From a virus: a stretch of DNA of 64,000 bases. Below the pieces are notes generated by a model that was not told where the DNA came from, made no database searches, and saw only the letters and a list, made by a program, of their open reading frames with translations. This document shows, one piece after another, positions 1 through 64,000 of the stretch. Both the position numbers and the translations under genes were made by a program. The stretch is from positions 64,001-128,000 of IMG/VR virus record IMGVR_UViG_3300032236_001232, one strand, 5' to 3'. How positions within the stretch are numbered: the first letter of the stretch is position 1; the number at the start of each line of letters is the position of its first letter.

Positions 1-192
1 CAATCGTCTTTTTTCAATTGTGACAAATTCTTCCATTCCGGGGGCCGATTGAACTGTTTGAATAATAGATCTGCTCATATCCAATACAGGATCGGTCATT
101 GATGCTGTAAATCTAGGGTTTTGTTTTAAAATAGCACTGAGCATAGTGCTGCCAGATCTAGGTAGTCCTGAAATAAAGTGTAATTTTTCCAT
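1..192 (-). CDS. Sulfotransferase family protein (N-terminal part; runs off the window)
   Basis: Manual translation from ATG at 192: MEKLHFISGLPRSGSTMLSAILKQNPRF. GLPRSGST is the PAPS-binding loop of sulfotransferases. Not in the ORF track. Confidence 0.85.
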   Translation of the reverse strand, partial: MEKLHFISGLPRSGSTMLSAILKQNPRFTASMTDPVLDMSRSIIQTVQSAPGMEEFVTIEKRRL

Positions 193-195
193 AAG

Positions 196-1893
196 TTATT
201 CTTTAACTATTAATTTTTTAATGTCAGGAAGATAAAGATAGTTGATATCACAATTTAATATAGTATCTAGGGCATCTTCAATTGAGTCTACTAGAGGGGC
301 TCCTGCTAGATTAAAACTGGTATTAAACAATACAGGAACTCCAGTTTTCTCATAAAAGGATTTTATTAATTCGTAATAGTTTTTATTTTCTTTACTCTTA
401 ACTGTTTGAATTCTACAGGTGCCGTCGACATGTGTAATAGCAGGAATATCACCTAACTTATCGGGGTGGACATTAACCGCATACATCATGTAAGGTGAAT
501 CTTCCAGTCCTCTCATTTCAAACCATTCTTCGGCATGTTCTGCCATTACGGATCCGGCAAAGGGTCTAAACCATTCACGCCCTTTAACTTGATTGACAAT
601 GTCTTTTCCATTAGGAGTTCTAGGATCAAATAAAATACTTCTATTTCCCAGTGCCCTAGGACCACCTTCTGCTCTACCAGAGAACATAGCCACAATATTT
701 TGATCTGCTATAAGTTGACTAACCTTATTGGCATCAGTATTGTGCATTTTACATTTAATCGTTTTAACATAATCCTCAAGAGCAGCATAGCTAGGAGCGA
801 ATCCCAAATACAATGTATCTAGTTTTTTGGCCTCTGTGGAATTGCTATGAGAATACCATGCTAATTTAGCTAGCCCGATGGCTGTTCCACCATCGTGCGC
901 GATAGGATCAACATATAAATTAATATTAGGGAATCGTTTTTTGTAATAATAATTGGCCATACAATTCAGGCCATATCCGCCGGATAATACTACATTAGTT
1001 TCCCCAGATAGATCAATTGCCTTTTCGATTAGGTCCCCTAACTGTTCTTGTGTTGCCTGTTGAACTGCCCACGCTAGGTTTTTATCTACGTCGGATACTT
1101 CACTAAAATCTTTATGCCAAACTTGAGGCTCAATTGTTCTTTTTAAATATGGGAATCTATTTTCATCGATTACTGCGCCACGGGGATATAAAGGAATTAA
1201 TAGATTTTTATTTCCTTTTCCTTCAATAAAGAACTCTGGAATTTTAGGATCGTATTCCCCATATGGTGCTAGCCCCATGGTCTTGCCAGCCTCTATAAAC
1301 CCAAATCCTAGATAATCACTAACTGCTTCATATGCTTTGGTTATAGTTACGGTATTATCAAATTCTTGTATACCATTATTAAAATAACTTGCATTACCGT
1401 CTGCATATCTTTTATAAAGAGGTTCAATATCGGTAGGATATCCGCATTTATAGATAGATTCAGTTTCAAAACCTGCTACAGCTTGTTGGTTAGGTTCTTG
1501 TCCTACTAGTGCCTGATGAACACTACCTGCTCCATCAGCTATAATAGCAACAGCAGTTTCAAACCCACTGTTGTAAAACGCACCAGCAGCATGACCTAGA
1601 TGGTGCTGAGATCCTAAATTTGTAATAGAAACGGACGGATTATACTTACGAACTAGAGCAGAATAAGGATCTTCAAATGTCCACGGTAGTAGTGGTAAGT
1701 CATTGCTAGTTCCACCGATAATTAATTCATCTATTTTATATTCGTGAAGTATGCGAATCATGGCTTTAAAAGGATTTCCGTCATACTTCATACGACTAAG
1801 ACGTTCTTCTTCTACATAATATATCAGTTTACCATCGGATACCAGTGCTGCTGACCCGTTATGTCCGGGATTTATAGCCAATATGTTATACAT
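196..1893 (-). CDS. Carbamoyltransferase, NodU/CmcH/TobZ family
   Basis: Motifs HNGSAAL, EEER, HHLGHA, GKTMGLAPYG, GGYGLNC, GPRALGNRSIL, KGREWFRPFA, HVDGTCRIQT, NTSFN; 565 aa. Confidence 0.95.
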   Translation of the reverse strand: MYNILAINPGHNGSAALVSDGKLIYYVEEERLSRMKYDGNPFKAMIRILHEYKIDELIIGGTSNDLPLLPWTFEDPYSALVRKYNPSVSITNLGSQHHLGHAAGAFYNSGFETAVAIIADGAGSVHQALVGQEPNQQAVAGFETESIYKCGYPTDIEPLYKRYADGNASYFNNGIQEFDNTVTITKAYEAVSDYLGFGFIEAGKTMGLAPYGEYDPKIPEFFIEGKGNKNLLIPLYPRGAVIDENRFPYLKRTIEPQVWHKDFSEVSDVDKNLAWAVQQATQEQLGDLIEKAIDLSGETNVVLSGGYGLNCMANYYYKKRFPNINLYVDPIAHDGGTAIGLAKLAWYSHSNSTEAKKLDTLYLGFAPSYAALEDYVKTIKCKMHNTDANKVSQLIADQNIVAMFSGRAEGGPRALGNRSILFDPRTPNGKDIVNQVKGREWFRPFAGSVMAEHAEEWFEMRGLEDSPYMMYAVNVHPDKLGDIPAITHVDGTCRIQTVKSKENKNYYELIKSFYEKTGVPVLFNTSFNLAGAPLVDSIEDALDTILNCDINYLYLPDIKKLIVKE

Positions 1894-1896
1894 CTA

Positions 1897-2823
1897 TTAC
1901 CTTTTTTCAATATTTGTAACTATAGCATCGTAGATTTCTTTTATTTCTTTGTCAGAAAATTCCATTAGACTTTCATTATACCTATCTGCCAATGCCGAGT
2001 CAAGCCCTGTTATTCTAATTGGAGAGTATTTTTTCGGTCCTTCTTTTTCTAAGACTTGAAAATAGTCAGGATAAGATGTGTTTATAGGAAATGTAGAACC
2101 ATAAATTACAGTTCCTCTAGTATTAACAGCCCGTGCCATGTGTTGTCCTACACTGTCTACACCTACAAAATAATCGCAGGCTTTAATTAAGCAGGCCCAC
2201 ATGCGTAGATCGGCTGCCGGCACCTTCATAGTTACATTATCTTCAGGAACATATAGATTTTGTTCTCCAAAAAATATTAAATTGTATCTAGCGGCAAGTT
2301 TTTTTGCCAAACTTACAAATGCTGAGGCACTTAAACTACGCGATGACGTATCTAATACATCATTTTTGCTAGCAGTTGCTCCAGATCCAAATGGTTGAAA
2401 TACAATAGTTTTTGGTTTTTTGCCGTTTTCTTTAGCCTCTGCTATTGTCTGTTCGGCCCATATTGTTTCGTTTTTGTTGAAAAACATTACAGGCGGACCC
2501 AAGTCGGAATGATCTGTAGTTTGGTTTATCTCTTGATCAAATGCTTCTGCTAAAGAAAGTTTTTGATTGAAGTAACCAGGAACACGATACGGTTCAGGGC
2601 TGTGGATTACATCGGCTTTTGATATGATATTATCAAAAAGACCCTTTGTATCTAAACTGTAAACACGATCCTGTAGTTCTGGGATGCTCCATAATAGCGC
2701 ATCCCATCCCGGGATAAGTATTTTCCAATCAGCTGTAGGGTTAAGTTTATGAAATTTAAGTAGAGCAGGAATTGCGGCAATGATTCTTCCAGCACCGCCG
2801 TCTATGTAAAAAATTTGATTCAT
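1897..2823 (-). CDS. Putative glycosyltransferase (GT9/heptosyltransferase-like GT-B fold)
   Basis: N-terminal GGAGRII..IPAL, IVFQPFGS, and C-terminal LIKACDYFVGVDSVGQHMARA resemble the GT9 'F.G.DSG..H.A.A' motif. Confidence 0.7.
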   Translation of the reverse strand: MNQIFYIDGGAGRIIAAIPALLKFHKLNPTADWKILIPGWDALLWSIPELQDRVYSLDTKGLFDNIISKADVIHSPEPYRVPGYFNQKLSLAEAFDQEINQTTDHSDLGPPVMFFNKNETIWAEQTIAEAKENGKKPKTIVFQPFGSGATASKNDVLDTSSRSLSASAFVSLAKKLAARYNLIFFGEQNLYVPEDNVTMKVPAADLRMWACLIKACDYFVGVDSVGQHMARAVNTRGTVIYGSTFPINTSYPDYFQVLEKEGPKKYSPIRITGLDSALADRYNESLMEFSDKEIKEIYDAIVTNIEKR

Positions 2824-2832
2824 TGATCACCG

Positions 2833-5800
2833 TCATAGATTTTGTTCCAGTGTATTTACTCTTGTTGTCAATGCGGCAAATTTTTCTTCTAATTCCTGTA
2901 TAGCTTTTACAACTACCGGGAGTAATCTATCGTGTGTAACCATCCATCTATCGGATTCGTCTTTATTAACCAATCCCATCCATTCGGCATCAAATTGTTG
3001 AACAGCCTCATCTAAATTCTGCGCTGTAAATCCTGATTGGGTCATGCCCTTTTTACCATCATTAGGGGCATCTCTTTGGTCCCAAGTAAATTTTACCGGA
3101 CGAACTGCTTTAATAAAATCTAAACCAATCGGGATGCCCTGAATATTGGTCTTATCTCTACAATCAGATAGAACAGTCCAGGCCACCTGAACTCTCGCAC
3201 AAGCAATGTTACCATTGCCAATTGATATAAAGTTGTTACATCCAGTTGCGGCACCAGCAGAGCCTGCCCCAATCATGATTGCGTTATATCCTGTATGGGT
3301 AGGTCCTGCGTTATCACCAATAGCAACGTTACATCCTGTCACACTGTTGGTTCCGCATAGAGCATTTCGTCCAATAGCAATACTACAGTTTCCTGTAATG
3401 TTGGCACATAATGCGTTGGGCCCAATAGCCACATTATTACAACCTGAGATGGTTTTGTATAATGATCTATACCCAACTGCCACATTACTATCAATGAGGC
3501 TGTTGGCACACAAGCTGCCGTTTCCTGCTAGAGCACCGGCTCCTATAGCAACGTTTTTGCTACCAGTTCCTAAACATCTAAAAGCATTACACCCCATTAC
3601 TACGTTAACACCACCATTTTGGAAGTTGAGTGCAGAATAAGGTCCTATGGATATATTACATGCTGGGCTTTGGTTGGTCTGCCCCATTGCACAAGAACCC
3701 ATAATGATATTACCATTTCCTAAACAGGCAGCACATGCCGCACTAAATCCTAGGACTACGTTAAAGCATCCACTATTAGTGGCTGCTCCGGCAGCTGAAC
3801 AGAAATTAGATAGCGCATATCTTCCTACTACAGTATTGTGACATCCGTTGCTACAATACATAGATCTTTCGCCAATTGCTACGTTACCGATTACAAAAGC
3901 ACCCGATGTAGTTAACGCTTTGAATCCAACTGCGGTATTACTAGTGCCAGCGACGTTCAATCGTTGACCGGCATATGACCCTATGAGAACATTATTACAA
4001 GTGCAAATACCTGCTCCCACCCCGGTACCTATCATAATATTATGAAACCCTCCGTTTCCAGCACAATATCCTATAGCAATATTATTAGTAACAGGAGAAC
4101 TAGAAGGACCATGTAATGTGCAGATACCCAAGGCAATATTAAAACAAAAACACCCACTGCAATTACATTGCGCTGCCCTATAGCCTAAAGCAATATTAGA
4201 TTGCACAGAGTCTATACCGCCGAGCATTTTCAGAGCGCAATATCCTATTGCTAAATTGTTTTTACCATTTAAATTTCCACTGGATTTACCGATCGCTATA
4301 TTATTAGTGCCGGTGCTTAGTGTAAGACCAGCTTGATCTCCAATGGCAATATTATTGAATCCGGTAGTTAACCCACATAGTGCGTTAAATCCAACTGCTA
4401 CATTTGAACAACCTGTAACGCTCTTGTATAAAGCTCTATAGCCAATTGCTACACTATTAGAAACAGAACTACTGGCACATAAACTACCACATCCTGATAA
4501 AGCACCTGTTCCTACAGCAACGTTATTAGTACCGGTTCCTAAACATCTAAAAGCACCAAATCCTATTGCTGTATTACCATTACCAGATTGGAAATTAAGA
4601 GCAGCAAATGCTCCTATAGCAATGTTACACGCAGGAGACTGAGTGGCCTGCCCCATTGCACAGCCGCCCATGATGATATTTAGACATCCTAAACAACCAG
4701 CACAAGCTGCACTAAGTCCTACAACTATGTTACAACCACCGCTATTATTAGTTGATGTTGAACAGAAGTTAGATAGCGCATATCTTCCTATAACAATGTT
4801 CTGATTACCGCTGGCACAATACATGGCCCTTTCACCTATTACCACGCTACCGCATACACCGGCAGTTGCTGTGTTTAGGGCTTTAAATCCAAGAACGGTA
4901 TTGGCAAAAGAACAACCGCCTACTCGTTGTGCCGCGTATCCTCCTATGATGGTATTAAAACAAGTATTACCCGATACAGCGGAACTCATCGTTGGTGCGG
5001 CCAGCGTACCTATTACAATATTTTGACATCCTCCGTTTCCAGCGCAATATCCTATGTTAATATTACCAATACCGGATCTACACCGGAATGAACAAGGTCC
5101 TATAGCAACATTAAAACATGAATCGGCAGCTACAGCACCCATTGCCTTATAGCCTATAGCGGTATTGCAGTGAACGCTATCAACCGCACAACAAACCCGT
5201 AAGGAGCAATAGCCTATTGCTGTATTGCCTTTGCCATTTAAACAGGCGCTTAATTTACCAATTACTGTATTATGGAACCCTGTACTCAGTCCAAAACCGG
5301 CTTGATCTCCAATGGCAATATTTGAAAATCCGGTAGTTAAATTACATAATGCGCTAAATCCAACTGCTACGTTTGAACAACCGGTAACGCTCTTGTACAA
5401 AGCATTTGTACCAACTGCTACACTATTAGAAACAGAACTACTGGCACATAAACTACCACTTCCTGACAACGCACATGTTCCTACGGCAACGTTATTGGTG
5501 CCAGTTCCTAAACATCTAAAAGCACCAAATCCTATTGCTGTATTACCATTACCAGATTGGAAATTAAGAGCAGCAAATGCTCCTTCTATGACGTTACAAG
5601 ACGGACTTTGAGTAGCTTGAGACATGGCACAAAGGCCTATGATAGAATTTAGACATCCTAAGCAAGAAGCACACCCTGCACTAAATCCTATAACTATGTT
5701 ACAACTACCGGCGTTAACAGCCGCACCGGCAGCCGAACAAAAATTAGATAAAGCGTACCGCCCTATAACGACATTATTAATACCAGCAGAGCAATACATA

Positions 5801-7872
5801 GCCCTATCGCCTATTGCTACGTTGCCGGATATATTAATAGTTGCTGTGCTTAGAGCCTTAAATCCAAGAACTGTATTGCCATTTCCATTAGTACTAAGTA
5901 GTTGTCCGGCATATGATCCTAGAAAGGTATTGTTTAGACTATTTAGAGCAATACAATTCCCAGATTTTGCGCCTATTGTAACATTCAAGCACCCGTTATT
6001 GCCGGCCGAGTATCCTATGGCAATATTAAAAGACTGCGGGGAAGATCCTTTTAGTGTCAATGTTCCTATAGCAATATTTTGACAGGCTCCTGCGGTTGAC
6101 GTACACCTCATTGACAGCATACCTATAGCAATATTACATTGGTGAACAGCATAACCAGTAGCGCCAGTGGGACTGAAATGAGAACAACATCCTACAGCAA
6201 TATTACCGTTACCGTTTGTTTTTCCAGTACATTTACCTATCAATATGTTATTGCTTGCGGTAGTCATTCCAGGGCCAGCGGATTCGCCTAACGCAATATT
6301 ATTAATACCGCAAGTGAGTGAACCTAACGAGTTATTCCCAATTGCTACATTGCTAAATCCAGAAAAACTACAGTATGCCGCGGAGCTTGCAAATAATGCG
6401 TTTTTTCCAATTGCAATGCTAGCACAAGTACCGCCGCAATAAAGAGCCTGTGGTCCAATTGCTATGGTATAATTTACAGGAGTTACACTACTACATCTTG
6501 AGGCTCGATAACCAAGAGCAATTGATTTACATCCGGCTGATGTTGTTAATTCGTTCGCTCCATTACCTATGGCAATTGTGTTTGTCAGTCCATTTACTGA
6601 AAGTAAAGCGTTACAGCCAATGGCAATAGCGCAGGTAGCTCTACTGGCTCCGGCACATTGTCCAATACTGATACTAAACGGACTACAACATTGAGAATAG
6701 CCTGCTTTATATCCAATTGCTATTTTTTGACAGCAAGAAGCGGTAGCAGTGGACATGCCTGCTTTGTAGCCTATAGCAATATCAAAATATCGTCCGCCGC
6801 TACTCTCTGCTGCTCTATATCCTAAAGCAACGTTGCCTCGTCCTACACTGTTACAACGTAAAGCACAAGTCCCGATAGCAACATTAAAACATCCGGTAGT
6901 AGAGCAACAATTAGCTTGTTTACCGATACCGATGTTGTTAACACCTCCAGTATTCAGTCCTAGCGCAACATATCCTATTGCAACATTATAATTCCCGGAA
7001 ACATTACAACATAACGCTTTTTTTCCAAGCACAATATTATTATTTCCAATGGTATTGGCCCTGAATGTGCTATAACCGAGTCCGATATTATTATTACCAC
7101 TGGTGTTGCCCACCATTGAATAACAACCAATCGCAATATTATTAAGACCTGTACTACTTGCCAATGTGCCAGGGCCACCGACATCGAATGCGCAATATGT
7201 GTCTAAGCTAACACTGCCGCCACCACCCCCACTAGCGCCGCTCGGTCCGCTTGGGCCCTGTGGGCCTTGTGCTCCGGTATTACCTTGGACTCCTTGTGGT
7301 CCTTGAGCACCAGTATTGCCAGTTGGTCCTTGTGGTCCTTGTGCGCCAGTATTTCCTTGGACTCCTTGCGGTCCTTGAGCACCAGTATTACCAGTTGGTC
7401 CTTGTGGTCCTTGTGCTCCGGTAAACACAGACCCAGATCCGTTAACATACAGACCTGCTGAAGTTATTTTGAGACGTTCTGTTGAGCCAGCCGCTATAAT
7501 AACAGTATTAGACATTCCGGAAACAACAGTGCTTCCGCCAATAATGGTATTATTTGTGCCGTTTGTTAATGCTGCACCTGCATTATAACCAATGGCAATA
7601 TTACAACCAGTGGCATTACTCGAACAAAGGGCTTTATAACCGATGGCAATACTGGAATTTCCAGTGATATTATTTCTTAATGCACTGTATCCTATGGCAG
7701 CATTTCTACTACCCGATGTGTTAGATGCTAATGAACATAACCCTATGGCTACGTTTTTAAGACCGGTGGTTACCGATGTTAAGTTGTTAACACCTAATGC
7801 AACGTTGCCACTGGTTGTATCACACCCAGTAATATTAGGTATTACTGTGTTACCACAAATTTTAATTGCCAT
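2833..7872 (-). CDS. Cys-rich fibre protein with YadA-head-like NxAIG repeats, a short collagen tract and a C-terminal intramolecular chaperone (peptidase S74)
   Basis: Dozens of ~14-aa N(I/V)AIG repeats; [12 protein letters not shown] tract; C-terminal SDCRDKTNI...GFTAQ...[12 protein letters not shown] plus coiled coil. Confidence 0.85.
7235..7422 (-). repeat. Short collagen tract in the Cys-rich fibre
   Basis: [24 protein letters not shown], matching the end of tract 2. Confidence 0.9.
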
Positions 7873-7946
7873 CTTCGCTTTTCCTTAATGCTCGGCTTAC
7901 TGAGTGTATTTAGCCCAGTTTTAAAAATTAATCCTTCCTAGACCAG

Positions 7947-9152
7947 TTATTTAATTTTCTCCATTAATTTATCAATTTGGTCTTGTTGAGATTTGATAGC
8001 TTCTAATAAAATACCGATTAGAGGCAAATAACTAATTGATTTTAACCCGGTTTGATTGGTTCCTACTAATTCTGGCAACGTTTCTTCTAACTCCTGCGCT
8101 ATTAATCCATAGGATAATTTTCCAGATTGTTTCCAATTAAATTGCACTCCTCTGAGATTACGTAAAATATCGTGAGGGTTACTTATGGTAGCCACATTGT
8201 CTTTCATACTTAGGTCAGATGTGGTGTTAATATCTGTACAAGATAGCACCCCTGTTCCTGGATCAAAGGTTAAACTGGCATTAAACGCAGTATTTCCAGC
8301 ACTACTTTGATAGGGAATCTGATTAGTGCTACCACCAATAATATTATTGGAATTAACAGCACTATTAACATATATGCTAGATGTGTTAGTAAATGCAGGA
8401 GGGTTTCCTGCTCCTCCACTGACCATTAGCCAACCAGCACTTCCTTGAGCTAAGAAAGCAGTATTATCAGCAGAACTTTGATATAATAATGATCCATTGC
8501 CAACACCATTGCCTAGGATATTTTCAGCATAACCAACCTGTTGTGTGCTTGTATTGCCCGGGTTGAGAATATTAGCCACGGCAGCATTACCTACATAAAT
8601 GCTGCCTGTACTGGTATATGTAGGAGCACTGGTTCCAGCACTGACTAAAATCTGTCCTGTTGTGCCCGGTCCAGCAAATGCTGTTGTATCGGGCGCACTC
8701 ATGTAGACTAATTGACCGGCAGTTCCGCCAGATATACCTGCTCCGCCGCCACCTCCACCTCCACTGCTGCCAGCAGGGCCAGTTATATCTAACCAAACAT
8801 TATACCCACTTCCGTTATCTGTATACCTGTAGGTAATATCTGCACTACTATTATACCAGATATCTCCTACTGTAGGATTACTCGGTGGAGTAGTGCCAGT
8901 GGTGCTGCGAATACCGCCACCGACTACTGTTCCGCTGATATAGACCGAACCGCCTACACCTATACCGCCGGCGACAAGTAATGCTCCGGTAGTAGTGCCA
9001 GTGCTAGCTGTAGCATTGGTAATACTGAGATAGGTAGTAGAGGTAACTTGACCTGCTACTCTAGTCCACGACGATGTGGCTGTAGAGTAGCTATAGGTGA
9101 TACCATTAACTACGCTATTTTGTCCATTAGTTGGTAATACAGGGAAACTCAT
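7947..9152 (-). CDS. Short fibre protein with C-terminal S74 chaperone
   Basis: TSDLSMKDNV...GLIAQELE...YLPLIGILLEAIK; G/S/T-rich body. Confidence 0.85.
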   Translation of the reverse strand: MSFPVLPTNGQNSVVNGITYSYSTATSSWTRVAGQVTSTTYLSITNATASTGTTTGALLVAGGIGVGGSVYISGTVVGGGIRSTTGTTPPSNPTVGDIWYNSSADITYRYTDNGSGYNVWLDITGPAGSSGGGGGGGAGISGGTAGQLVYMSAPDTTAFAGPGTTGQILVSAGTSAPTYTSTGSIYVGNAAVANILNPGNTSTQQVGYAENILGNGVGNGSLLYQSSADNTAFLAQGSAGWLMVSGGAGNPPAFTNTSSIYVNSAVNSNNIIGGSTNQIPYQSSAGNTAFNASLTFDPGTGVLSCTDINTTSDLSMKDNVATISNPHDILRNLRGVQFNWKQSGKLSYGLIAQELEETLPELVGTNQTGLKSISYLPLIGILLEAIKSQQDQIDKLMEKIK

Positions 9153-9212
9153 ATTTGTGTCCCCTGTATTTAATCTAACGTCTCAGCACTGTTTCCATTA
9201 TTGAACATTGGA

Positions 9213-12200
9213 TTATAAGGCCGCTACTCTGCTCTGGAAGTCTAGGAAGCTACTAGATGCTGCTACAACTGCTTTGAAAGCCGCCAATGTCATATAAGCT
9301 GCCGAACCATTTGCAATAGCAGGACCATTTATATCAACCCAATAACTTGTTGTGCCATCGTTAGTGTATCGATACATTGTGTCATTGCTGGTATTGTACC
9401 AAATGTCTCCAACTGTAGCATTAGCCGGCACAGTCGATGTGCTTGAACTACGCACACCGCCACCGACAATGTGTCCAGCAACATTAAGTTCGCCGCCCAT
9501 TCCAACATCTGTGCTGAAATAGCTAGCACCTGTTACACCAAGACCGCCGCCAGTGATATTAACACTTTGCGATGCTACTGTGCTGCTGCTAGCTGTTCCA
9601 CCACTAAATGTGCTGGTGCTTTGCCATACAGGAGCATTACCTGTGCCATATACTAGATGCTGTTGAGCTGTACCACCTGCCAAGAACGCTGTGGTGCTAG
9701 CACCAGTTTGATATGGTAAACTTCCAGCACTGCCTCCAATAATATTATTGGATTTTACAGAACTATCAACATACATGCTACTGGTACTAACAAAAGCAGT
9801 AGCACCTGCGGCAGTTTGATAAGCAAACTGACCAGTTGTTCCACCAAACAAGTTCTGCGCACTGACAGCACCGTTAACATACATACTGCCGGTACTAACA
9901 AAAGCAGTAGTATTAGCAGCACTTTGATATGCAAACTGTCCAGTTGTTCCACCTAGTAAGTTTTGAGAGTTAACAGCATTACCAACATACATACTCGCAG
10001 TGCTAGCAAAAGCAGTAGTGCCCGGAGCAGTTTGATAAGCAAACTGGTTGGCCGTTCCGCCTGCTAGGTTAGTAGCTGTAGTAGCTAATGCGGCTGTTCC
10101 TGCTAGCGCACCAACGAATGATGTAGCAGTTACAACACCACCGACAAACAAGTTGCCACCAAATCCAGCACCGCCAACAACTACCAATGCACCTGTGTTA
10201 GTAGAAGTAACACCGGTTGTAGCACTAACTTTAATTCCGCCGGCATTTGATCCTGCGCTAACCCAGTATGCGCTACCGTCATATAGCCAAGAAGCATATG
10301 GTGTGCTTGTTGTTCCAATCTGTAAACCAGAACCAGCTGCTAGAGCTGCACTGCCGCTGCCTGTGCTTAGTGTTAATGTCTTATCGCCTGTAGCAATGCT
10401 ATTGCTATTAACAGTAAACGAAGTTCCGTCAACATACAAGTCGCCTGCTAGATAAGCACTACCACCAACAAACAAGTTACCACCGATACCAGCACCGCCA
10501 ACTACTTGGAATGCACCAGTTGTAGTAGACGAAGCATTTGTGTTACCAGTTACACTAACGTTGCCTGTAGCAAGTGTTGTGCCATTATAAGTTAATCCAC
10601 TACCGAATGTTGTAGCGCCTGCAGCACTTTGATATGGAATTTGGTTAGTAGCACCGCCAATAATGTTATTGGCATTAACAGCACTATTAACATAGATACT
10701 ACCAGTGGTAGTAAATGCTGGAGCAGATCCTGCACCCTGACTAACCAACAACCAACCAGCAGTTCCCTGTGCTAAGAAAGCAGTGGTATCTGGGGCACTT
10801 TGATATACTAATGCACCATTTCCTGCCCCATTTCCTAGTAAATTCTTAGCAAAACCAACCTGTTGTGTGCTGGTGTTACCTGGGTTGAGAATATTAGCAA
10901 CAGCAGCATTACCAACATACATACTACCTGTGCTAGCAAAAGCAGTAGCACCTGCAGCAGTTTGATATGCAAACTGTCCAGTTGTTCCACCAAACAAGTT
11001 CTGAGCACTAACAGCACCATTAACATACATACTACCTGTGCTAACAAACGCAGTAGTATTTGCAGCGCTTTGATATGCAAATTGTCCAGTTGTTCCACCT
11101 AGCAGATTCTGAGAATTAACTGCGTTACCGACATACATACTTGCAGTGCTAGCAAAAGCAGTAGCACCTGCAGCAGTTTGATAAGCGAATTGGTTAGCAC
11201 TTCCGCCTGCTAAATTAACAGCAGTAGTCATCAATGTAGATGTTGTTAGCGTAACCGTAGCTACATTGGAAGAAACACTAGCACTAAGTCCTGTACTAAA
11301 GTTAATAGTGCCTGCATTACCCTGACCAACTCCAAGACTTTGAATAGCCAATGCACTAGCTGTACTAACAGCGTATGGTCCAACAAAGAAATTGGTAGCT
11401 GTTACAACCCCACCAACATACATTCCACCGCCTACGCCAACACCACCGGTTACAACTAAAGCACCTGTGGTGGTTGAATTTGTTGATGTATTTGAATATA
11501 CCGATAAATTACCGTTGATATCGATCTGCATCTTTGTACCAAACGGAGTATACCAACGGAAGTTGCCGTTATAGTTGTCTATCTGCCAAGTTGTACCACT
11601 GTTAGCAAATCCAATTCTTGGACTTGCCGGAGTACTGCCTGCTACCCCTAGGTATAAAGCAACAGTAGTAGTCGAAGCTACTTCATCGTAGGCACCGGTA
11701 AATTTACCGTATCCACTGGAAATAACATTACCCCCTACACCTATACCGCCTGCAACTTGTAACGCTCCGGTTACTGTTGATGTAGCATTAGTTGTACCAG
11801 GAACTACAATATTAGTAGCAGTAAATGTTGTGCCGTTAAATGTTAATCCACTACCAAATGTAGTAGCACCTGCAGCACTCTGATAAGGAATTTGATCCTT
11901 AGCACCACCAATAATATTATTAGAGTTAACAGCACTATTAACATAAATGCTACCAGTACTGGTATATACCGGAATAGCAGCACCACCACTTACAAGAATC
12001 TGGCCTGCTGTACCTGGACCTACATAGTCGGTAGTACTAGGAGCACTTTGATACAATAGTTGACCAGCAGTACCGCCTCGTATTTCTTCTGCATACACAG
12101 CACTGTTGACATACATACTGCCAGTGCTGGTAAATGCAGGAGCACCATTAGTAGTCGCTTGTAGGAATTGTCCTGTTGTACCACTGTTAACAAACGCAGT

Positions 12201-14756
12201 TGTATTGGCCGCACTTTGATATGCAATTTGTCCCTGCGAACCAGCTAACACATTAGCGGCAAATCCAACTTGTTGTGTGCTAGTGTTACCTGCATTTAGA
12301 ATGTTAGCTACGGCGGCATTACCTACGTAGATACTTCCTGTACTGGTATATGTAGGAGCACTGGTTCCGGCACTGACTAAAATCTGACCTGTTGTTCCTG
12401 GTCCAACAAATCCTGTTACACCCGGACTGCTTTGATATGTTAACTGACCAGCTGTGCCACCACGCAATGTTTCGGCATTGACTGCGCTATTAACATAGAT
12501 ACTGCCTGTGCTAGTATATGTAGGAGCACTGGCACCGGCACTGACTAACAGTTGTCCTGCTGTTCCTGGCCCGACAAATCCAGTTGTGTCTGTTGCACTT
12601 TGATAAACTATTTGTCCTGCTGTTCCGCCGACAATATTATTGGCCTTTGAGGCTGTTCCTGAGAACGCACCAATAAATGTCGTAGCTGTTACGGTACCGC
12701 CTACAACCAATCCTCCGCCGATACCAACACCACCGGCTACTCTAAGAGCACCAGTTTGTGTATTAAGAACTCCTTCTGTGCTTTTTAGAAATACTCTACC
12801 AGTTTGGAATGTACCATAGGTTGCAGTGTTAAAGGTACCGCCTGTTCCTTCAGCACCAGTTTCGTACCATTCTAGATATTTGCTGTCATTAGCTAGCACT
12901 AGTGCAGCATTGTTGTCTGCCCCCGCATAATAATGGAAACGGAATCCAATATCCTTACCATCATCAACTGACCACTGTCCGTATACTCCGGTAGGAGGAA
13001 CGTGCATTTCGATAATGTTGTCTGTATAGTATGTGTTAGTACTAAGGTTATAAGTTGCTGTACCGTTAAATGTAACAGTTCCACGGAATGTTGTATCACC
13101 ACCGACTACTAAGGTTTTATCAACCCAAGCACCGCCTGCTACATATAATGAGTTGCTAGTATTTGTACCTGTATCAGCACTAGTGCTACCAGCAATTAAA
13201 GAACCTGCAGTTTTTAATCCAGCGCTGAAATAGCTATCACCTGTTACACCAAGTCCGCCACTGGTAATTGTAACGCTTTGATTTGCTACACCGGTTGCAC
13301 TGGCTGTACCACCACTAAATGTGCTGGTGCTTTGCCATACTAGTGTATTGCCCGTTCCATAAACTAAATGTTGCTGAGCCGCTCCGCCTGCTAAGAAAGT
13401 AGTAACTCCTGCTGCACTTTGATATGGTAAACTTCCAGCGCTGCCTCCACGCAATGTTTCAGCGTTAACAGCACTATTAACATAGATACTGCCAGTAGTA
13501 GTAAATGCCGGAGCAGAACCTGCACCTTGACTAACCAACAACCAACCAGCAGTTCCTTGTGCTAAGAAAGCAGTGGTGTTGGCAGCACTTTGATATACCA
13601 ATGCGCCGTTTCCTGCTCCATTGCCCAGTAAATTAGCAGCATAACCAACTTGTTGTGTACTGGTGTTACCTGGATTAAGGATGTTGGCAATAGCAGCATT
13701 GCCAACATACATACTGGCAGTGCTAGTAAAGCTAGGAGCGCCATTTGTAGTAGCTTGTAGGAATTGTCCAGTTGTTCCGCTGTTTGCAAAAGCTGTTGCT
13801 CCTGCAGCAGTTTGATAATGAATTTGTCCCTGTGAACCGCCTGCTAAATTAACAGCAGTTGTCATTAGGGTAGATGTTGTTAGTGTAACTGTGGCTACAT
13901 TAGCAGAAACACTGGCGCTAAGACCTGTGCTAAAGTTAATAGTACCAGCATTACCTTGGCCAACTCCAAGACTTTGAATAGCTAATGCACTAGCGGTGCT
14001 AACAGCATATGGTCCAACGAATAAATTAGTAGCAGTGATCACTCCGCCGACATACATTCCACCGCCTACGCCAACACCACCAGCTACCTGTAATGCGCCA
14101 GTATTTGTGCTAGTAACACCAATTGTAGAACTAATATTGGTAGTAGTAAATGTACCAGTATTGGCTGTGATTCTGCCAACTCCGAGAATATCACCACCGC
14201 CCATATCAATATCGCCGCCCGAAGAACCAGCAATAGTTAATGTTCCGCCAATGTATAGGTCTTTACCAACGGCTAATCCGCCAGCTACTTGCAATGCTCC
14301 GGTAACTGTCGATGTAGCATTAGTTACACCAGGAACAATAATATTAGTAGCAGTAAATGTAGTACCGTCAAATGTTAATCCACTGTTAAACGTAGTGATA
14401 CCTACTGCGCTTTGATAAGGAATCTGGTTCTTTAAACCACCTGCTATATTGGTAGCAGTATTGGCAGTAGCAGCCGATACGTTGCCACCAAGTGTACCAT
14501 TAAATGTACCATATATTGCTGTTGCTGTTAAAGCACCACCAATATACATTCCGCCGCCGACTCCAACTCCGCCTATGACTTGTAAGGCTCCTGTTGTGGT
14601 ATTAGCAACTCCTGTATTGTTGGTAATGCTGAGATAAGTTGTAGATGTAACTTGTCCAGCAACTCTGGTCCATGCGGTAGTTGAAGTGCTGTAGGAGTAG
14701 GTTATTCCATTAACTACTGCGGTTTGTCCATTTGCGGGCGACGTTGGAAATGACAT
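9213..14756 (-). CDS. Long repetitive fibre/appendage protein (1847 aa)
   Basis: G/A/S/T-rich; repeated TGAL(Q/V)VxGGxG and GQxxYQ(S/T)A modules; N-terminus nearly identical to that of 7947..9152. Confidence 0.8.
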   Translation of the reverse strand: MSFPTSPANGQTAVVNGITYSYSTSTTAWTRVAGQVTSTTYLSITNNTGVANTTTGALQVIGGVGVGGGMYIGGALTATAIYGTFNGTLGGNVSAATANTATNIAGGLKNQIPYQSAVGITTFNSGLTFDGTTFTATNIIVPGVTNATSTVTGALQVAGGLAVGKDLYIGGTLTIAGSSGGDIDMGGGDILGVGRITANTGTFTTTNISSTIGVTSTNTGALQVAGGVGVGGGMYVGGVITATNLFVGPYAVSTASALAIQSLGVGQGNAGTINFSTGLSASVSANVATVTLTTSTLMTTAVNLAGGSQGQIHYQTAAGATAFANSGTTGQFLQATTNGAPSFTSTASMYVGNAAIANILNPGNTSTQQVGYAANLLGNGAGNGALVYQSAANTTAFLAQGTAGWLLVSQGAGSAPAFTTTGSIYVNSAVNAETLRGGSAGSLPYQSAAGVTTFLAGGAAQQHLVYGTGNTLVWQSTSTFSGGTASATGVANQSVTITSGGLGVTGDSYFSAGLKTAGSLIAGSTSADTGTNTSNSLYVAGGAWVDKTLVVGGDTTFRGTVTFNGTATYNLSTNTYYTDNIIEMHVPPTGVYGQWSVDDGKDIGFRFHYYAGADNNAALVLANDSKYLEWYETGAEGTGGTFNTATYGTFQTGRVFLKSTEGVLNTQTGALRVAGGVGIGGGLVVGGTVTATTFIGAFSGTASKANNIVGGTAGQIVYQSATDTTGFVGPGTAGQLLVSAGASAPTYTSTGSIYVNSAVNAETLRGGTAGQLTYQSSPGVTGFVGPGTTGQILVSAGTSAPTYTSTGSIYVGNAAVANILNAGNTSTQQVGFAANVLAGSQGQIAYQSAANTTAFVNSGTTGQFLQATTNGAPAFTSTGSMYVNSAVYAEEIRGGTAGQLLYQSAPSTTDYVGPGTAGQILVSGGAAIPVYTSTGSIYVNSAVNSNNIIGGAKDQIPYQSAAGATTFGSGLTFNGTTFTATNIVVPGTTNATSTVTGALQVAGGIGVGGNVISSGYGKFTGAYDEVASTTTVALYLGVAGSTPASPRIGFANSGTTWQIDNYNGNFRWYTPFGTKMQIDINGNLSVYSNTSTNSTTTGALVVTGGVGVGGGMYVGGVVTATNFFVGPYAVSTASALAIQSLGVGQGNAGTINFSTGLSASVSSNVATVTLTTSTLMTTAVNLAGGSANQFAYQTAAGATAFASTASMYVGNAVNSQNLLGGTTGQFAYQSAANTTAFVSTGSMYVNGAVSAQNLFGGTTGQFAYQTAAGATAFASTGSMYVGNAAVANILNPGNTSTQQVGFAKNLLGNGAGNGALVYQSAPDTTAFLAQGTAGWLLVSQGAGSAPAFTTTGSIYVNSAVNANNIIGGATNQIPYQSAAGATTFGSGLTYNGTTLATGNVSVTGNTNASSTTTGAFQVVGGAGIGGNLFVGGSAYLAGDLYVDGTSFTVNSNSIATGDKTLTLSTGSGSAALAAGSGLQIGTTSTPYASWLYDGSAYWVSAGSNAGGIKVSATTGVTSTNTGALVVVGGAGFGGNLFVGGVVTATSFVGALAGTAALATTATNLAGGTANQFAYQTAPGTTAFASTASMYVGNAVNSQNLLGGTTGQFAYQSAANTTAFVSTGSMYVNGAVSAQNLFGGTTGQFAYQTAAGATAFVSTSSMYVDSSVKSNNIIGGSAGSLPYQTGASTTAFLAGGTAQQHLVYGTGNAPVWQSTSTFSGGTASSSTVASQSVNITGGGLGVTGASYFSTDVGMGGELNVAGHIVGGGVRSSSTSTVPANATVGDIWYNTSNDTMYRYTNDGTTSYWVDINGPAIANGSAAYMTLAAFKAVVAASSSFLDFQSRVAAL

Positions 14757-14797
14757 AATATTTGTTCCTTAGTGTTGGTTTTGTATAGCGTTAGCTA

Positions 14798-14805
14798 TAT
14801 TTATA
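14798..14805 (-). promoter_or_regulatory. T4-type late promoter
   Basis: Exact TATAAATA upstream of the ATG at 14756. Confidence 0.75.
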
Positions 14806-14821
14806 ATTTTGTTTAGGTATT

Positions 14822-17800
14822 TCATTCCGATTGATACCCTTTCTTTAACATTTCGATTTCTTGTTTAAGTTCTTTAATAGCCTCTATAAGCAGTGGCACT
14901 ATTTTTTCATACTGAATAGTTTGATAGTTTTCTCCAGATTTACTTCCACCTGCTCCGTCATCGTCGAACGGTGCTGGACGAACTGCTTCGGGCAATACTG
15001 CTTTAACCTCATCTGCAAATAGTCCTACTAATTTTTTATTTTTATCATATCCAAATGATTCTGCTAAGTCGTTTGGCGTATATGTAATACCATTCAATGA
15101 AAGAACTTTAACCACAGCATTATCGATTATTTGAACATTTTCTTTTAGTCTACGGTCTGAATAGTATGCTGTGACTTCATTAGTAGCACGAATTTCACCA
15201 CCTGTGCCGCTCGGAACCGTTCCTACTCCAAGGCTGAGAATTTGTGCTCCGCTATCACTAGTAGTAGTTCTTGCAATTCCATTAGTGCGAACTTCAAAAG
15301 TTCTTCCAGTGCCACCAGGGTTGTCAATATATCCACCCAGACCCGAAGCATTACTCCATATTTGAACAGCACTTGCTCCTGCTTGTATTAATTTTAGAAA
15401 GGCTCCGGACCCGCCCGAAGAATTAACTGTAACACCTCCACTTCCGTTCGGGGAGTCATTAACAAATAATGTGTTTGCAGTTGTACTATAGGAAAGATTG
15501 CCACTTAATGCTGTTGCATTTTGTCCTGTAATAGTAACACCGACTGGATAAAAAGTATAAGCAGAGGTATTGGTAGCATTAATAACATTGCTTGGTCCAG
15601 AAGCACCGCTAGGTCCTTGCGGTCCTTGAGCTCCAGTATTACCAGTTGGTCCTTGCGGACCTTGTGCTCCAGTATTACCTTGGACTCCTTGTGGTCCTTG
15701 TGGTCCTTGAGCGCCAGTATTGCCTTGCGGTCCTTGTGGTCCTTGTGCGCCAGTATTACCAGTTGGTCCTTGTGGACCTTGAGCACCAGTATTGCCTTGC
15801 GGTCCTTGTGGTCCTTGTGCGCCAGTATTACCAGTTGGTCCTTGTGGTCCTTGTGCGCCAGTATTACCAGTTGGTCCTTGTGGACCAGTTACTCCCTGTG
15901 GTCCCTGTGGTCCCTGGGCACCAGTATTGCCTTGCGGTCCTTGCGGTCCTTGAGCACCAGTGTTACCAGTCGGTCCTTGTGGACCGGTGACTCCTTGTGG
16001 TCCTTGAGCGCCAGTATTGCCTGTTGGTCCCTGTGGTCCTTGAGCGCCAGTATTGCCTGTTGGTCCCTGTGGACCGGTGACTCCTTGTGGGCCTTGAGCA
16101 CCGGTGTTGCCAGTCGGTCCTTGTGGACCTTGTGCGCCAGTATTACCAGTCGGTCCTTGCGGTCCTTGAGCACCTGTGTTACCAGTTACTCCCTGTGGTC
16201 CTTGTGCGCCAGTATTGCCAGTTGGTCCCTGTGGTCCCTGTGCTCCGGTATTACCAGTAGGCCCTTGCGGCCCTGTAACTCCTTGTGGGCCTTGTGCGCC
16301 AGTATTACCTTGCGGTCCAGTTGGACCAGTCGGTCCTACTGCACTAACTAATTGTCCATTGGTATAGATATTACCTGCATATATAGATCCGCCAATACCG
16401 ACTCCGCCTGCAACAATCAATGCCCCAGTTGTAGTAGAACTTGCGGCTGTATTATTAGTTGTTTGTATAACATCGTCAGTTTTAACTAACGTAGTAGTAA
16501 CAGTTGTATATTCTATAGTCAGCTTCTGAGCAACAATTTCTCCGCCAACATATAAATTTCCACCAACGCCAACTCCGCCTATTACTTGTAAGGCTCCTGT
16601 AGAGGTACTACTTGACGAAGTATTATTGCTAACTGATATTGCAGCAAATGTTACTGAGCTGGTAGTATATAGATCTTGATTTGTTCTACTAGGTCCTTGT
16701 GGCCCTGCGACTCCTTGCGGTCCTTGTGGTCCTGCGACTCCTTGCGGTCCTTGAGGTCCTTGTGCTCCGGTGTTACCTGTAACACCTTGCGGTCCTTGAG
16801 CACCAGTGTTACCTGTAACACCTTGCGGTCCTTGTGCGCCAGTATTACCAGTTGGTCCTTGTGGACCTTGAGCACCGGTATTGCCTTGAGGACCTTGTGG
16901 TCCAGTAACTCCTTGAGGTCCTTGTGCGCCAGTATTACCAGTCGGTCCTTGTGGTCCTTGTGCTCCAGTGTTACCCGTAACTCCTTGAGGTCCTTGTGCG
17001 CCAGTATTACCAGTTGGTCCTTGTGGTCCTTGGGCACCTGTATTGCCTTGTGGTCCCTGTGGACCGGTAACTCCTTGCGGCCCTTGAGCACCAGTATCTC
17101 CGGTCGGTCCTTGTGGACCTTGAGCACCGGTATTACCAGTTACACCTTGCGGTCCTTGTGGTCCCTGTGCTCCAGTATTACCAGTCGGCCCTTGTGGCCC
17201 AGTAACTCCTTGAGGTCCTTGTGCGCCAGTATTGCCTTGCGGTCCTTGTGGGCCTTGTGCTCCAGTATTACCAGTTACACCTTGCGGTCCCTGAGCACCA
17301 GTATTACCAGTAACTCCTTGTGGTCCTTGTGGTCCTTGAGCACCAGTATTACCAGTCGGTCCTTGTGGACCTGTAACTCCTTGTGGTCCTTGAGCACCGG
17401 TATCGCCTGTAACTCCTTGTGGGCCTTGTGCGCCAGTATTACCAGTTGGTCCTTGTGGGCCTTGTGCTCCAGTATTACCTGTCGGTCCTTGTGGTCCTGT
17501 AACTCCTTGTGGTCCTTGAGCACCGGTATCGCCTGTTGGTCCTTGTGGGCCAGCCGACCCTGCTGCTCCAATTAATTGTCCATTAGTGTAGATATTGCCA
17601 GCATATAAAGATCCGCCGATTCCTACACCCCCAATAACTTGTAGGGCTCCAGTTATTGTTGAACTAGCTTCAGCATTCCCTGTTACTAATAAATTCTCAG
17701 ATGAAACTTGATGATTCGTTGAATTGTATGTTAATACGGTATCCGCATCTAAAGGACTATAAGTTCCATCCTTAGTTTCGGTTAATGCTACATAATATGT

Positions 17801-19039
17801 ATTGCCTGGTTGAACGTTATTAACTAGAATATTGTCAGAATTGCTAGCACCACCTGCTGTTATTCCTGCTAGCATATCTGCTGTAAAGTTAACTACAGCA
17901 GGCCCGGTCATATCTATCCAATAGATTTCGCCGCTGCCATCATCAGTATATCTATATACAGCATCGTTTGTAGTGTTGTACCAAACATCGCCTACTGTGG
18001 GATTAATCGGTGCATTAGCAGCAGTTGTAGTCCTTACACCGCCACCTATAATTCTACCGCCTACATTTAAATTTCCGCTAATACCTACACCGCCTTCAAC
18101 TAGAACGGCTCCAGTATTTGTTCCTGTAGATTCTATGCCGCCGGTAACTTTAAGTCCCGGACCAGGTCCTGTATTGGCTAATATTGTAGATACCCCAACA
18201 GTTCCTGTGCTAGGACCACCCGGTGTAAGACTAAGTTGGAAGCGTGTAGGACTTAATACAGCAGGAACGTAATATGTTGTTCCAGAAACTAATCCAAGTC
18301 CCGATGTTTGAGGAACTACAACCTCGCCGCCGCTAAAAGCGTGAACGCTATCTGTTAAAAAGCTAACGCCATTAAAACTTAATATAGTTACAGTGGCACT
18401 GGATCCGTTAATGCTGACACTACCACCTACACTAACGTTGTTAGTTATTCTTGCACTACCTGTTAGTATACCACCGCTAATGGATAGTTTAGCAACAGAA
18501 AGTGTTTGACTGCCGGCGTCGTATGTTAATGACGAATCAGCATCCAAAGGACTATAATTTCCATCCTTGAGCTCACTTAATGTCACATAGTAACTAGTAG
18601 TAGAAAAAGTATCTACATTGTTGATTTGAACATTGTCGGCATTAATACTACCGCCGACTGGTCCGGAAATGTTATTCCCGCCTATGGTACCAAATATTGT
18701 ACCACCTACATATACATCGCCGCCAATACCTACTCCGCCTGCTACTGTCAATGCACCAGTATCGGTACTGGTACTGCTAGAAGTATTGAGTATTATAATC
18801 GAATAGGTAGTAGTATTACCCGAGTGTGTAACAGTTTGAAGGGTGGAAGTTGTTAGAACAGCACCGCCTCTGGTATATACTGTCCCACCTACCCAAAGAT
18901 CTTTAACAACAGATGCTCCACCAGCAACGTGAAGCGCACCAGACGAGGTGTCGATAGAATTAGTTGTTGATTCAACTGTGGCAGTTGTTGAGACCACCAG
19001 ACCATTTTTGACTACAAAGTCAATATTATTCAGAGCCAT
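14822..19039 (-). CDS. Collagen-like fibre protein with C-terminal S74 chaperone
   Basis: Two long Gly-X-Y tracts; C-terminal [11 protein letters not shown]...[15 protein letters not shown]. Confidence 0.9.
15590..16340 (-). repeat. Collagen Gly-X-Y tract 2 (~80 triplets)
   Basis: [15 protein letters not shown] triplets; 9/36-nt periodicity. Confidence 0.95.
16690..17560 (-). repeat. Collagen Gly-X-Y tract 1 (~95 triplets)
   Basis: Same triplet vocabulary. Confidence 0.95.
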
Positions 19040-19081
19040 TAGCTTCCCTCTCCACTATAACGGCTTAGGTTATATAAAGAG

Positions 19082-19089
19082 TATTTATA
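19082..19089 (-). promoter_or_regulatory. T4-type late promoter
   Basis: Exact TATAAATA just past a terminator and upstream of the ATG at 19039. Confidence 0.8.
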
Positions 19090-19116
19090 CGTTTGGGATA
19101 AAGTATAGTATAAAGC

Positions 19117-19142
19117 AAAACAGGACCTTGCGGTCCTGTTTT
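19117..19142 (-). terminator. Rho-independent terminator
   Basis: Minus strand AAAACAGGACC-GCAA-GGTCCTG-TTTT after the stop at 19160. Confidence 0.85.
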
Positions 19143-19159
19143 TGCCTAGCTATGCTATA

Positions 19160-22100
19160 TTAACAATAGTTTTCAATACTGGTTATGATACTTTGACGAA
19201 CCACTTGAATATTCATACTACTTGTAGAATAGTTAGGAGTAAATGTTATTTCAACATTTCCACTAACGATACTACCGCTAAATGTCCCAAGCTCGCCTAG
19301 AGTAGTTATAATACCGTACTCACTCATATAAACATTGGTACCATCTTGGATGACCATGATTTCTTGAGTGTGTATCTTACCACCGTTGTCAGTAAGTTGA
19401 ACCATGTATTTGGCACTGGTATAAGTACCGCTATCCCAGCTGTCAATAACCTCTGTCCAGCTTCCGTTAAGTCCGGTATAGCTTCCACCACTCTGCATGC
19501 TGTTGACAATGAACACACCGTCGATTGGCTTGCCGTCTGGGCTTTCACCACCAACATCACCGCCGTTGTTCATACCAGCGTAGAGCACACCGCCTACTGC
19601 AACATCGCCTAGTGCTTTAATAGCACCACGGACTCCTAACGATTGACTTGTTTGATCAAGATCCTTACCGTACACATCGACACTGTTATCGGTACTAGTA
19701 ATAGTTAACGATGTAGCAGTAAAGGTACCGGTAATATCGACATTATTAAGTGTCGCAGTACCAGTCGATATGATGTCCATAAACTGACTGCTTGTGCTGG
19801 ACAGTTTCTTTCCACCTAAGTAGATATCATTGGCAATGTAAACACTGCCGTTAAATGTAGCAGTTGTTCCAACATACAAGTCTTTCTGTATGCTAGCACC
19901 ACCTTGTGTGTTAAAAGAAACATAGTCGGCAGTATTAGCTAGGCTAGGATTATCATTGTTAATCCAAACCATTCTACCAAAGTAAGCACCACCGTTTGGT
20001 ATGTTCAACGCTGCGTCAGGATAACCATACCCACCTTCTGTACCATCGACTAGTAAAGTAGCAGTTTCAACAAATGTCGCTGTTACATTGTTAGCAAAGA
20101 TTGTACCAGTTGAATGAACATCAGCAAATGTACCTGTGCTACCAGTAATCTGGTCAACACCATCTAGGCTATTACCCTGGACATACAGCGTGCCTTGAAC
20201 ATACAAGTCTGCGTTAATATAAGCATTTTGATCAACATATAAACCACCAGCAATACTTGCTCCACCAACTACTTGTAGGGCACCTGTTGCTGTTGTATTG
20301 GTTGAACTAGCTGCTGTTCCTTTAATAATGACACTGTTATTAACTGTTAGTGTGTTATTAAATGTTGTAGTACGAGTTAGCTCTTTAGTAGCCGAGTTAT
20401 AAACTACTAGAGTTGTAGCTGTACTATCATCACGCAGGGAATCTACATAGAACTTACCAGTGTCGTCGTAAACTTTAGTACCGTTTGGCAATGCTAGTTT
20501 ACCATCGATGCCATAAACCCACTCATTGCCAGCTTCACTGGTTTTGATTAGAACCTGTGACTGAGCATCAAGCACCAAGTCTCTAGCACCGCCGCCAAGA
20601 GCAACACTGTTCTCTTCACGTAGATTTGCAGTGCTATCAAACTCAACCCGACCAGTAGTTGATGTGAATACCAAGTTGCCACCGACACCCACCGACAATC
20701 CAACATTAACACCACCGTTTGGTACATCTAGTGCTGCGGTTACTGGACCATCATTATAGTTAGCATTGGAATCAATGTAGATAGCTTTCTTAGAATAGAT
20801 ACCACCGTTTGGAATCATCAACGCTGCATCGTTTGCATAACTGTAACCACCTTCTGTACCATCAATAGTGATAGTATTAGCACCAGTGATATTACCACCA
20901 GTCATAGTGATGTCGCCGCCGGTTCCGCCAGTGACTTCAAGCGCACCGCTAACTGATAGTGTAGCGCTACCACTGTTGTAGGTTAAACCGCTGTCGTCGA
21001 CTAGGTTAAGATCGTTATCAGTGAATACAACACGACCACTGGTTAAGTTTTGTGGACGAACATATGGTGCCTGGAAGTATTTGCTGCCACCATCATTGAA
21101 CACCAAGTTACCACTAGTGTTTAGTGTTAAGGTGATACCATCTGCTTCCATGTGTGCGCCGGCGGTGTTTACCCAAATAAAAGCATCGTTGTTATAGTTT
21201 AGTTGAGCATAGTAATCACTATATAATTCAATGCTTTGACCACTATCGGCAGCCAATACATTATCAGCCTCACCATCTTTACCAGTGCTATCGTTGGTAT
21301 AAAGGTTAACGGTATTAACTTTGAAAGAATAGTTATCACCATCATACTGTAGATAGCTGGTTGCTGTGGTTATATCATTGTCTTTCTGATACAAGACACT
21401 CCACTGTGGACCAACAACGTTGGTTGCTGTAGTAGCACGACCGACTGAAGTTCCCGAAGCACTTTGCCAAGTAGCTGTAGTACCACCGTTATCCCAAGTT
21501 AAAACTTGATGATCAGCTGTTCCAGCAGGAATAAATGTTGTCTCACCGCTGGCTGTTTGAATTGGAATCTGTCCATTCAAACCACGATTTAAGTTATCTG
21601 CTTTTGTAGCAGTACCATATAACTTGTTATGTGTACCTGTTTCGTCTTGTAGATAGATATCACCAGCAATGCCAACACCACCAGCAATAATCAGTGCGCC
21701 AGTTCCGGTATTAGATGATGGAGTAGTATTAACCAGTTCAATAGCACCAGTCTTAAATGTGCCATATGTTGTGCCAGTAAATACACCACCTGCTGTTTCA
21801 GTTCCGTCACTATACCACTCTAAATAACTGCTGTCGTTAGCAAACCCTAAGAATGCGTTTTTGTCAGCACCTTTGTAGTAGTGGAAAATAAAACCAATGT
21901 CTTTACCATCATCTGTACCCCAGGCGTGATTGTTTAAATCACCACCGTTTGGTGTGTGCATGTTGATGATATTGTCTGTATAGACTGTGTTGGTAGAATA
22001 TACATAAGTTGCTGTACCATTAAATGTTACACTGCCACGGAATGTTGTATCCCCAGCAACAACTAGTGTCTTGTCAACCCAAGCACCGCCGTCAACGTAG

Positions 22101-23467
22101 AATGCGTTAGAAGTTTTAGTTCCTGTATTTGCAGCAGCACTCTTAACAATCAAGTTGTCGCCGATGTAAACACCGCCTGCTACTTTTAGTGCAGCATCGC
22201 CGCCGCCTGAATCTGTAGCAGTTTGTGTGCTGTCGATGATTGCTCGCTTGTTAACATAAAGTCCACCGCTGGATAGATTTAATGCTGGGTAACTGCCATT
22301 GGCATCATTTGTGCTGGCTATTACTACGTTAAGACCAAAATTAGCGCCGCCATTTGGAACATTTAGCGCACCGATACCTGTATCACCGCCTTCGGTACCA
22401 TCGATAAGCACATTTTTGGCAACGTAAATACCACCTTGGCCAACATGTAATGATGCTGAACTACTTGTTGCATCATTGGTTGTAGAACCACCAATGTAAA
22501 CATCTTGATCAACATAAGCACCTCCAGAGGCTACTCTTAATGCTCCGCCACCGGCTGTTGAACCGTTAGTTGTGCTGTCAATCTGTAGATCTTTATTGAT
22601 GTAAGCACCACCTTGATCTAACTTTAGAGCAGGTTCGGCATCTCCAGCAGCACCACTAGAATGAATAAACACATTCTCATGGATGTATGCACCACCGTTT
22701 GTAAGTACTAATGCACCAGCAGGAGTACCACTGGCATGAGTAGTACCGTCAATTTTTAAATCGTTGTAAATGTAAGCACCACCGGCACTGACATTTAGGG
22801 CTGGGTGAGCATCGGCTGCATCGCCGGTGTCGCTTAATTTAACACCACCGTTACTAACACCTTTGATTTCTAATGCAGCAGTGGAAGTAGCATTAGCAAG
22901 ATGAGTTAATTTTAAGACACCGCTGTTATCAAAAACCAATTCATTTAAATTTGAACCGTTGTTGTTTGTCTGGAAAATAACACCATCAGTTCCGTTTACA
23001 GTAACCTCAGCATAGGCGTTACCGGGACCGTATAACCCAGCATTATAAATCAAACTTGAAGCAGCGTCGGAGCTGACTTTTGTACTACGACCGGAAACAG
23101 CCTTAACTGTTAAATCATATCCGGTGTTTAATCCAGTAATACCTTCGTTACCGTCAATAACGATATTGCTGACTGTGCTAACACCGTCAACTACTAATGT
23201 ACCAGCAGCATATGTATTGCCTGTTGCGGCTTGAATAGTGAAATTACCATTGTTAACATCGACATTGCCGGCAACAGTTAATGTGCTTTTTAGAACGCTA
23301 GGACCAAAAACAGTAGCACTGCTTCCGATCAATATGTCCTTAGCGAACGCGGCGCCACCATTCACTTGTAGCGTGCCGGTGTTGCCAGTTGATGTAGATA
23401 CCGGGTTAGTCGTTCCTTGAACGATTAAACCAGATTTTACAATAAAATCTTTAGAAAGTAGTGCCAT
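19160..23467 (-). CDS. Fibre/virion structural protein (1435 aa)
   Basis: Repeated ALxVxxGGxY beta modules; N-terminal DFIVKSGL; C-terminal SAKY...EYG domain. Confidence 0.75.
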   Translation of the reverse strand: MALLSKDFIVKSGLIVQGTTNPVSTSTGNTGTLQVNGGAAFAKDILIGSSATVFGPSVLKSTLTVAGNVDVNNGNFTIQAATGNTYAAGTLVVDGVSTVSNIVIDGNEGITGLNTGYDLTVKAVSGRSTKVSSDAASSLIYNAGLYGPGNAYAEVTVNGTDGVIFQTNNNGSNLNELVFDNSGVLKLTHLANATSTAALEIKGVSNGGVKLSDTGDAADAHPALNVSAGGAYIYNDLKIDGTTHASGTPAGALVLTNGGAYIHENVFIHSSGAAGDAEPALKLDQGGAYINKDLQIDSTTNGSTAGGGALRVASGGAYVDQDVYIGGSTTNDATSSSASLHVGQGGIYVAKNVLIDGTEGGDTGIGALNVPNGGANFGLNVVIASTNDANGSYPALNLSSGGLYVNKRAIIDSTQTATDSGGGDAALKVAGGVYIGDNLIVKSAAANTGTKTSNAFYVDGGAWVDKTLVVAGDTTFRGSVTFNGTATYVYSTNTVYTDNIINMHTPNGGDLNNHAWGTDDGKDIGFIFHYYKGADKNAFLGFANDSSYLEWYSDGTETAGGVFTGTTYGTFKTGAIELVNTTPSSNTGTGALIIAGGVGIAGDIYLQDETGTHNKLYGTATKADNLNRGLNGQIPIQTASGETTFIPAGTADHQVLTWDNGGTTATWQSASGTSVGRATTATNVVGPQWSVLYQKDNDITTATSYLQYDGDNYSFKVNTVNLYTNDSTGKDGEADNVLAADSGQSIELYSDYYAQLNYNNDAFIWVNTAGAHMEADGITLTLNTSGNLVFNDGGSKYFQAPYVRPQNLTSGRVVFTDNDLNLVDDSGLTYNSGSATLSVSGALEVTGGTGGDITMTGGNITGANTITIDGTEGGYSYANDAALMIPNGGIYSKKAIYIDSNANYNDGPVTAALDVPNGGVNVGLSVGVGGNLVFTSTTGRVEFDSTANLREENSVALGGGARDLVLDAQSQVLIKTSEAGNEWVYGIDGKLALPNGTKVYDDTGKFYVDSLRDDSTATTLVVYNSATKELTRTTTFNNTLTVNNSVIIKGTAASSTNTTATGALQVVGGASIAGGLYVDQNAYINADLYVQGTLYVQGNSLDGVDQITGSTGTFADVHSTGTIFANNVTATFVETATLLVDGTEGGYGYPDAALNIPNGGAYFGRMVWINNDNPSLANTADYVSFNTQGGASIQKDLYVGTTATFNGSVYIANDIYLGGKKLSSTSSQFMDIISTGTATLNNVDITGTFTATSLTITSTDNSVDVYGKDLDQTSQSLGVRGAIKALGDVAVGGVLYAGMNNGGDVGGESPDGKPIDGVFIVNSMQSGGSYTGLNGSWTEVIDSWDSGTYTSAKYMVQLTDNGGKIHTQEIMVIQDGTNVYMSEYGIITTLGELGTFSGSIVSGNVEITFTPNYSTSSMNIQVVRQSIITSIENYC

Positions 23468-23492
23468 TTTTTAAATTTCCTTTAGTTATAGT

Positions 23493-24272
23493 CTATGAGG
23501 CTAATCCTGTCCTCAACACTTTAATATTTTTAGCAGTTGGATAGTAAGGTGTAAAATACAATCTCACTATTTCGTCCATTTGAACGTCTGCTTCAAACTC
23601 CCCCATCTCCCCATTTGTAGTTAATACAGCATATTCTGTTGCATATACCGTACCTACATTATCCACCAACAACAGTATTTCGATGGTCTGAAAGTCTGCT
23701 GTGGGTCCATCCCCTTCGTCTATTTGTATTAGATACTTGGCTGACCTAAATTGGTCAACTGAATAAGAATCTATTACTACAGTTCCAGTCGTATTTACCA
23801 ACATTACCGTAGAATCAAACACTGCATCCATGATTTTGACCGATTCTGAAGTCAATCTTCCTTCCACCCAAATATCCCCACCTACACCTATCCCGCCTTC
23901 TACTAACAACGCTCCTGTAGTTGTGCTAGTAGATTCGGTAGTGTTTAAAATTATTATTTGGTTGGTGGTGGTGTTGCCAACATCAGTTACTCTCTGTAGG
24001 TTAGGTGCCGGGGCATATTGACCAATAGTAGCTGTAGTGACAATTTCAGCACCATTAATAGTGCTGGTTGTCCCGGCGTTAATTGCTCCGCCTACTCCGA
24101 CACCACCGGCGACTACCAATGCTCCTGTGGTTGTGCTAGTAGACTGTGCGCTGCCACCTACAGATAATGGACTAGTCTTGATCCAAGCATATCCGTTCCA
24201 TACCCATGTGTTAGACCCAATAGTCCAAGTATCTCCAACATTAGGATTAGGAGGAAAATTTAATTCTGACAT
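23493..24272 (-). CDS. Small fibre adaptor-like structural protein
   Basis: N-terminal NFPPNPNVGDTW...W; two STSTTTGAL repeats; C-terminal SAKY...EYA domain. Confidence 0.7.
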   Translation of the reverse strand: MSELNFPPNPNVGDTWTIGSNTWVWNGYAWIKTSPLSVGGSAQSTSTTTGALVVAGGVGVGGAINAGTTSTINGAEIVTTATIGQYAPAPNLQRVTDVGNTTTNQIIILNTTESTSTTTGALLVEGGIGVGGDIWVEGRLTSESVKIMDAVFDSTVMLVNTTGTVVIDSYSVDQFRSAKYLIQIDEGDGPTADFQTIEILLLVDNVGTVYATEYAVLTTNGEMGEFEADVQMDEIVRLYFTPYYPTAKNIKVLRTGLAS

Positions 24273-24300
24273 ATTTCTACTCTTTGTTCGTTAATCATTT

Positions 24301-26406
24301 TTATATTGCCGATGTAAATTGTATCCAGAACGTGCTAGTTCCGTCTTTAATATATTGTAGTTCAACCCCAAAATTAGGATCAATCCAAAAATCCCCAACT
24401 CTTGGACCCGGCGGCGGTGATGTTGATATCGTTACCCTCGGGGTATATAGTAAATTATTTTCATATGCATTACCGTCCATACTATAAATGCTACCAGGGA
24501 CATTTAATGTGCTAGTTCCAGTAACAAAATAAGTGCTTGTGGATTTGTCAGTTGTAATATATGTTAATGCACTATCGCTGTCTATTGGGCTATAATCCCC
24601 AATTAGTTCACTTAATCCTAGATAGTATGTTTGTAAAGGGACAGTATCATTAATAAACACATTGTCACTATTGGTAGCAGTAGATGCTAGACCGGCAGAT
24701 AATGAAGAAAAATCTTGCCAGGTTGCAGTGCTACCATTGCTGGTTAATACTTTATTGTTACCACCGATAGGAATAAATCCAGTAACCCCGTCGGCAGTTT
24801 GATACGGTATACTACCTAGCGCTCCGCCTGCTAAATTAGTTGCAGTAGTAATGGTACCTGTAATCAAATATCTTACATTCATTCCATTGTAGAATGTGGC
24901 CATTCCGGTGACCATTAAATCACCTTTAATTCCAGTCCCGCCAAACACAGTTAGAGCACCATATGGACTTAGACTGTTTATTTTACCACCACTAACGTAA
25001 GTTCCAAACCCAGTTCCATTAACGGGTTGGGTTAATGCTTCATCATAATAGATACTGAATGTAGTAGTTCCTAAGTAACTAGCCCAATAAATTTGATCAT
25101 TTAATTCGGTAGTTCCTACTATTTCTGTTAATACAACTTCTGTTCCTGTGCTAATTTCGTAAGTGCTGTCAATATGAACTACAACTGGATTGGTTTTATC
25201 AATTCCTAATATGTCAGTTAGATATATTGTGGCGCTTACCTCAGTCCCTAACCCAATACCGGTATTACTGTTGAGTTGTAAATAACCGTTTCCATCGTAA
25301 TAGAACACGCTACCAATATTAACTTGGTTATCTAGCCCATTGACTAGGTTATCACCACCTATACTGATATTGGCGGTGCCTCGAGTTATGTTATTTCCAA
25401 CTTCGTGACCTAGGAATATATTGTAGCTACCTGTGGTTAAATTAACAGCAGTACGGTCTCCAACAAGTAAGTTTTGTTTACCATTAATAAGATTACGACC
25501 TGCGTCTGTTCCAATAGCAATATTGTCATCCCACACAGTATCAAGATATACTGTTCCGCTGTTTACGTAAGCAGTATATCCGCTACCGTTAACAGGAATG
25601 CTTAAATTAATATCCGAATACAGGGCAATTGATGATGGGCTTAATACATTAATGTAGTAATTGTTATTATTAAGCTGAGTTGTACCAATAATACCATCTA
25701 TGGTAACTAATGTTCCTGTGCTTAACCCATGTTGTGGAGCAGTAACTACTACAGCAGGTCCACCTAATGCAACATTAGTAACTGTTGCTGCTGTTAGTAA
25801 ATGATAAATTCCTAGATTTTTAAGAGCACTATCACCAATAGCAATGGAATTATTAATCTGTGTGCCCGAACTAAGAGCATAACGACCTACTGCAATACTT
25901 TTATAACTTGTTGAGAGTCCTGTTAATGCGTCGTAACCGATGACAATACTTTCTTGACCATTAAAATCATTATCTACTGTAGGGGTAGCAACACCCTGTA
26001 TAACAATATTATTAAGTCCTTGCCACCCTTGACCAATAGTTAATCCATTAACATGTATATCTTTTTCTGTCCATAGTGCATCACTAATCCCAACACCGCC
26101 TTTGATAATTAGCGCACCTGTGTTTGTGCTTGTGCTAGCTGTTCCACCGGCTACAATAACAACGCCGGTTCCGGTCCCTATCAATTTTATATCTTGATTA
26201 GCGATATTGCTGAATACATTACCTGAACTAAATTCTAAATTACCCAAGCTGGATCTATAACTGGTACGCAATAAGTTGTCGGTAACTAGCGTATAGCCAG
26301 TACTGGTAGTAGGAGTTGGTGGTAATTGGGGTTGCGCCCCTTTAAGATCAATAAATTGACCGCTTCCACCGCGTCTTAGAGTTGATCCGCTTAATAATGA
26401 TGGCAT
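24301..26406 (-). CDS. Virion structural/fibre protein (701 aa)
   Basis: NxAIG repeats; two copies of a HGLSTG..V.I..I.GTT.LN...Y beta module; C-terminal PRVGDFW domain. Confidence 0.7.
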   Translation of the reverse strand: MPSLLSGSTLRRGGSGQFIDLKGAQPQLPPTPTTSTGYTLVTDNLLRTSYRSSLGNLEFSSGNVFSNIANQDIKLIGTGTGVVIVAGGTASTSTNTGALIIKGGVGISDALWTEKDIHVNGLTIGQGWQGLNNIVIQGVATPTVDNDFNGQESIVIGYDALTGLSTSYKSIAVGRYALSSGTQINNSIAIGDSALKNLGIYHLLTAATVTNVALGGPAVVVTAPQHGLSTGTLVTIDGIIGTTQLNNNNYYINVLSPSSIALYSDINLSIPVNGSGYTAYVNSGTVYLDTVWDDNIAIGTDAGRNLINGKQNLLVGDRTAVNLTTGSYNIFLGHEVGNNITRGTANISIGGDNLVNGLDNQVNIGSVFYYDGNGYLQLNSNTGIGLGTEVSATIYLTDILGIDKTNPVVVHIDSTYEISTGTEVVLTEIVGTTELNDQIYWASYLGTTTFSIYYDEALTQPVNGTGFGTYVSGGKINSLSPYGALTVFGGTGIKGDLMVTGMATFYNGMNVRYLITGTITTATNLAGGALGSIPYQTADGVTGFIPIGGNNKVLTSNGSTATWQDFSSLSAGLASTATNSDNVFINDTVPLQTYYLGLSELIGDYSPIDSDSALTYITTDKSTSTYFVTGTSTLNVPGSIYSMDGNAYENNLLYTPRVTISTSPPPGPRVGDFWIDPNFGVELQYIKDGTSTFWIQFTSAI

Positions 26407-26418
26407 CGTATTTCTCTA

Positions 26419-26799
26419 TTATGAATTTGCAGTTTCTAATATACTTAAAACTAATTGCAGAGAATTTTCATTCCCAGCATAGGCATAAACTTTATCTAAA
26501 CTTTCTATAATCATTTTACCTGTTAGTGGGGTTCCTGCGTCATTTTCAGGAATTGCAAAATTTTTCACCAAATAACTAGTTCCGGTACTCTGATAACCAT
26601 TTCCCTGAGCATCAGCTAATACCGGTCGTGTTCTATAATGTAGGAAACTGACAGTTTGTGTAGTAGTGGTTAAGTTAGCTACCTGTGCCATTAATACAAT
26701 TGCTGTAACACCAATAGGTGCTGTATAAACTGTGGATGTGGTACTAGTGGTTAACACTGCCGTTTTTGTTAAAAATTTATTTAATGGTAACTGTGCCAT
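26419..26799 (-). CDS. Small virion structural protein (126 aa)
   Basis: Tightly packed in the structural operon; VYTAP...IVLMAQVAN...LSILE beta-rich pattern. Confidence 0.65.
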   Translation of the reverse strand: MAQLPLNKFLTKTAVLTTSTTSTVYTAPIGVTAIVLMAQVANLTTTTQTVSFLHYRTRPVLADAQGNGYQSTGTSYLVKNFAIPENDAGTPLTGKMIIESLDKVYAYAGNENSLQLVLSILETANS

Positions 26800-26813
26800 T
26801 TTATTTTATCCTA

Positions 26814-29800
26814 TTATTCGATTGCTAATATGAATGGAGTCATATTTGCGTATAAACTTTGTACAAATGTTCTTCCGCTTAGAACTCCAGTTGCCTGACT
26901 AATGACTAAACCTCGTCCTATGCGGAAGTCACCGTTTTGATCGGTGCTGGTAAAGAACACTTTGCCGCCATCTAGGGGTATTGTTTCTTTAGCCTGAACA
27001 GGATCTAAGATTCCCCTTTGAGGTAGTGCTCCATAATTAGTACCTGCTCCTACATATTCAAATAGATATCCGCTGGCGCTAATATAGCTACGTTGGTAGA
27101 AATTAACTGTAGCACCGTCTGGGAACAAATCTGTGCTAACAACTGCTTCACCTAGTTCTACTATGTGATGCGTTCCTGCCCTAGACCAATAACTTAATCC
27201 GCTCATTACACTATTATAGTTGCCGCCTGTTTCTAAATCGTAAATTAATCTCTGTAAAATAATTTTAGTATCGCGTTTACATTTTGTATCGATATAATCT
27301 ATTTGGGCTTGTGTTAATCCGCTGAATACACCAGGCTGCATAGCATGAACATATGCTGTTACTTCGTCTGCTAAGAAGTCTAAATTTTCTTTAATTAGTG
27401 TAATAGCGGAACCTGCTCCACTGGTTATTGTTCCAGTTTTTGTTACAGAATTCGCCGGCACCACTGCTTTGGCGGCGGTAATATTAGCTGCTCCTATTAT
27501 GTTGGTTATATTAGCAAATCTAGTATTAATGAACGCTGTAGCACTACCGCCACCTGTAATCAATGGTAATACAACTTGACTACTAGTTGTCATATATGTA
27601 GGAGATACGGTAGTGTTACTAATAACTTTGTTAGTTAAAGTGTTTAAGTAGACCATAGAAGCAATATGTGCGTTTACTTGATTATAAGTAGGACCTTGAT
27701 ATAAATTAGTATCACTTGGTGGTACTAAAATATTATTGTTTAATTCGTAAGGATTTGTAGCAACTGTACTGCTTAATACTGTATAATAACTGTTACCGCA
27801 GAAATACAGTGTGAAGTAAGTAGGGTTAGTAGGATCTCCGGCAGTTCCAGTAGATGCTGGATATAATGCCTTATTAAATGTAATGGCATTATAATTAATA
27901 TCAGTTACTACTGTTCCTGTACCAGCATACCATACACCATTATCATCATACTGTCTACCATACTGATCTCTAATATAAACGTCATTACCTACGGCAATGT
28001 CTGTTGTATCAATATCTCTTAAAATAATTGTAGAAGTTGTTAGTGTTCCGGTACTGGGTTGGGCATTTAAAAATCCAGGGAAACCTTGTTCATTGATGTG
28101 TCCTACTGGTGGTTCAACTTCCATTATTAAAGAAATGTGTGGACGATCTGCTGTATCCGGTAGGAAAACTTCTACCTTTCCCTTATTGGGCCAAAACCCA
28201 TTGGGATAATATTGATCTAATCCGTCTGCTCCCGGGCTAAATGGATAAGCTCTATTAGGAGGATTAAACACAGTGCCACCAAAAGCCCTCGGCCCATATC
28301 CTTTGGCAACCAAACATTGATCTCCAAAGTTACTATTACTGTTTGTGATAGATGCTATACCACCATTTTCTACTAGAACAGCAGTAGAACAGAAAATTGT
28401 AAACACTGACACCAACTGAGCATAACCATTGTTGGTGATATGCACACCTTTTCCACCTTGCGGTAACTGGGTAAATGCGTCATAGACAAAGGATTGAATA
28501 GGACTAATGTCGCTGACTACAGCGCCGTCTACTAAACTTCCGCCCATTGCACCGATAGGATCGACCTTTCTCTGGTTCCAGGTATTTGCATTACCTGTAT
28601 ATTCTAGACTTAGTTGTTCAACTTCAAAATCTTGTTTAGGGAATATGTAAGTATTACCAAAATATAAGGTAGCATTATTTCCAAAACCTATTGTGGCTGT
28701 GCTGAGACCAACGGTATATACCTGGTTAGTGTTGGTAACTGATACTACTGTTGGGGCTATTTTAACATCTGCCCCGTTTATACCAGTTAAAGAAAATAAT
28801 CCACCTCCAGCATAAGACGGAGGAGCAGCACTAACTCCATTGTTTATAATGGTTGTAACAATATTAAAGTTTCGTTTAACTGCTTCCTGGGGCATATAGT
28901 CCCCACCGTATTGGAAGAATGTGTTTATGACTTGATTGTGTGTTACACCTGTGAATGTATTAGTGCAAACAGTATTAGCAATAACTTCTAAACTGCGATC
29001 TCTTGCATAATTTATAGCATTAGTTGTTGTGGTCAGTTGATGGGCAACATAGTTGTAACCGCGATTCCAATAACTTAATCCTGCTTCAACACTTTTTTGA
29101 TTGCCGCCTAATAAAATATCTTGGCTAACTGCATCAATAATTAATCCAACATCTCTATAACATTTATCGTTATCGTAAGTGAATCCTGGGTAAGTAGCAT
29201 TGATCCATTTGATAGTATTTTCTTGGATAAATGATCTATTGGCCTGCATTAGTATTTCTGCACTAACAAATGCTGCATCGGGGCCCGTGCTTTTATAAAT
29301 GTCTGGAGAATTAGACGGACTTGTTATTGTTGCTGTTACTATTCCATATAAGGTAGAAATAGATGCTGTAGATATTGCCCCACCGGGTAAGGCCCAGTTA
29401 ATAACTTGGTGTGCGGTATAGCCAGTATAGGTATTTGTACAAGTGGTATTGGTAACAATCTCTTTACTACGATCTCTTAGATATTCGATTGCCGCGATGG
29501 TTTGTGCTTCTTGTCCAGCAATTACACTAACTACTCCGTTATAATATGCCAATCCGCTTTCAACAGACTTTTCATTGCCACCAAATGCAGCATCATATGC
29601 TGTATTTTCTACTAAAATGCCAACATCTCTATAGCATTTTTCTCGATTATATTCAAATCCTGGAAATAGTGCATCAACACGAGCAACAACTTGTTGCTGT
29701 AAGAAAGGCTTATTGGCCAATAACAGCGTTCTTGCATTAAAGAATCCAGGATTTTGTTGACCAGCATTTACACTCATTCCTACTGCAATCGTTCCAGTGC

Positions 29801-31223
29801 TTACATTAACTACCAATGTAGTTGTATTAGAGACCCAAGTTCCTGTGCCAACCGCAGTAGGAATCTGAACTGTTTGATCAGGAACAAACATTGTACCATC
29901 TTTCAGCCAAGGGCCGCTTAGATTGGTACAGTTTTGAATATAAGGACTATGGAATAAGTTAATACGATTATCGCCTTCCAACGGTGGGAATGCTGTACAA
30001 TAAGCACCTCTATTGAACCCAGGAGCATACGCACCTTCTAATAGACCACTGCGGCCATTTAAGAACTGCATGAATGCTAGATAGCATCCTGAATTCATAT
30101 GGAACAAATCTTGAGTTTTATTAATCGGTTCAATACTACAAGTTCTCAAATCTGATCCTACAATACTAGTATAAGGTTTTAATTGTAGTGGATTATCTTC
30201 TAAGTAATGCCCAGGGGCTACACGGATTTGTGTTCCAGATTGATAATAAGGACTGTTTAATGCACCGCCGATAGTTCGGCAAGCACGTCCTGCATCCATA
30301 GCACGACCATCGTTGGTATCATCTCCGTCCATGGTAACATAAAGAATATTGGTTACTACTGGAGCAGTTCCAATTGGGTTGGTTCCCCTAACTCTTAAAT
30401 CACCAAATACATCTACTTGACCAGCACCCAGCACCATTGTACTAGACTTTGAACTGGAATCTAAATACTTGGAATAAATGGTTTCTAAATAAGAACCAGT
30501 AAAGTTATTAACAGAATAAACTTCGCCACCGACTAAAATGTTTTCTGTTACAGCAGCACCGCCTTTAACAACCAAGGCTGCTGTATCTAGATCCACTCCT
30601 TGATCATTCCTTGCTATTTGATTAGCAACTACCTGTAAACGATCAGTGGACAATCTACCCTCGGCAGGATTGTAAGACAATCCCTGAGGATTATCCACTC
30701 CTACTTGTCCGGTATTATCGATAAACAGTGAAGCATTTCCAGTTCCGGGAGCAAATGTTAAGTAAAATGGGCTGTCGTCGTTAGTTTGTTGTATTAACAG
30801 TTGCGTAGATGTAGTTGCTGTTAATGCTGTACTAATTCTACCATAGATAAAGCCGCCTACTGCGAGATCTTTTTCTATACCAACACCGCCGGTAAAGTAT
30901 GCTCCGCCTAGCTGGCGTTCTGCTGTTGTGCTATATGCAGTCTGGTCGATAGTAGCAGGATCGTTACCTGTAGGATTAAGAATATTTCCTACGTTATGAT
31001 CCGCTGCCGCAGTTCCACCTGTAGTACCAACAATAACCCTACCACCAGTAACAACAACATTACCGGAATCAACAGTTACATTACCCGATACAACTTCAAC
31101 ATTACCTTGAGATACAGTGACTTGCCCGCCTGCTGAGGGCGTTAAAACTACATTACCAGCAGGAGTGCTGATGGTTTGATCGCCAGTAGATTTTACATTT
31201 TTAGAACCAGTAGTGCGGGCCAT
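26814..31223 (-). CDS. Large virion structural protein with beta-helix-like core and three KCxRD helical inserts
   Basis: LYVTMDGDDTNDG..RTI..A start of a pectin-lyase-like fold; SPYIQNCT; GYAQLVSVFT; repeats KCYRDVG (twice) and KCKRDT. Confidence 0.7.
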   Translation of the reverse strand: MARTTGSKNVKSTGDQTISTPAGNVVLTPSAGGQVTVSQGNVEVVSGNVTVDSGNVVVTGGRVIVGTTGGTAAADHNVGNILNPTGNDPATIDQTAYSTTAERQLGGAYFTGGVGIEKDLAVGGFIYGRISTALTATTSTQLLIQQTNDDSPFYLTFAPGTGNASLFIDNTGQVGVDNPQGLSYNPAEGRLSTDRLQVVANQIARNDQGVDLDTAALVVKGGAAVTENILVGGEVYSVNNFTGSYLETIYSKYLDSSSKSSTMVLGAGQVDVFGDLRVRGTNPIGTAPVVTNILYVTMDGDDTNDGRAMDAGRACRTIGGALNSPYYQSGTQIRVAPGHYLEDNPLQLKPYTSIVGSDLRTCSIEPINKTQDLFHMNSGCYLAFMQFLNGRSGLLEGAYAPGFNRGAYCTAFPPLEGDNRINLFHSPYIQNCTNLSGPWLKDGTMFVPDQTVQIPTAVGTGTWVSNTTTLVVNVSTGTIAVGMSVNAGQQNPGFFNARTLLLANKPFLQQQVVARVDALFPGFEYNREKCYRDVGILVENTAYDAAFGGNEKSVESGLAYYNGVVSVIAGQEAQTIAAIEYLRDRSKEIVTNTTCTNTYTGYTAHQVINWALPGGAISTASISTLYGIVTATITSPSNSPDIYKSTGPDAAFVSAEILMQANRSFIQENTIKWINATYPGFTYDNDKCYRDVGLIIDAVSQDILLGGNQKSVEAGLSYWNRGYNYVAHQLTTTTNAINYARDRSLEVIANTVCTNTFTGVTHNQVINTFFQYGGDYMPQEAVKRNFNIVTTIINNGVSAAPPSYAGGGLFSLTGINGADVKIAPTVVSVTNTNQVYTVGLSTATIGFGNNATLYFGNTYIFPKQDFEVEQLSLEYTGNANTWNQRKVDPIGAMGGSLVDGAVVSDISPIQSFVYDAFTQLPQGGKGVHITNNGYAQLVSVFTIFCSTAVLVENGGIASITNSNSNFGDQCLVAKGYGPRAFGGTVFNPPNRAYPFSPGADGLDQYYPNGFWPNKGKVEVFLPDTADRPHISLIMEVEPPVGHINEQGFPGFLNAQPSTGTLTTSTIILRDIDTTDIAVGNDVYIRDQYGRQYDDNGVWYAGTGTVVTDINYNAITFNKALYPASTGTAGDPTNPTYFTLYFCGNSYYTVLSSTVATNPYELNNNILVPPSDTNLYQGPTYNQVNAHIASMVYLNTLTNKVISNTTVSPTYMTTSSQVVLPLITGGGSATAFINTRFANITNIIGAANITAAKAVVPANSVTKTGTITSGAGSAITLIKENLDFLADEVTAYVHAMQPGVFSGLTQAQIDYIDTKCKRDTKIILQRLIYDLETGGNYNSVMSGLSYWSRAGTHHIVELGEAVVSTDLFPDGATVNFYQRSYISASGYLFEYVGAGTNYGALPQRGILDPVQAKETIPLDGGKVFFTSTDQNGDFRIGRGLVISQATGVLSGRTFVQSLYANMTPFILAIE

Positions 31224-31253
31224 CTATCTTTTTCCTTTAGAGTATTTATTAGT

Positions 31254-31781
31254 TTAATGAATTCGCAGTTCCACAGCATCCACCATTACAGGATCACGAT
31301 GAGGCCAGTGTGGATGAGCACGAAACCTAAAAATTATACCAAACGTTGAATTTTTAATATCGTCAATGGTTAATGTGATTGCTTTCCATACATCACTGGG
31401 ACCACCATATACTTTTATCGGAGCAATAGGCAATGTGGCGCGATTTTCTCCGATGCTTTCTCCGTCAAGACACAGTTCCACAGTATCATCAGTGGCTCTA
31501 CCATATCTCTGTGTAGTAAGTCTTGCTTCTATCCCAGATAGTGTTTCTGGTAAGTTAGTAAATCGAAAACCAGTAGCACGAATATAATAAGTTTTATTTG
31601 TAATATCGTGTTTAGGACTGCGAGCAATATGTTGTAGTGCTCCTTGTGTTTGAATACTTCTAGCATCAAGAGTTTTTAATGCACTGAAGCTGTCTATTTC
31701 TCGCCAAGGAATATGTGTTGCTTCTCCGCCAGGTTCGACATATTGAATAACATTAGTAGGTAGGGTCCAGGCAGTGGTCAT
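31254..31781 (-). CDS. Hypothetical protein, probably structural
   Basis: 175-aa ORF in the operon, preceded by TAAATA. Confidence 0.65.
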   Translation of the reverse strand: MTTAWTLPTNVIQYVEPGGEATHIPWREIDSFSALKTLDARSIQTQGALQHIARSPKHDITNKTYYIRATGFRFTNLPETLSGIEARLTTQRYGRATDDTVELCLDGESIGENRATLPIAPIKVYGGPSDVWKAITLTIDDIKNSTFGIIFRFRAHPHWPHRDPVMVDAVELRIH

Positions 31782-31808
31782 ACCAGTATTTATGTTATGT
31801 TATAAATG

Positions 31809-31834
31809 GAAAAGGGCCGCAAAGGGCCCTTTTC
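31809..31834 (-). terminator. Rho-independent terminator
   Basis: GAAAAGGGCC..GGCCCTTTTC inverted repeat after the stop at 31855. Confidence 0.85.
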
Positions 31835-31854
31835 TTACAGTATTTCTACTGTTT

Positions 31855-33051
31855 TTAAGCAGTATGTGCTAGGGAAACAATACCAAGGCTAGCACTGCTA
31901 ATAGACCAACCAGCGGACGAACCGTCGGCAAATCTATATCCAGCACCGGCACTGGTTCTTTGAACTAGATAAGCTCTGTGTGCAGTTAGCTTGGTTACCC
32001 AATATGTGCAACCTTCTGTGTCAGTGGCGATTAAACACATTTCACCCGGATACAGATCACCAGGGTTGCTGGCCACTAGTCGGCACTGACCAACTTTACC
32101 ATTGTCATCTCTGGTCTTAACTAGGTAACGACGGCTGGCTTCCTGTTTCATAATATCAGCAAGAGCACCTTCAGTACCATCAATAATATTAACATAAACT
32201 GCTAGACCTGGTTGATACAGGTTAGTCAGCACCGAAGTACCGGCTGCTGCTCCACCACTAAATGTAACACTAGCGTCGGCTACATCAAAATAATGACTAC
32301 CGGCATTGGTGATCGCAACACTCTTAACACCGTAAGTAACGTTCAATTTAGCATTTCCGTTTCCACTACCGCTAGTAGATACAGGGTTGCTAGGTACTGC
32401 TGTATAATCTCCACCGTTAGCTACTGTAACGCCAGCAACACCCCAGTCAGTTAATGTTACTTGAAGATTGGTTCCGTTCGTGTCAATAGCACCGTAGGTC
32501 TGTGTGCGGGTAGCGCCGATAGTATTGGCCGGGGCGGTAGTTCCTGACCAAACACCTGGACTATAAATGGCTACTGCTGATGCTGTTCCACCTGCTGCTG
32601 CGGTGACTACAACTTCTAGTGGAGTTGTCCATGTACCACCACCGTATGTTCCGCTGAAGGAAAAACGGTCGCCTGTGTCGTTGTTGCTTCCGCCATTTTG
32701 CGGTGTGCTATTAATGGAAACTGTTCTAAGAGCATTAACAGTAAATGTTGCCGAAGTAACATTTGTTCCTCCACCAACTGCTAGTGTATTAGCATAAGCA
32801 TATCCTGTACCTGTAGTGTTTACAGTAGCAGTTAAGGCCATACCGTGTACAACACCAGTTGCTGTTGTTCCCAATGCTAGGTCAGGTGTACCAAACGATA
32901 CAGTTGGCAATGTGCCAACGTATGTTCCAGTTGTGGTAATTGTTACGCTGGCAATGCCTTCTCCGCCTTCGCCAGTTGCACCACCTGTGGCATGATTCTG
33001 GTAAGGCGAGTTTAAATTCGCAAAGAATTTCTTTTTAATTGGACGTCCCAT
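31855..33051 (-). CDS. Putative abundant virion structural protein (start reassigned to MGRPIKKKFF)
   Basis: Strong SD AAGGAGA before the ATG at 33051; T/G-rich; followed by a terminator. Confidence 0.7.
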   Translation of the reverse strand: MGRPIKKKFFANLNSPYQNHATGGATGEGGEGIASVTITTTGTYVGTLPTVSFGTPDLALGTTATGVVHGMALTATVNTTGTGYAYANTLAVGGGTNVTSATFTVNALRTVSINSTPQNGGSNNDTGDRFSFSGTYGGGTWTTPLEVVVTAAAGGTASAVAIYSPGVWSGTTAPANTIGATRTQTYGAIDTNGTNLQVTLTDWGVAGVTVANGGDYTAVPSNPVSTSGSGNGNAKLNVTYGVKSVAITNAGSHYFDVADASVTFSGGAAAGTSVLTNLYQPGLAVYVNIIDGTEGALADIMKQEASRRYLVKTRDDNGKVGQCRLVASNPGDLYPGEMCLIATDTEGCTYWVTKLTAHRAYLVQRTSAGAGYRFADGSSAGWSISSASLGIVSLAHTA

Positions 33052-33073
33052 TTTATTTCTCCTTGTTGTTATG

Positions 33074-33131
33074 ACAGTTCTATTGCCTACGCGGTTGGGG
33101 TTCCGCATAAACTCTCTCTCGAGCGAACAGT
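33074..33131 (-). promoter_or_regulatory. Candidate structured 5' leader RNA
   Basis: GTTC/GAAC closing stem, CTC-GAGA-GAG and TATGCGG/CCGCGTA hairpins between TAAATA and the SD. Confidence 0.5.
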
Positions 33132-33132
33132 A

Positions 33133-33804
33133 TTATTTAGCCAACTTACAACGGTCTCCGTGCCAACGAGGATAGGTATTGACCGCACAGTCTTTATTAC
33201 AATGGGGACATATTAGTCGTTCTCTTTTACTTCCTCTTGTTTTAGCAGCACGTTTTTCTATAGTTTCTTTACTATATTTTCTAGCCTTGGCACGATCGCT
33301 CATTTTTTTGCGAGTTTCTTCTGAGATTGTTACTCCATACCTGTTATTATTTTTTCCAGTTTTTGCCGCAGATAGTTTAGATCTCCATTCTTCGCTAAAT
33401 GGTGGTCGCTTTCTTCCTATTTGTGCTGCTAACTGACGAGCTTTTTCTTCAGGAGGCTGGATCCTACCTTTGTTAAGATTAGAAATATATCGACTATATT
33501 CTGTTCTTAAATTCTCGTATATTCTTGCGGTAATTTTTGATTCATACCTTTTTTGATGAGGGCTTTCTGCTCTCATCATATACATAGCATTGATCATTTT
33601 ACCTTTTGCTTCGCCGGTATACATTTTAGTAAGCAGCCAGTGACAGATAAAATGTTCTCTAGCTGTGAGATTAACTAGGTTATCTTTAGTGTCTAATCCA
33701 CCTAGACTACGTGGGATAATATGATGAGTTTCTGTATACCCATCAGTATTTCTATTCTTTGCGTTATTGGTTATGGCAAAATACCATTTTTCATATTTGT
33801 TCAT
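33133..33804 (-). CDS. Free-standing HNH homing endonuclease with NUMOD3-like repeats
   Basis: ETHHIIPRSLGG..DNLVNLTAREHFICHWLL; SEETRKKMS-type repeats; C-terminal CPHC...WHGDRC. Start at 33804 or 33819. Confidence 0.9.
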   Translation of the reverse strand: MNKYEKWYFAITNNAKNRNTDGYTETHHIIPRSLGGLDTKDNLVNLTAREHFICHWLLTKMYTGEAKGKMINAMYMMRAESPHQKRYESKITARIYENLRTEYSRYISNLNKGRIQPPEEKARQLAAQIGRKRPPFSEEWRSKLSAAKTGKNNNRYGVTISEETRKKMSDRAKARKYSKETIEKRAAKTRGSKRERLICPHCNKDCAVNTYPRWHGDRCKLAK

Positions 33805-33851
33805 ATTTTTATTTATCATATTACTAAATTCAACATAATATTTTAATCAAT

Positions 33852-33876
33852 AAAAAACGCCCCGAAGGGCGTTTTT
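33852..33876 (-). terminator. Rho-independent terminator after the major capsid gene
   Basis: Minus strand AAAAACGCCC-TTCG-GGGCG-TTTTTT. Confidence 0.9.
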
Positions 33877-33900
33877 ATACCTGCTAAATTCAGTATTGAA

Positions 33901-35082
33901 TTAACGGAAACTGACGTTAGAAGAAGTAATAGCTACTTTTCCTAGATAGTCAGCAGCATTTCCAAGGCTGCTAGCAGTGTTAGTGAGCTCCACATAACCA
34001 TATCTGGTTAAGAAACCAACGACTGGTTCGAAGGTAGCTGGGTCAAGAACGACTCCAGAACTCATTAAAGGAATATAAGGGCAGTAGAACGCGGCAGCAT
34101 CTGCCTCGCTTGTGCCTTTGTAACCGATAAGAACTTGGTCTTCGTCACGATCGCTTGTGTCAGCTAAGTAAGCGTCAACATAAACTTTCATGGCGCCATT
34201 TAGTGTACCAACAAACTTGGTGTTTGTAGGTGCTTCGAATGTACCTTCAGTGGTACGAGCGAAAGCACTTGTAGTAGCACTTTGTAGGATTGTTAGAGCC
34301 TGGTTAGAAACAACGGCCCAGTTACCAGCACCGCGACGTGTACGCTGAGCAATCAAGTTGCTGACACGGTTGATCTGGATAGCTAGAGCGGCGTGCTCGT
34401 CACCAACGAATGTTGCTGTACCAGAAACTAATGACTGGTCATAAGTCTGTTCAACAGTTGCTAAACCACGTAGGCTAGCTAGGATCTCTTGGTCAATCTC
34501 AGCAGTGATTTCCTGGGCTAGAGCAGCCATGATTTCAGCTTCGATATCGATACCCTGTTGTGCTTGTGCATCCTGAGCTGCCTCAAATGTCCAACGAGCA
34601 GATAGCTTGCGGCTCTTTGCTTCGACTGGAGTCTTGAGGATTTGGATGCTCATACGCTTACCAGGTTGACCTTCTAGAGCAGCAGTAGAGCTGGCCTTAG
34701 GTGTACTGGTGCTGCCGTTACCGGAATAAGCACGAGCAATGTTGAATGGGCTTAGTGCCTCTGCGCCTGCAGTAACTTCGTCAGTACTGTCAGCATAGCG
34801 AACACGTAGTGTGTGGATCTGTGCAACAGGTCCAGTCATAGGCTGTACACCAACGATTTCGTTAGCAATAACAGTAGGCATAACTCGACGGATAACTGGT
34901 AGAATTACACGGTTTAGTGTAGCAATGTTACCAGCACTGGTTGCACCAGCAGTTGCGCTCTCAGCCAAATGGCGACGTGTGTTTTCTAAGCAGATGCCCA
35001 TACTAGCACGACGGTTTCCTTGTAGGCCTTCAAGCAGAGCTTCTTTGGTCTCTGACCATCTTTCATTTAAAAGTTTTGACAT
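33901..35082 (-). CDS. gp23: Major capsid protein (T4 gp23-like)
   Basis: VGVQPMTGP, EAKSRKLSARWTFEAAQD, EITAEIDQEI, FYCPYIPL, TRYG. Confidence 0.97.
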   Translation of the reverse strand: MSKLLNERWSETKEALLEGLQGNRRASMGICLENTRRHLAESATAGATSAGNIATLNRVILPVIRRVMPTVIANEIVGVQPMTGPVAQIHTLRVRYADSTDEVTAGAEALSPFNIARAYSGNGSTSTPKASSTAALEGQPGKRMSIQILKTPVEAKSRKLSARWTFEAAQDAQAQQGIDIEAEIMAALAQEITAEIDQEILASLRGLATVEQTYDQSLVSGTATFVGDEHAALAIQINRVSNLIAQRTRRGAGNWAVVSNQALTILQSATTSAFARTTEGTFEAPTNTKFVGTLNGAMKVYVDAYLADTSDRDEDQVLIGYKGTSEADAAAFYCPYIPLMSSGVVLDPATFEPVVGFLTRYGYVELTNTASSLGNAADYLGKVAITSSNVSFR

Positions 35083-35101
35083 TTCTTTGTCTCCTTGAAT
35101 A

Positions 35102-36184
35102 TTATTTTAGTCCCGCCAACTTGCGGATATCTAAGATATTGTCTAAGCCTACCTCAGGCTTCACTTCACGATCACCAGTAATTTCTGTGCTTTCTGTTAG
35201 GGTAGCTTTAGCTACTTTTCTCTTCTCGCCATCCATAACTGTGGGTAGGTACTTGTCATATGCATCAGCAAGTTTCTTGGTCTGAACAGACTCAAGAAGT
35301 TGTTGCATCAGCGCTCTTTTGTCAGCACTTAGTGGTGCTAATAACTCGCCCATGACCTGTTTGCGTTCCATTAGGTCTCGAGCAACGCGGATCTCGCGTT
35401 CCTTAGATTCCACAATGGTAGCTTTTTCTTCTAGGGCTTGTTGGGTTTCAGCAAGTTCGGCATCTTTCTTTTGAATGATCTTTAACAATTTTGCTGTTTC
35501 AGATTTTTCATTTAAGTAAGATCCTGCGAACTCCTGAGCAAACGCTTCATAAATCTTACGACCGAAGCTGTTGTTACGGCTGCTGTCAATATCTTCTTTC
35601 AATTGCTTGATTTCAGATGTTAGCTTGCGTGTAACTGTGGCTTCGACGACCTTAGCAGATCGCTTAATGAAGTTTTGTTTGATAGTCTCAAATTTGTCTT
35701 TGGCTTCACGAACTAACTTGACTTTAGTTTCAGCTAGGTCACGTTTGTCAATGGCAAACTCTTTGATTTCTCTGGCTAGAGCATGTACTACGAATTGCTC
35801 TAATTTAGAAAAGTTCTCGCTAACTTTCTTGCGATCGTTTTGGAACTCTACTAGTTCTTTACCAAGCTGGTTGATTACAAAACCTTCTAGCTTTCGGCTA
35901 TCTTCAGTCATCTTTTGTTTGTATGCCTGTTTAGCTTCTGCTAGTCCTGTTCTATCTTCGTGCAACTCGGACATCTCTACGGCCAATCTATCGCTTAACA
36001 TCTTGTCGATCGCCTCAACCATAACAGTCTTATCGTGACTGTATTTTTGTGCGAATTCTTCACGAAGTTCAGCGGTGACTTGGTCGCGATTCTCTTGTAA
36101 TTTTTGGGCAAAGGCGGTTTCTAACTCAGATCTTACATCTTCATTAATTAACCCACTTTCGACCAATTGTTTGAATGCGTCCAT
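35102..36184 (-). CDS. gp22: Prohead core scaffold protein (gp22-like)
   Basis: Charged coiled-coil protein between the protease and the major capsid gene, as in T4. Confidence 0.8.
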   Translation of the reverse strand: MDAFKQLVESGLINEDVRSELETAFAQKLQENRDQVTAELREEFAQKYSHDKTVMVEAIDKMLSDRLAVEMSELHEDRTGLAEAKQAYKQKMTEDSRKLEGFVINQLGKELVEFQNDRKKVSENFSKLEQFVVHALAREIKEFAIDKRDLAETKVKLVREAKDKFETIKQNFIKRSAKVVEATVTRKLTSEIKQLKEDIDSSRNNSFGRKIYEAFAQEFAGSYLNEKSETAKLLKIIQKKDAELAETQQALEEKATIVESKEREIRVARDLMERKQVMGELLAPLSADKRALMQQLLESVQTKKLADAYDKYLPTVMDGEKRKVAKATLTESTEITGDREVKPEVGLDNILDIRKLAGLK

Positions 36185-36202
36185 TTGCTTTTCTCCTCGG
36201 GC

Positions 36203-36832
36203 TTATTTTAGACCTTTAATAATTTGAAGGAGACTTTCCTTCAAATATTTCTGGGCCTTTGGATCTTCTTTCGTTTCTTGTGCAACCTTAAATGCTTTGC
36301 TTCCTCCACGAGCATTCATTAAATGTTCGTAAACTGGAGTAGGATAAGCACCGGGAGCACTGGGTTGGGCAACCACATCTACTGTGATAATCTCAAAATC
36401 GGATACATGGCCGTTCATGTCGTTGACATTGCCGCTACCACGAGAACTTACGCCAAGTTTTACACCGCTTTCAAGCATAGTACGAATTAAATTACCCATC
36501 GGCGTAGGAAGGATTTTCATCTTTCCATATCCATTGGGACCTTCCATCCACATATGAGTAATCATATGAGACACACGATCCAAATTCACTTTTAAATCAT
36601 CGGGATGATCAACTTCGCCTAACACTGAATAACCATTTTGAATCTGATCATTCAGTGTTTTTACAGCACGTTCAATTTCATCCACTGGATAAACACGTTG
36701 GTTGGCATTGCGAATACCGCCTTGGATGGTAATACCTTTTAAGTAAAGATTCTTACCATCCTTGTCGTCGCTTTCCAGAACAATGCCGCTCTGGTCGAAA
36801 CTTAGATGCTCACGTAGATATGCCAACTTCAT
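36203..36832 (-). CDS. gp21: Prohead protease (T4 gp21-like)
   Basis: NANQRVYP, LGEVDHP, RVSH, PTPMG, GVSSRGSG, DVVAQPSAPGA. Confidence 0.95.
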   Translation of the reverse strand: MKLAYLREHLSFDQSGIVLESDDKDGKNLYLKGITIQGGIRNANQRVYPVDEIERAVKTLNDQIQNGYSVLGEVDHPDDLKVNLDRVSHMITHMWMEGPNGYGKMKILPTPMGNLIRTMLESGVKLGVSSRGSGNVNDMNGHVSDFEIITVDVVAQPSAPGAYPTPVYEHLMNARGGSKAFKVAQETKEDPKAQKYLKESLLQIIKGLK

Positions 36833-36843
36833 CTGTTTCTCTA

Positions 36844-37818
36844 TTAGGCGTTACGATTAGGAGCACCGTTCAGTGGGCTCTTAACATTACCAACACTGGT
36901 CTGACCAGCTTTGTCGCCTGTTCCGCTACCAACTGGACCTGGGGTCTTGTTGTTGCTAGGATATCCAGATCCCTGCTTGTTTAGAGCAGCACCATCTTTC
37001 ATGCTGGCCTTAGAACTGCTGGCGATGTTTTTTTCAACACCTTTAGTAAACTGACCGCCACTCTTAACTAGACCGCCAACTTTACCGTGTGGTGATGTTC
37101 CGTCTTCGTCAGCAGTTGCACTCTTACCTAGGATGTTTTTAGCATCGGCACCAGTTGTAGGCTTGCCTTTACCGCTACTCACGACCGGCTTGGTATTAAC
37201 ACCACTAGGCATTTTCTCGCCTGTGTTAGCACCTGCTAGACCGCCTTCGGCAGCACCTTTCTTTTCAGCACCGTGTCCGTCACTAACGGCTTCACGATAT
37301 TCACGTAAGCGGCGTCCTTCGAACATGCCCATTTCAAGCTCTTCGTCATCTTCTTCGTCGCCAAACTCTTCGTCGCCCTCTTCATCACCGAACTCGTCGC
37401 CCATTTCTCCGCCCTGGGCTGCTTCTAATTCAGCAAAGGCTGCTTCTAGTTCTTCAATGGCGTTCTTGATATCAAACATGGCTTGATCTTCGTCACCTTC
37501 ATCGTGGTCCATGTCGGCTTCGATGTCACTACCAAAATCATCAGTAGCATCGCCTTCTTCTCCGCCCATGTCGTCCTCAGCGTCCATTACGAAACTGTCT
37601 TCTAGTTCTTCGGAACCTTCATCCATTTCCTGCTCATCAGCAGACTCGTCCATTTCTTCGTCTTTTACAGACTCATCCATCTCATCATCCTCTTCGGCGA
37701 TAAGATTTTCATAAATTGTTCTTGACTTCTCTACAACGATCTCATGGAAAAGTTCATTGGCTTTGTCCATCTCTTCGTTTACTAGATAGTCTAATAATTG
37801 TTCAAATTTCGTAGACAT
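36844..37818 (-). CDS. Acidic prohead core/internal protein (gp67/68-like position)
   Basis: SD TAGGAGA before MSTKFEQ at 37818; D/E-rich first half and G/K-rich second half; lies between portal and protease. Confidence 0.7.
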   Translation of the reverse strand: MSTKFEQLLDYLVNEEMDKANELFHEIVVEKSRTIYENLIAEEDDEMDESVKDEEMDESADEQEMDEGSEELEDSFVMDAEDDMGGEEGDATDDFGSDIEADMDHDEGDEDQAMFDIKNAIEELEAAFAELEAAQGGEMGDEFGDEEGDEEFGDEEDDEELEMGMFEGRRLREYREAVSDGHGAEKKGAAEGGLAGANTGEKMPSGVNTKPVVSSGKGKPTTGADAKNILGKSATADEDGTSPHGKVGGLVKSGGQFTKGVEKNIASSSKASMKDGAALNKQGSGYPSNNKTPGPVGSGTGDKAGQTSVGNVKSPLNGAPNRNA

Positions 37819-37992
37819 ATTAAAAATTCTCCTATAGGTTAGCGGCAAGGCTATGTTATATTTAACACCGTTACAAATATGCTACACGAAATAGGCCTAA
37901 AACGAGTCGTTTTGGCCTGAGATGGCAGAGTTTTACCTCTGGTTTGACAAGTTTTTGTTAAAAAATTTAACAAAAATTTATATCAGTAGTTA

Positions 37993-38235
37993 TTAAGGTG
38001 CTGCTTCCGCTGGAGGAGCGGCATACATCTTTCTAACTAATCCCAATTCTTTCTTAACTTCTTTACTATGAGATTCCGCAGCTTTGCGTATATTGTTTAT
38101 CATACGCAAAGTTAGTCTACTTTTTCGCAGATCGCCTTGCCGCAACACTGTGGTATCATTCTGACTGAGGTATCTGCCATCGTCCTGCTGATCAGCATGA
38201 TCTCGATCAAAATAAATGAATTCCCTTAGTATCAT
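37993..38235 (-). CDS. Small head-module protein (80 aa; start reassigned to MILREF)
   Basis: ATG at 38235 removes the overlap with the portal gene and follows a TAAATA motif. Confidence 0.7.
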   Translation of the reverse strand: MILREFIYFDRDHADQQDDGRYLSQNDTTVLRQGDLRKSRLTLRMINNIRKAAESHSKEVKKELGLVRKMYAAPPAEAAP

Positions 38236-38248
38236 GTCAATATTTATC

Positions 38249-39985
38249 TCAAGGTGGGGTAGTTGCCCCAGCCGCTGCTGGTGGTGTTGGAGCGCCACCC
38301 GGTGCGGCATTTTCTTCACCTACCGCTGATGGTTCTGCGGTATTGGCTCCTAAACTGCTTAAATCGCCTGCTACAGAATTAGCACTAACTCCAGCACTGC
38401 GCATTTCTGCACTAGCGCTGAGTTTGGTATCCTCGTCGATGTTTTCTTCTTTCCACATGCGTTCATTCTCTGCCACCTCCTCGGCCGTCATTCCTAAGAA
38501 ACGTTTCATAGCAAATCGCTTGCTAACAAACGGAACAGCTACCATTACATTAAATGTATTAACACGGGCTGTGTCCATTTCTGCTTGCCGGTAGCTAGCA
38601 AAGTTCTGCGGTGGATTAAACTTAACATCGAAAATATTGCTGTCAATATTAATACCTTTGTTCAGTAAGTAGCGTTTGAATTCAGTGTCAAATGCTTCAT
38701 GCATAAGGCTTTGTAGACGCTTACAATATTCGTTGAATCTTAATTCTTGAATATATGCTGTCCCGACTCGGCCATCATTGAAGTTACTACCACCATCATC
38801 GGAACCAGTTGGTAGATAACTACTAGGTATACGGAGAGCTCTAAACAACTTATTGGTAAAATATTTAAGGTCATCAATTTCTCCTAAATTCTGACCGCCT
38901 TGAAGAATTTCAACTTTACTACCACGACCTTCTGCTGTTTGTGGGAAGAAATAATCTTCATTAATGCTTAGAGGATTATATCCAGCATCTACAACAGTTT
39001 GACTACCTCCTGTAGTGCTAGGGATACGGCGTTGATTAACTTCATTTTTAACACGTTCAACAAAACTCATAGCCAAATGACTAGGCATGTTGCCCACATC
39101 AATATAAAACACACGACGCTCTGGAGCACGTTGAATGCGATAGATTAGAATACTGTCTTCTAGTAGTTCTTTCTGTTTGAACACTTTGAAGATGCTTTCC
39201 ATTAGGCTATTACCAAAAGGATAGTTATTATCTAGCCCTTCACTCATGCTGATGTGTATTACATGTTTGGCATCGATGGCGTATTGATTTTGATTCTGTT
39301 GGAACCTGCTGCTGTTTGTGCTGGTAGGAAAAGCACCAACCATGCCGCGTGAGCCGCCAGCGCCGCCCTGCCCTGTTCCGTAACTACCACCAAATTGATT
39401 GCCACCGCCATGCACATTGCTAGGATTAATAGCAGTAGTGGCCAGTGTTTCTAAGTTAGGGTTAAAGTCTCTAATGATATATTGTTCAGGTTTCTTACCT
39501 TCACTTTCATTTACAATAACTTTATCTACTTTGGCAGGATCAACATACATCCAAGCCTGTGTTTCTGGATCTCTAACAAAGAAACTGTCGCCATATTTGA
39601 AAGCATTACGAACTATTTTAAATATTCTAGTATGGAACTTGTTTAGTTTAGTCCACTGCTGTAGATATTTTTTAATAATCTTAATTTCAGTGCTGGTAGC
39701 AGACTCTTTAAAGAATACTTGAAATGGTGTGCCATTTTCTTCGTTGGCCTGTGTGCAGAATTCTGCCAGGATATCTAGGGCAGCGTTGACTTCGCTGTCC
39801 CAGTCCATGGTGTCATATTGACCGTAACGTTCAAGACGATTAGGATGTCCTGAATAGACATCAGGTAAGTAGCTGGAATAGTTAGTCCTGCTAGGGTTTG
39901 TCGAACCACCTGAGCTCATTGAGCCGCTAACTGGACTTAGTCGTCCACCGGTGTTAACGGGAGTAAAATACTTTTTCCATGCCAT
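38249..39985 (-). CDS. gp20: Portal protein (T4 gp20-like)
   Basis: EDSILIYRIQRAPERRVFYIDVGNMP, EDYFFP, GRGSKVEILQGGQNLGEIDD. Confidence 0.97.
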   Translation of the reverse strand: MAWKKYFTPVNTGGRLSPVSGSMSSGGSTNPSRTNYSSYLPDVYSGHPNRLERYGQYDTMDWDSEVNAALDILAEFCTQANEENGTPFQVFFKESATSTEIKIIKKYLQQWTKLNKFHTRIFKIVRNAFKYGDSFFVRDPETQAWMYVDPAKVDKVIVNESEGKKPEQYIIRDFNPNLETLATTAINPSNVHGGGNQFGGSYGTGQGGAGGSRGMVGAFPTSTNSSRFQQNQNQYAIDAKHVIHISMSEGLDNNYPFGNSLMESIFKVFKQKELLEDSILIYRIQRAPERRVFYIDVGNMPSHLAMSFVERVKNEVNQRRIPSTTGGSQTVVDAGYNPLSINEDYFFPQTAEGRGSKVEILQGGQNLGEIDDLKYFTNKLFRALRIPSSYLPTGSDDGGSNFNDGRVGTAYIQELRFNEYCKRLQSLMHEAFDTEFKRYLLNKGINIDSNIFDVKFNPPQNFASYRQAEMDTARVNTFNVMVAVPFVSKRFAMKRFLGMTAEEVAENERMWKEENIDEDTKLSASAEMRSAGVSANSVAGDLSSLGANTAEPSAVGEENAAPGGAPTPPAAAGATTPP

Positions 39986-39988
39986 ATA

Positions 39989-42055
39989 TTATGCCGCAAA
40001 TAGGTTTCCGTTTAGGCCTCGGGTAGCAGTTAATGTGCGTTTACTAACTTCTACCAGTTCTCGAACTGCCGATAGCATTTGACCATTAGTAGTATTTAAC
40101 TGATTTATACTTTCTGCTAGCCCGTTCTGATTAGACACAGCAGACATCATCGAAGTGAGATTGTCATTGCTAATAACATCGCCCCGAGCACCGAGATTTA
40201 CTATTTCAGGACCACGTTCTCCAACTAGGTAAGATCCCGGAGTAGTTACTCCACCCTTTTCTCTTTCCCCAGTTAATGGTGCTGCCGGTATCGCCGATTG
40301 CGACGGGGGTGAACTAAAAAATCTTTCATCGATTCCGTTTAAGATTTGTCTTACAATCCCTCCTGAATTTTCTGCACCACTAACAGCGCCGGGTGTTCCT
40401 TCACCAGCAGCACCTGGCTGATTCTCAAATAGTAAATTTGTCAGTGTTGGAATGGAATTCTTAATGTGGTCCATTACTCCATTCCACCCTGCTAACATAT
40501 CTTTAAACAACTTTTCTTGAGCAGTTTTATCTCCGAGAGCAGCCGCTGTGGCAGTTTTTGCTAAGTCAAGAGCGTCGTTGACAAATTTTGTTATTTTTTC
40601 CCCAAGTTTGGTTGGATCCAACATGCCCTCTATTGCTGTCATTCCTCCTGCTTTATCAAACAACTGCTGTGTAAAAGATTCTATAGAAGTTATTATATCG
40701 GGTAATTTCTTAGCTAACGGTAATGCAATTTTATTGTTTAAAAACTCAGAAATACTGGTTCCTATTGTCAACGCACTTTTAAAAGTAGGTTCTAATGCTT
40801 TTAGAACCTTATTAGCATTGTCTATGGTTTGTTTTAACTGATCTGTTCCTATTGTTGCTTCTGTTTTTGATAGTTTCGAGCTGGCTACTAAACTATCTGT
40901 AATTTCTTTTATTTCTGCCGGGGTCTTGTTAGTTGTTGCAGTTAATGTTCTAACAATTTGCTCAATGGCTTTGCTAAGATCTGTGCCGCCTTGTAGTCCA
41001 CCGGCGAGTAATACTGTCCTGATTTTATTAAAATCTTCTCGCACACCCGGAATCGAGTCTGCTAGAGATTTGCTAAATCTTCCTAGTGCATCCTCGTACT
41101 TAATGTTTCCATCTTTTGATATTGCTATTAATTCCTGCTGTCTTGCTACACTGGCTTCTTGTGTAGCTGTAAACAATCTTGCCGCTTGAGTCATTGGTGG
41201 AAACCCAGCAGCCTGTGCTTTTAGTGCGTCTGCTCCTGCTTTACCGGTTACAGCAAGTTCTTGAGTCACTGCTGCTTGAAGTTTTTTAGCTTCTTCAGGA
41301 TCGAGCGAAGCAAGATAATTTTGATATTGTGCTTCTGCCAGTTCCTCGGCAGCCTTTTCTGCCAATGCTTTTCTACTTTGACCTGTAAGATCGCTTAGGG
41401 CAGTTAATTGCACAGCATAATCAGCAGTAGCCTTTGCTATTTCTGTTTCACTCATCTGCCTGGCTTTGTTCATCGAACCTTGGCCACGCATAAACAATGC
41501 TGTCATCTCTGCTGCTTCTTGGAATCCAATACCAAGATTGGCCATCATGTTGCTGGTCTCTGATCCCTTGGCCAGTAAAATGCCCTGTGTCCTAGCAAAT
41601 GTTTCAGTTCCTGCTTGAACACCTCCACCAAAGGTAGTTAATATACTCGAGTTATCACCAACAACTTTTCCAAACTGATCAAGGCTAAGATAAGTTTTAT
41701 TGGCAGTATCTCTCATGAGATCAAGTTTTCCGCCAAATGTCGCGCCAACATTACTGAGAGTCTGCTGAGTTGCTATATTTTTTTCTAGTGTTGCTATAGC
41801 AGTGTTTAAAACAGAAGAAAAGGCTGCCCCTAGTGGCCCAAGTAAACTGGCTACCTGCCCAACTGCTGCCCCCATATCCCCAAGACTTGCTGCCCCTGAA
41901 GCGGCCGATTTAGACATCGCAAATGATGAGGAAACAAACGTATTAAGTATATTAGAAATACCACTAGGGAGTTTATCAAGAGCAACCTTAGTCGCTATTG
42001 CAGCAGCTCCTAATCCTACTATTCCTGCTGTGGTAGTTGCTGCTTCATCTGCCAT
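39989..42055 (-). CDS. Tape-measure-like protein
   Basis: Ala/Leu/Gln-rich helical 688 aa; C-terminal GG...YLVGERGPEIV motif common in tape measure proteins. Confidence 0.7.
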   Translation of the reverse strand: MADEAATTTAGIVGLGAAAIATKVALDKLPSGISNILNTFVSSSFAMSKSAASGAASLGDMGAAVGQVASLLGPLGAAFSSVLNTAIATLEKNIATQQTLSNVGATFGGKLDLMRDTANKTYLSLDQFGKVVGDNSSILTTFGGGVQAGTETFARTQGILLAKGSETSNMMANLGIGFQEAAEMTALFMRGQGSMNKARQMSETEIAKATADYAVQLTALSDLTGQSRKALAEKAAEELAEAQYQNYLASLDPEEAKKLQAAVTQELAVTGKAGADALKAQAAGFPPMTQAARLFTATQEASVARQQELIAISKDGNIKYEDALGRFSKSLADSIPGVREDFNKIRTVLLAGGLQGGTDLSKAIEQIVRTLTATTNKTPAEIKEITDSLVASSKLSKTEATIGTDQLKQTIDNANKVLKALEPTFKSALTIGTSISEFLNNKIALPLAKKLPDIITSIESFTQQLFDKAGGMTAIEGMLDPTKLGEKITKFVNDALDLAKTATAAALGDKTAQEKLFKDMLAGWNGVMDHIKNSIPTLTNLLFENQPGAAGEGTPGAVSGAENSGGIVRQILNGIDERFFSSPPSQSAIPAAPLTGEREKGGVTTPGSYLVGERGPEIVNLGARGDVISNDNLTSMMSAVSNQNGLAESINQLNTTNGQMLSAVRELVEVSKRTLTATRGLNGNLFAA

Positions 42056-42079
42056 TTAGTTTTTCCAATAAAGTGCTCA

Positions 42080-42107
42080 TATAAATAATCTAGTTAATAT
42101 GTATTTA
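42080..42107. promoter_or_regulatory. Pair of late promoters serving the divergent genes
   Basis: TATAAATA on + at 42080-42087 and (A)ATAAATA on - around 42102-42108, in the 65-nt gap between the tape-measure-like and gp26-like genes. Confidence 0.65.
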
Positions 42108-42120
42108 TTGGAGATAAGAT

Positions 42121-42993
42121 ATGACGATTCAGGCAAAAGTAAACCCATTACTCGGCTATATGAGACAGCCGAAGATCTATGTTCGATTACCAAGTAATGG
42201 ATTCTTTTGGGAAGAGGGCAGTATTGATGTGCCCGAAAACAACGAATTTCCAGTATATTCGATGACAGCCAAGGATGAATTAACATTCAAGACTCCGGAC
42301 GCCCTAATGAATGGGCAAGCGGTAGTTGATGTTATTCAAAGTTGTATGCCTAACATAAAAGATGCATGGAAATGTCCCGGGATAGATGTTGACCTTATTC
42401 TAATCGCAATTAGAATCGCTACATACGGCGGGACCATGACCATCTCACATCAGGTTCCCGGGACTGATGAAACCGTTGACCACAGTATCGACCTTACTGC
42501 TGTAATGGATCAGATATTATCTACAACAAATTGGAATGAAACCGTAGAAATTAGTCCAGATATTACATGTGGTGTTAAGCCGTTAACATATAGGCAAATG
42601 ACCGATGTAGGTATTAGGACGTTTGAATCACAAAAGACCATGCAGTCCGTTGCTAATTCCGATTTATCAGATGAACAAAAATTAGAATTTTTTAATCAAG
42701 GACTATCAAAGCTAACTGATCTTACAGTAGAAATGATTGCGGCCAGTATATTTTATGTAAAGACACCCAATAGTTTTGTTGAAAATCGACAATTTATTCA
42801 AGAATTTATTCAAAATGCTGACGCAGTGTTAACGCAAAAGATTCAAGACCTTATAACTGAAAACAAAAAGACAGTGGGTATTCTTCCAATAACAGTGCAT
42901 TCTACCGAAGAGCAGATTCTTGCTGGTGCTCCTGTATCTTATGAATTACCTATCACAATGGATAATTCCAATTTTTTCGTTCAAGGCTCTTAA
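42121..42993 (+). CDS. gp26: T4 gp26-like baseplate hub / tail assembly chaperone
   Basis: IYVRLPS.G, PVYSMTAKDE, DVDLILIAIRIATYG. Confidence 0.75.
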   Translation: MTIQAKVNPLLGYMRQPKIYVRLPSNGFFWEEGSIDVPENNEFPVYSMTAKDELTFKTPDALMNGQAVVDVIQSCMPNIKDAWKCPGIDVDLILIAIRIATYGGTMTISHQVPGTDETVDHSIDLTAVMDQILSTTNWNETVEISPDITCGVKPLTYRQMTDVGIRTFESQKTMQSVANSDLSDEQKLEFFNQGLSKLTDLTVEMIAASIFYVKTPNSFVENRQFIQEFIQNADAVLTQKIQDLITENKKTVGILPITVHSTEEQILAGAPVSYELPITMDNSNFFVQGS

Positions 42994-43208
42994 CATTATC
43001 TAATGATGAGATTATCAAATTAGTTGAGAGCCATGAAAAAGAATCAAAGGTATTAAAGAAAGAATTATTTAAACTGTGTTGGTATATGAGAGGATCTATT
43101 ACCATAGAGCAAGCCTTTCAATTAGATTACGAAAGTAGAGAAATTATTAGTAGTATTATTAGTGAGAACTTAGAAACAACAAAGGAAAGCGGACTTCCTT
43201 TCTTTTAA
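42972..43208 (+). CDS. -1 frame extension of the gp26-like gene (or a small separate ORF)
   Basis: Open frame FFRSRLLTLSNDEII...LCWYMRGSITIEQAF...KESGLPFF* with no ATG until WYM; begins at slippery T TTT TTC. Not in the ORF track. Confidence 0.7.
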   Translation, partial: FFRSRLLTLSNDEIIKLVESHEKESKVLKKELFKLCWYMRGSITIEQAFQLDYESREIISSIISENLETTKESGLPFF

Positions 43209-43211
43209 TAC

Positions 43212-43658
43212 TGAGAAGTGAACTGCGTTCACTTGATATTTCGCGCGAAGCGCTCATATCATATGGTCTTCTTCGAAGAAGATATTAATATTATCCAGAT
43301 TCATTGGTCACACTTCGCCCGCACAGGGCGAAGAATATTGAACATTATCCGAGTTCTTATGTTCACTTAGTGTTAGAGCGTTACAGAGGCGGTCATCCGG
43401 TACCTCGAGCTCCGTCTTCGATATGACGGCAGCATAACAATATACACTAACATATTGGTATGCCCAGGGTTTTTCTCCCTTCTTTTAGCCTATTTTAATA
43501 TTTTCTAACAATCAAACAGCAGGTCTTGGCTGTCTACATCCTTGCGGGTAGTGATTGAGAACTCTTAGCGGCAAGAGATTTCCGTCCCTGTGATACGATT
43601 GTCCAGGTTTAGGGCACTTGAAGTTGGCCAGTGCAAGCCTTAATACCGCGTGATATGC
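43212..43658 (-). ncRNA. Candidate large structured non-coding RNA (~450 nt), family not recognised
   Basis: ORF-free stretch packed with about ten stems, a GCAA tetraloop on the minus strand and a potential 7-bp pseudoknot. Confidence 0.65.
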
Positions 43659-44084
43659 CTATTTTTTTCTTATATGACTACCGTGAATACGGCAGTTTAT
43701 GATGCCATTGTAATAATCGTCTGATTCCAATACTTTGCGTTCAAACTGTTCTCGGGCCTCGATGTAACTGGTTTCTGCCTTGCTGCCACAATAATAAAGT
43801 ATTTCTCTTGTGAAATTTTCTTTGCCTAGTTTAGATATGTCTTCATGGAGATTAGGACTGCTACCCCAATATTCTCTCCAATCGCTGTCTATTTTACTTT
43901 TAATTCGTTTTTTCTTTTTAGTGCCGTTTTTTAATGTAACTGTTTTATATGTAGTTTTGCTGAATTTACTTAATTTTTTGCCTATGTATTTTCTGCCGGT
44001 GACAGTGTTGGTTATGATATAAACATAACCAACACAATCCTCGGGCAGTTCATCAATAACTGTACCTTGATAGGTCCAGGTCAT
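43659..44084 (-). CDS. Small GIY-YIG nuclease-family protein
   Basis: GYVYIITN..TGRKYIGKK, YWGSS, F.REIL, E..E, YYN; Lys-rich insertion; 141 aa. Confidence 0.8.
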   Translation of the reverse strand: MTWTYQGTVIDELPEDCVGYVYIITNTVTGRKYIGKKLSKFSKTTYKTVTLKNGTKKKKRIKSKIDSDWREYWGSSPNLHEDISKLGKENFTREILYYCGSKAETSYIEAREQFERKVLESDDYYNGIINCRIHGSHIRKK

Positions 44085-44087
44085 TGA

Positions 44088-44315
44088 TTATTTTTTAGCT
44101 GCTTTTACTGGTGCTGCTTTCGCTGCGTCTTTTTCTGCCTTGCGAGCATTCTTTTCAGCAGTGATTTCGTTGCGACGAGCCTTCACTAGTTTGCTGATAT
44201 CGGCCAATGCTTTGCGAGCACGAGTTCCGGCAGCAGCGTTACCACTGGTGAATTTAGCATCTTCTTTGAGAAACTCATCAAATGCTGCTTGTAGATTTTC
44301 AACTGTCGATTCCAT
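44088..44315 (-). CDS. Small basic histone H1-like (Hc1-type) DNA-binding protein
   Basis: KFTSGNAAAGTRARKAL..I.KL.KARR core with an Ala/Lys tail. Confidence 0.7.
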   Translation of the reverse strand: MESTVENLQAAFDEFLKEDAKFTSGNAAAGTRARKALADISKLVKARRNEITAEKNARKAEKDAAKAAPVKAAKK

Positions 44316-44613
44316 TTTTTCTTCCTTTTGGTCTTCCGCCAGGCTTAATCCTGGGTTTTGCTTTTGCTCTCAATTCTTTGAGACGTTGTCTTTGAGCCTT
44401 GGTGTTTTCTTGATTTTCTTTAAAGCACTCTAATGCCAATTGAGCCATTTCTCTTTCAAGTTTGATCATTGAATATAAACTGGTTCTAACTTGAGCAGTA
44501 GAATCTTTACCTCGATTCTCCATAAACACGCTATGATAGTTATGCAAAGTTACAAAGTGCTTTACATATTCTGAATACAGCACTCTATAACGATCAATTT
44601 TTTCAGTTAACAT
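44299..44613 (-). CDS. Hypothetical protein (104 aa, basic C-terminus)
   Basis: Overlaps both neighbours in the operon. Confidence 0.65.
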   Translation of the reverse strand: MLTEKIDRYRVLYSEYVKHFVTLHNYHSVFMENRGKDSTAQVRTSLYSMIKLEREMAQLALECFKENQENTKAQRQRLKELRAKAKPRIKPGGRPKGRKNGIDS

Positions 44614-46390
44614 AATCTAAACTGTTAGAATACGAAGTGAACCCATTCTCTTTGATAACCCTAAGCACGTTATTCACACGCCCGATCAATTCATCCTTAT
44701 GACTGATTAAGTATATATTCTTATTTCGTTCTCTGGCCATCTTTTTTAGAACCGCTAGGGCACTTTCTACCCCTGCTGAGTCCATGCCCGCATCGACTAA
44801 CTCGTCGATAAACAGTAGATTGATATGTTGATACAGTCCTTCCCATACATCACGGAAGGCAAAACTCATGCTGAGAATCAATCTATTGCGTTCTCCGCGT
44901 GACAAATTGTCAAAATCTAAGTCTTGTCCTAACTGTGTAATCTCCACTGTAAGGTCATTTTGAAACACAACAGTATGTGGTAATCCAAGTTTGTCAATAT
45001 AATAACTTAATCGCTTGTTGAGATAGGACAAATTCTGATCAATAATACGTTTTCTAATAAAACTATCTTTATTGGTCAACAGTTTATGTAAGAATTCTTG
45101 ATGATCCTTTAATCGAGTAAGATCATTAATGGTGTCCCAGGATATTTCTTGGATAGCGGTATTCTTTAATTCTTCAATTTGTTCATCAAAGGGATTTAAT
45201 TCCAATACCTTGCTCTCTAGTGACTTGGTTAATTGATCTAAATTATTCTTATGCCCTAGTGCTTCCGCCTCTGTATCGTAGAAAGGTTCTGGTCTGCGCC
45301 CTTGTTCGCCTATGTCTGAAAGCTCTTGCAGCACATTATCATAGTTGGTCTGACAAGTATCGAGATATACAACAGCATCTTCTAAATTCTTAGTTGCCGT
45401 TGTGGTCATTTCTTCATGTTTGTGATCATGAATATTCTGTTCACAAGCAGGACATTTTTTATCCAGTAGTGATTCCAATGCCTTACGATACCGTTCAACG
45501 GCTTTTTCGGCCTGTGTCACTGCTGTTTCATATGTGGCTTTTTGTTTATTTAGATCTCTAATCCTGTTAGAGTTTTCTAGCCACTGCTTTAGTGTAGCAT
45601 GAAGCAGTAGTTCGGCATCAATATCTACCGATTCAAGACTGACAATAGCAGCACCTAGTTTTTCAATCTCTTCATTCTTCTTTTTATTCCATGCTGCGCT
45701 CTTAATGCCTAAACTGTCAATGCTTTTTTGAACGTTTTCGTTGGCAGATTTAATTGCTTCAATACGAAATTGTTCGGAACTGATTAAATCTTTAGTTTCT
45801 TTGACACGAGTTTTTAGTAGTTCGGCCTTTTCACTGAGCAGTGTAATGCCCAACAATTGTTCAATTACTTCACGTTGATCAGCAGCCCGCATGGCCAAGA
45901 AAGGTTCTGTATAGGTATTCAGAGCAACTAGATGTTTGAACATGGTATGAGTCATGTCCAACATCTGTTCAATAGACTTTTGTGTTTCTCTGCTGTCACC
46001 TTGGCTTTCGTCCTCGCCTTGATTATCCATACTGATCTCTCGATCATCTACATACAATCTCAGCAAATTGGGTTTGCGTCCTCGTTCAATACGATAGTTT
46101 AGCCCATTCTTTTCGAACTCCACAGTGATCAACATGTTCTTACCGTTGATCTTGTTGATTAAGTTTTCTTTACGGATGTTGGTCAGTGCTTGTCCGTATA
46201 GGGCATAGCTGAGAGCATTGATAATTGTAGTCTTACCGGTGCCGTTGCGTGATCCAGTATCGTCGCCACCTAGGTCTAGGTTGCTGCCTAGCACCAATGT
46301 AAGAGATTCTTGGTCAAAATTTACTGCCTGGGTTTGATTACCCACGCTCATAAAATTCTTTACGGTTAAGTTTTTAATGCGGAATGTCAT
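44603..46390 (-). CDS. gp46: Recombination endonuclease ATPase subunit (gp46/SbcC/Rad50)
   Basis: KNFMSVG, NGTGKT Walker A, CPAC zinc hook, LSRGE signature, LLFIDE Walker B, ISH. Confidence 0.96.
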   Translation of the reverse strand: MTFRIKNLTVKNFMSVGNQTQAVNFDQESLTLVLGSNLDLGGDDTGSRNGTGKTTIINALSYALYGQALTNIRKENLINKINGKNMLITVEFEKNGLNYRIERGRKPNLLRLYVDDREISMDNQGEDESQGDSRETQKSIEQMLDMTHTMFKHLVALNTYTEPFLAMRAADQREVIEQLLGITLLSEKAELLKTRVKETKDLISSEQFRIEAIKSANENVQKSIDSLGIKSAAWNKKKNEEIEKLGAAIVSLESVDIDAELLLHATLKQWLENSNRIRDLNKQKATYETAVTQAEKAVERYRKALESLLDKKCPACEQNIHDHKHEEMTTTATKNLEDAVVYLDTCQTNYDNVLQELSDIGEQGRRPEPFYDTEAEALGHKNNLDQLTKSLESKVLELNPFDEQIEELKNTAIQEISWDTINDLTRLKDHQEFLHKLLTNKDSFIRKRIIDQNLSYLNKRLSYYIDKLGLPHTVVFQNDLTVEITQLGQDLDFDNLSRGERNRLILSMSFAFRDVWEGLYQHINLLFIDELVDAGMDSAGVESALAVLKKMARERNKNIYLISHKDELIGRVNNVLRVIKENGFTSYSNSLDYVN

Positions 46391-47400
46391 AGATCGTTGT
46401 AGATATCCATTAGGATTTTTTTATCAAATTGGCCGCTGTCGATATTGACCAGTTGTTCGGCAACAATAGTGTCAATACTTTCAAATTTAGTGTCGGGCGT
46501 GTCTTCGTAACTGCCTTCTAAGTTGCTTTTATCTTGGACCAGACCAATTTCTCTGATGTCATAGTCTTTAATAAAGGTTTCTTTGATGTAGTTGGCTTCT
46601 TCAAAACTGATATCAATGTCGAGATTAACACGCAGATACATTTTGCTCAGCATGATCTCATCCTTGCGATCAATTAGTTCGCTAAGTTTGATAGTTCTAA
46701 ACTTAGGAGCGTCAGGCCAGTTTTTGTATTCTGGCTGCCCACCCCACTCTATCATCATCATGCCGCGTTCATCATCCCACGCATCGGAGAAGTTATGTGG
46801 GAAAGCATTACCAATATATACAACATTTTGATTAGTTTGGCGTTTGTGGAAATGGCCACTGAACACATATTCTGGCCCGACAAAGTCTTCTGCCCGTAGT
46901 TCGCCATGATCCGGCATTTGCACCATGGCATTCATAAAGAACTTGGGCAGTTCAAAGTGTCCAAACACATAGCGGCTTTTGATGTTGCGCATGGTTTTCC
47001 ACTCATCACCCACTAGCCAAGGCACTAGAGTAACTTCATCTAGTGTGGTAACACCTTCAACTACAGTTACTCCGGGGATGTGTCTGCCAAAAATACTGCT
47101 GTGAATGTCTCGTTTGTCTTTATAGAACAGGTCGTGATTGCCTGGGAACCAGAAAAACTGTTTAAAGGCAGCACCCAGTTTCTCTAAACACCTAATACTG
47201 GTGTCTAGAGTGTATAGGTTCATGCTGTTTCTGTTGTGCGACCAATCACCGAGAAAGATTGCAGTTTCGCAACCTGCAGATTGAGCCTCTGCAATAAACC
47301 AGTCTACAAAATCTTCACAATCCTGTAGATGAATTACGCTATTGGACTTGGCGCCCACATGAAGATCTGTCATACAGGCAACTTTCTTAAACAGTCCCAT
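46387..47400 (-). CDS. gp47: Recombination endonuclease nuclease subunit (gp47/SbcD/Mre11)
   Basis: TDLHVG, LGD, GNHD, GHFE and SGHFH phosphoesterase motifs. Confidence 0.95.
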   Translation of the reverse strand: MGLFKKVACMTDLHVGAKSNSVIHLQDCEDFVDWFIAEAQSAGCETAIFLGDWSHNRNSMNLYTLDTSIRCLEKLGAAFKQFFWFPGNHDLFYKDKRDIHSSIFGRHIPGVTVVEGVTTLDEVTLVPWLVGDEWKTMRNIKSRYVFGHFELPKFFMNAMVQMPDHGELRAEDFVGPEYVFSGHFHKRQTNQNVVYIGNAFPHNFSDAWDDERGMMMIEWGGQPEYKNWPDAPKFRTIKLSELIDRKDEIMLSKMYLRVNLDIDISFEEANYIKETFIKDYDIREIGLVQDKSNLEGSYEDTPDTKFESIDTIVAEQLVNIDSGQFDKKILMDIYNDL

Positions 47401-48161
47401 TATACTTCCTTGGCTTTATATCCATTATAAAATTCTCCCTTGTTTGACTTTTCTAAAACTGTTTTAGCCCACTGGCCTGTCTGTCTGTAAAATTCGGCTT
47501 TGCTGGTAAAGTATAACACTTTACCATCCTCAGTTTCAACCTCTAATTTCTTCGAAACTTTTGCAGATCCCTTTGCTCCATTTTCCTTTGCAATTTTTCT
47601 GTGTTTTTCTTTATTATTATTTTGCCATTCAAGTAATTTACTAATTTTGTATTCTTTTGCTCCGGGAACAGATTTGTAATATTCTTTTAATGATGATGCT
47701 CTTCGAGCATTTACCTCGGGTGTAAATGCAGGTTTAAGCATCTCTTTTCTTTGTTCAGGAGTAGTATTAGCCCATTTTACTTTATTATATTCTGTAAAAT
47801 GTTTTCCTAATGTTGATTTTATTGCAAGTATTTCTTCTTCAGTGAGATTGATCCACCCATTGTGACCTAACCCATCACCGCCTCTACTAGAGTTTAATCC
47901 ATTTTTATAAGAATCATGCAATTCAATATGTTTTATTTCTGCTATTGCTAACGATCCTAAAGATGTAAATCCTCGTTCAATAACTTCATATAAACAATTT
48001 TCAATACCATGTTGCTTCATGGCTACATGAATTTTTCTTTTAGTTTCTTTTTTAGCAGATCGGCAATGATCTTTCCATCTTGATTTCTTATATTCGAGTT
48101 CGGTGTCCATTCCAATATAGACTTGATTTAATGGAACAACTGTAATTTTGTATATAAACAT
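47400..48161 (-). CDS. Free-standing GIY-YIG homing endonuclease (Seg-like)
   Basis: MFIYKIT...VYIG, RWKDH, E..I, GLNSSRGG; Lys-rich tail; AT-rich. Confidence 0.85.
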   Translation of the reverse strand: MFIYKITVVPLNQVYIGMDTELEYKKSRWKDHCRSAKKETKRKIHVAMKQHGIENCLYEVIERGFTSLGSLAIAEIKHIELHDSYKNGLNSSRGGDGLGHNGWINLTEEEILAIKSTLGKHFTEYNKVKWANTTPEQRKEMLKPAFTPEVNARRASSLKEYYKSVPGAKEYKISKLLEWQNNNKEKHRKIAKENGAKGSAKVSKKLEVETEDGKVLYFTSKAEFYRQTGQWAKTVLEKSNKGEFYNGYKAKEV

Positions 48162-48163
48162 AT

Positions 48164-48209
48164 TTTTGATCCTAAATGTAAATTATTATTTATACATGTA
48201 GGATCAAAA
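48164..48209 (-). promoter_or_regulatory. RBS-sequestering hairpin with embedded late promoter
   Basis: Minus strand TTTTGATCCTA-C-ATGTA / TACAT-T-TAGGATCAAAA flanking TATAAATA (48187-48194), 2 nt before the ATG. Confidence 0.8.
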
Positions 48210-48215
48210 TCAACA

Positions 48216-49124
48216 TTATACTTCTTCTTCTGGCAATTCTTCTTCGATGCTGTCGTCTCTCTTAGGTTGCCTGATGTTTTTATACAGTTCAGCTTGACGA
48301 GCAGTTTCCTCTGCATATTCATGTGCGTGTTGTCTAGTAGAACTTGGAGTTAGTCCATTTTCTTCCAGCATATCATCGCGAATATTTTGATTCTTTTTCT
48401 CGATATTCAGCACACGAGTAAAAGAATTAGTTACCGCGGCAGTGTAGTAGGCAAATGGGTTTTCGCTTTTACTCTCATCAAACTGTAGACCAATTTGACT
48501 TAATTGTAGAATGGCTTGTCCACGCATTTCGTCAATGTAAGTATATCCACGCCAGTTGCTGCGTTGGGCATAGCGTTCGCTTAGTTTAATATACATGCGT
48601 CCCAGACCTTCTGTGATACGACCATGGTCTTTATTAAAATTACCTGTATCAACTGGGCCCTTCCAGTGGCTCTTTCCTACACAGATCAGTTGATCTTGGT
48701 CGTCGTATTTCCAATGTTGGAATGGAGGGAAGTTTACTTTTTCGTGACCATCGGCTGTGGTTTTGGTAGTTTTCTTTCTACCCGGGCTTAATGGGATATG
48801 ATCAAAAGTCATTATGCGAATAACAAGATCAATTTTGTCAATGGTATTAGGATCCTTTACACATTCTGCCAGTTTAATTTTCTTATCACCGGCGGCTCTT
48901 GCTAAGTTAAATGCTTCTAATCCTAATCTTTTAGCACGATTCTTTTTGGCTTCGTCGATTACAGACTGGTCAATGCTGGACAGGTTAGAAACGATAACGT
49001 CGTATTGATGGTATTCTGGTTTAGCAAAGCTAGAGTAAGAACATTTACTTTTGTGAATTTCTATCAGTAAGTCTCGATTATTTAGATATTTTACCTTGCG
49101 TCCAGTGGTTGCGTCAATCGTCAT
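48216..49124 (-). CDS. gp55: Late-transcription sigma factor (T4 gp55-like)
   Basis: YLNNRDLL; NWRGYTYIDEM; FDESKSENPFAYYT..F.R..IEKK; sits next to 47/46 as in T4-like phages. Confidence 0.85.
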   Translation of the reverse strand: MTIDATTGRKVKYLNNRDLLIEIHKSKCSYSSFAKPEYHQYDVIVSNLSSIDQSVIDEAKKNRAKRLGLEAFNLARAAGDKKIKLAECVKDPNTIDKIDLVIRIMTFDHIPLSPGRKKTTKTTADGHEKVNFPPFQHWKYDDQDQLICVGKSHWKGPVDTGNFNKDHGRITEGLGRMYIKLSERYAQRSNWRGYTYIDEMRGQAILQLSQIGLQFDESKSENPFAYYTAAVTNSFTRVLNIEKKNQNIRDDMLEENGLTPSSTRQHAHEYAEETARQAELYKNIRQPKRDDSIEEELPEEEV

Positions 49125-49149
49125 ATTTTTTATATTTTCCTTGTGATTT

Positions 49150-49178
49150 ATAATAGCACAGCAATGTGTTTATGTCAA
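49150..49178 (-). promoter_or_regulatory. Sigma70-type promoter for the gp55-seg-47-46 operon
   Basis: TTGACA - 17 nt - TATTAT with an extended -10 TG. Confidence 0.75.
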
Positions 49179-49239
49179 TACCACGGGTTATTAAGTTAGC
49201 AGTTTATTTAACGGTAAATACACAGTAAAGGAGTGGTTT

Positions 49240-50025
49240 ATGGCTACCGGTGATGAAATTGTAGGTGTTATTGACAAGTTTGGAGGACGGGCCTTAGGTG
49301 ATGCTGCCAGGAATGTTCAAGGGCTTACTCGCAGTGCTCAAGCATTGGTCAATAAAGTCAAAGGCATAGGTTTACCAACTGCTAAAGTTAACGTCACGGG
49401 TGTGTCTGGAAAAGCACTAGGTGCAGACATGCGGGTAAGGATTAAAGTTCCTGCTGATTATCTAGATTATGTTGGTGTAGGTGGGTTAGTAGATCCTTCT
49501 TTCTCTTTATATAATGTAGGCGGAATAATTTTTCCATATACTCCGCAGATTTCGTATGACAATAAAGCAGATTATGCGGCAGTGACTCCTACACACAGTA
49601 ATTATACACAGTATTTTTATAAAAACAGTTCTGTAACTGATATCAATATCATAGGAAAGTTTACAGTTCAAAATGAAACAGATGCTTATATATTATTATC
49701 AACAATACATTTATTAAAAGCACTAACTAAAATGAGAGCAGGTGGGGAGGATAATAGCGGAGCACCTCCTCCTGTATGTAGATTATATGCTTATGGTCAG
49801 CAAATGCTTGATGAAACTCCTGTAGTTATTAAATCTTTTAGAATAGAATTGCCAGATGGTGTGGATTATTTTACAGTGAATAAATCGGGTTCATCTAACA
49901 AAGCATCTGTGCCTACTTCTTGCACTATTACATTAAATTGTGCCGTGGTATATAGTAGGAATGAAATTAAAAACTTTACAGTTCAAAATTGGTTAGCAAC
50001 TGGAAGGACTAAAGGATATCTATAA
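49240..50025 (+). CDS. Baseplate/tail-tube initiator-like protein
   Basis: IIFPYTP, GAPPPVCRLYAYG and PVVIKSF pattern of contractile-tail tube initiators; first gene of the baseplate operon. Confidence 0.6.
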   Translation: MATGDEIVGVIDKFGGRALGDAARNVQGLTRSAQALVNKVKGIGLPTAKVNVTGVSGKALGADMRVRIKVPADYLDYVGVGGLVDPSFSLYNVGGIIFPYTPQISYDNKADYAAVTPTHSNYTQYFYKNSSVTDINIIGKFTVQNETDAYILLSTIHLLKALTKMRAGGEDNSGAPPPVCRLYAYGQQMLDETPVVIKSFRIELPDGVDYFTVNKSGSSNKASVPTSCTITLNCAVVYSRNEIKNFTVQNWLATGRTKGYL

Positions 50026-50324
50026 TGGCACTATACGATAACAACAGCCCTTATGCTAAGACAGATTATTCATTAGGATATTTGGATGTTCAAGTATTTC
50101 GAGATATTCCACAATCTGTCGATGATGTGCTATTCACAGTGGGCAAAGAATATGAGAATCGTCCGGACCTGTTGGCATATGATCTGTATCAAACACCTAG
50201 CCTCTGGTGGGTATTTGGTGTGAGGAATAAAGACATACTTCGAGATCCTGTTTTTGATCTAGTAGCCGGAGTAAAAATTTATGTTCCTACTCAGGCTACT
50301 TTAACATCTGCCTTGGGAAATTAA
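50025..50324 (+). CDS. gp53: Baseplate wedge protein (gp53/LysM-like)
   Basis: RPDLLAYDLY....LWWVF..RN. Confidence 0.8.
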   Translation: MALYDNNSPYAKTDYSLGYLDVQVFRDIPQSVDDVLFTVGKEYENRPDLLAYDLYQTPSLWWVFGVRNKDILRDPVFDLVAGVKIYVPTQATLTSALGN

Positions 50325-50325
50325 A

Positions 50326-52557
50326 GTGGGATTTAATACAGTAAGAGGTGGGCATGGTGACACACTAATCCCTTCAATTGGTATAACAAAAACCCCCGAG
50401 GTTAGTAGAGATACGCCTGCTGTAGTTAAACCTGTTTCTAATATTTTAAACATTGAATCTTCGGGAAATACCAATGTTTTAAACAGTTACAGATCCTACA
50501 CTTATAACTTTACCTTGTCTGCTGTTAGTATTAAAAAGGCTAACGATCCTGAAAATTATAGAAAAAGTTCTCAAGATTTTGTAATTTTAAAATCGGGAGG
50601 AAAAGGATCTCAGGGATTAACCGGAGATGTAACAGGCTCCCCGATGTATCGGACAGACACATCAATATCAACTGAAACCAGCGATGGCGATGGGTTCAAA
50701 GTTAGAAACAAAACCACTAAAGTTCTTACAGGGTTTGATCGACAATCGGCTCAAAAGTTAGTTCAAGAATTTAACAAAAAAAGCCCCGGTCGATTTGACA
50801 TGTATATTGATAATGTTGAAATAACAACTATTATGGCACCTAACAAGGCTGGCGGTCTTACACTACCTACTAACGTATCTTTCGATGTCTTTGAGCCATA
50901 TAGTATTAATGGATTTATTGAAGCATTACAAGTATCGGCACAGGCCGCAGGATACGACGTTTATTCTAATGCCAGTTTTTTATTGAAGATTGATTTTATA
51001 GGTTATAAAGACGATGTAGATCTTCCTAAACCTGAATCTATTCCTAATACATCCCGATATTTTTTAATTCGATTTACAGGAATGAGTATAGAAGTAACAG
51101 AAAACGGGACAAAATATTCATGCACCGCCGTGCCATTTGCCGATAAGGGATTTGGCGAGGAAGGTAAGATTCAATCTTCGGCATCGATGACAGGATCTAA
51201 GGTCGGCAGTGCATTAAAAAATTTAATGGAAATTTTAAGTAACAGAATTAATACCAGTGAAGCTACCAATAAGGATGACACTGAGTCGGATTCATATGAA
51301 ATAAAATTTCCTAAATGGAACGCTGGTAGTGGATGGGATCTAAAAAGTGAAGAAGAAAACGAAATTGCTGGATTTGACATATCGTATGGACATAAAGGCG
51401 GTGATCTGGTTAGATTTATTCGGCACGATGCCGTTAGCACCACCACATCAATAGCCGAAGCGTTAGGGACAACATCTACCGCTCCTACGATACAGTTTAA
51501 AGAAGGTGATAATATTCATGATATTATTACAGCCACTATAAGAGATAGTGCGTATGTCAGAACAAAATTAGATACCATAGGGCAAACTGGAAACCCTGAT
51601 AGTTATGGCAGAGTTAAATATTTTCTTATCAGGCTACATGTTGAAAATAAAGAAAAAATTAATTCGCCAAAGGGAAGACCTTATCAAAAATTCACTTATA
51701 TAGTTACGGAACATTACGTTCATTATACTTTTATTCCTACATACGGAAATAGTCAAAATATAGATAAATCTAAATTAAAAACACTGGTATTAAGAGACTA
51801 CAATTATATCTATACAGGAAAGAATGTAGATATAACTTCTTTCAAATTGGATTACAATTATCTATATTTTGAAGCTATTCCTAAAGCATTAGGAAGAAAT
51901 AACGATTCGAGCTTGGCCAATGCAACTAGTAAAAGCAACGCCAAGGAAGAGATCAGGACAATTCCGATAGATACTGAAGCCGGTCGAGCAGAAACCGCTT
52001 CAAATTCGGAAAGAAATAAAGTTCAGGTTGGAAATGAAATAACTGGTAATCAGCCCAACTCCGACCCATACACTGCTATGGCAAAAAATATGCACTTAGC
52101 CTTGGTAAATTCTGTCAGTAGAGTATCTGGGGATTTAGAAATTATTGGAGATCCTTTTTACCTTGTCACTGGGGGTATTGGAAATTATAATCCCAAGCCG
52201 AGTGAAACTCAACAGGGTGTTACCAAGGATAACGAAGCCGACAGGTTTTATGGTCAGTTATTAGTATCATTGACATTTAAAAATCCGATTGATATTGATG
52301 AAAGAACTGGTTCCCTTAAATTTGAACCAAGTTCGGCAGATGCCAGTGGAGTTTTTATGGTAACAGAAGCTACTAGTTCATTTAGAGAAGGATTATTCAA
52401 ACAAAAATTAAAAATTATAAGGGTTCCTGGGCAATTGCCGGATGGAAATAAAATTACCAATCCTGCAGATTCTAATATCACTGATCAAGATCCTTCTAAA
52501 CAGGCAGCTCCTGTTGCTGATGTTAAGATAAATCCTTTCGGGGTGGCAGCAATTTAA
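50326..52557 (+). CDS. Baseplate hub protein (gp27-like by position)
   Basis: 743 aa immediately upstream of the gp5-like gene; LEIIGDP and G.F.V...S.F..G.F.Q.L C-terminal pattern. Confidence 0.6.
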   Translation: MGFNTVRGGHGDTLIPSIGITKTPEVSRDTPAVVKPVSNILNIESSGNTNVLNSYRSYTYNFTLSAVSIKKANDPENYRKSSQDFVILKSGGKGSQGLTGDVTGSPMYRTDTSISTETSDGDGFKVRNKTTKVLTGFDRQSAQKLVQEFNKKSPGRFDMYIDNVEITTIMAPNKAGGLTLPTNVSFDVFEPYSINGFIEALQVSAQAAGYDVYSNASFLLKIDFIGYKDDVDLPKPESIPNTSRYFLIRFTGMSIEVTENGTKYSCTAVPFADKGFGEEGKIQSSASMTGSKVGSALKNLMEILSNRINTSEATNKDDTESDSYEIKFPKWNAGSGWDLKSEEENEIAGFDISYGHKGGDLVRFIRHDAVSTTTSIAEALGTTSTAPTIQFKEGDNIHDIITATIRDSAYVRTKLDTIGQTGNPDSYGRVKYFLIRLHVENKEKINSPKGRPYQKFTYIVTEHYVHYTFIPTYGNSQNIDKSKLKTLVLRDYNYIYTGKNVDITSFKLDYNYLYFEAIPKALGRNNDSSLANATSKSNAKEEIRTIPIDTEAGRAETASNSERNKVQVGNEITGNQPNSDPYTAMAKNMHLALVNSVSRVSGDLEIIGDPFYLVTGGIGNYNPKPSETQQGVTKDNEADRFYGQLLVSLTFKNPIDIDERTGSLKFEPSSADASGVFMVTEATSSFREGLFKQKLKIIRVPGQLPDGNKITNPADSNITDQDPSKQAAPVADVKINPFGVAAI

Positions 52558-52561
52558 TATT

Positions 52562-54094
52562 ATGGATTTTGTAGATACCAGAACTAGATCAAAATTAGGA
52601 TCACCAGGTCCCTTTATTGGTATAATAACCAATAACTTAGATCCCACCTTTATGGGCAGATTAGAAGTGGCGTTGATTAAAGGATTATACCCTGATCCGA
52701 CCGAACAAGCAAACACTTATATTGTAAAATATCTCAGCCCATTCTATGGAGCAACCTCGGACAAGTATCAAGGTCCTAATGGTGCAGATTTCAAAGATGT
52801 TCAAAAAAGCTATGGTATGTGGATGGTTCCGCCTGATATAGGAACTAGGGTATTGGTTATATTCATTGACGGAGATACTAACCAGGGATATTGGATTGGT
52901 TGCGTTATGGATCAATTTCAAAATCACATGGTTCCGGGTATTGCTGCCAGCGATACTGCGTTTACATCAGAAGAACAAAAAAGACAATATACAGATGGTC
53001 CATTACCTGTTGGCGAATTTCTTAAATCTACACAGATTGAAAATGCCGGACCTAATGTTAATAAGTTTAAAAAACCACTACATCCTTTTGCTGAACGACT
53101 TAGGGACCAGGGATTGCTAGCAGATGATATTAGAGGAATAACATCTAGTTCAGCAAGGCGTGAAGCACCTAGTAAAGTATTTGGTATCAGCACACCTGGC
53201 CCGCTTGACCCTAATGGTAAAAAGGCTGATGTTGGTTATAAAGGGCACAGCAAGCTTCAACCAGTTAGTCGACTCGGTGGGACTACCTTTGTCATGGATG
53301 ACGGCGACGAAAAAGGTGACAATGAGTTGATGAGGATTCGAACTAGAACTGGTCATCAAATACTATTTCATAATACACACGATTTAATTTACATTGCCAA
53401 TAGTCGAGGAACAGCTTGGATAGAATTAACCAGCGACGGTAAGATTGATATATACTCTCGAGACTCTATCAGCATACATTCTGAAGCAGATTTTAATTTC
53501 AGAGCCGACCGAGATATTAATTTAGAAGCAGGAAGAAATATCAACATACACTCAGTTGGGGATTTCAATATCAATACTGATAACAATCATAATGTTATAG
53601 TAGGAGTTGATGGTAAAATTCAATTCAAAGGCAATTTAGACCAATCAGTAACCGGCAGCACAAAAATAAAATCTGATGCTGGGTTTGATCTCAAAGTAGT
53701 AGGAGACATTAAACAAACCGCCTCTGGTAATTTTAATATTGCAGCCGGAGGAAATAATAATTTTTCAGCCAATGGTAATACTAATATTTCTACACAGGGT
53801 CAACATTTAGAATCTGCCAAAGCAATTCATATGAATGGTCCTACGGCAGCCACAGCTTCTCCTGCCGCATCGGCTACAACACCAACTTCTTTAGACAAAT
53901 ACAGTTTGCCAAATACAGATCCTTCTGTGGGGTGGGCAGGAAAGCATTATACAACCACAAACATGGTCAGTATTATGCAACGTGTTCCGGTGCATGAACC
54001 TTGGATACAACACGAAAATAACACAAATAGGGTTAAGGTTAACTCCACTGCCACTGATGTGTTAACAGGAACAGCGAACAAAAAAGCTGAATAA
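52562..54094 (+). CDS. gp5: Baseplate central spike (gp5/VgrG OB-fold plus beta-helix)
   Basis: DPTFMGRLEV, GMWMVPPDIGTRVLVIF.DG...GYWIG, RTRTGHQI, beta-helix repeats. Confidence 0.85.
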   Translation: MDFVDTRTRSKLGSPGPFIGIITNNLDPTFMGRLEVALIKGLYPDPTEQANTYIVKYLSPFYGATSDKYQGPNGADFKDVQKSYGMWMVPPDIGTRVLVIFIDGDTNQGYWIGCVMDQFQNHMVPGIAASDTAFTSEEQKRQYTDGPLPVGEFLKSTQIENAGPNVNKFKKPLHPFAERLRDQGLLADDIRGITSSSARREAPSKVFGISTPGPLDPNGKKADVGYKGHSKLQPVSRLGGTTFVMDDGDEKGDNELMRIRTRTGHQILFHNTHDLIYIANSRGTAWIELTSDGKIDIYSRDSISIHSEADFNFRADRDINLEAGRNINIHSVGDFNINTDNNHNVIVGVDGKIQFKGNLDQSVTGSTKIKSDAGFDLKVVGDIKQTASGNFNIAAGGNNNFSANGNTNISTQGQHLESAKAIHMNGPTAATASPAASATTPTSLDKYSLPNTDPSVGWAGKHYTTTNMVSIMQRVPVHEPWIQHENNTNRVKVNSTATDVLTGTANKKAE

Positions 54095-54102
54095 ATATCA
54101 TC

Positions 54103-54540
54103 ATGTCATACAAAACATTAGTAATTACTACTCAAGATTCTATATATCAGCAGGCTGCAAAACAGGATCATTTTTACAAAGGATTCAGCACAGTCGATCC
54201 TACCAATAAGGGTAATAATCTCTATGACATTGATTTAATTAAACAAGATATTATAAATCACTTCAACACCAAGCGTGGTGAAAGGGTAATGAATCCTGCG
54301 TTCGGTAGCATTATTTGGGACCTGATCATGGAACCGTTAACAGACGAAACGACAGATCTTCTCAAAAATGATATTAAAACTATCTGCACAGCAGATCCTA
54401 GGGCAATTCCTTTACAAATGGATTTAACAGAATATCAGGATGGGTATCTATTAGAATTAACATTACAGATAGTAGGAACCGATCAATCTGCCAGTATGAG
54501 GGTATCATTTAATAGAGAAACCGGGATAGCCGTCCAATAA
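54103..54540 (+). CDS. gp25: Baseplate wedge subunit (gp25-like)
   Basis: IKQDIINHFNTKRGERVMNPAFGS, DPR. Confidence 0.9.
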   Translation: MSYKTLVITTQDSIYQQAAKQDHFYKGFSTVDPTNKGNNLYDIDLIKQDIINHFNTKRGERVMNPAFGSIIWDLIMEPLTDETTDLLKNDIKTICTADPRAIPLQMDLTEYQDGYLLELTLQIVGTDQSASMRVSFNRETGIAVQ

Positions 54541-54588
54541 TATATTCAGTTTATTACATCAATAAATACGATATCTACTATTAAAACC

Positions 54589-57500
54589 ATGATCCCATCG
54601 ACTAATAATAAACTGCTTGTAAGCGAAGATTGGAAAAAAATATATCAATCTTTTAGAAATGCTGACTTTAAAAGTTATGATTTCGAAACACTAAGAAGAA
54701 CGATGATTGCGTATCTTCAGGAAAATTATCCCGAAGACTTTAATGATTACATTGAAAGCAGTGAATATATTGCGTTAGTGGATCTTATTGCTTATCTTGG
54801 GCAGAATTTAAGTTTTCGTATTGATCTCAATGCTCGTGAAAATTTCTTAGAAACTGCTCAACGCAGAGATAGCATTTTACGGTTGGCGCAGTTGGTTAGT
54901 TATGTTCCTTCTCGCAATACCCCTGCATCAGGATTTCTCAAACTAAACTCAGTTGCTACAACTGATAATGTATTTGATGGTGCTGGCAATAATTTGGCCA
55001 ATACCACAGTTTTATGGAATGATTCAACCAATTCAAATTGGTATCAGCAGTTCATAGGCATTATAAATTCTGCCATCCCTGGCACATTTGTTTTTGGAAA
55101 GCCTTACGATAGGGCTACAATTGATGGGGTATTAACAGAGCAATATAGAATCGCCAGCACCAATAGCGATGTCCCTCTATACAGTTTTACCAAAAATGTA
55201 AATGGAACGTCGATGAATTTTGAAATTGTTCCGGCAAGTTTTTCTGGAGCAACTTCAATTTATGAAGAATCACCTAAGCCTGCTAATACATTCAGTTTTT
55301 TATATCGTAACGACAATAAAGGATTTAACAGCGCCAATAATGGATTCTTTGTTTATTTTCGACAGGGTAGTTTGAATAGATCTACCTTCAGTTTAGATCG
55401 TCCTGTGGCTAACGAAATTATTGGAATTAATTCTACCAATATCAATAACACCGATGTATGGTTATGGCAACTAGACGGAAACGGTAGTTATTCTACGCTA
55501 TGGAAAAAGGTTCCCGATGTAGTTGGAAACAACATCATTTATAACAGCACTGCTAAAGATGAAAGAAATATTTACAGCGTTACTTCAAGAGATCAAGATC
55601 AAATTGATTTAAATTTTGCCGACGGTAGTTTTGGTAATTTACCTAAAGGCCAGTTTGTAGTTTATTATCGTCAAAGTAACGGCCTTACCTATGTTATCAA
55701 GCCAGAACAAATGGGCGGTATTGTTATAGAAATACCTTATACCAACAAGCAAGGTCAAAGTCATACCTTAACAATGAATATGGGCCTTCGGTATACAGTT
55801 ACTAATAGTGCCGGTGCCGAAAGTAATACCAGTATTCAGAGCAAAGCACCTCAAGCATTCTATACACAAAACAGAATGGTCACAGCAGAGGATTATAATA
55901 TTGCTCCTCTAACATTGGGCAGTGATATATTAAAAGTTAAAAGTGTTAATAGAATCAGCAGCGGGTTGAGCAAATATTTTGACCTCAGTGACGTCAGTGG
56001 GAAATACAGCAAAACAAATATCTTTGCTGCCGACGGTATGATTTATAAAAACAATCACGAACAAATTTTTGAATTCAATGTTACCAATAGAAATGAAATA
56101 CTATCGATTTTAAAACAAAAATTAGAACCTATTGTAGCATCTCCTGCTTTGCGTTCATTTTATTTTGATCAATACGAACGACCTGAATTATTAAGTTATA
56201 ATCTATCTTGGCAAGTGCCTGTTATTGGGCAACCTCGAGGATATTTTCTAGGACAATCTGCAGAGTTGTCGGGCCCGTTAAATGTAGGATCGGTTACTTC
56301 AAACAACTTATCGTATATAACTACTGGAGCATTGGTAAAGTTTGCAGCGCCGGCTGGCAAGTATTTTTCTTCTTCGGGTAAGTTAGTTTCTAATTACGGA
56401 AGCAACACATCGAATTATATATGGGCTAAGATTTCACAGGTAATTGGAAACGGTTCTAATGACGGGCAAGGAGCATTAGATGACGGAACAGGGCCTATTG
56501 TTCTAAGTAATTACGTTGATAACAATGCTATTCCAGTTGAGATTATACCTAATTTTATCAATGTGCTTACCACTGCTTTTGAAAATGAATTGGTAAGTCT
56601 GTGTATCAACAAAAGAAATTTTGGATTAAGTTTTGATAAATTAACCAGGTCTTGGAATATTATTGTAGACACTAATTTAGATTTAATCAATCCATTTAGT
56701 CTAATATATCAAGGCAATATAGAAAATGCTAACAAAGATGCCAGTTGGATGATAGCATTTACATGGACAGGAAGTAATTACAAAGTTAGATATAGAATAA
56801 CAGATTATATTTTTGAAAGCAATAAAGAAACTGCTTTCTTCATAGATAATGATTCTATAAATTATGATTTTGTCAATAATAAAGTTGTAAAAGATCAAAT
56901 TAATGTATTATCAGTTAACACTGTTAATGCCGGAACATCCTCTTTAGATAAAGATTATCAATGGCAGATTGATGGATCTGTTATTGAAACAGATGGATAT
57001 GTAGAACCTAAAAAAGTTCGAGTAAGTTTCTATGATTATAATAGTTCTGGGCAGATAACCGACCCTGATTCATTCAGTAATATTGTAGATCCTAACGCAG
57101 TTAATTCCGGTAATAATCTGCACAATTTTGTTTACTTTAAAATTTCTTCAGATGGATTGCGGTATCAATTACAAGACAGTGAAATGTTTACACCATTTCC
57201 GACCCCGGAGAGTGTAACAACAACTCCTGCAGATGGTGACCTTTATTATTTTTATGATCAAGCATACAATGTCGTAAAAAGTTACTCTGTCGCACTAGAA
57301 GGCACACTGGATCCGTGGGTGTATGAGCCAGATTATTTTGCCTATCCTGGAAGATCTAATTTAAAATTTCATTATATCCATAACAGTGCAGAGGACAGAA
57401 GAATTGATCCTAGTAAGAGCAATATTATGGATGTTTACTTATTGACATCGTCGTATGATACTGCTTATAGGTCCTGGTTAATAACTGGTTCTGGAGCAGA

Positions 57501-57993
57501 ACCAATGGCACCGACTAGTCAAAGTCTAGAACAAAATTATGGTGGGAAATTAGATTCAATTAAAACCATAAGCGATGAAATTGTTTTTCAGCCGGTGCGA
57601 TATAAAGTTTTATTTGGAGATTTGGCAGATATCAATCTTCAGGCCAAGTTTAAAGCAGTAAAAAATCCAGCAATACCGGTTAGTGATAATGAATTGAAAA
57701 GCCGTATTTTAATTGCCATTCAGAATTTCTTCAGTTTAGAAAATTGGGATTTTGGTCAGAGCTTTTATTTCAGCGAGTTGTCTACATATATAATGAATGT
57801 TATGACTCCGGATATTACAAACTTTGTAATAGTTCCCAAGTCTAATAATAATTTTGGAAGTCTTTATGAAGTTGCCTGTATGACAAATGAATTGTTTATC
57901 AACGGTGCCACAGCAAATGATATAGAGATAATTTCAGCAATCACAGCAAGTCAGCTAAAAACCAGTTCAATTGTGACCAGTAGTGGAAATTAA
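54589..57993 (+). CDS. gp6: Baseplate wedge subunit (gp6-like, enlarged)
   Basis: YDFETLR, FNDYIESS, ENFLETAQRRDS, F.DG.FG, QNRMVTAEDY. Confidence 0.88.
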   Translation: MIPSTNNKLLVSEDWKKIYQSFRNADFKSYDFETLRRTMIAYLQENYPEDFNDYIESSEYIALVDLIAYLGQNLSFRIDLNARENFLETAQRRDSILRLAQLVSYVPSRNTPASGFLKLNSVATTDNVFDGAGNNLANTTVLWNDSTNSNWYQQFIGIINSAIPGTFVFGKPYDRATIDGVLTEQYRIASTNSDVPLYSFTKNVNGTSMNFEIVPASFSGATSIYEESPKPANTFSFLYRNDNKGFNSANNGFFVYFRQGSLNRSTFSLDRPVANEIIGINSTNINNTDVWLWQLDGNGSYSTLWKKVPDVVGNNIIYNSTAKDERNIYSVTSRDQDQIDLNFADGSFGNLPKGQFVVYYRQSNGLTYVIKPEQMGGIVIEIPYTNKQGQSHTLTMNMGLRYTVTNSAGAESNTSIQSKAPQAFYTQNRMVTAEDYNIAPLTLGSDILKVKSVNRISSGLSKYFDLSDVSGKYSKTNIFAADGMIYKNNHEQIFEFNVTNRNEILSILKQKLEPIVASPALRSFYFDQYERPELLSYNLSWQVPVIGQPRGYFLGQSAELSGPLNVGSVTSNNLSYITTGALVKFAAPAGKYFSSSGKLVSNYGSNTSNYIWAKISQVIGNGSNDGQGALDDGTGPIVLSNYVDNNAIPVEIIPNFINVLTTAFENELVSLCINKRNFGLSFDKLTRSWNIIVDTNLDLINPFSLIYQGNIENANKDASWMIAFTWTGSNYKVRYRITDYIFESNKETAFFIDNDSINYDFVNNKVVKDQINVLSVNTVNAGTSSLDKDYQWQIDGSVIETDGYVEPKKVRVSFYDYNSSGQITDPDSFSNIVDPNAVNSGNNLHNFVYFKISSDGLRYQLQDSEMFTPFPTPESVTTTPADGDLYYFYDQAYNVVKSYSVALEGTLDPWVYEPDYFAYPGRSNLKFHYIHNSAEDRRIDPSKSNIMDVYLLTSSYDTAYRSWLITGSGAEPMAPTSQSLEQNYGGKLDSIKTISDEIVFQPVRYKVLFGDLADINLQAKFKAVKNPAIPVSDNELKSRILIAIQNFFSLENWDFGQSFYFSELSTYIMNVMTPDITNFVIVPKSNNNFGSLYEVACMTNELFINGATANDIEIISAITASQLKTSSIVTSSGN

Positions 57994-57995
57994 TA

Positions 57996-60900
57996 ATGGC
58001 ATCTAAAGATATTAAATCGGTCAATTTACTACCTGAATTTCTAAGGACAGATAAGAATTCTAAATTCTTATCCAGCACCATTGATCAGTTGATCAATCCG
58101 GCGCAATTAGAAAGAATAGATGGGTATATAGGTTCTGCTATTACACCTAATTATGTTTCCACTAGCGATATCTATGTTTCAGAAACATCGCAGCTACGTA
58201 GAGACTACCAGCTCGAACCTGCTTGTATTGTAAAAGACAGTCTTGGAACCATAAACGATGTAATAGGTATCGATGATCTAACTAACGAGATCAGTCTTTA
58301 TGGCGGCCATGTTGATAATTTTGATAGATTATATAGAAGTAATTTTTACTCCTATGATCCTCATATTGATTGGGACAAATTTGTAAATTATCAAAATTAT
58401 TATTGGTTAGTAACCGGACCTGATAATTTTATCATTACTGGTAATAATCTCAACATAACAACGGATATACTTGGGCAACCAGCATATACCTATAACGGAA
58501 CTGCTCTGCTAAATGGTATGAAGGTTAGGTTCGAAGGAACAGTTTCTCCTGAGTCATATCTAGGGAAGGATTTTTTTGTCGAAGGTGTAGGAACTGGAAT
58601 AAAATTAATACCTTATGATAATTTAAGTTCTTCGGAAGCTATTACTACGCTGTATATTGAACACTTTGATGCCGATCCATTCGATGATTATCCTTTTGAT
58701 GGATATAAAAATCTACCAGAAACACCTGAATATATTACAATTAATAGAGCCAGTAGAGATTTAAATTCCTGGTCAAGATATAATCGGTGGGTTCATAAAG
58801 ATGTTATCCGGGTTAGTGCTGAGTCAACAAATCAACAACCGGTATATCCAGCTAACAAAAGAGCAAGACGTCCTATTATTGAATTTAAGGCAGATTTAAA
58901 ACTATATAATCACGGAAATGTAGGTATTCCTGATGTTGATTTAATAGATACTGTAACTACTGATGCGTTTAGTATTGTTGAAGGCTCGGCTGGTTATTAT
59001 GTTGATGGTATTCTGTTAGAACAAGGTCATACAGTTATTTTCACTGCCGATACAGATAGTCTAGTTCGCAGTAAAATTTATCAAGTTAATTATGTAATTA
59101 TTCAAGATAGAACAAGATTAGTTCTACAAGAAATAGCCGCACCTATTGCTGGATCTATAACCAGTGCTGTATTAGGTGATAAAAATTCTGGAACAAGCTG
59201 GTGGTTTGATGGTGATTATTGGGTCTATGCTCAACAACATACTACAGTAAATCAAGCACCCTTATTTGAGTTGTTTGATAATAAAGGACATAGTTATAGT
59301 GACATTAATTATTACAAGAGCAATTTTGCCGGTAATAAAATCTTTGGATACGAAATAGGAACTATATACGATCCTATTTTACAATTTAAAATAAAATATA
59401 GAAACAGCGTTGGAACAGGCAGCTATCTGTTTAAGAACTATTTCATGACAGATACCATTTCCATATCAGTTGATAGCCAAACTACTGACATAATTTCTAC
59501 AGGTATCACCTATTGTAAGTTTTCCACAGCCAACGGGGACACTTATGCCAATGTTTGGTCTTTAGCAGATCCTTATCCTATTCCTACACTGGTATCTCCT
59601 GTTACTGGTGATACTTATTACGAACCACCGTTAGGGTTAACCAATAATCCGCTAAACGGCGCAATTTCCAGTTTAACTCTAAGCGAAATAGCAGATCATG
59701 TAAACAATTCTTACCGTAGATTAATTTCAAATGTAAATCCTTTAGCATTTGCTCAATTGTTTATTGGTAAAAAAGAACACAGTTTAATTGATGCTATTGA
59801 TTTAGCTGCCGAACAATATAATCAATACAAGTTAGCATTCTTAAAGAAAATAGCTCAAATTGATAATCAAACAGATCCTGTGGCCGCTGTTGATCAAGCT
59901 CTTAATGAATTAAATTCTGATAAAGACACATTAAGTCCTTACTATTGGTCTGATATGGCTCCATATGGAACAGACAAGATAACGAGAAAATGGACAGTTA
60001 CCAATAGCAGAAATAAAATTTATTCAATCACGTCCGACTATGATCCAGCAGTGCTTTCTATGCGGGCAGTATTGGTCTATCTCAATAGAGTCCAACTACT
60101 ACGCGATATTGATTATACATTTGAAATCAATGATTCCAGTGTTAAAATATTAGTAGATCTTACAGTCGGGGATACCATTGTTATTGACGATTATACCAAT
60201 ACCGTGGGTAATTTTGTTCCATCAACTCCTACCAAGTTAGGTCTATATCCAAAATATACTCCTAAGATTTTTAATGATAACACTTACGTAGATCAGGAAA
60301 CTGTAGTCATTCAAGGTCATGATGGTAGTATAATGATTGCCTATAATGACTATAGAGATGCTATAATTTTAGAATTTGAAAAACGAATCTTCAATAATAT
60401 CAAGGCAGAATATCGCAGTGAGTTACTGGACTCTAACACCGTTATTCCGGGAGCATTTAGAAATACACAATTTACCGTTGACGAAATTAAAGCGATTATC
60501 AATGGAGAATTTAATAATTGGGCAGGAATAAATGGTATTGAAATTACCAATAATTCCGCATTTGATACGGGTAATCCATTTACCTGGAATTATACAAATA
60601 CCTATAATTCCAATATAGATGAAAATCTAATAGGTAGCTGGAGAGCAATTTACAAATATTTTTATGATACCGATCGTCCGCACACTGCTCCTTGGGAGAT
60701 GTTGGGTATTGCTATTAAACCTGATTGGTGGGACGATCTCTATGGTGTTGCTCCGTATACTAGCGGTAATACAGTGCTTTGGGAGGATATAGCAGCAGGT
60801 AGAATCAACGGAACTGTTAATACTTTATATGTTCGAGATGGTCTACTAGATCTATTACCAGTTGACGAGTACGGAGACCTAGTAGATCCTACCGAATTAA

Positions 60901-63900
60901 TTGTTCAAGACAACAGCATAACGCCTACTAAAATTAACAGTCTGTGGGCGTTTAATGAACAAGGACCTGCTGAAACCGCATGGCGTCGTAGCAGTTATTG
61001 GCCATTTGTCTTACAAAAATTAATGGCATTGACCAAGCCTGCTGATTATGCTGCATTATTATATGATCCTATAAGATTAACAAAAAATATTTCTGATCAA
61101 TGGTCCTACGGTGATGATCACAAATTTTTAAGTCCCGGAATAGTTAAAATACACGGCAATAACGGTGATATAACAACTGGTTATTCGGTATTTGTTAGTG
61201 AGGCAGGTCGTCAAAGAACTGGCAACTATATTAATGAATTAAGCAGCGATCTTTCTTATGTTGATTTTAATTTATTCTATAAGGTCGGCGGATTCATTAG
61301 CAAAAATAAGATGCAGGTCATTATAGATGCAATTGACCCTACCAGTTCTAGTTCAGGGGCAATTCTTCCACCTGAAGATTATTCCCTTATATTAAACACC
61401 AGTAACCCAGTTAAGGTAACAGCGATATCTGGTATCATTGTTCAAAAATCCAATGGAAAGTTTATAGTCAGAGGGTATGATAATTTCAGGCCTTACTTTA
61501 ACACTTATTCACCTGTTCGCAATGCCACCACTCCGACTATTACAGTAGGCGGAGTTTCACAACCTTTTGTCATCTGGAAGTCCAGTTCCTCTGGGGGTGA
61601 AACTGGATTAACTGATGCTGAAATTACTACAGCACAATCGGCAACATACGGAGTGTTCTATCAAAAAGGACAAATAGTTTCTTATAGTGATAGATTCTAT
61701 CGAGTAAAGATTGATCATAAGAGCGGTGATACGTTCAATGCCAACTATTTTCAATTGTTGCCTTCATTGCCGATAGACGGCGGTGTTAGTGTTCAAACAG
61801 CCATTAGATATGATAAAAAATTAGTTCAGATTCCATACGGAACAAAATTTGATAAAATTCAGGATGTTTATGATCTTATTATTGGTTATGGCACTTGGTT
61901 AGAAGATCAAGGATTTATTTTTGATCAATTCAATAATGATTTACAAACGATATTAGATTGGAAATTTTCCGGCAAAGAATTTTTATTCTGGACTACACAA
62001 AATTGGGCAGACAACAGTGTAATTACACTAAGTCCATTTGCTGATCAAATTAAATTCTATTCTACTGACAGTGTAGTTGATAATATTTTCAATAATTTCT
62101 ATCGTCGGACAATATTGCAAGTTAACGGAAAAGCCTTTAGGAATAGTAATCTCAGCGTTAATAGAGATAATGGCACTTGCACCATTCGCACCAGCAATAC
62201 TCCACAGGGAATATACTTTGCTGTTCTCAACAACGTTCAGAAAGAGCATGCCATGGTGTTTAAAAACACCACAATGTTCAATGATACTATCTATGATATA
62301 GAAACTGGTTACCGTCAACGCCGAATGAAGTTGGTTGGTTTTAGAACTGCTGGTTGGAATGGGGATTATTTTAGTCCAGGATTTATCTATGATGCCGCTG
62401 TAGTTGAAGATTGGAAAACCTATACCGATTACAGATATGCTGATGTTGTTAGATTCAATGGCAATTATTATTCAGCCAATAAAAATATTGCCGGGACTAC
62501 TGCGTTTGATTTCAACAAATGGACAGTTTTAAGATCTAAGCCATCTGCAGATCTTATTCCCAACTTTGATTATAAGATTAGCCAGTTTGAAGATTTTTAT
62601 AGTTTGGACATAGATAATTTTGATCTTGCCCAGCAAAAGATGGCTCAGCATCTCACTGGATATACTCCCAGGGTTTATCTAAATAATATCTTCACTAATC
62701 CAATTAGTCAATATAAATTTTATCAAGGATATATCAAAGAAAAAGGAACTCGTAATGCTATCACTAAATTAGCCAAAGCCAGTATTCATAATCTTCAAGG
62801 AGATATAGAATACAATGAAGAATGGGCATTTAGAATAGGGCATTATGGATCATACGAAACTTTTAAAGAACTAGAAGTATCCTTGGTAGAGGGAACCTTT
62901 ATAGAAAATCCCCAGATTGTTAAGTTAATTGACTCTGTGCCATCAGTTCCTAATGATTTAATTTACTACAGCACAGCGACCAGTTGGTCAATTGTTCCTA
63001 CAGAATATGTCGCTAGCACAACATTTGTTACCACATCCAGCACTGATATTTTTCAGTTGCCTATTGCCGGTTATGTGAATTTTGATGACATTGAGTATAC
63101 AGCATATAGCGAAACAGATGTGCTGGCTATTGCACAATCTGATAAGACAATCAAGCGTGGAGATACGGTTTGGGTAGCTGCTAAAAAGAATAACGACTGG
63201 GGTGTATTTAGATATTCGTTGTCCAAGTCTAGAATAATTGGAGCCAAAGTCGAATTTGGCACTACTGGAGAGCTTACTCTAATAACAGATAAAACACATT
63301 ATTTGTCAACGGGAGACATCATTGCTATCTACGAATGTGATAGTAGGATTGATGGAATTTATACAGTAAAATCAGTTAATAAATTTACTGAGTTCACTAT
63401 TGATTATGCTGCGGCTAACTCTATTACGTCTTTAGCTTCGACGGGATTACTTTTTAAATTTGTTAATTCTCGTTATAGTTTCTACGATCAATTACCATCT
63501 GATAATACATTATTACAGTTTCCAATCAATACCAAAGTTTGGGTAGACGATGATGGAACTGGAAATTGGGTTGTATATCAAAAAGTAAAAAATTACAATA
63601 GATATTCAGTGTCGGGAGCAACTACAGCTTCGAGAGAAGAATTAGGATGGAGTTTAACCAAGGCTAAAAATTCTAATATTTTCATGGCAGGAGCACCGGG
63701 ATATAAGACTGCCAACAACACAGGAACAGTGTTTGTTTATGCGGAAAAGCCCAACGGGGTTGAGATTAAACTTAGATATGGACTAAACGAAAGCACAGCC
63801 ATTTATTATTCTCCTGGTTGCGATGCAGAATTTGGTTATTCTCTTGCCTATGATGACAGAGACTTTATAGGATCTGCTGGGTCTACTGGGTATGGATTAT

Positions 63901-64000
63901 TTTTTGCCGGAGCCCCTGGTGCTAGCGGAACTAGATCCAATGATGTTACAGCAGTTAGATACGCATATTCTACAGGAACAACCAGTGCCTATGTTCAAGA
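57996..64000 (+). CDS. Giant baseplate wedge protein (gp7-like position; >2000 aa; runs off the window)
   Basis: ATG at 57996 gives MASKDIKSVNLLPEFLRTDKNSKFL. The same frame reads sensibly at the window end (FGYSLA, FFAGAPG). Absent from the ORF track, consistent with no stop inside the window. Confidence 0.85.
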   Translation, partial: MASKDIKSVNLLPEFLRTDKNSKFLSSTIDQLINPAQLERIDGYIGSAITPNYVSTSDIYVSETSQLRRDYQLEPACIVKDSLGTINDVIGIDDLTNEISLYGGHVDNFDRLYRSNFYSYDPHIDWDKFVNYQNYYWLVTGPDNFIITGNNLNITTDILGQPAYTYNGTALLNGMKVRFEGTVSPESYLGKDFFVEGVGTGIKLIPYDNLSSSEAITTLYIEHFDADPFDDYPFDGYKNLPETPEYITINRASRDLNSWSRYNRWVHKDVIRVSAESTNQQPVYPANKRARRPIIEFKADLKLYNHGNVGIPDVDLIDTVTTDAFSIVEGSAGYYVDGILLEQGHTVIFTADTDSLVRSKIYQVNYVIIQDRTRLVLQEIAAPIAGSITSAVLGDKNSGTSWWFDGDYWVYAQQHTTVNQAPLFELFDNKGHSYSDINYYKSNFAGNKIFGYEIGTIYDPILQFKIKYRNSVGTGSYLFKNYFMTDTISISVDSQTTDIISTGITYCKFSTANGDTYANVWSLADPYPIPTLVSPVTGDTYYEPPLGLTNNPLNGAISSLTLSEIADHVNNSYRRLISNVNPLAFAQLFIGKKEHSLIDAIDLAAEQYNQYKLAFLKKIAQIDNQTDPVAAVDQALNELNSDKDTLSPYYWSDMAPYGTDKITRKWTVTNSRNKIYSITSDYDPAVLSMRAVLVYLNRVQLLRDIDYTFEINDSSVKILVDLTVGDTIVIDDYTNTVGNFVPSTPTKLGLYPKYTPKIFNDNTYVDQETVVIQGHDGSIMIAYNDYRDAIILEFEKRIFNNIKAEYRSELLDSNTVIPGAFRNTQFTVDEIKAIINGEFNNWAGINGIEITNNSAFDTGNPFTWNYTNTYNSNIDENLIGSWRAIYKYFYDTDRPHTAPWEMLGIAIKPDWWDDLYGVAPYTSGNTVLWEDIAAGRINGTVNTLYVRDGLLDLLPVDEYGDLVDPTELIVQDNSITPTKINSLWAFNEQGPAETAWRRSSYWPFVLQKLMALTKPADYAALLYDPIRLTKNISDQWSYGDDHKFLSPGIVKIHGNNGDITTGYSVFVSEAGRQRTGNYINELSSDLSYVDFNLFYKVGGFISKNKMQVIIDAIDPTSSSSGAILPPEDYSLILNTSNPVKVTAISGIIVQKSNGKFIVRGYDNFRPYFNTYSPVRNATTPTITVGGVSQPFVIWKSSSSGGETGLTDAEITTAQSATYGVFYQKGQIVSYSDRFYRVKIDHKSGDTFNANYFQLLPSLPIDGGVSVQTAIRYDKKLVQIPYGTKFDKIQDVYDLIIGYGTWLEDQGFIFDQFNNDLQTILDWKFSGKEFLFWTTQNWADNSVITLSPFADQIKFYSTDSVVDNIFNNFYRRTILQVNGKAFRNSNLSVNRDNGTCTIRTSNTPQGIYFAVLNNVQKEHAMVFKNTTMFNDTIYDIETGYRQRRMKLVGFRTAGWNGDYFSPGFIYDAAVVEDWKTYTDYRYADVVRFNGNYYSANKNIAGTTAFDFNKWTVLRSKPSADLIPNFDYKISQFEDFYSLDIDNFDLAQQKMAQHLTGYTPRVYLNNIFTNPISQYKFYQGYIKEKGTRNAITKLAKASIHNLQGDIEYNEEWAFRIGHYGSYETFKELEVSLVEGTFIENPQIVKLIDSVPSVPNDLIYYSTATSWSIVPTEYVASTTFVTTSSTDIFQLPIAGYVNFDDIEYTAYSETDVLAIAQSDKTIKRGDTVWVAAKKNNDWGVFRYSLSKSRIIGAKVEFGTTGELTLITDKTHYLSTGDIIAIYECDSRIDGIYTVKSVNKFTEFTIDYAAANSITSLASTGLLFKFVNSRYSFYDQLPSDNTLLQFPINTKVWVDDDGTGNWVVYQKVKNYNRYSVSGATTASREELGWSLTKAKNSNIFMAGAPGYKTANNTGTVFVYAEKPNGVEIKLRYGLNESTAIYYSPGCDAEFGYSLAYDDRDFIGSAGSTGYGLFFAGAPGASGTRSNDVTAVRYAYSTGTTSAYVQ

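Follow-up and report, generated by a model that had tools for sequence, protein, structure and literature searches.

Matching end modules on consecutive fibre genes of an uncultured jumbo phage suggest a long branched fibre joined in gene order

Background

The hosts open to a phage are determined by its fibres, and end-to-end joints between fibre segments that are colinear with the genes are classical, T4 genes 34-37 standing in the order of assembly. In T4 the small adaptor gp9 attaches to the baseplate by its N-terminus, and its C-terminal domain, a beta-sandwich, is a coaxial socket holding the N-terminus of gp34, i.e. of the long tail fibre (PMC3004832). Branched organelles have been described in CBA120, G7C and RaK2/phiK64-1, where several receptor-binding proteins are assembled through conserved N-terminal modules (PMC10253068); the branches arise at T4 gp10-like XD domains, which one or two hub proteins carry in their N-terminal region. 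The Klebsiella anchor-branch model proposes that a short conserved N-terminal peptide of the second receptor-binding protein docks on a domain of the first (PMC6872550); it deals with two proteins and with domains different from those described below, where a chain of six or seven proteins is concerned.

The fibre gene cluster

The window analysed here, 64,000 nucleotides long, is part of a 164-kb IMG/VR record (46% complete) whose gp23-type capsid protein shares ~70% identity with its counterparts in RaK2/GAP32-like jumbo phages; the source is an uncultured jumbo phage of the T4 superfamily. No cultured phage matched the cluster in Megablast. Six fibre open reading frames, all on the minus strand, are present exactly where an earlier note on this DNA had placed them. 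In transcription order, P0001 (24301..26406, 701 aa) is a fibre or spike protein with beta-helix repeats, E1_FCCH-like inserts and a conserved N-terminus (MPxLLSGSTLRRGGSG...); P0002 (23493..24272, 259 aa) is the adaptor; and the fibre P0003 (19160..23467, 1435 aa) closes a tightly packed operon, P0008-g126-P0001-P0002-P0003. The fibres P0004 (14822..19039, 1405 aa), with two long collagen-like runs, P0005 (9213..14756, 1847 aa) and P0006 (7947..9152, 401 aa) follow. A seventh fibre of 1979 aa (contig 52751..58690), 5.3 kb past the window's left edge, uses a TTG start codon preceded by its own SD and TATAAATA promoter.

The intergenic region between P0003 and P0004 (19040..19159, minus strand) carries a terminator, made of a GC hairpin and a T-run, and then the T4-type late promoter TATAAATA (19082..19089) upstream of P0004; the same promoter is found upstream of P0005 (14798..14805), both on the minus strand. 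An S74 intramolecular chaperone is confirmed in the 1405- and 401-aa proteins by Pfam matches (PF13884, cut-off 22 bits) at residues 1294-1354 of P0004 (14978..15160, minus strand; 40.1 bits) and 312-363 of P0006 (8064..8219, minus strand; 43.7 bits), and P0007 and the 1979-aa fibre score 32.7 and 38.6 bits.

Position and similarity of the end modules

Using HMMs built in this analysis, we found the four end modules (sockets A and B, plugs A and B) in the places given by the earlier note, and each kind could be divided into two subtypes. All positions in this paragraph refer to the minus strand. Socket B1 occupies the extreme C-terminus of P0001 (residues 657-699 of 701, 24310..24438; E 4e-22; PxxPRVGDFWID...QYIxDG...FWIQF), and is C-terminal in all relatives. 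P0002 begins with plug B1 (residues 1-32, 24177..24272; E 3e-21; MSxLNFPPNPxxGDTWTIGxNTWxWNGxAWIK) and ends with socket A1 (residues 147-257 of 259, 23502..23834), a beta-sandwich resembling the gp9 C-terminal domain. P0003 starts with plug A1 (residues 1-28, 23384..23467; E 1e-15; MALLSKDFIVKSGLIVQGT...) and carries at its other end socket A2, a second gp9/10-C-like domain (residues 1316-1427 of 1435, 19187..19522; E 2e-29). In P0004, plug A2 (residues 1-28, 18956..19039; E 2e-13) is followed by an internal socket B2 (residues 336-379 of 1405, 17903..18034; E 1.5e-19), which starts with RTTT.. and ends with YRYTDDG...YWIDMTGP. HMM matches also place plug B2 at residues 1-36 of both P0005 (14649..14756) and P0006 (9045..9152), and an internal socket B2 at residues 82-125 of 401 in P0006 (8778..8909), where it precedes a Gly-rich linker and the S74 domain. 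The socket B2 that had been assigned to the C-terminus of P0005 is present, but at residues 1769-1811 of 1847 (9324..9452), i.e. 36 residues short of that end. The 1979-aa fibre begins with a plug B.

In local BLAST the two A sockets match each other at E 1.6e-11, the two A plugs at E 5e-5, the B plugs of the 1847- and 401-aa proteins at E 3e-21, and the B sockets among themselves at E 1e-14 to 1e-22; judged from these alignments, the similarities are well above chance. Residues that do not vary include F8 and G13 in plug A, R176, K179 and Y180 in socket A, and W73 and W93 (alignment numbering) in socket B1. Sockets and plugs are equal in number on the contig (2:2 for A; 4:4 for B, with the 1979-aa fibre included), a balance that may fail genome-wide because the contig is about half of the genome.

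Proposed assembly and comparison with known fibres

Since successive fibre genes carry matching end modules, gene order probably spells out how their products are joined, and we consider it fairly likely that the products of the seven genes are parts of a single long, branched fibre of the virion and attach to one another head-to-tail through cognate end modules. The segments would be made separately, presumably as trimers, and their order of assembly would be mirrored by gene order. P0001 would present its small C-terminal beta-meander (sB1) to the like-looking N-terminal meander of P0002 (pB1), and the gp9-type beta-sandwich at the end of P0002 (sA1), if trimeric, would receive coaxially the N-terminal peptide of P0003 (pA1), as gp9 receives gp34 in T4. 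The second, diverged socket of P0003 (sA2) would then take the N-terminus of P0004 (pA2), and P0005, P0006 and the 1979-aa fibre would dock with their pB2 N-termini on the sB2 modules of P0004, P0005 and P0006. Where sB2 is internal, as in P0004 and P0006, the host chain would run on and end in an S74-matured tip of its own, so that a branch is formed. The data show where the modules lie, that they are homologous, the gp9 fold, the conserved adjacency and the co-variation in number; that the modules bind physically is inferred, as are their trimeric state, the geometry of the joints (coaxial or lateral) and the place where the virion carries the fibre.

Such a system is a variant of the classical colinear end-to-end fibre joints. 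The earlier note recognised no precedent for this grammar, and on this point it has to be corrected, given that T4 genes 34-37 are colinear with the fibre and gp9 is a socket. As in the T4 long tail fibre, presumably trimeric segments would be produced one by one and then connected at their ends, P0002 is similar to gp9 in size and layout, and T4-type late promoters lie upstream of fibre genes. Unlike in T4, the gp9-type socket is used twice, on the adaptor and at the distal end of the 1435-aa fibre, and the partner gene lies directly downstream, which is not the case for genes 9 and 34. The N-terminus of P0002, modelled as short strands, is a beta-meander and not a coiled coil, and PF07880 (the N-terminal coiled coil and middle domain with which gp9 binds gp7) matches nothing on the contig at E <= 1. 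Concerning plug A, its resemblance to the gp34 N-terminus is weak: ten Straboviridae gp34 N-termini, represented by the motif M(s/a)e..k.F(R/K)A..GLDA.GeKViNV, align with it in register (M...F.[AV]..GL), with an hhalign P of only 0.02-0.04. Searched against T4 gp34-gp37, the module HMMs gave no significant match, the plug A HMM missing gp34, and the B junction has no T4 counterpart detectable by this search.

With the CBA120, G7C and RaK2 complexes the putative fibre would share the use of internal docking domains on proteins that nevertheless continue to their own tip (PMC10253068), and RaK2 gp529 likewise ends in a gp9-like domain. However, the connectors here are a C-terminal gp9-like domain and a module of roughly 40 residues with a hairpin, arranged serially along gene order, and no XD or gp10 N-terminal family was detected here.

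If these ends do dock in pairs, sequence alone would reveal in which order the proteins of such a fibre are joined and where it branches, even in uncultured jumbo phages. The gp9-type socket would then be more than a baseplate part, namely a connector that can be reused, also at the end of a long fibre, and the small B module would be a candidate new connector without a solved structure. Docking could be tested with short recombinant fragments, with no need for phage culture.

The fold of socket A

The AF2 model of the P0002 socket A contains eight strands within residues 150-258 (pLDDT about 90), and its top Foldseek match is 1qex_A (E 1.2e-6). Residues 146-259 of P0002 superpose on residues 169-284 of T4 gp9 with a VIA Z of 13.8 (rmsd 2.2 A over 109 residues), and the model is an eight-stranded beta-sandwich superposable on gp9 167-288, as the gp9/gp10 fold is defined; by this model, socket A folds like the C-terminal domain of T4 gp9. 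Membership in the gp9/gp10 family by sequence alone is borderline, as PF23618 scores 23.9 bits against P0002 (E 5.5e-5) and 14.9 bits (E 0.034) against the P0003 C-terminus, and in the search of the contig matched P0003 alone, at 15.2 bits, all below the cut-off of 25; socket A2 of P0003 also matches the baseplate wedge subunit phrog_2885 (E 1.9e-8). No further gp9/gp10-like gene was found when the whole contig was searched with PF23618 and PF07880. All 69 longer homologues, like all the loci, have socket A at the C-terminus, three seemingly internal matches having proved C-terminal, and the plugs are N-terminal.

The B module

Plug B and socket B have a common core, PxxPxxG(D/Q)x(W/Y)...W, with a profile-profile P of 1.6e-4 over the core and 2.6e-3 over 31 columns. 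Both are modelled as beta-meanders, socket B1 with three to four strands (pLDDT 81-94) and plug B1 with three short ones (pLDDT 74-87), and on these grounds they may be two copies of one small hairpin module. A socket-B-like motif also occurs twice in tandem in three plus-strand paralogues (contig 136012..139956), unrelated proteins with no plug-B neighbour, so that the motif is not junction-specific.

These same observations, including the tandem pair within one chain, would agree with plug B and socket B being the halves of one tandem double-hairpin domain split between genes, with the junction formed by fold complementation between like modules and not by entry of a plug into a socket. We consider this possible but rather doubtful, given that the profile similarity is weak for modules so short and that no natural fusion of socket B directly followed by plug B was found among 120 longer homologues, in which, more generally, no Rosetta-stone fusion of any socket directly followed by its plug was found in one chain. 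It refines the docking explanation for the B junction, and its probability thus overlaps with that of the latter.

A complex prediction of the B1 junction (the C-terminal 70 residues of P0001 and residues 1-60 of P0002, three copies of each, with custom alignments) scored 0.89, but one control with an unrelated partner scored 0.88, and the prediction speaks neither for nor against the junction. Foldseek of the socket-B1 model against the PDB returned nothing at E <= 0.001, the module being too small for this to imply a new fold. Two known domains were rejected as identities for the B module: DUF2793 (PF10983), which scores 14.2 bits against a cut-off of 27 (E 0.04, 25 residues only), and the WW domain, of which the W...Y..Y...W...P spacing is reminiscent, and for which Pfam gave no match at E <= 1.

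Socket and plug order in related loci

Adjacency was surveyed in 57 related metagenomic loci, all different from one another. The gene after one that ends in socket A begins with plug A in 92 of 99 cases, and the gene after one with socket B begins with plug B in 56 of 67, compared with means of 16.5 and 8.8 after shuffling gene order; none of 2000 shuffles attained the observed value, for either pair. Most of the seeming exceptions are diverged plugs that fall under the HMM threshold, and not a single cross pair (A socket with B plug, or the reverse) occurs among the 57 loci. The adjacency proposed in the earlier note as a check with HMMs therefore holds in relatives, and in every relative the 259-aa protein is a B-to-A adaptor; public metagenomes contain 775 homologues of this adaptor that are similar to it in length, and 844 longer relatives. 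It should be noted that synteny passed on by descent accounts for the core order P0001-P0002-P0003-next, which means that the 57 loci do not count as independent, and the independent signal rests on roughly 8-10 architectural variants.

Sockets and plugs also co-vary in number. When the fibre after the adaptor is classified by socket A2 and the next gene by plug A2, 43 cases have both, 1 has the socket without the plug, 0 have the plug without the socket and 14 have neither, so that a second plug-A gene comes next only where the preceding fibre bears a second socket A. In L046, the sole discordant locus, the plug-A2-headed gene lies two genes further on; loci without socket A2 span at least three architecture groups. 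Extra plug-B2 genes are found only downstream of an extra socket-B2 gene, in 8 distinct contexts (socket at residue 59, 65, 66, 82, 336, 1106, 1618 or 1769). Two loci, L005 and L035, count against docking, as they have three plug-A genes and two sockets.

The shared termini might instead be generic modules and not partners, with socket A a folding or trimerisation cap, the plugs N-terminal anchors on a common site of the baseplate or neck, and adjacency merely inherited gene order. In agreement with this, the core synteny is common by descent, and phage fibres as a rule combine a conserved N-terminal anchor with distal parts that vary. Tailspikes of Acinetobacter and Klebsiella also carry a gp9-like fold at their free C-terminus (Z 9-11), and cyanophage S-SM2 gp107, the sole match of P0002 in tblastn against cultured phages, ends in a socket A with no plug-A neighbour; in such positions the fold need not be a socket. 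The gp9 C-terminal domain is moreover required for trimerisation, and the same gp9-like domain in RaK2 gp529 was interpreted by its authors as a trimerisation aid (PMC10253068). However, generic modules fail to predict the strict co-variation in number (43/1/0/14) and the appearance of extra plug-B2 genes only after an extra socket B2 in eight architectures, and they leave unexplained the total absence of cross pairs and the existence of mini-proteins of little beyond a plug and a socket, such as the mini-adaptor of 107 aa in L028, which is composed of pA2 and sB2 and is followed one gene later by a pB2...sA fibre. We judge this explanation unlikely.

A last explanation, that the gene ends are recombination linkers kept alike for the exchange of fibre modules between genes and phages, has something in its favour in the high mosaicism of the fibres, with 60-80% identity blocks common to the 1847-, 401-, 1405- and 1979-aa proteins and near-identical adaptors preceding very different bodies behind the same plug (this contig, L012, L013), but it is very improbable, as paralogous modules are 62-78% identical as protein and only 60-69% as DNA, about half of their identical residues using different codons, which indicates that the constraint acts on the protein, and recombination at docking modules would be compatible with docking and no alternative to it.

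Junction subtypes

Returning to docking, the earlier note had proposed two orthogonal codes. In place of two codes there are four conserved junction subtypes (sB1/pB1, sA1/pA1, sA2/pA2 and sB2/pB2). Self-polymerisation of the A-A fibre, also proposed there, is unlikely, because the plug of P0003 is of one subtype (A1) and its socket of the other (A2).

We tentatively propose, as a possibility that falls somewhat short of an even chance, a combinatorial code of cognate end-module pairs, at least four of which lie in the window, that would specify the order of segments and their branching. Two of these pairs would each consist of a gp9-type socket, diverged from the other, and its N-terminal peptide, the other two would be subtypes of a Trp/Tyr hairpin pair of ~40 residues not described before, and tiny proteins made of plug and socket would act as converters between codes. 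If this is true, fibre architecture would be readable from the genome and tips would be swappable by module exchange. At least two more candidate pairs appear in relatives: an ...NSLDTVFG* end with MAQLLSGTRIYG after it, and Mtd_N-like heads that come after DFG/DLG tails. In L012, whose adaptor is 95% identical, the orthologue of P0004 is 386 aa long and stops right after sB2.

Gene set and positions of the end modules

The IMG/VR record is 163,947 bp long (completeness 46% according to CheckV), and bases 64001-128000 of it are considered here. A nucleotide search against cultured phages gave no match; since the record encodes a gp23-type capsid protein with about 70% identity to its counterparts in RaK2/GAP32-like jumbo myophages, we attribute it to a T4-superfamily jumbo phage that is uncultured and has a genome of roughly 350 kb. 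The major capsid gene and the conserved structural gene next to it are separated by a gene for an HNH-type homing endonuclease (33133-33819, minus strand), which is missing from this position in the relatives examined.

Six co-oriented minus-strand ORFs, with coordinates exactly as listed in the earlier note, encode the fibre proteins P0001 (24301..26406, 701 aa), the adaptor P0002 (23493..24272, 259 aa), P0003 (19160..23467, 1435 aa), P0004 (14822..19039, 1405 aa), P0005 (9213..14756, 1847 aa) and P0006 (7947..9152, 401 aa). Local BLAST among the fibres showed that their bodies are strongly mosaic, and that the similarity of the shared gene ends is far above chance. Pfam detected collagen repeats in P0004, and S74 intramolecular chaperones in P0004, P0006 and the fibre that follows, P0007. 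The earlier note had described the gene ends as plugs (N-terminal) and sockets (C-terminal or internal) of two types, A and B, proposed to dock in gene order. With a regex scan and with HMMs derived from the window, all modules were located where they had been reported, apart from socket B of P0005, which is present but lies 36 residues before the end and not at the very C-terminus.

A 1979-aa fibre, 5.3 kb past the left edge of the window, also starts with plug B; its start is a TTG codon, preceded by a Shine-Dalgarno sequence (AAGGA) and by a TATAAATA promoter. When this fibre is counted, the socket:plug balance in the contig (about half of the genome) is 2:2 for A and 4:4 for B. P0007 (2833-7872, minus strand), cysteine-rich and S74-capped, lacks all four end modules and would for this reason be outside the chain under this grammar; carbamoyl-, glycosyl- and sulfotransferase genes follow it, before the 1979-aa fibre.

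On the other side of the chain the gene order is constant: P0008, a conserved protein of 126-140 aa (here 26419-26799, minus strand), then P0001. P0008 (26814-31223, minus strand) is a giant protein of 1469 aa here and 1172-2545 aa in relatives where complete; one database gene call reaches 3732 aa. Its C-terminus is almost invariant (...FFTSTDQNGDFRIG.GLVISQATGVLSGRTF.QSL.ANMTPFILAIE), and its Phycobilisome Pfam matches are weak (E 4e-7). The base of the appendage may consist of these proteins.

Gaps of just 12-28 nt separate P0008, the 126-aa gene, P0001, P0002 and P0003. The region before P0004 (19040-19159) contains a clear hairpin terminator after P0003 and a T4-type late promoter, TATAAATA; a second copy lies upstream of P0005 (14757-14821), and TAAATA variants are found upstream of P0006 (9153-9212) and P0007 (7873-7946). 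Expression of the chain would therefore involve one operon and several late units of a single gene each.

Adjacency of sockets and plugs in related loci

Metagenomic homologues of P0002 number 775 at similar length, and 844 relatives are longer; no informative name is attached to any of those listed. All ORFs in their genomic contexts were scanned with the module HMMs, and counts were made on 57 non-identical loci. The adjacency described in the earlier note was borne out for both types: the gene following a socket A was plug-A-headed in 92 of 99 cases, and the one following a socket B plug-B-headed in 56 of 67, while shuffling of gene order gave means of 16.5 and 8.8 respectively, with 0 of 2000 shuffles attaining the observed count in either case. 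Cross pairs (socket A before plug B, or socket B before plug A) numbered zero in the 57 loci, and most of the seeming exceptions to adjacency are diverged plugs slightly below the HMM threshold. Among 120 longer homologues, socket A was C-terminal in 69/69 and plugs were N-terminal.

The 57 loci are not independent trials, because the core order is inherited, and it is the variable parts that give independent signal. A second socket A on the post-adaptor fibre and a second plug-A gene occurred together in 43 loci and were both absent from 14, belonging to at least three architecture groups; the plug alone was never found and the socket alone only once, in L046, where a gene headed by plug A2 is found two genes later. 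Wherever an extra plug-B gene appeared, an extra socket-B gene lay upstream of it; this was so in 8 different architectures, with the socket at residues 59-1769. In L028, a 107-aa protein is approximately plug A and socket B alone, and one gene later there is a fibre running from plug B to socket A. If the modules were generic caps and anchors and their adjacency inherited synteny, the folds would be accounted for, but the co-variation of socket and plug numbers, the mini-adaptors and the absence of cross pairs would be left unexplained. The reading of the conserved modules as recombination linkers is weakened, as conservation between paralogous modules is at the protein level (62-78% identity) and not at the DNA level (60-69%), with about half of their identical residues using different codons; module exchange at docking sites is likely, and compatible with docking. 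Judging from these sequences, the grammar of sockets and plugs belongs to the phage lineage as a whole.

The P0004 orthologue of L012 (15195-16352, plus strand), a locus whose adaptor shares 95% identity with P0002, has 386 aa and ends directly after socket B2, without collagen runs or S74 domain. The difference is due either to natural truncation or insertion or to a break in the assembly.

Junction subtypes

Instead of the two codes originally suggested, we found four junction subtypes, A and B each being separable in two: A1 and B1 at the adaptor, A2 and B2 further along the chain. Plug A falls into two clearly distinct sequence types, MALTSITKDFxVKxG..GT in the gene after the adaptor and DFxVKNGLVVxTTAT in the one after that; socket A can be told apart by position just as well, and held-out classification was correct for 44/46 plugs and 47/49 sockets. 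The B1 modules (adaptor plug, P0001 socket) are distinct from the downstream B2 modules. Plugs B1 and B2 are homologous (hhalign probability 98%). Socket B2 is internal in P0004 and in P0006, where a glycine-rich linker follows it. As for the idea that subunits with like ends self-polymerise, this is unlikely for P0003, because it combines plug A1 with socket A2, but may hold for P0005, where both modules are of subtype B2.

Structure of the modules

Residues 150-258 of P0002 form an eight-stranded sandwich in an AlphaFold2 model based on a 58-sequence alignment (pLDDT about 90). The best PDB match of this model in Foldseek was T4 gp9 (E 1.2e-6); VIA-align superposed residues 146-259 on gp9 169-284 (Z 13.8, rmsd 2.2 A, 109 residues), and in Pfam the C-terminus scored close to the threshold for PF23618, the T4 gp9/gp10 C-terminal domain. 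The role of gp9 as a socket is textbook knowledge and a direct precedent for the socket A of the earlier note; in gp9, the socket-type C-terminal domain contributes to trimerisation as well. The same fold also caps Acinetobacter and Klebsiella tailspikes (Z 9-11) and cyanophage S-SM2 gp107, where a plug-A neighbour is absent. Plug A aligned in register with the gp34 N-termini of ten Straboviridae (M...F.[AV]..GL; hhalign P 0.02-0.04), a faint resemblance to this conserved N-terminus to be taken as a lead only.

Plug B and socket B have in common the motif PxxPxxG(D/Q)x(W/Y)...W; their profiles are weakly similar (P 1.6e-4 for the core, 2.6e-3 over 31 columns), and both are modelled as a proline-rich lead-in followed by a beta-meander of three to four strands. 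No Pfam family fits the B modules (DUF2793 scored 14 bits against a cut-off of 27), and Foldseek, run with the socket-B1 model, retrieved no solved structure at E <= 0.001. A tandem pair of socket-B-like motifs is present in three plus-strand paralogues elsewhere in the contig, with no plug-B neighbour. Because of the common motif, the similar meander models and these intrachain tandem pairs, the B junction may be a pairing of like modules and not a plug in a socket.

The three paralogues (451, 327 and 415 aa) are adjacent, outside the window (L010:8012-11956, plus strand; contig 136012..139956). A conserved N-terminus of about 55 residues (MSYT.K..D...) is followed in each by the tandem hairpin motifs, GQLWYDT... 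and GD.W.D.... PHROGs describes them only as 'virion structural protein', and they are probably fibres that can replace one another at a single attachment site.

Known systems and further junction types

T4 genes 34-37 lie in assembly order, and the serial, colinear construction of fibres is a classical theme; CBA120, G7C and RaK2 are known examples of phages with branched complexes that contain docking domains. Three features seem to be new: a gp9-type socket that is used repeatedly and terminates a long fibre, its partner gene following immediately downstream; the small B connector; and the regularity across the lineage, converter proteins included.

Seven relatives (L009, L040, L060, L061, L063, L064, L067) possess a further junction type, with fibre tails ...GNR(V/I)G(F/W)...VYQYYN..TNSLDTVF(G/A)* and a next gene starting MA(Q/K)LLSGTRIYGT, which resembles the conserved P0001 N-terminus (MPSLLSGSTLRRGG). 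Twelve others (L003, L005, L006, L008, L014, L015, L017, L026, L034, L037, L041, L046) carry Mtd_N-like heads (M.TQVQ(W/F/L)(K/R)RGT...), reminiscent of the T4 gp37 N-terminus and in several genes with a precomputed PF18454 match; this type does not occur inside the window. Genes with these heads are always preceded by proteins of 174-495 aa with ...ADFG...FDWG.. or ...DAFGV...DLG.. tails, which start with plug A2 in 10/12 and plug B2 in 1/12, and which would therefore act as converters to another junction type.

What the first reader, a model, noticed from the sequence alone, without database searches (positions are those of the whole stretch)
43209..44084. Minimal GIY-YIG protein followed directly by a ~450-nt densely folded, pseudoknotted RNA
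Seen: this is the only large non-coding gap in the window, and it starts at the GIY-YIG stop codon. Stems (plus-strand coordinates): AAGTGAAC/GTTCACTT 43216-34; GATAT..GCGC/GCGC..ATATC 43235-60; palindrome TCTTCTTCGAAGAAGA 43267-82; CTTCGCCC/GGGCGAAG 43313-33; TGAACAT/ATGTTCA 43339-65; GAGG..CCTC 43386-406; CCGTC/GACGG 43412-29; GCATA.CAATAT/ATATTG.TATGC. The loop of that last stem, ACACTAA (43444-50), is complementary to TTAGTGT (43367-73), giving a possible pseudoknot. An AATCA/TGATT-closed junction carries a GCAA tetraloop on the minus strand. The protein is catalytic-domain only and has a Lys-rich insert (KNGTKKKKRIKSK). Inference: a ribonucleoprotein in which the RNA scaffolds or guides the nuclease, analogous to HEARO/omega RNAs with IscB/TnpB, or an independent large phage ncRNA or ribozyme. 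Caveat: T4 endonuclease II is a similarly small GIY-YIG that needs no RNA.
Basis: partly seen in the sequence, partly recalled or inferred. Interest (0 to 1): 0.8.

Follow-up and report, generated by a model that had tools for sequence, protein, structure and literature searches.

The report
Full-length Polynucleobacter-1 twin-box phage RNA
The gene-free gap behind a small nuclease gene of this uncultured giant freshwater phage encodes a real, knotted non-coding RNA of about 425 bases that belongs to an orphan RNA family catalogued in 2010 (Polynucleobacter-1); it does not look like a guide for the nuclease, and its function is still unknown.

Summary
All the stems and the pseudoknot are in the sequence and are backed by covariation in 67 non-redundant relatives. 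The RNA lies on the minus strand, co-oriented with the GIY-YIG gene.

It is not unrecognised. Its 5' third (43639-43506) matches Rfam RF01718, Polynucleobacter-1, at 106 bits against a cut-off of 37. Only the 3' third is uncatalogued. That part carries two identical 7-nt boxes (GGAUAAU) that change together between relatives.

The nuclease link reflects gene order rather than mechanism:
- The module sits at one fixed place (gp46 ... GIY-YIG, RNA ... gp26-like) in over 100 phage contigs.
- Cultured-phage homologues of the nuclease lack the RNA.
- Four contigs carry a PD-(D/E)XK nuclease in its place.
- Three contigs have other genes inserted between nuclease and RNA.
- No long guide-like segment exists.

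I could not find what reads the twin boxes. This scan has already reported the same RNA on other DNA (123 notes). Verdict: an ordinary member of a known orphan family, with function unknown.

The parts
43659..44084 (-). 141-aa stand-alone GIY-YIG nuclease gene (phrog_447 family, often mislabelled 'NAD synthetase')
   Evidence: Pfam PF19835 SegE_GIY-YIG, E 4e-32, profile positions 1-123 of 123. phrog_447, E 3.5e-36. AlphaFold model pLDDT 89; best fold match is the I-TevI catalytic domain 1LN0/1MK0. The catalytic residues Y22, Y33, R93, E109 and N126 are invariant or nearly so.
43216..43639 (-). Full-length structured non-coding RNA, about 424 nt. It starts 19 nt after the nuclease stop codon.
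   Evidence: Sequence is conserved over the whole length in 68 non-redundant loci. The next gene boundary always lies 375-450 nt after the anchor motif, whatever gene follows.
43506..43639 (-). 5' domain = Rfam RF01718 Polynucleobacter-1 (helices P1-P6, including the GCAA-capped P5 inside the P4 junction)
   Evidence: cmscan 106.4 bits against a gathering score of 37, E 2e-23, model positions 1-141 of 141. P1, P3, P4 and P6 covary.
43367..43505 (-). Middle domain, the 'tail' of Weinberg 2010. T1: 43480-77 with 43469-66. T2: 43463-52 with 43443-32. T3: 43428-25 with 43416-13. T4: 43412-09 with 43379-76, enclosing T5: 43406-03 with 43389-86. Pseudoknot PK: 43450-44 with 43373-67.
   Evidence: T2 has 11 of 11 pairs with double changes. 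PK has 7 of 7 (93% paired). T4 has 4 of 4 (97% paired). The same helices and a 7-bp pseudoknot appear in the SS_cons and SS_cons_1 lines of the 2010 Stockholm file.
43216..43366 (-). Uncatalogued 3' third. T6 hairpin: 43364-59 with 43345-40. T7: 43333-26 with 43320-13. T9 UUCG hairpin: 43282-78 with 43274-70. T10: 43260-56 with 43239-35, enclosing T11: 43253-50 with 43246-43. Terminal hairpin T12: 43234-27 with 43223-16.
   Evidence: T7 is 95% paired. T10 has 5 of 5 and T12 has 7 of 8 pairs with double changes. This part lies beyond the ACTUAL_MOTIF limit of the 2010 alignment. T12 has no U tract, so it is not a canonical intrinsic terminator.
43344..43350 (-). Twin box 1 (GGAUAAU), mostly in the loop of hairpin T6
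   Evidence: Identical to box 2 in 66 of 67 non-redundant relatives, across 7 box variants.
43290..43296 (-). Twin box 2 (GGAUAAU), 54 nt 3' of box 1
   Evidence: Each variable box position has full mutual information only with the same position of the other box. There are at least 20 variant changes on a tree built without the box columns. All 9 independent contrasts on supported branches agree.

Best explanation
The gap encodes one long non-coding RNA on the minus strand. It is a full-length member of the Polynucleobacter-1 family.

What is shown:
- An RF01718 core, then a pseudoknotted middle domain, then a 3' domain with two identical 7-nt boxes.
- One copy per genome, at a fixed syntenic place: gp47, gp46, small genes, small nuclease, RNA, variable genes, then the convergent gp26-like baseplate gene. 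This holds in a group of uncultured phages; two near-complete relatives are about 350 kb.

What is inferred:
- The RNA is transcribed as the 3' end of the nuclease operon. It starts 19 nt after the stop codon and no promoter stands out.
- It ends at the conserved hairpin T12.
- It acts in trans as a rigid scaffold that shows the same short word twice to a bivalent partner, or to a partner present in two copies. That partner could be a dimeric protein or a short nucleic acid, and it changes its specificity in step with the boxes.

The GIY-YIG is a conserved stand-alone nuclease of the phage's DNA-metabolism block. It is a neighbour of the RNA, not its obligate partner.
For: - Rfam match at 106 bits.
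- At least 119 IMG/VR contigs carry the core motif.
- Covariation of 78 of 102 pairs, with G-U pairs on the minus sense.
- The 2010 alignment already holds the middle domain, the pseudoknot and the linkage to a gene whose C-terminus reads ...YYNGHIQVRVHGSHI, matching this ORF.
- Fixed synteny in about 118 loci, with variable genes on both sides of the module.
- One copy in genomes that are 100% and 95% complete.
- The nuclease family lacks the RNA in phiN3 and P-HM1, and no RNA was found behind the Melnitz homologue, where only a 148-nt gap follows.
- PDDEXK_15 replaces the GIY-YIG in L053, L090, L096 and L109. No GIY-YIG is found elsewhere in the 121-kb contig of L090.
- Twin boxes are identical in 66 of 67 sequences despite at least 20 changes.
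- No internal complement or covarying column exists for the boxes.
Against: - RNA ends, abundance and processing are therefore inferred.
- The partner of the boxes was not found, so 'read in trans' is an argument by exclusion.
- 108 of 120 loci do have the GIY-YIG directly upstream. Seven of the other twelve could not be scored: six lack upstream DNA and L060 is a chance match. A functional link in most phages is therefore not excluded.
- The contigs with PDDEXK are incomplete (3-35%), so a GIY-YIG elsewhere in those genomes cannot be ruled out.
Confidence: 0.72

Rival explanations
1. RNP reading. The RNA is made in cis from the nuclease transcript. It binds the 141-aa GIY-YIG, for example through the Lys-rich beta-hairpin, and scaffolds or directs it, with the twin boxes acting as a short address.
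For: - The GIY-YIG lies immediately upstream on the same strand in 108 of 120 loci.
- The protein has no DNA-binding domain of its own.
- It has a basic beta-hairpin.
- The boxes are the only fast-changing, apparently unpaired words in the RNA.
Against: - Homologues at 36-43% identity in cultured phages keep the same basic hairpin, yet the next gene abuts or overlaps them (phiN3, P-HM1). The 51% Melnitz homologue has only a 148-nt gap behind it, with no RNA motif.
- A PD-(D/E)XK nuclease replaces the GIY-YIG in 4 loci, and genes are inserted between nuclease and RNA in L041, L080 and L086.
- No GIY-YIG column tracks any box position: maximum MI 0.40 against an entropy of 0.81 for position 1.
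- A 7-nt word occurs 10-25 times per 164 kb by chance, and neither the box nor its complement is enriched.
Confidence: 0.12
2. Cis-acting 3' UTR element. The structure stabilises or terminates the operon mRNA, or insulates it from convergent late transcription of the baseplate genes. It has no trans function. Weinberg 2010 listed the motif as possibly cis-regulatory.
For: - It starts 19 nt after a stop codon.
- In the window it lies at a convergent junction.
- It ends in a conserved hairpin.
- The 2010 table marks it 'cis-reg: y'.
Against: - About 424 nt, about 20 helices, a pseudoknot and many invariant loop residues are far more than stabilisers or terminators need.
- The RNA is kept when the upstream gene is swapped, and also when co-directional genes follow it.
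- T12 lacks a U tract.
- Concerted change of two boxes has no role in such a model.
Confidence: 0.1
3. Template or DNA-level element. In one version the two identical boxes are repeats for template jumping by a polymerase, as in reverse-transcriptase defence RNAs. In the other, the region is a DNA site such as an origin, a recombination site or a homing target of the neighbouring nucleases.
For: - Two identical short words 47-58 nt apart are what a template-jump mechanism needs.
- Two unrelated small nucleases occupy the slot next to the RNA gene, as free-standing homing endonucleases do next to their targets.
Against: - No reverse transcriptase is in the 164-kb contig, which is however only 46% complete.
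- Box spacing shows no triplet periodicity and no open frame.
- G-U covariation shows selection on one RNA strand, not on duplex DNA.
- The nuclease gene is a fixed, conserved gene rather than a sporadic mobile one.
Confidence: 0.04

Closest known systems
Polynucleobacter-1 RNA motif (Rfam RF01718; Weinberg et al. 2010, Genome Biol 11:R31, PMC2864571)
   Same: - The 5' 134 nt match the whole model at 106 bits.
- The middle domain and the 7-bp pseudoknot match the 'tail' and 'tailpknot' of the authors' Stockholm file.
- The position directly downstream of the 'GOS11034' gene family is the same, and that family is this GIY-YIG.
   Different: - The Rfam model stops at nt 141, and the authors' motif stops at the pseudoknot.
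- The last roughly 150 nt, with the twin boxes and helices T6-T12, are not annotated there.
- The authors found no copy in a sequenced phage and did not name the neighbouring gene a nuclease.
- Here the carriers are large uncultured phage contigs.
GOLLD, ROOL and other large ornate RNAs of phages and prophages (Kretsch et al. 2025, PMC12286853; comparison from my own knowledge of that paper's abstract)
   Same: They are large (over 400 nt), multi-pseudoknotted, phage-associated non-coding RNAs of unknown function found by comparative genomics.
   Different: There is no sequence or Rfam relation. No evidence here for or against homo-oligomeric assembly. Twin identical boxes are not a described feature of those RNAs.
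omega RNA / HEARO RNA with IscB or TnpB
   Same: A structured RNA is encoded directly 3' of a compact nuclease gene on the same strand.
   Different: - The nuclease here is GIY-YIG, not RuvC/HNH.
- There is no guide of 16 nt or more, no transposon ends and a fixed genomic place.
- The RNA persists without this nuclease, and the nuclease persists without the RNA.
I-TevI catalytic domain, Seg-type GIY-YIG endonucleases and T4 endonuclease II
   Same: It has the GIY-YIG catalytic fold and residues. The best fold match is the I-TevI catalytic domain. It is small and stand-alone like T4 endonuclease II (the size of endonuclease II is from my own knowledge).
   Different: - It has no linker or DNA-binding domain.
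- It has an added basic beta-hairpin at residues 40-66.
- It is a conserved gene at a fixed place, not a sporadic one.
- No sequence match to any solved structure at E up to 1.

Membership tests
Polynucleobacter-1 RNA (RF01718) | Covariance-model score at or above the curated gathering score (37 bits) over the full model | tested here: met
   106.4 bits, E 2e-23, model positions 1-141 of 141, window 43639-43506 minus strand
Polynucleobacter-1 RNA (RF01718) | Core helices kept by compensatory changes | tested here: met
   P1 has 5 of 5 pairs with double changes and is 99% paired. P3, P4 and P6 each have 3 pairs with double changes.
Polynucleobacter-1 RNA (RF01718) | 3' 'tail' with hairpins and a 7-bp pseudoknot, as drawn in the authors' alignment | tested here: met
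   T1, T2, T4/T5 and PK correspond to SS_cons and SS_cons_1. PK has 7 of 7 pairs covarying.
Polynucleobacter-1 RNA (RF01718) | Located downstream of a GOS11034-family gene | tested here: met
   The upstream coding sequence in the authors' alignment translates to EQFSRRVLESEEYYNGHIQVRVHGSHI. This matches residues 112-138 of the window's GIY-YIG by eye. 108 of 120 loci have the homologue upstream.
Guide-RNA nuclease RNP (omega RNA/HEARO with IscB/TnpB) | A variable guide segment of about 16 nt or more at one end of a conserved scaffold | tested here: not met
   The only fast-changing unpaired words are two identical 7-mers. The other variable stretch is an A-rich linker of variable length.
Guide-RNA nuclease RNP (omega RNA/HEARO with IscB/TnpB) | RNA and nuclease strictly co-occur | tested here: not met
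   RNA-less homologues exist in phiN3 and P-HM1, and none was found in Melnitz. PDDEXK_15 takes the nuclease's place in 4 loci. Genes are inserted between nuclease and RNA in 3 loci.
Guide-RNA nuclease RNP (omega RNA/HEARO with IscB/TnpB) | RuvC or HNH nuclease in a mobile element | tested here: not met
   The nuclease is GIY-YIG. The locus sits at a fixed syntenic place in about 118 loci.
Free-standing GIY-YIG homing endonuclease (Seg / I-TevI type) | GIY-YIG catalytic domain with its conserved Tyr, Tyr, Arg, Glu and Asn | tested here: met
   PF19835 over the full domain. Y22, Y33, E109 and N126 are invariant and R93 is nearly invariant. The fold resembles the I-TevI catalytic domain.
Free-standing GIY-YIG homing endonuclease (Seg / I-TevI type) | C-terminal DNA-binding domain and sporadic, mobile distribution | tested here: not met
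   The 141 aa are filled by the catalytic domain. The gene is at the same place in nearly all relatives and is present in 462 cultured-phage records.
Group I intron carrying a homing endonuclease gene | Match to group I intron models, and a split host gene | tested here: not met
   There are no intron families among the Rfam hits even at E up to 10. The flanking genes are whole, and one is on the other strand.
Intrinsic terminator / simple 3' UTR stabiliser | GC-rich hairpin followed by a U tract | tested here: not met
   No terminator-like site on the minus strand in 42900-44700. T12 is followed by CUCAGUAUU.

The most novel reading that the evidence does not exclude
The twin boxes are a re-codable address. 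A rigid phage RNA shows the same 7-nt word twice to a partner that re-codes in step. The partner could be a short nucleic acid elsewhere in the roughly 350-kb genome or in the host, or a dimeric protein. The word has been rewritten at least 20 times in this phage group. That would be a new kind of bivalent, programmable RNA recognition module in phages, possibly one that brings the neighbouring nuclease or another effector to a target.
Probability: 0.15. Interest if true: 0.8.

Novelty: new member of a known kind. Interest (0 to 1): 0.42.

Why it matters
Polynucleobacter-1 has been an orphan motif since 2010, with no function, no known carrier and only 16 examples.

This window, with the loci gathered here, places the RNA in uncultured phages with T4-like genes; two near-complete relatives are about 350 kb. 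MAG contigs that carry it are labelled mostly with freshwater taxa, including Limnohabitans and Polynucleobacter. It occurs once per genome, at the end of the gp47-gp46-nuclease block. The RNA is about three times longer than the Rfam model.

The two boxes that always change together are a concrete handle for experiments. Swapping one box or both, or using the boxes as bait, would test what the RNA binds.

For annotation it matters in two smaller ways. The neighbouring gene, widely labelled 'NAD synthetase', is a GIY-YIG nuclease. The attractive idea of an RNA-guided GIY-YIG nuclease has no support here.

Tried and rejected
1. Internal partner for the boxes. No reverse complement of 6-7 nt occurs inside the RNA in 74 loci. 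No alignment column except the twin position has high mutual information; the next best for position 1 is 0.22. The RNAalifold pairing of box 1 with box 2 breaks in the AG and GC variants, so I rejected it.

2. Genomic partner. Neither the box nor its complement is enriched in the 164-kb contig or within 6 kb either side in 74 loci. Cognate and non-cognate words are equally frequent there.

3. A single reader able to pair with both boxes and their flanks (U, complement, GGG). It gave two hits inside coding regions, at genome 64988 (carbamoyltransferase) and 40558 (a 366-aa ORF). The homologous sites in other genomes with other boxes do not follow the box, so both are chance.

4. Protein reader among the neighbours. 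GIY-YIG columns do not track the boxes. For larger neighbouring proteins the test has no power, because MI saturates with clade structure.

5. Template-jump or coding repeat. Box spacing is 47-58 nt with no triplet bias and no open frame. There is no reverse transcriptase and no tRNA gene in the contig.

6. Cultured carrier. blastn with three family members against 50,697 GenBank phage records found nothing. Rfam found nothing behind the GIY-YIG homologues of Melnitz, phiN3 and P-HM1, and the 148-nt Melnitz gap has none of the motifs.

7. Expression.

8. Promoter and terminator scan. Nothing above what shuffles give.

9. PDB sequence search for the nuclease. No match.

Full report
**What is there**

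The finding spans a 141-aa ORF on the minus strand (43659-44084) and the 450-nt gap 43209-43658. This is the largest gap between ORFs of 100 aa or more in the window. The plus-strand reading frame that ends at 43208 converges on it.

The ORF is a complete GIY-YIG catalytic domain. It matches Pfam SegE_GIY-YIG at E 4e-32 over profile positions 1-123 of 123, and phrog_447 at E 3.5e-36, a family mislabelled 'NAD synthetase'. An AlphaFold model from 34 homologues has pLDDT 89. Its best fold match is the I-TevI catalytic domain, and it has an extra basic beta-hairpin at residues 40-66. There is no DNA-binding domain.

**The RNA is real, and partly known**

Rfam places 43639-43506 (minus strand) in RF01718, Polynucleobacter-1. 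The score is 106.4 bits against a gathering score of 37, over the whole model.

In 68 non-redundant loci the sequence is conserved over about 425 nt, not just the 141 nt of the model. The next gene always begins or ends 375-450 nt after the anchor, whichever gene that is.

I wrote a structure of 102 pairs from the window's own stems and counted it on the alignment:
- 85.1% of cells pair, against 74.0% in shuffles and 35-43% when partners are slid.
- 78 pairs have changes on both sides.
- Many G-U pairs show that the minus strand is the functional one.

Its 'AATCA/TGATT junction with GCAA loop' is P4/P5 of the Rfam model.

**What was already published**

Weinberg et al. 2010 (PMC2864571) say the motif's 3' half is not always detected. 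They also say that most examples lie downstream of genes of family GOS11034, with possible homology to PSSM2_218 of cyanophage P-SSM2, and that none was found in a purified phage.

Their Stockholm file draws the hairpins I call T1, T2 and T4/T5, plus a 7-bp pseudoknot. Their motif ends at the pseudoknot's 3' strand. The coding sequence upstream of one of their examples translates to ...EQFSRRVLESEEYYNGHIQVRVHGSHI, which matches the C-terminus of the window's GIY-YIG.

So two thirds of the RNA, the pseudoknot and the gene linkage were on record. The last roughly 150 nt (T6-T12) and the nuclease nature of the neighbour were not.

**Twin boxes**

The 3' third holds GGAUAAU twice, at 43350-43344 and 43296-43290. 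In 66 of 67 non-redundant relatives the two copies are identical, although seven variants exist.

Each variable position shares all its information with the same position of the other box and little with any other column. For position 1 the values are 0.88 against 0.22 for the next best column.

On a tree built without the box columns there are at least 20 changes of variant. Position 1 changes 12 times in both boxes. All nine independent contrasts on supported branches go the same way.

I found this before consulting the scan's notes. Those notes report the same feature in many other genomes.

**Is the nuclease the partner?**

The GIY-YIG sits directly upstream in 108 of 120 loci. Six of the other twelve simply lack upstream DNA, and L060 is a chance match to the pattern. 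The linkage nonetheless looks like gene order rather than mechanism:

1. Nearly all loci share one frame: gp47-like, gp46-like, variable small genes, nuclease, RNA, zero to five variable genes, then a 72-aa ORF and a gp26-like gene on the other strand. The module is therefore inherited in place, not mobile.
2. The nuclease family occurs in 462 cultured-phage records, all below 60% identity. In phiN3 and P-HM1 the next gene abuts or overlaps it. In Melnitz only 148 nt follow, without any of the motifs. Rfam finds nothing in any of the three.
3. The basic hairpin is present in those RNA-less homologues too.
4. In L053, L090, L096 and L109 a PD-(D/E)XK endonuclease (PF24608) takes the slot. No GIY-YIG is found in the rest of those contigs, one of which is 121 kb, though all are incomplete.
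5. In L041, L080 and L086 other genes lie between nuclease and RNA.
6. No GIY-YIG residue follows the boxes.

There is one copy of the RNA per genome, including genomes that are 100% and 95% complete at 364 and 342 kb.

I found none:
- no internal complement;
- no enrichment of the word or its complement in the contig or near the locus;
- two candidate sites for a common reader turned out to be chance matches in coding regions;
- no reverse transcriptase or tRNA gene in the contig;
- box spacing of 47-58 nt shows no coding signal.

**Carriers**

No GenBank phage matches at blastn sensitivity. In species-representative genomes the true matches lie on MAG contigs labelled Limnohabitans (two), Polynucleobacter, Bacteroidetes (two), Haliscomenobacter, Planctomycetaceae and Syntrophobacter. 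These are probably phage contigs that were binned with bacterial genomes. The window's own record is a 164-kb IMG/VR contig rated 46% complete.

**Verdict**

The RNP or guide reading is not supported. The 'independent large phage RNA' reading is supported, and the RNA belongs to a family already in Rfam.

The most likely mechanism is inferred rather than shown. The RNA is an operon-terminal, stable transcript. Its knotted core presents one short word twice to a bivalent partner that is still unknown.

No expression data could be obtained.

Noticed in passing
window 33049-33126 (-): A second orphan Rfam motif, freshwater-2 RNA (RF02980), scores 57.1 bits against a gathering score of 49.9. It overlaps the start of the 417-aa ORF 31855-33108.
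   Followed up: no
window 42972-43208 (+): The gp26-like baseplate ORF (42121-42993, PF12322) ends just after a slippery T_TTT_TTC at 42972-42978. The -1 frame is open from there to 43208. It encodes the homologue of a 72-aa ORF that has its own ATG in relatives (MRLL...), but has no ATG, GTG or TTG at that point here (SRLL...). Possible explanations are a -1 frameshift fusion, a non-canonical start or a decaying gene.
   Followed up: partly
window 44088-44315 (-): A 75-aa Lys/Ala-rich protein matches the chlamydial histone-like Hc1 family (PF07432, E 1.7e-13). It lies 3 nt upstream of the GIY-YIG start. The small genes in this slot vary between relatives.
   Followed up: partly
L090:1127-1639 (-), L053:13758-14273 (-), also L096 and L109: A 171-aa phage PD-(D/E)XK endonuclease (PF24608; phrog_244 'RusA-like resolvase') occupies the slot directly upstream of the RNA in place of the GIY-YIG. 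One small nuclease has been displaced by an unrelated one.
   Followed up: partly
cultured-phage records, e.g. L122:2501-2917, L123:2420-2905: The phrog_447 GIY-YIG family is annotated 'NAD synthetase' in many GenBank and RefSeq phage records, including cyanophages and Sinorhizobium phages. It has every GIY-YIG catalytic residue, so the name looks like a propagated error.
   Followed up: partly
window 196-1893 (-): A 565-aa carbamoyltransferase (PF16861 and PF02543) is encoded in this phage contig and conserved in five related large phage contigs.
   Followed up: no
L113 and L119, between helix T5 and the pseudoknot 3' strand: Two relatives carry an insertion of about 60 nt inside the middle domain of the RNA. 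L009, L019, L023, L053 and L087 carry shorter insertions at the same point. This marks a tolerated expansion site.
   Followed up: no
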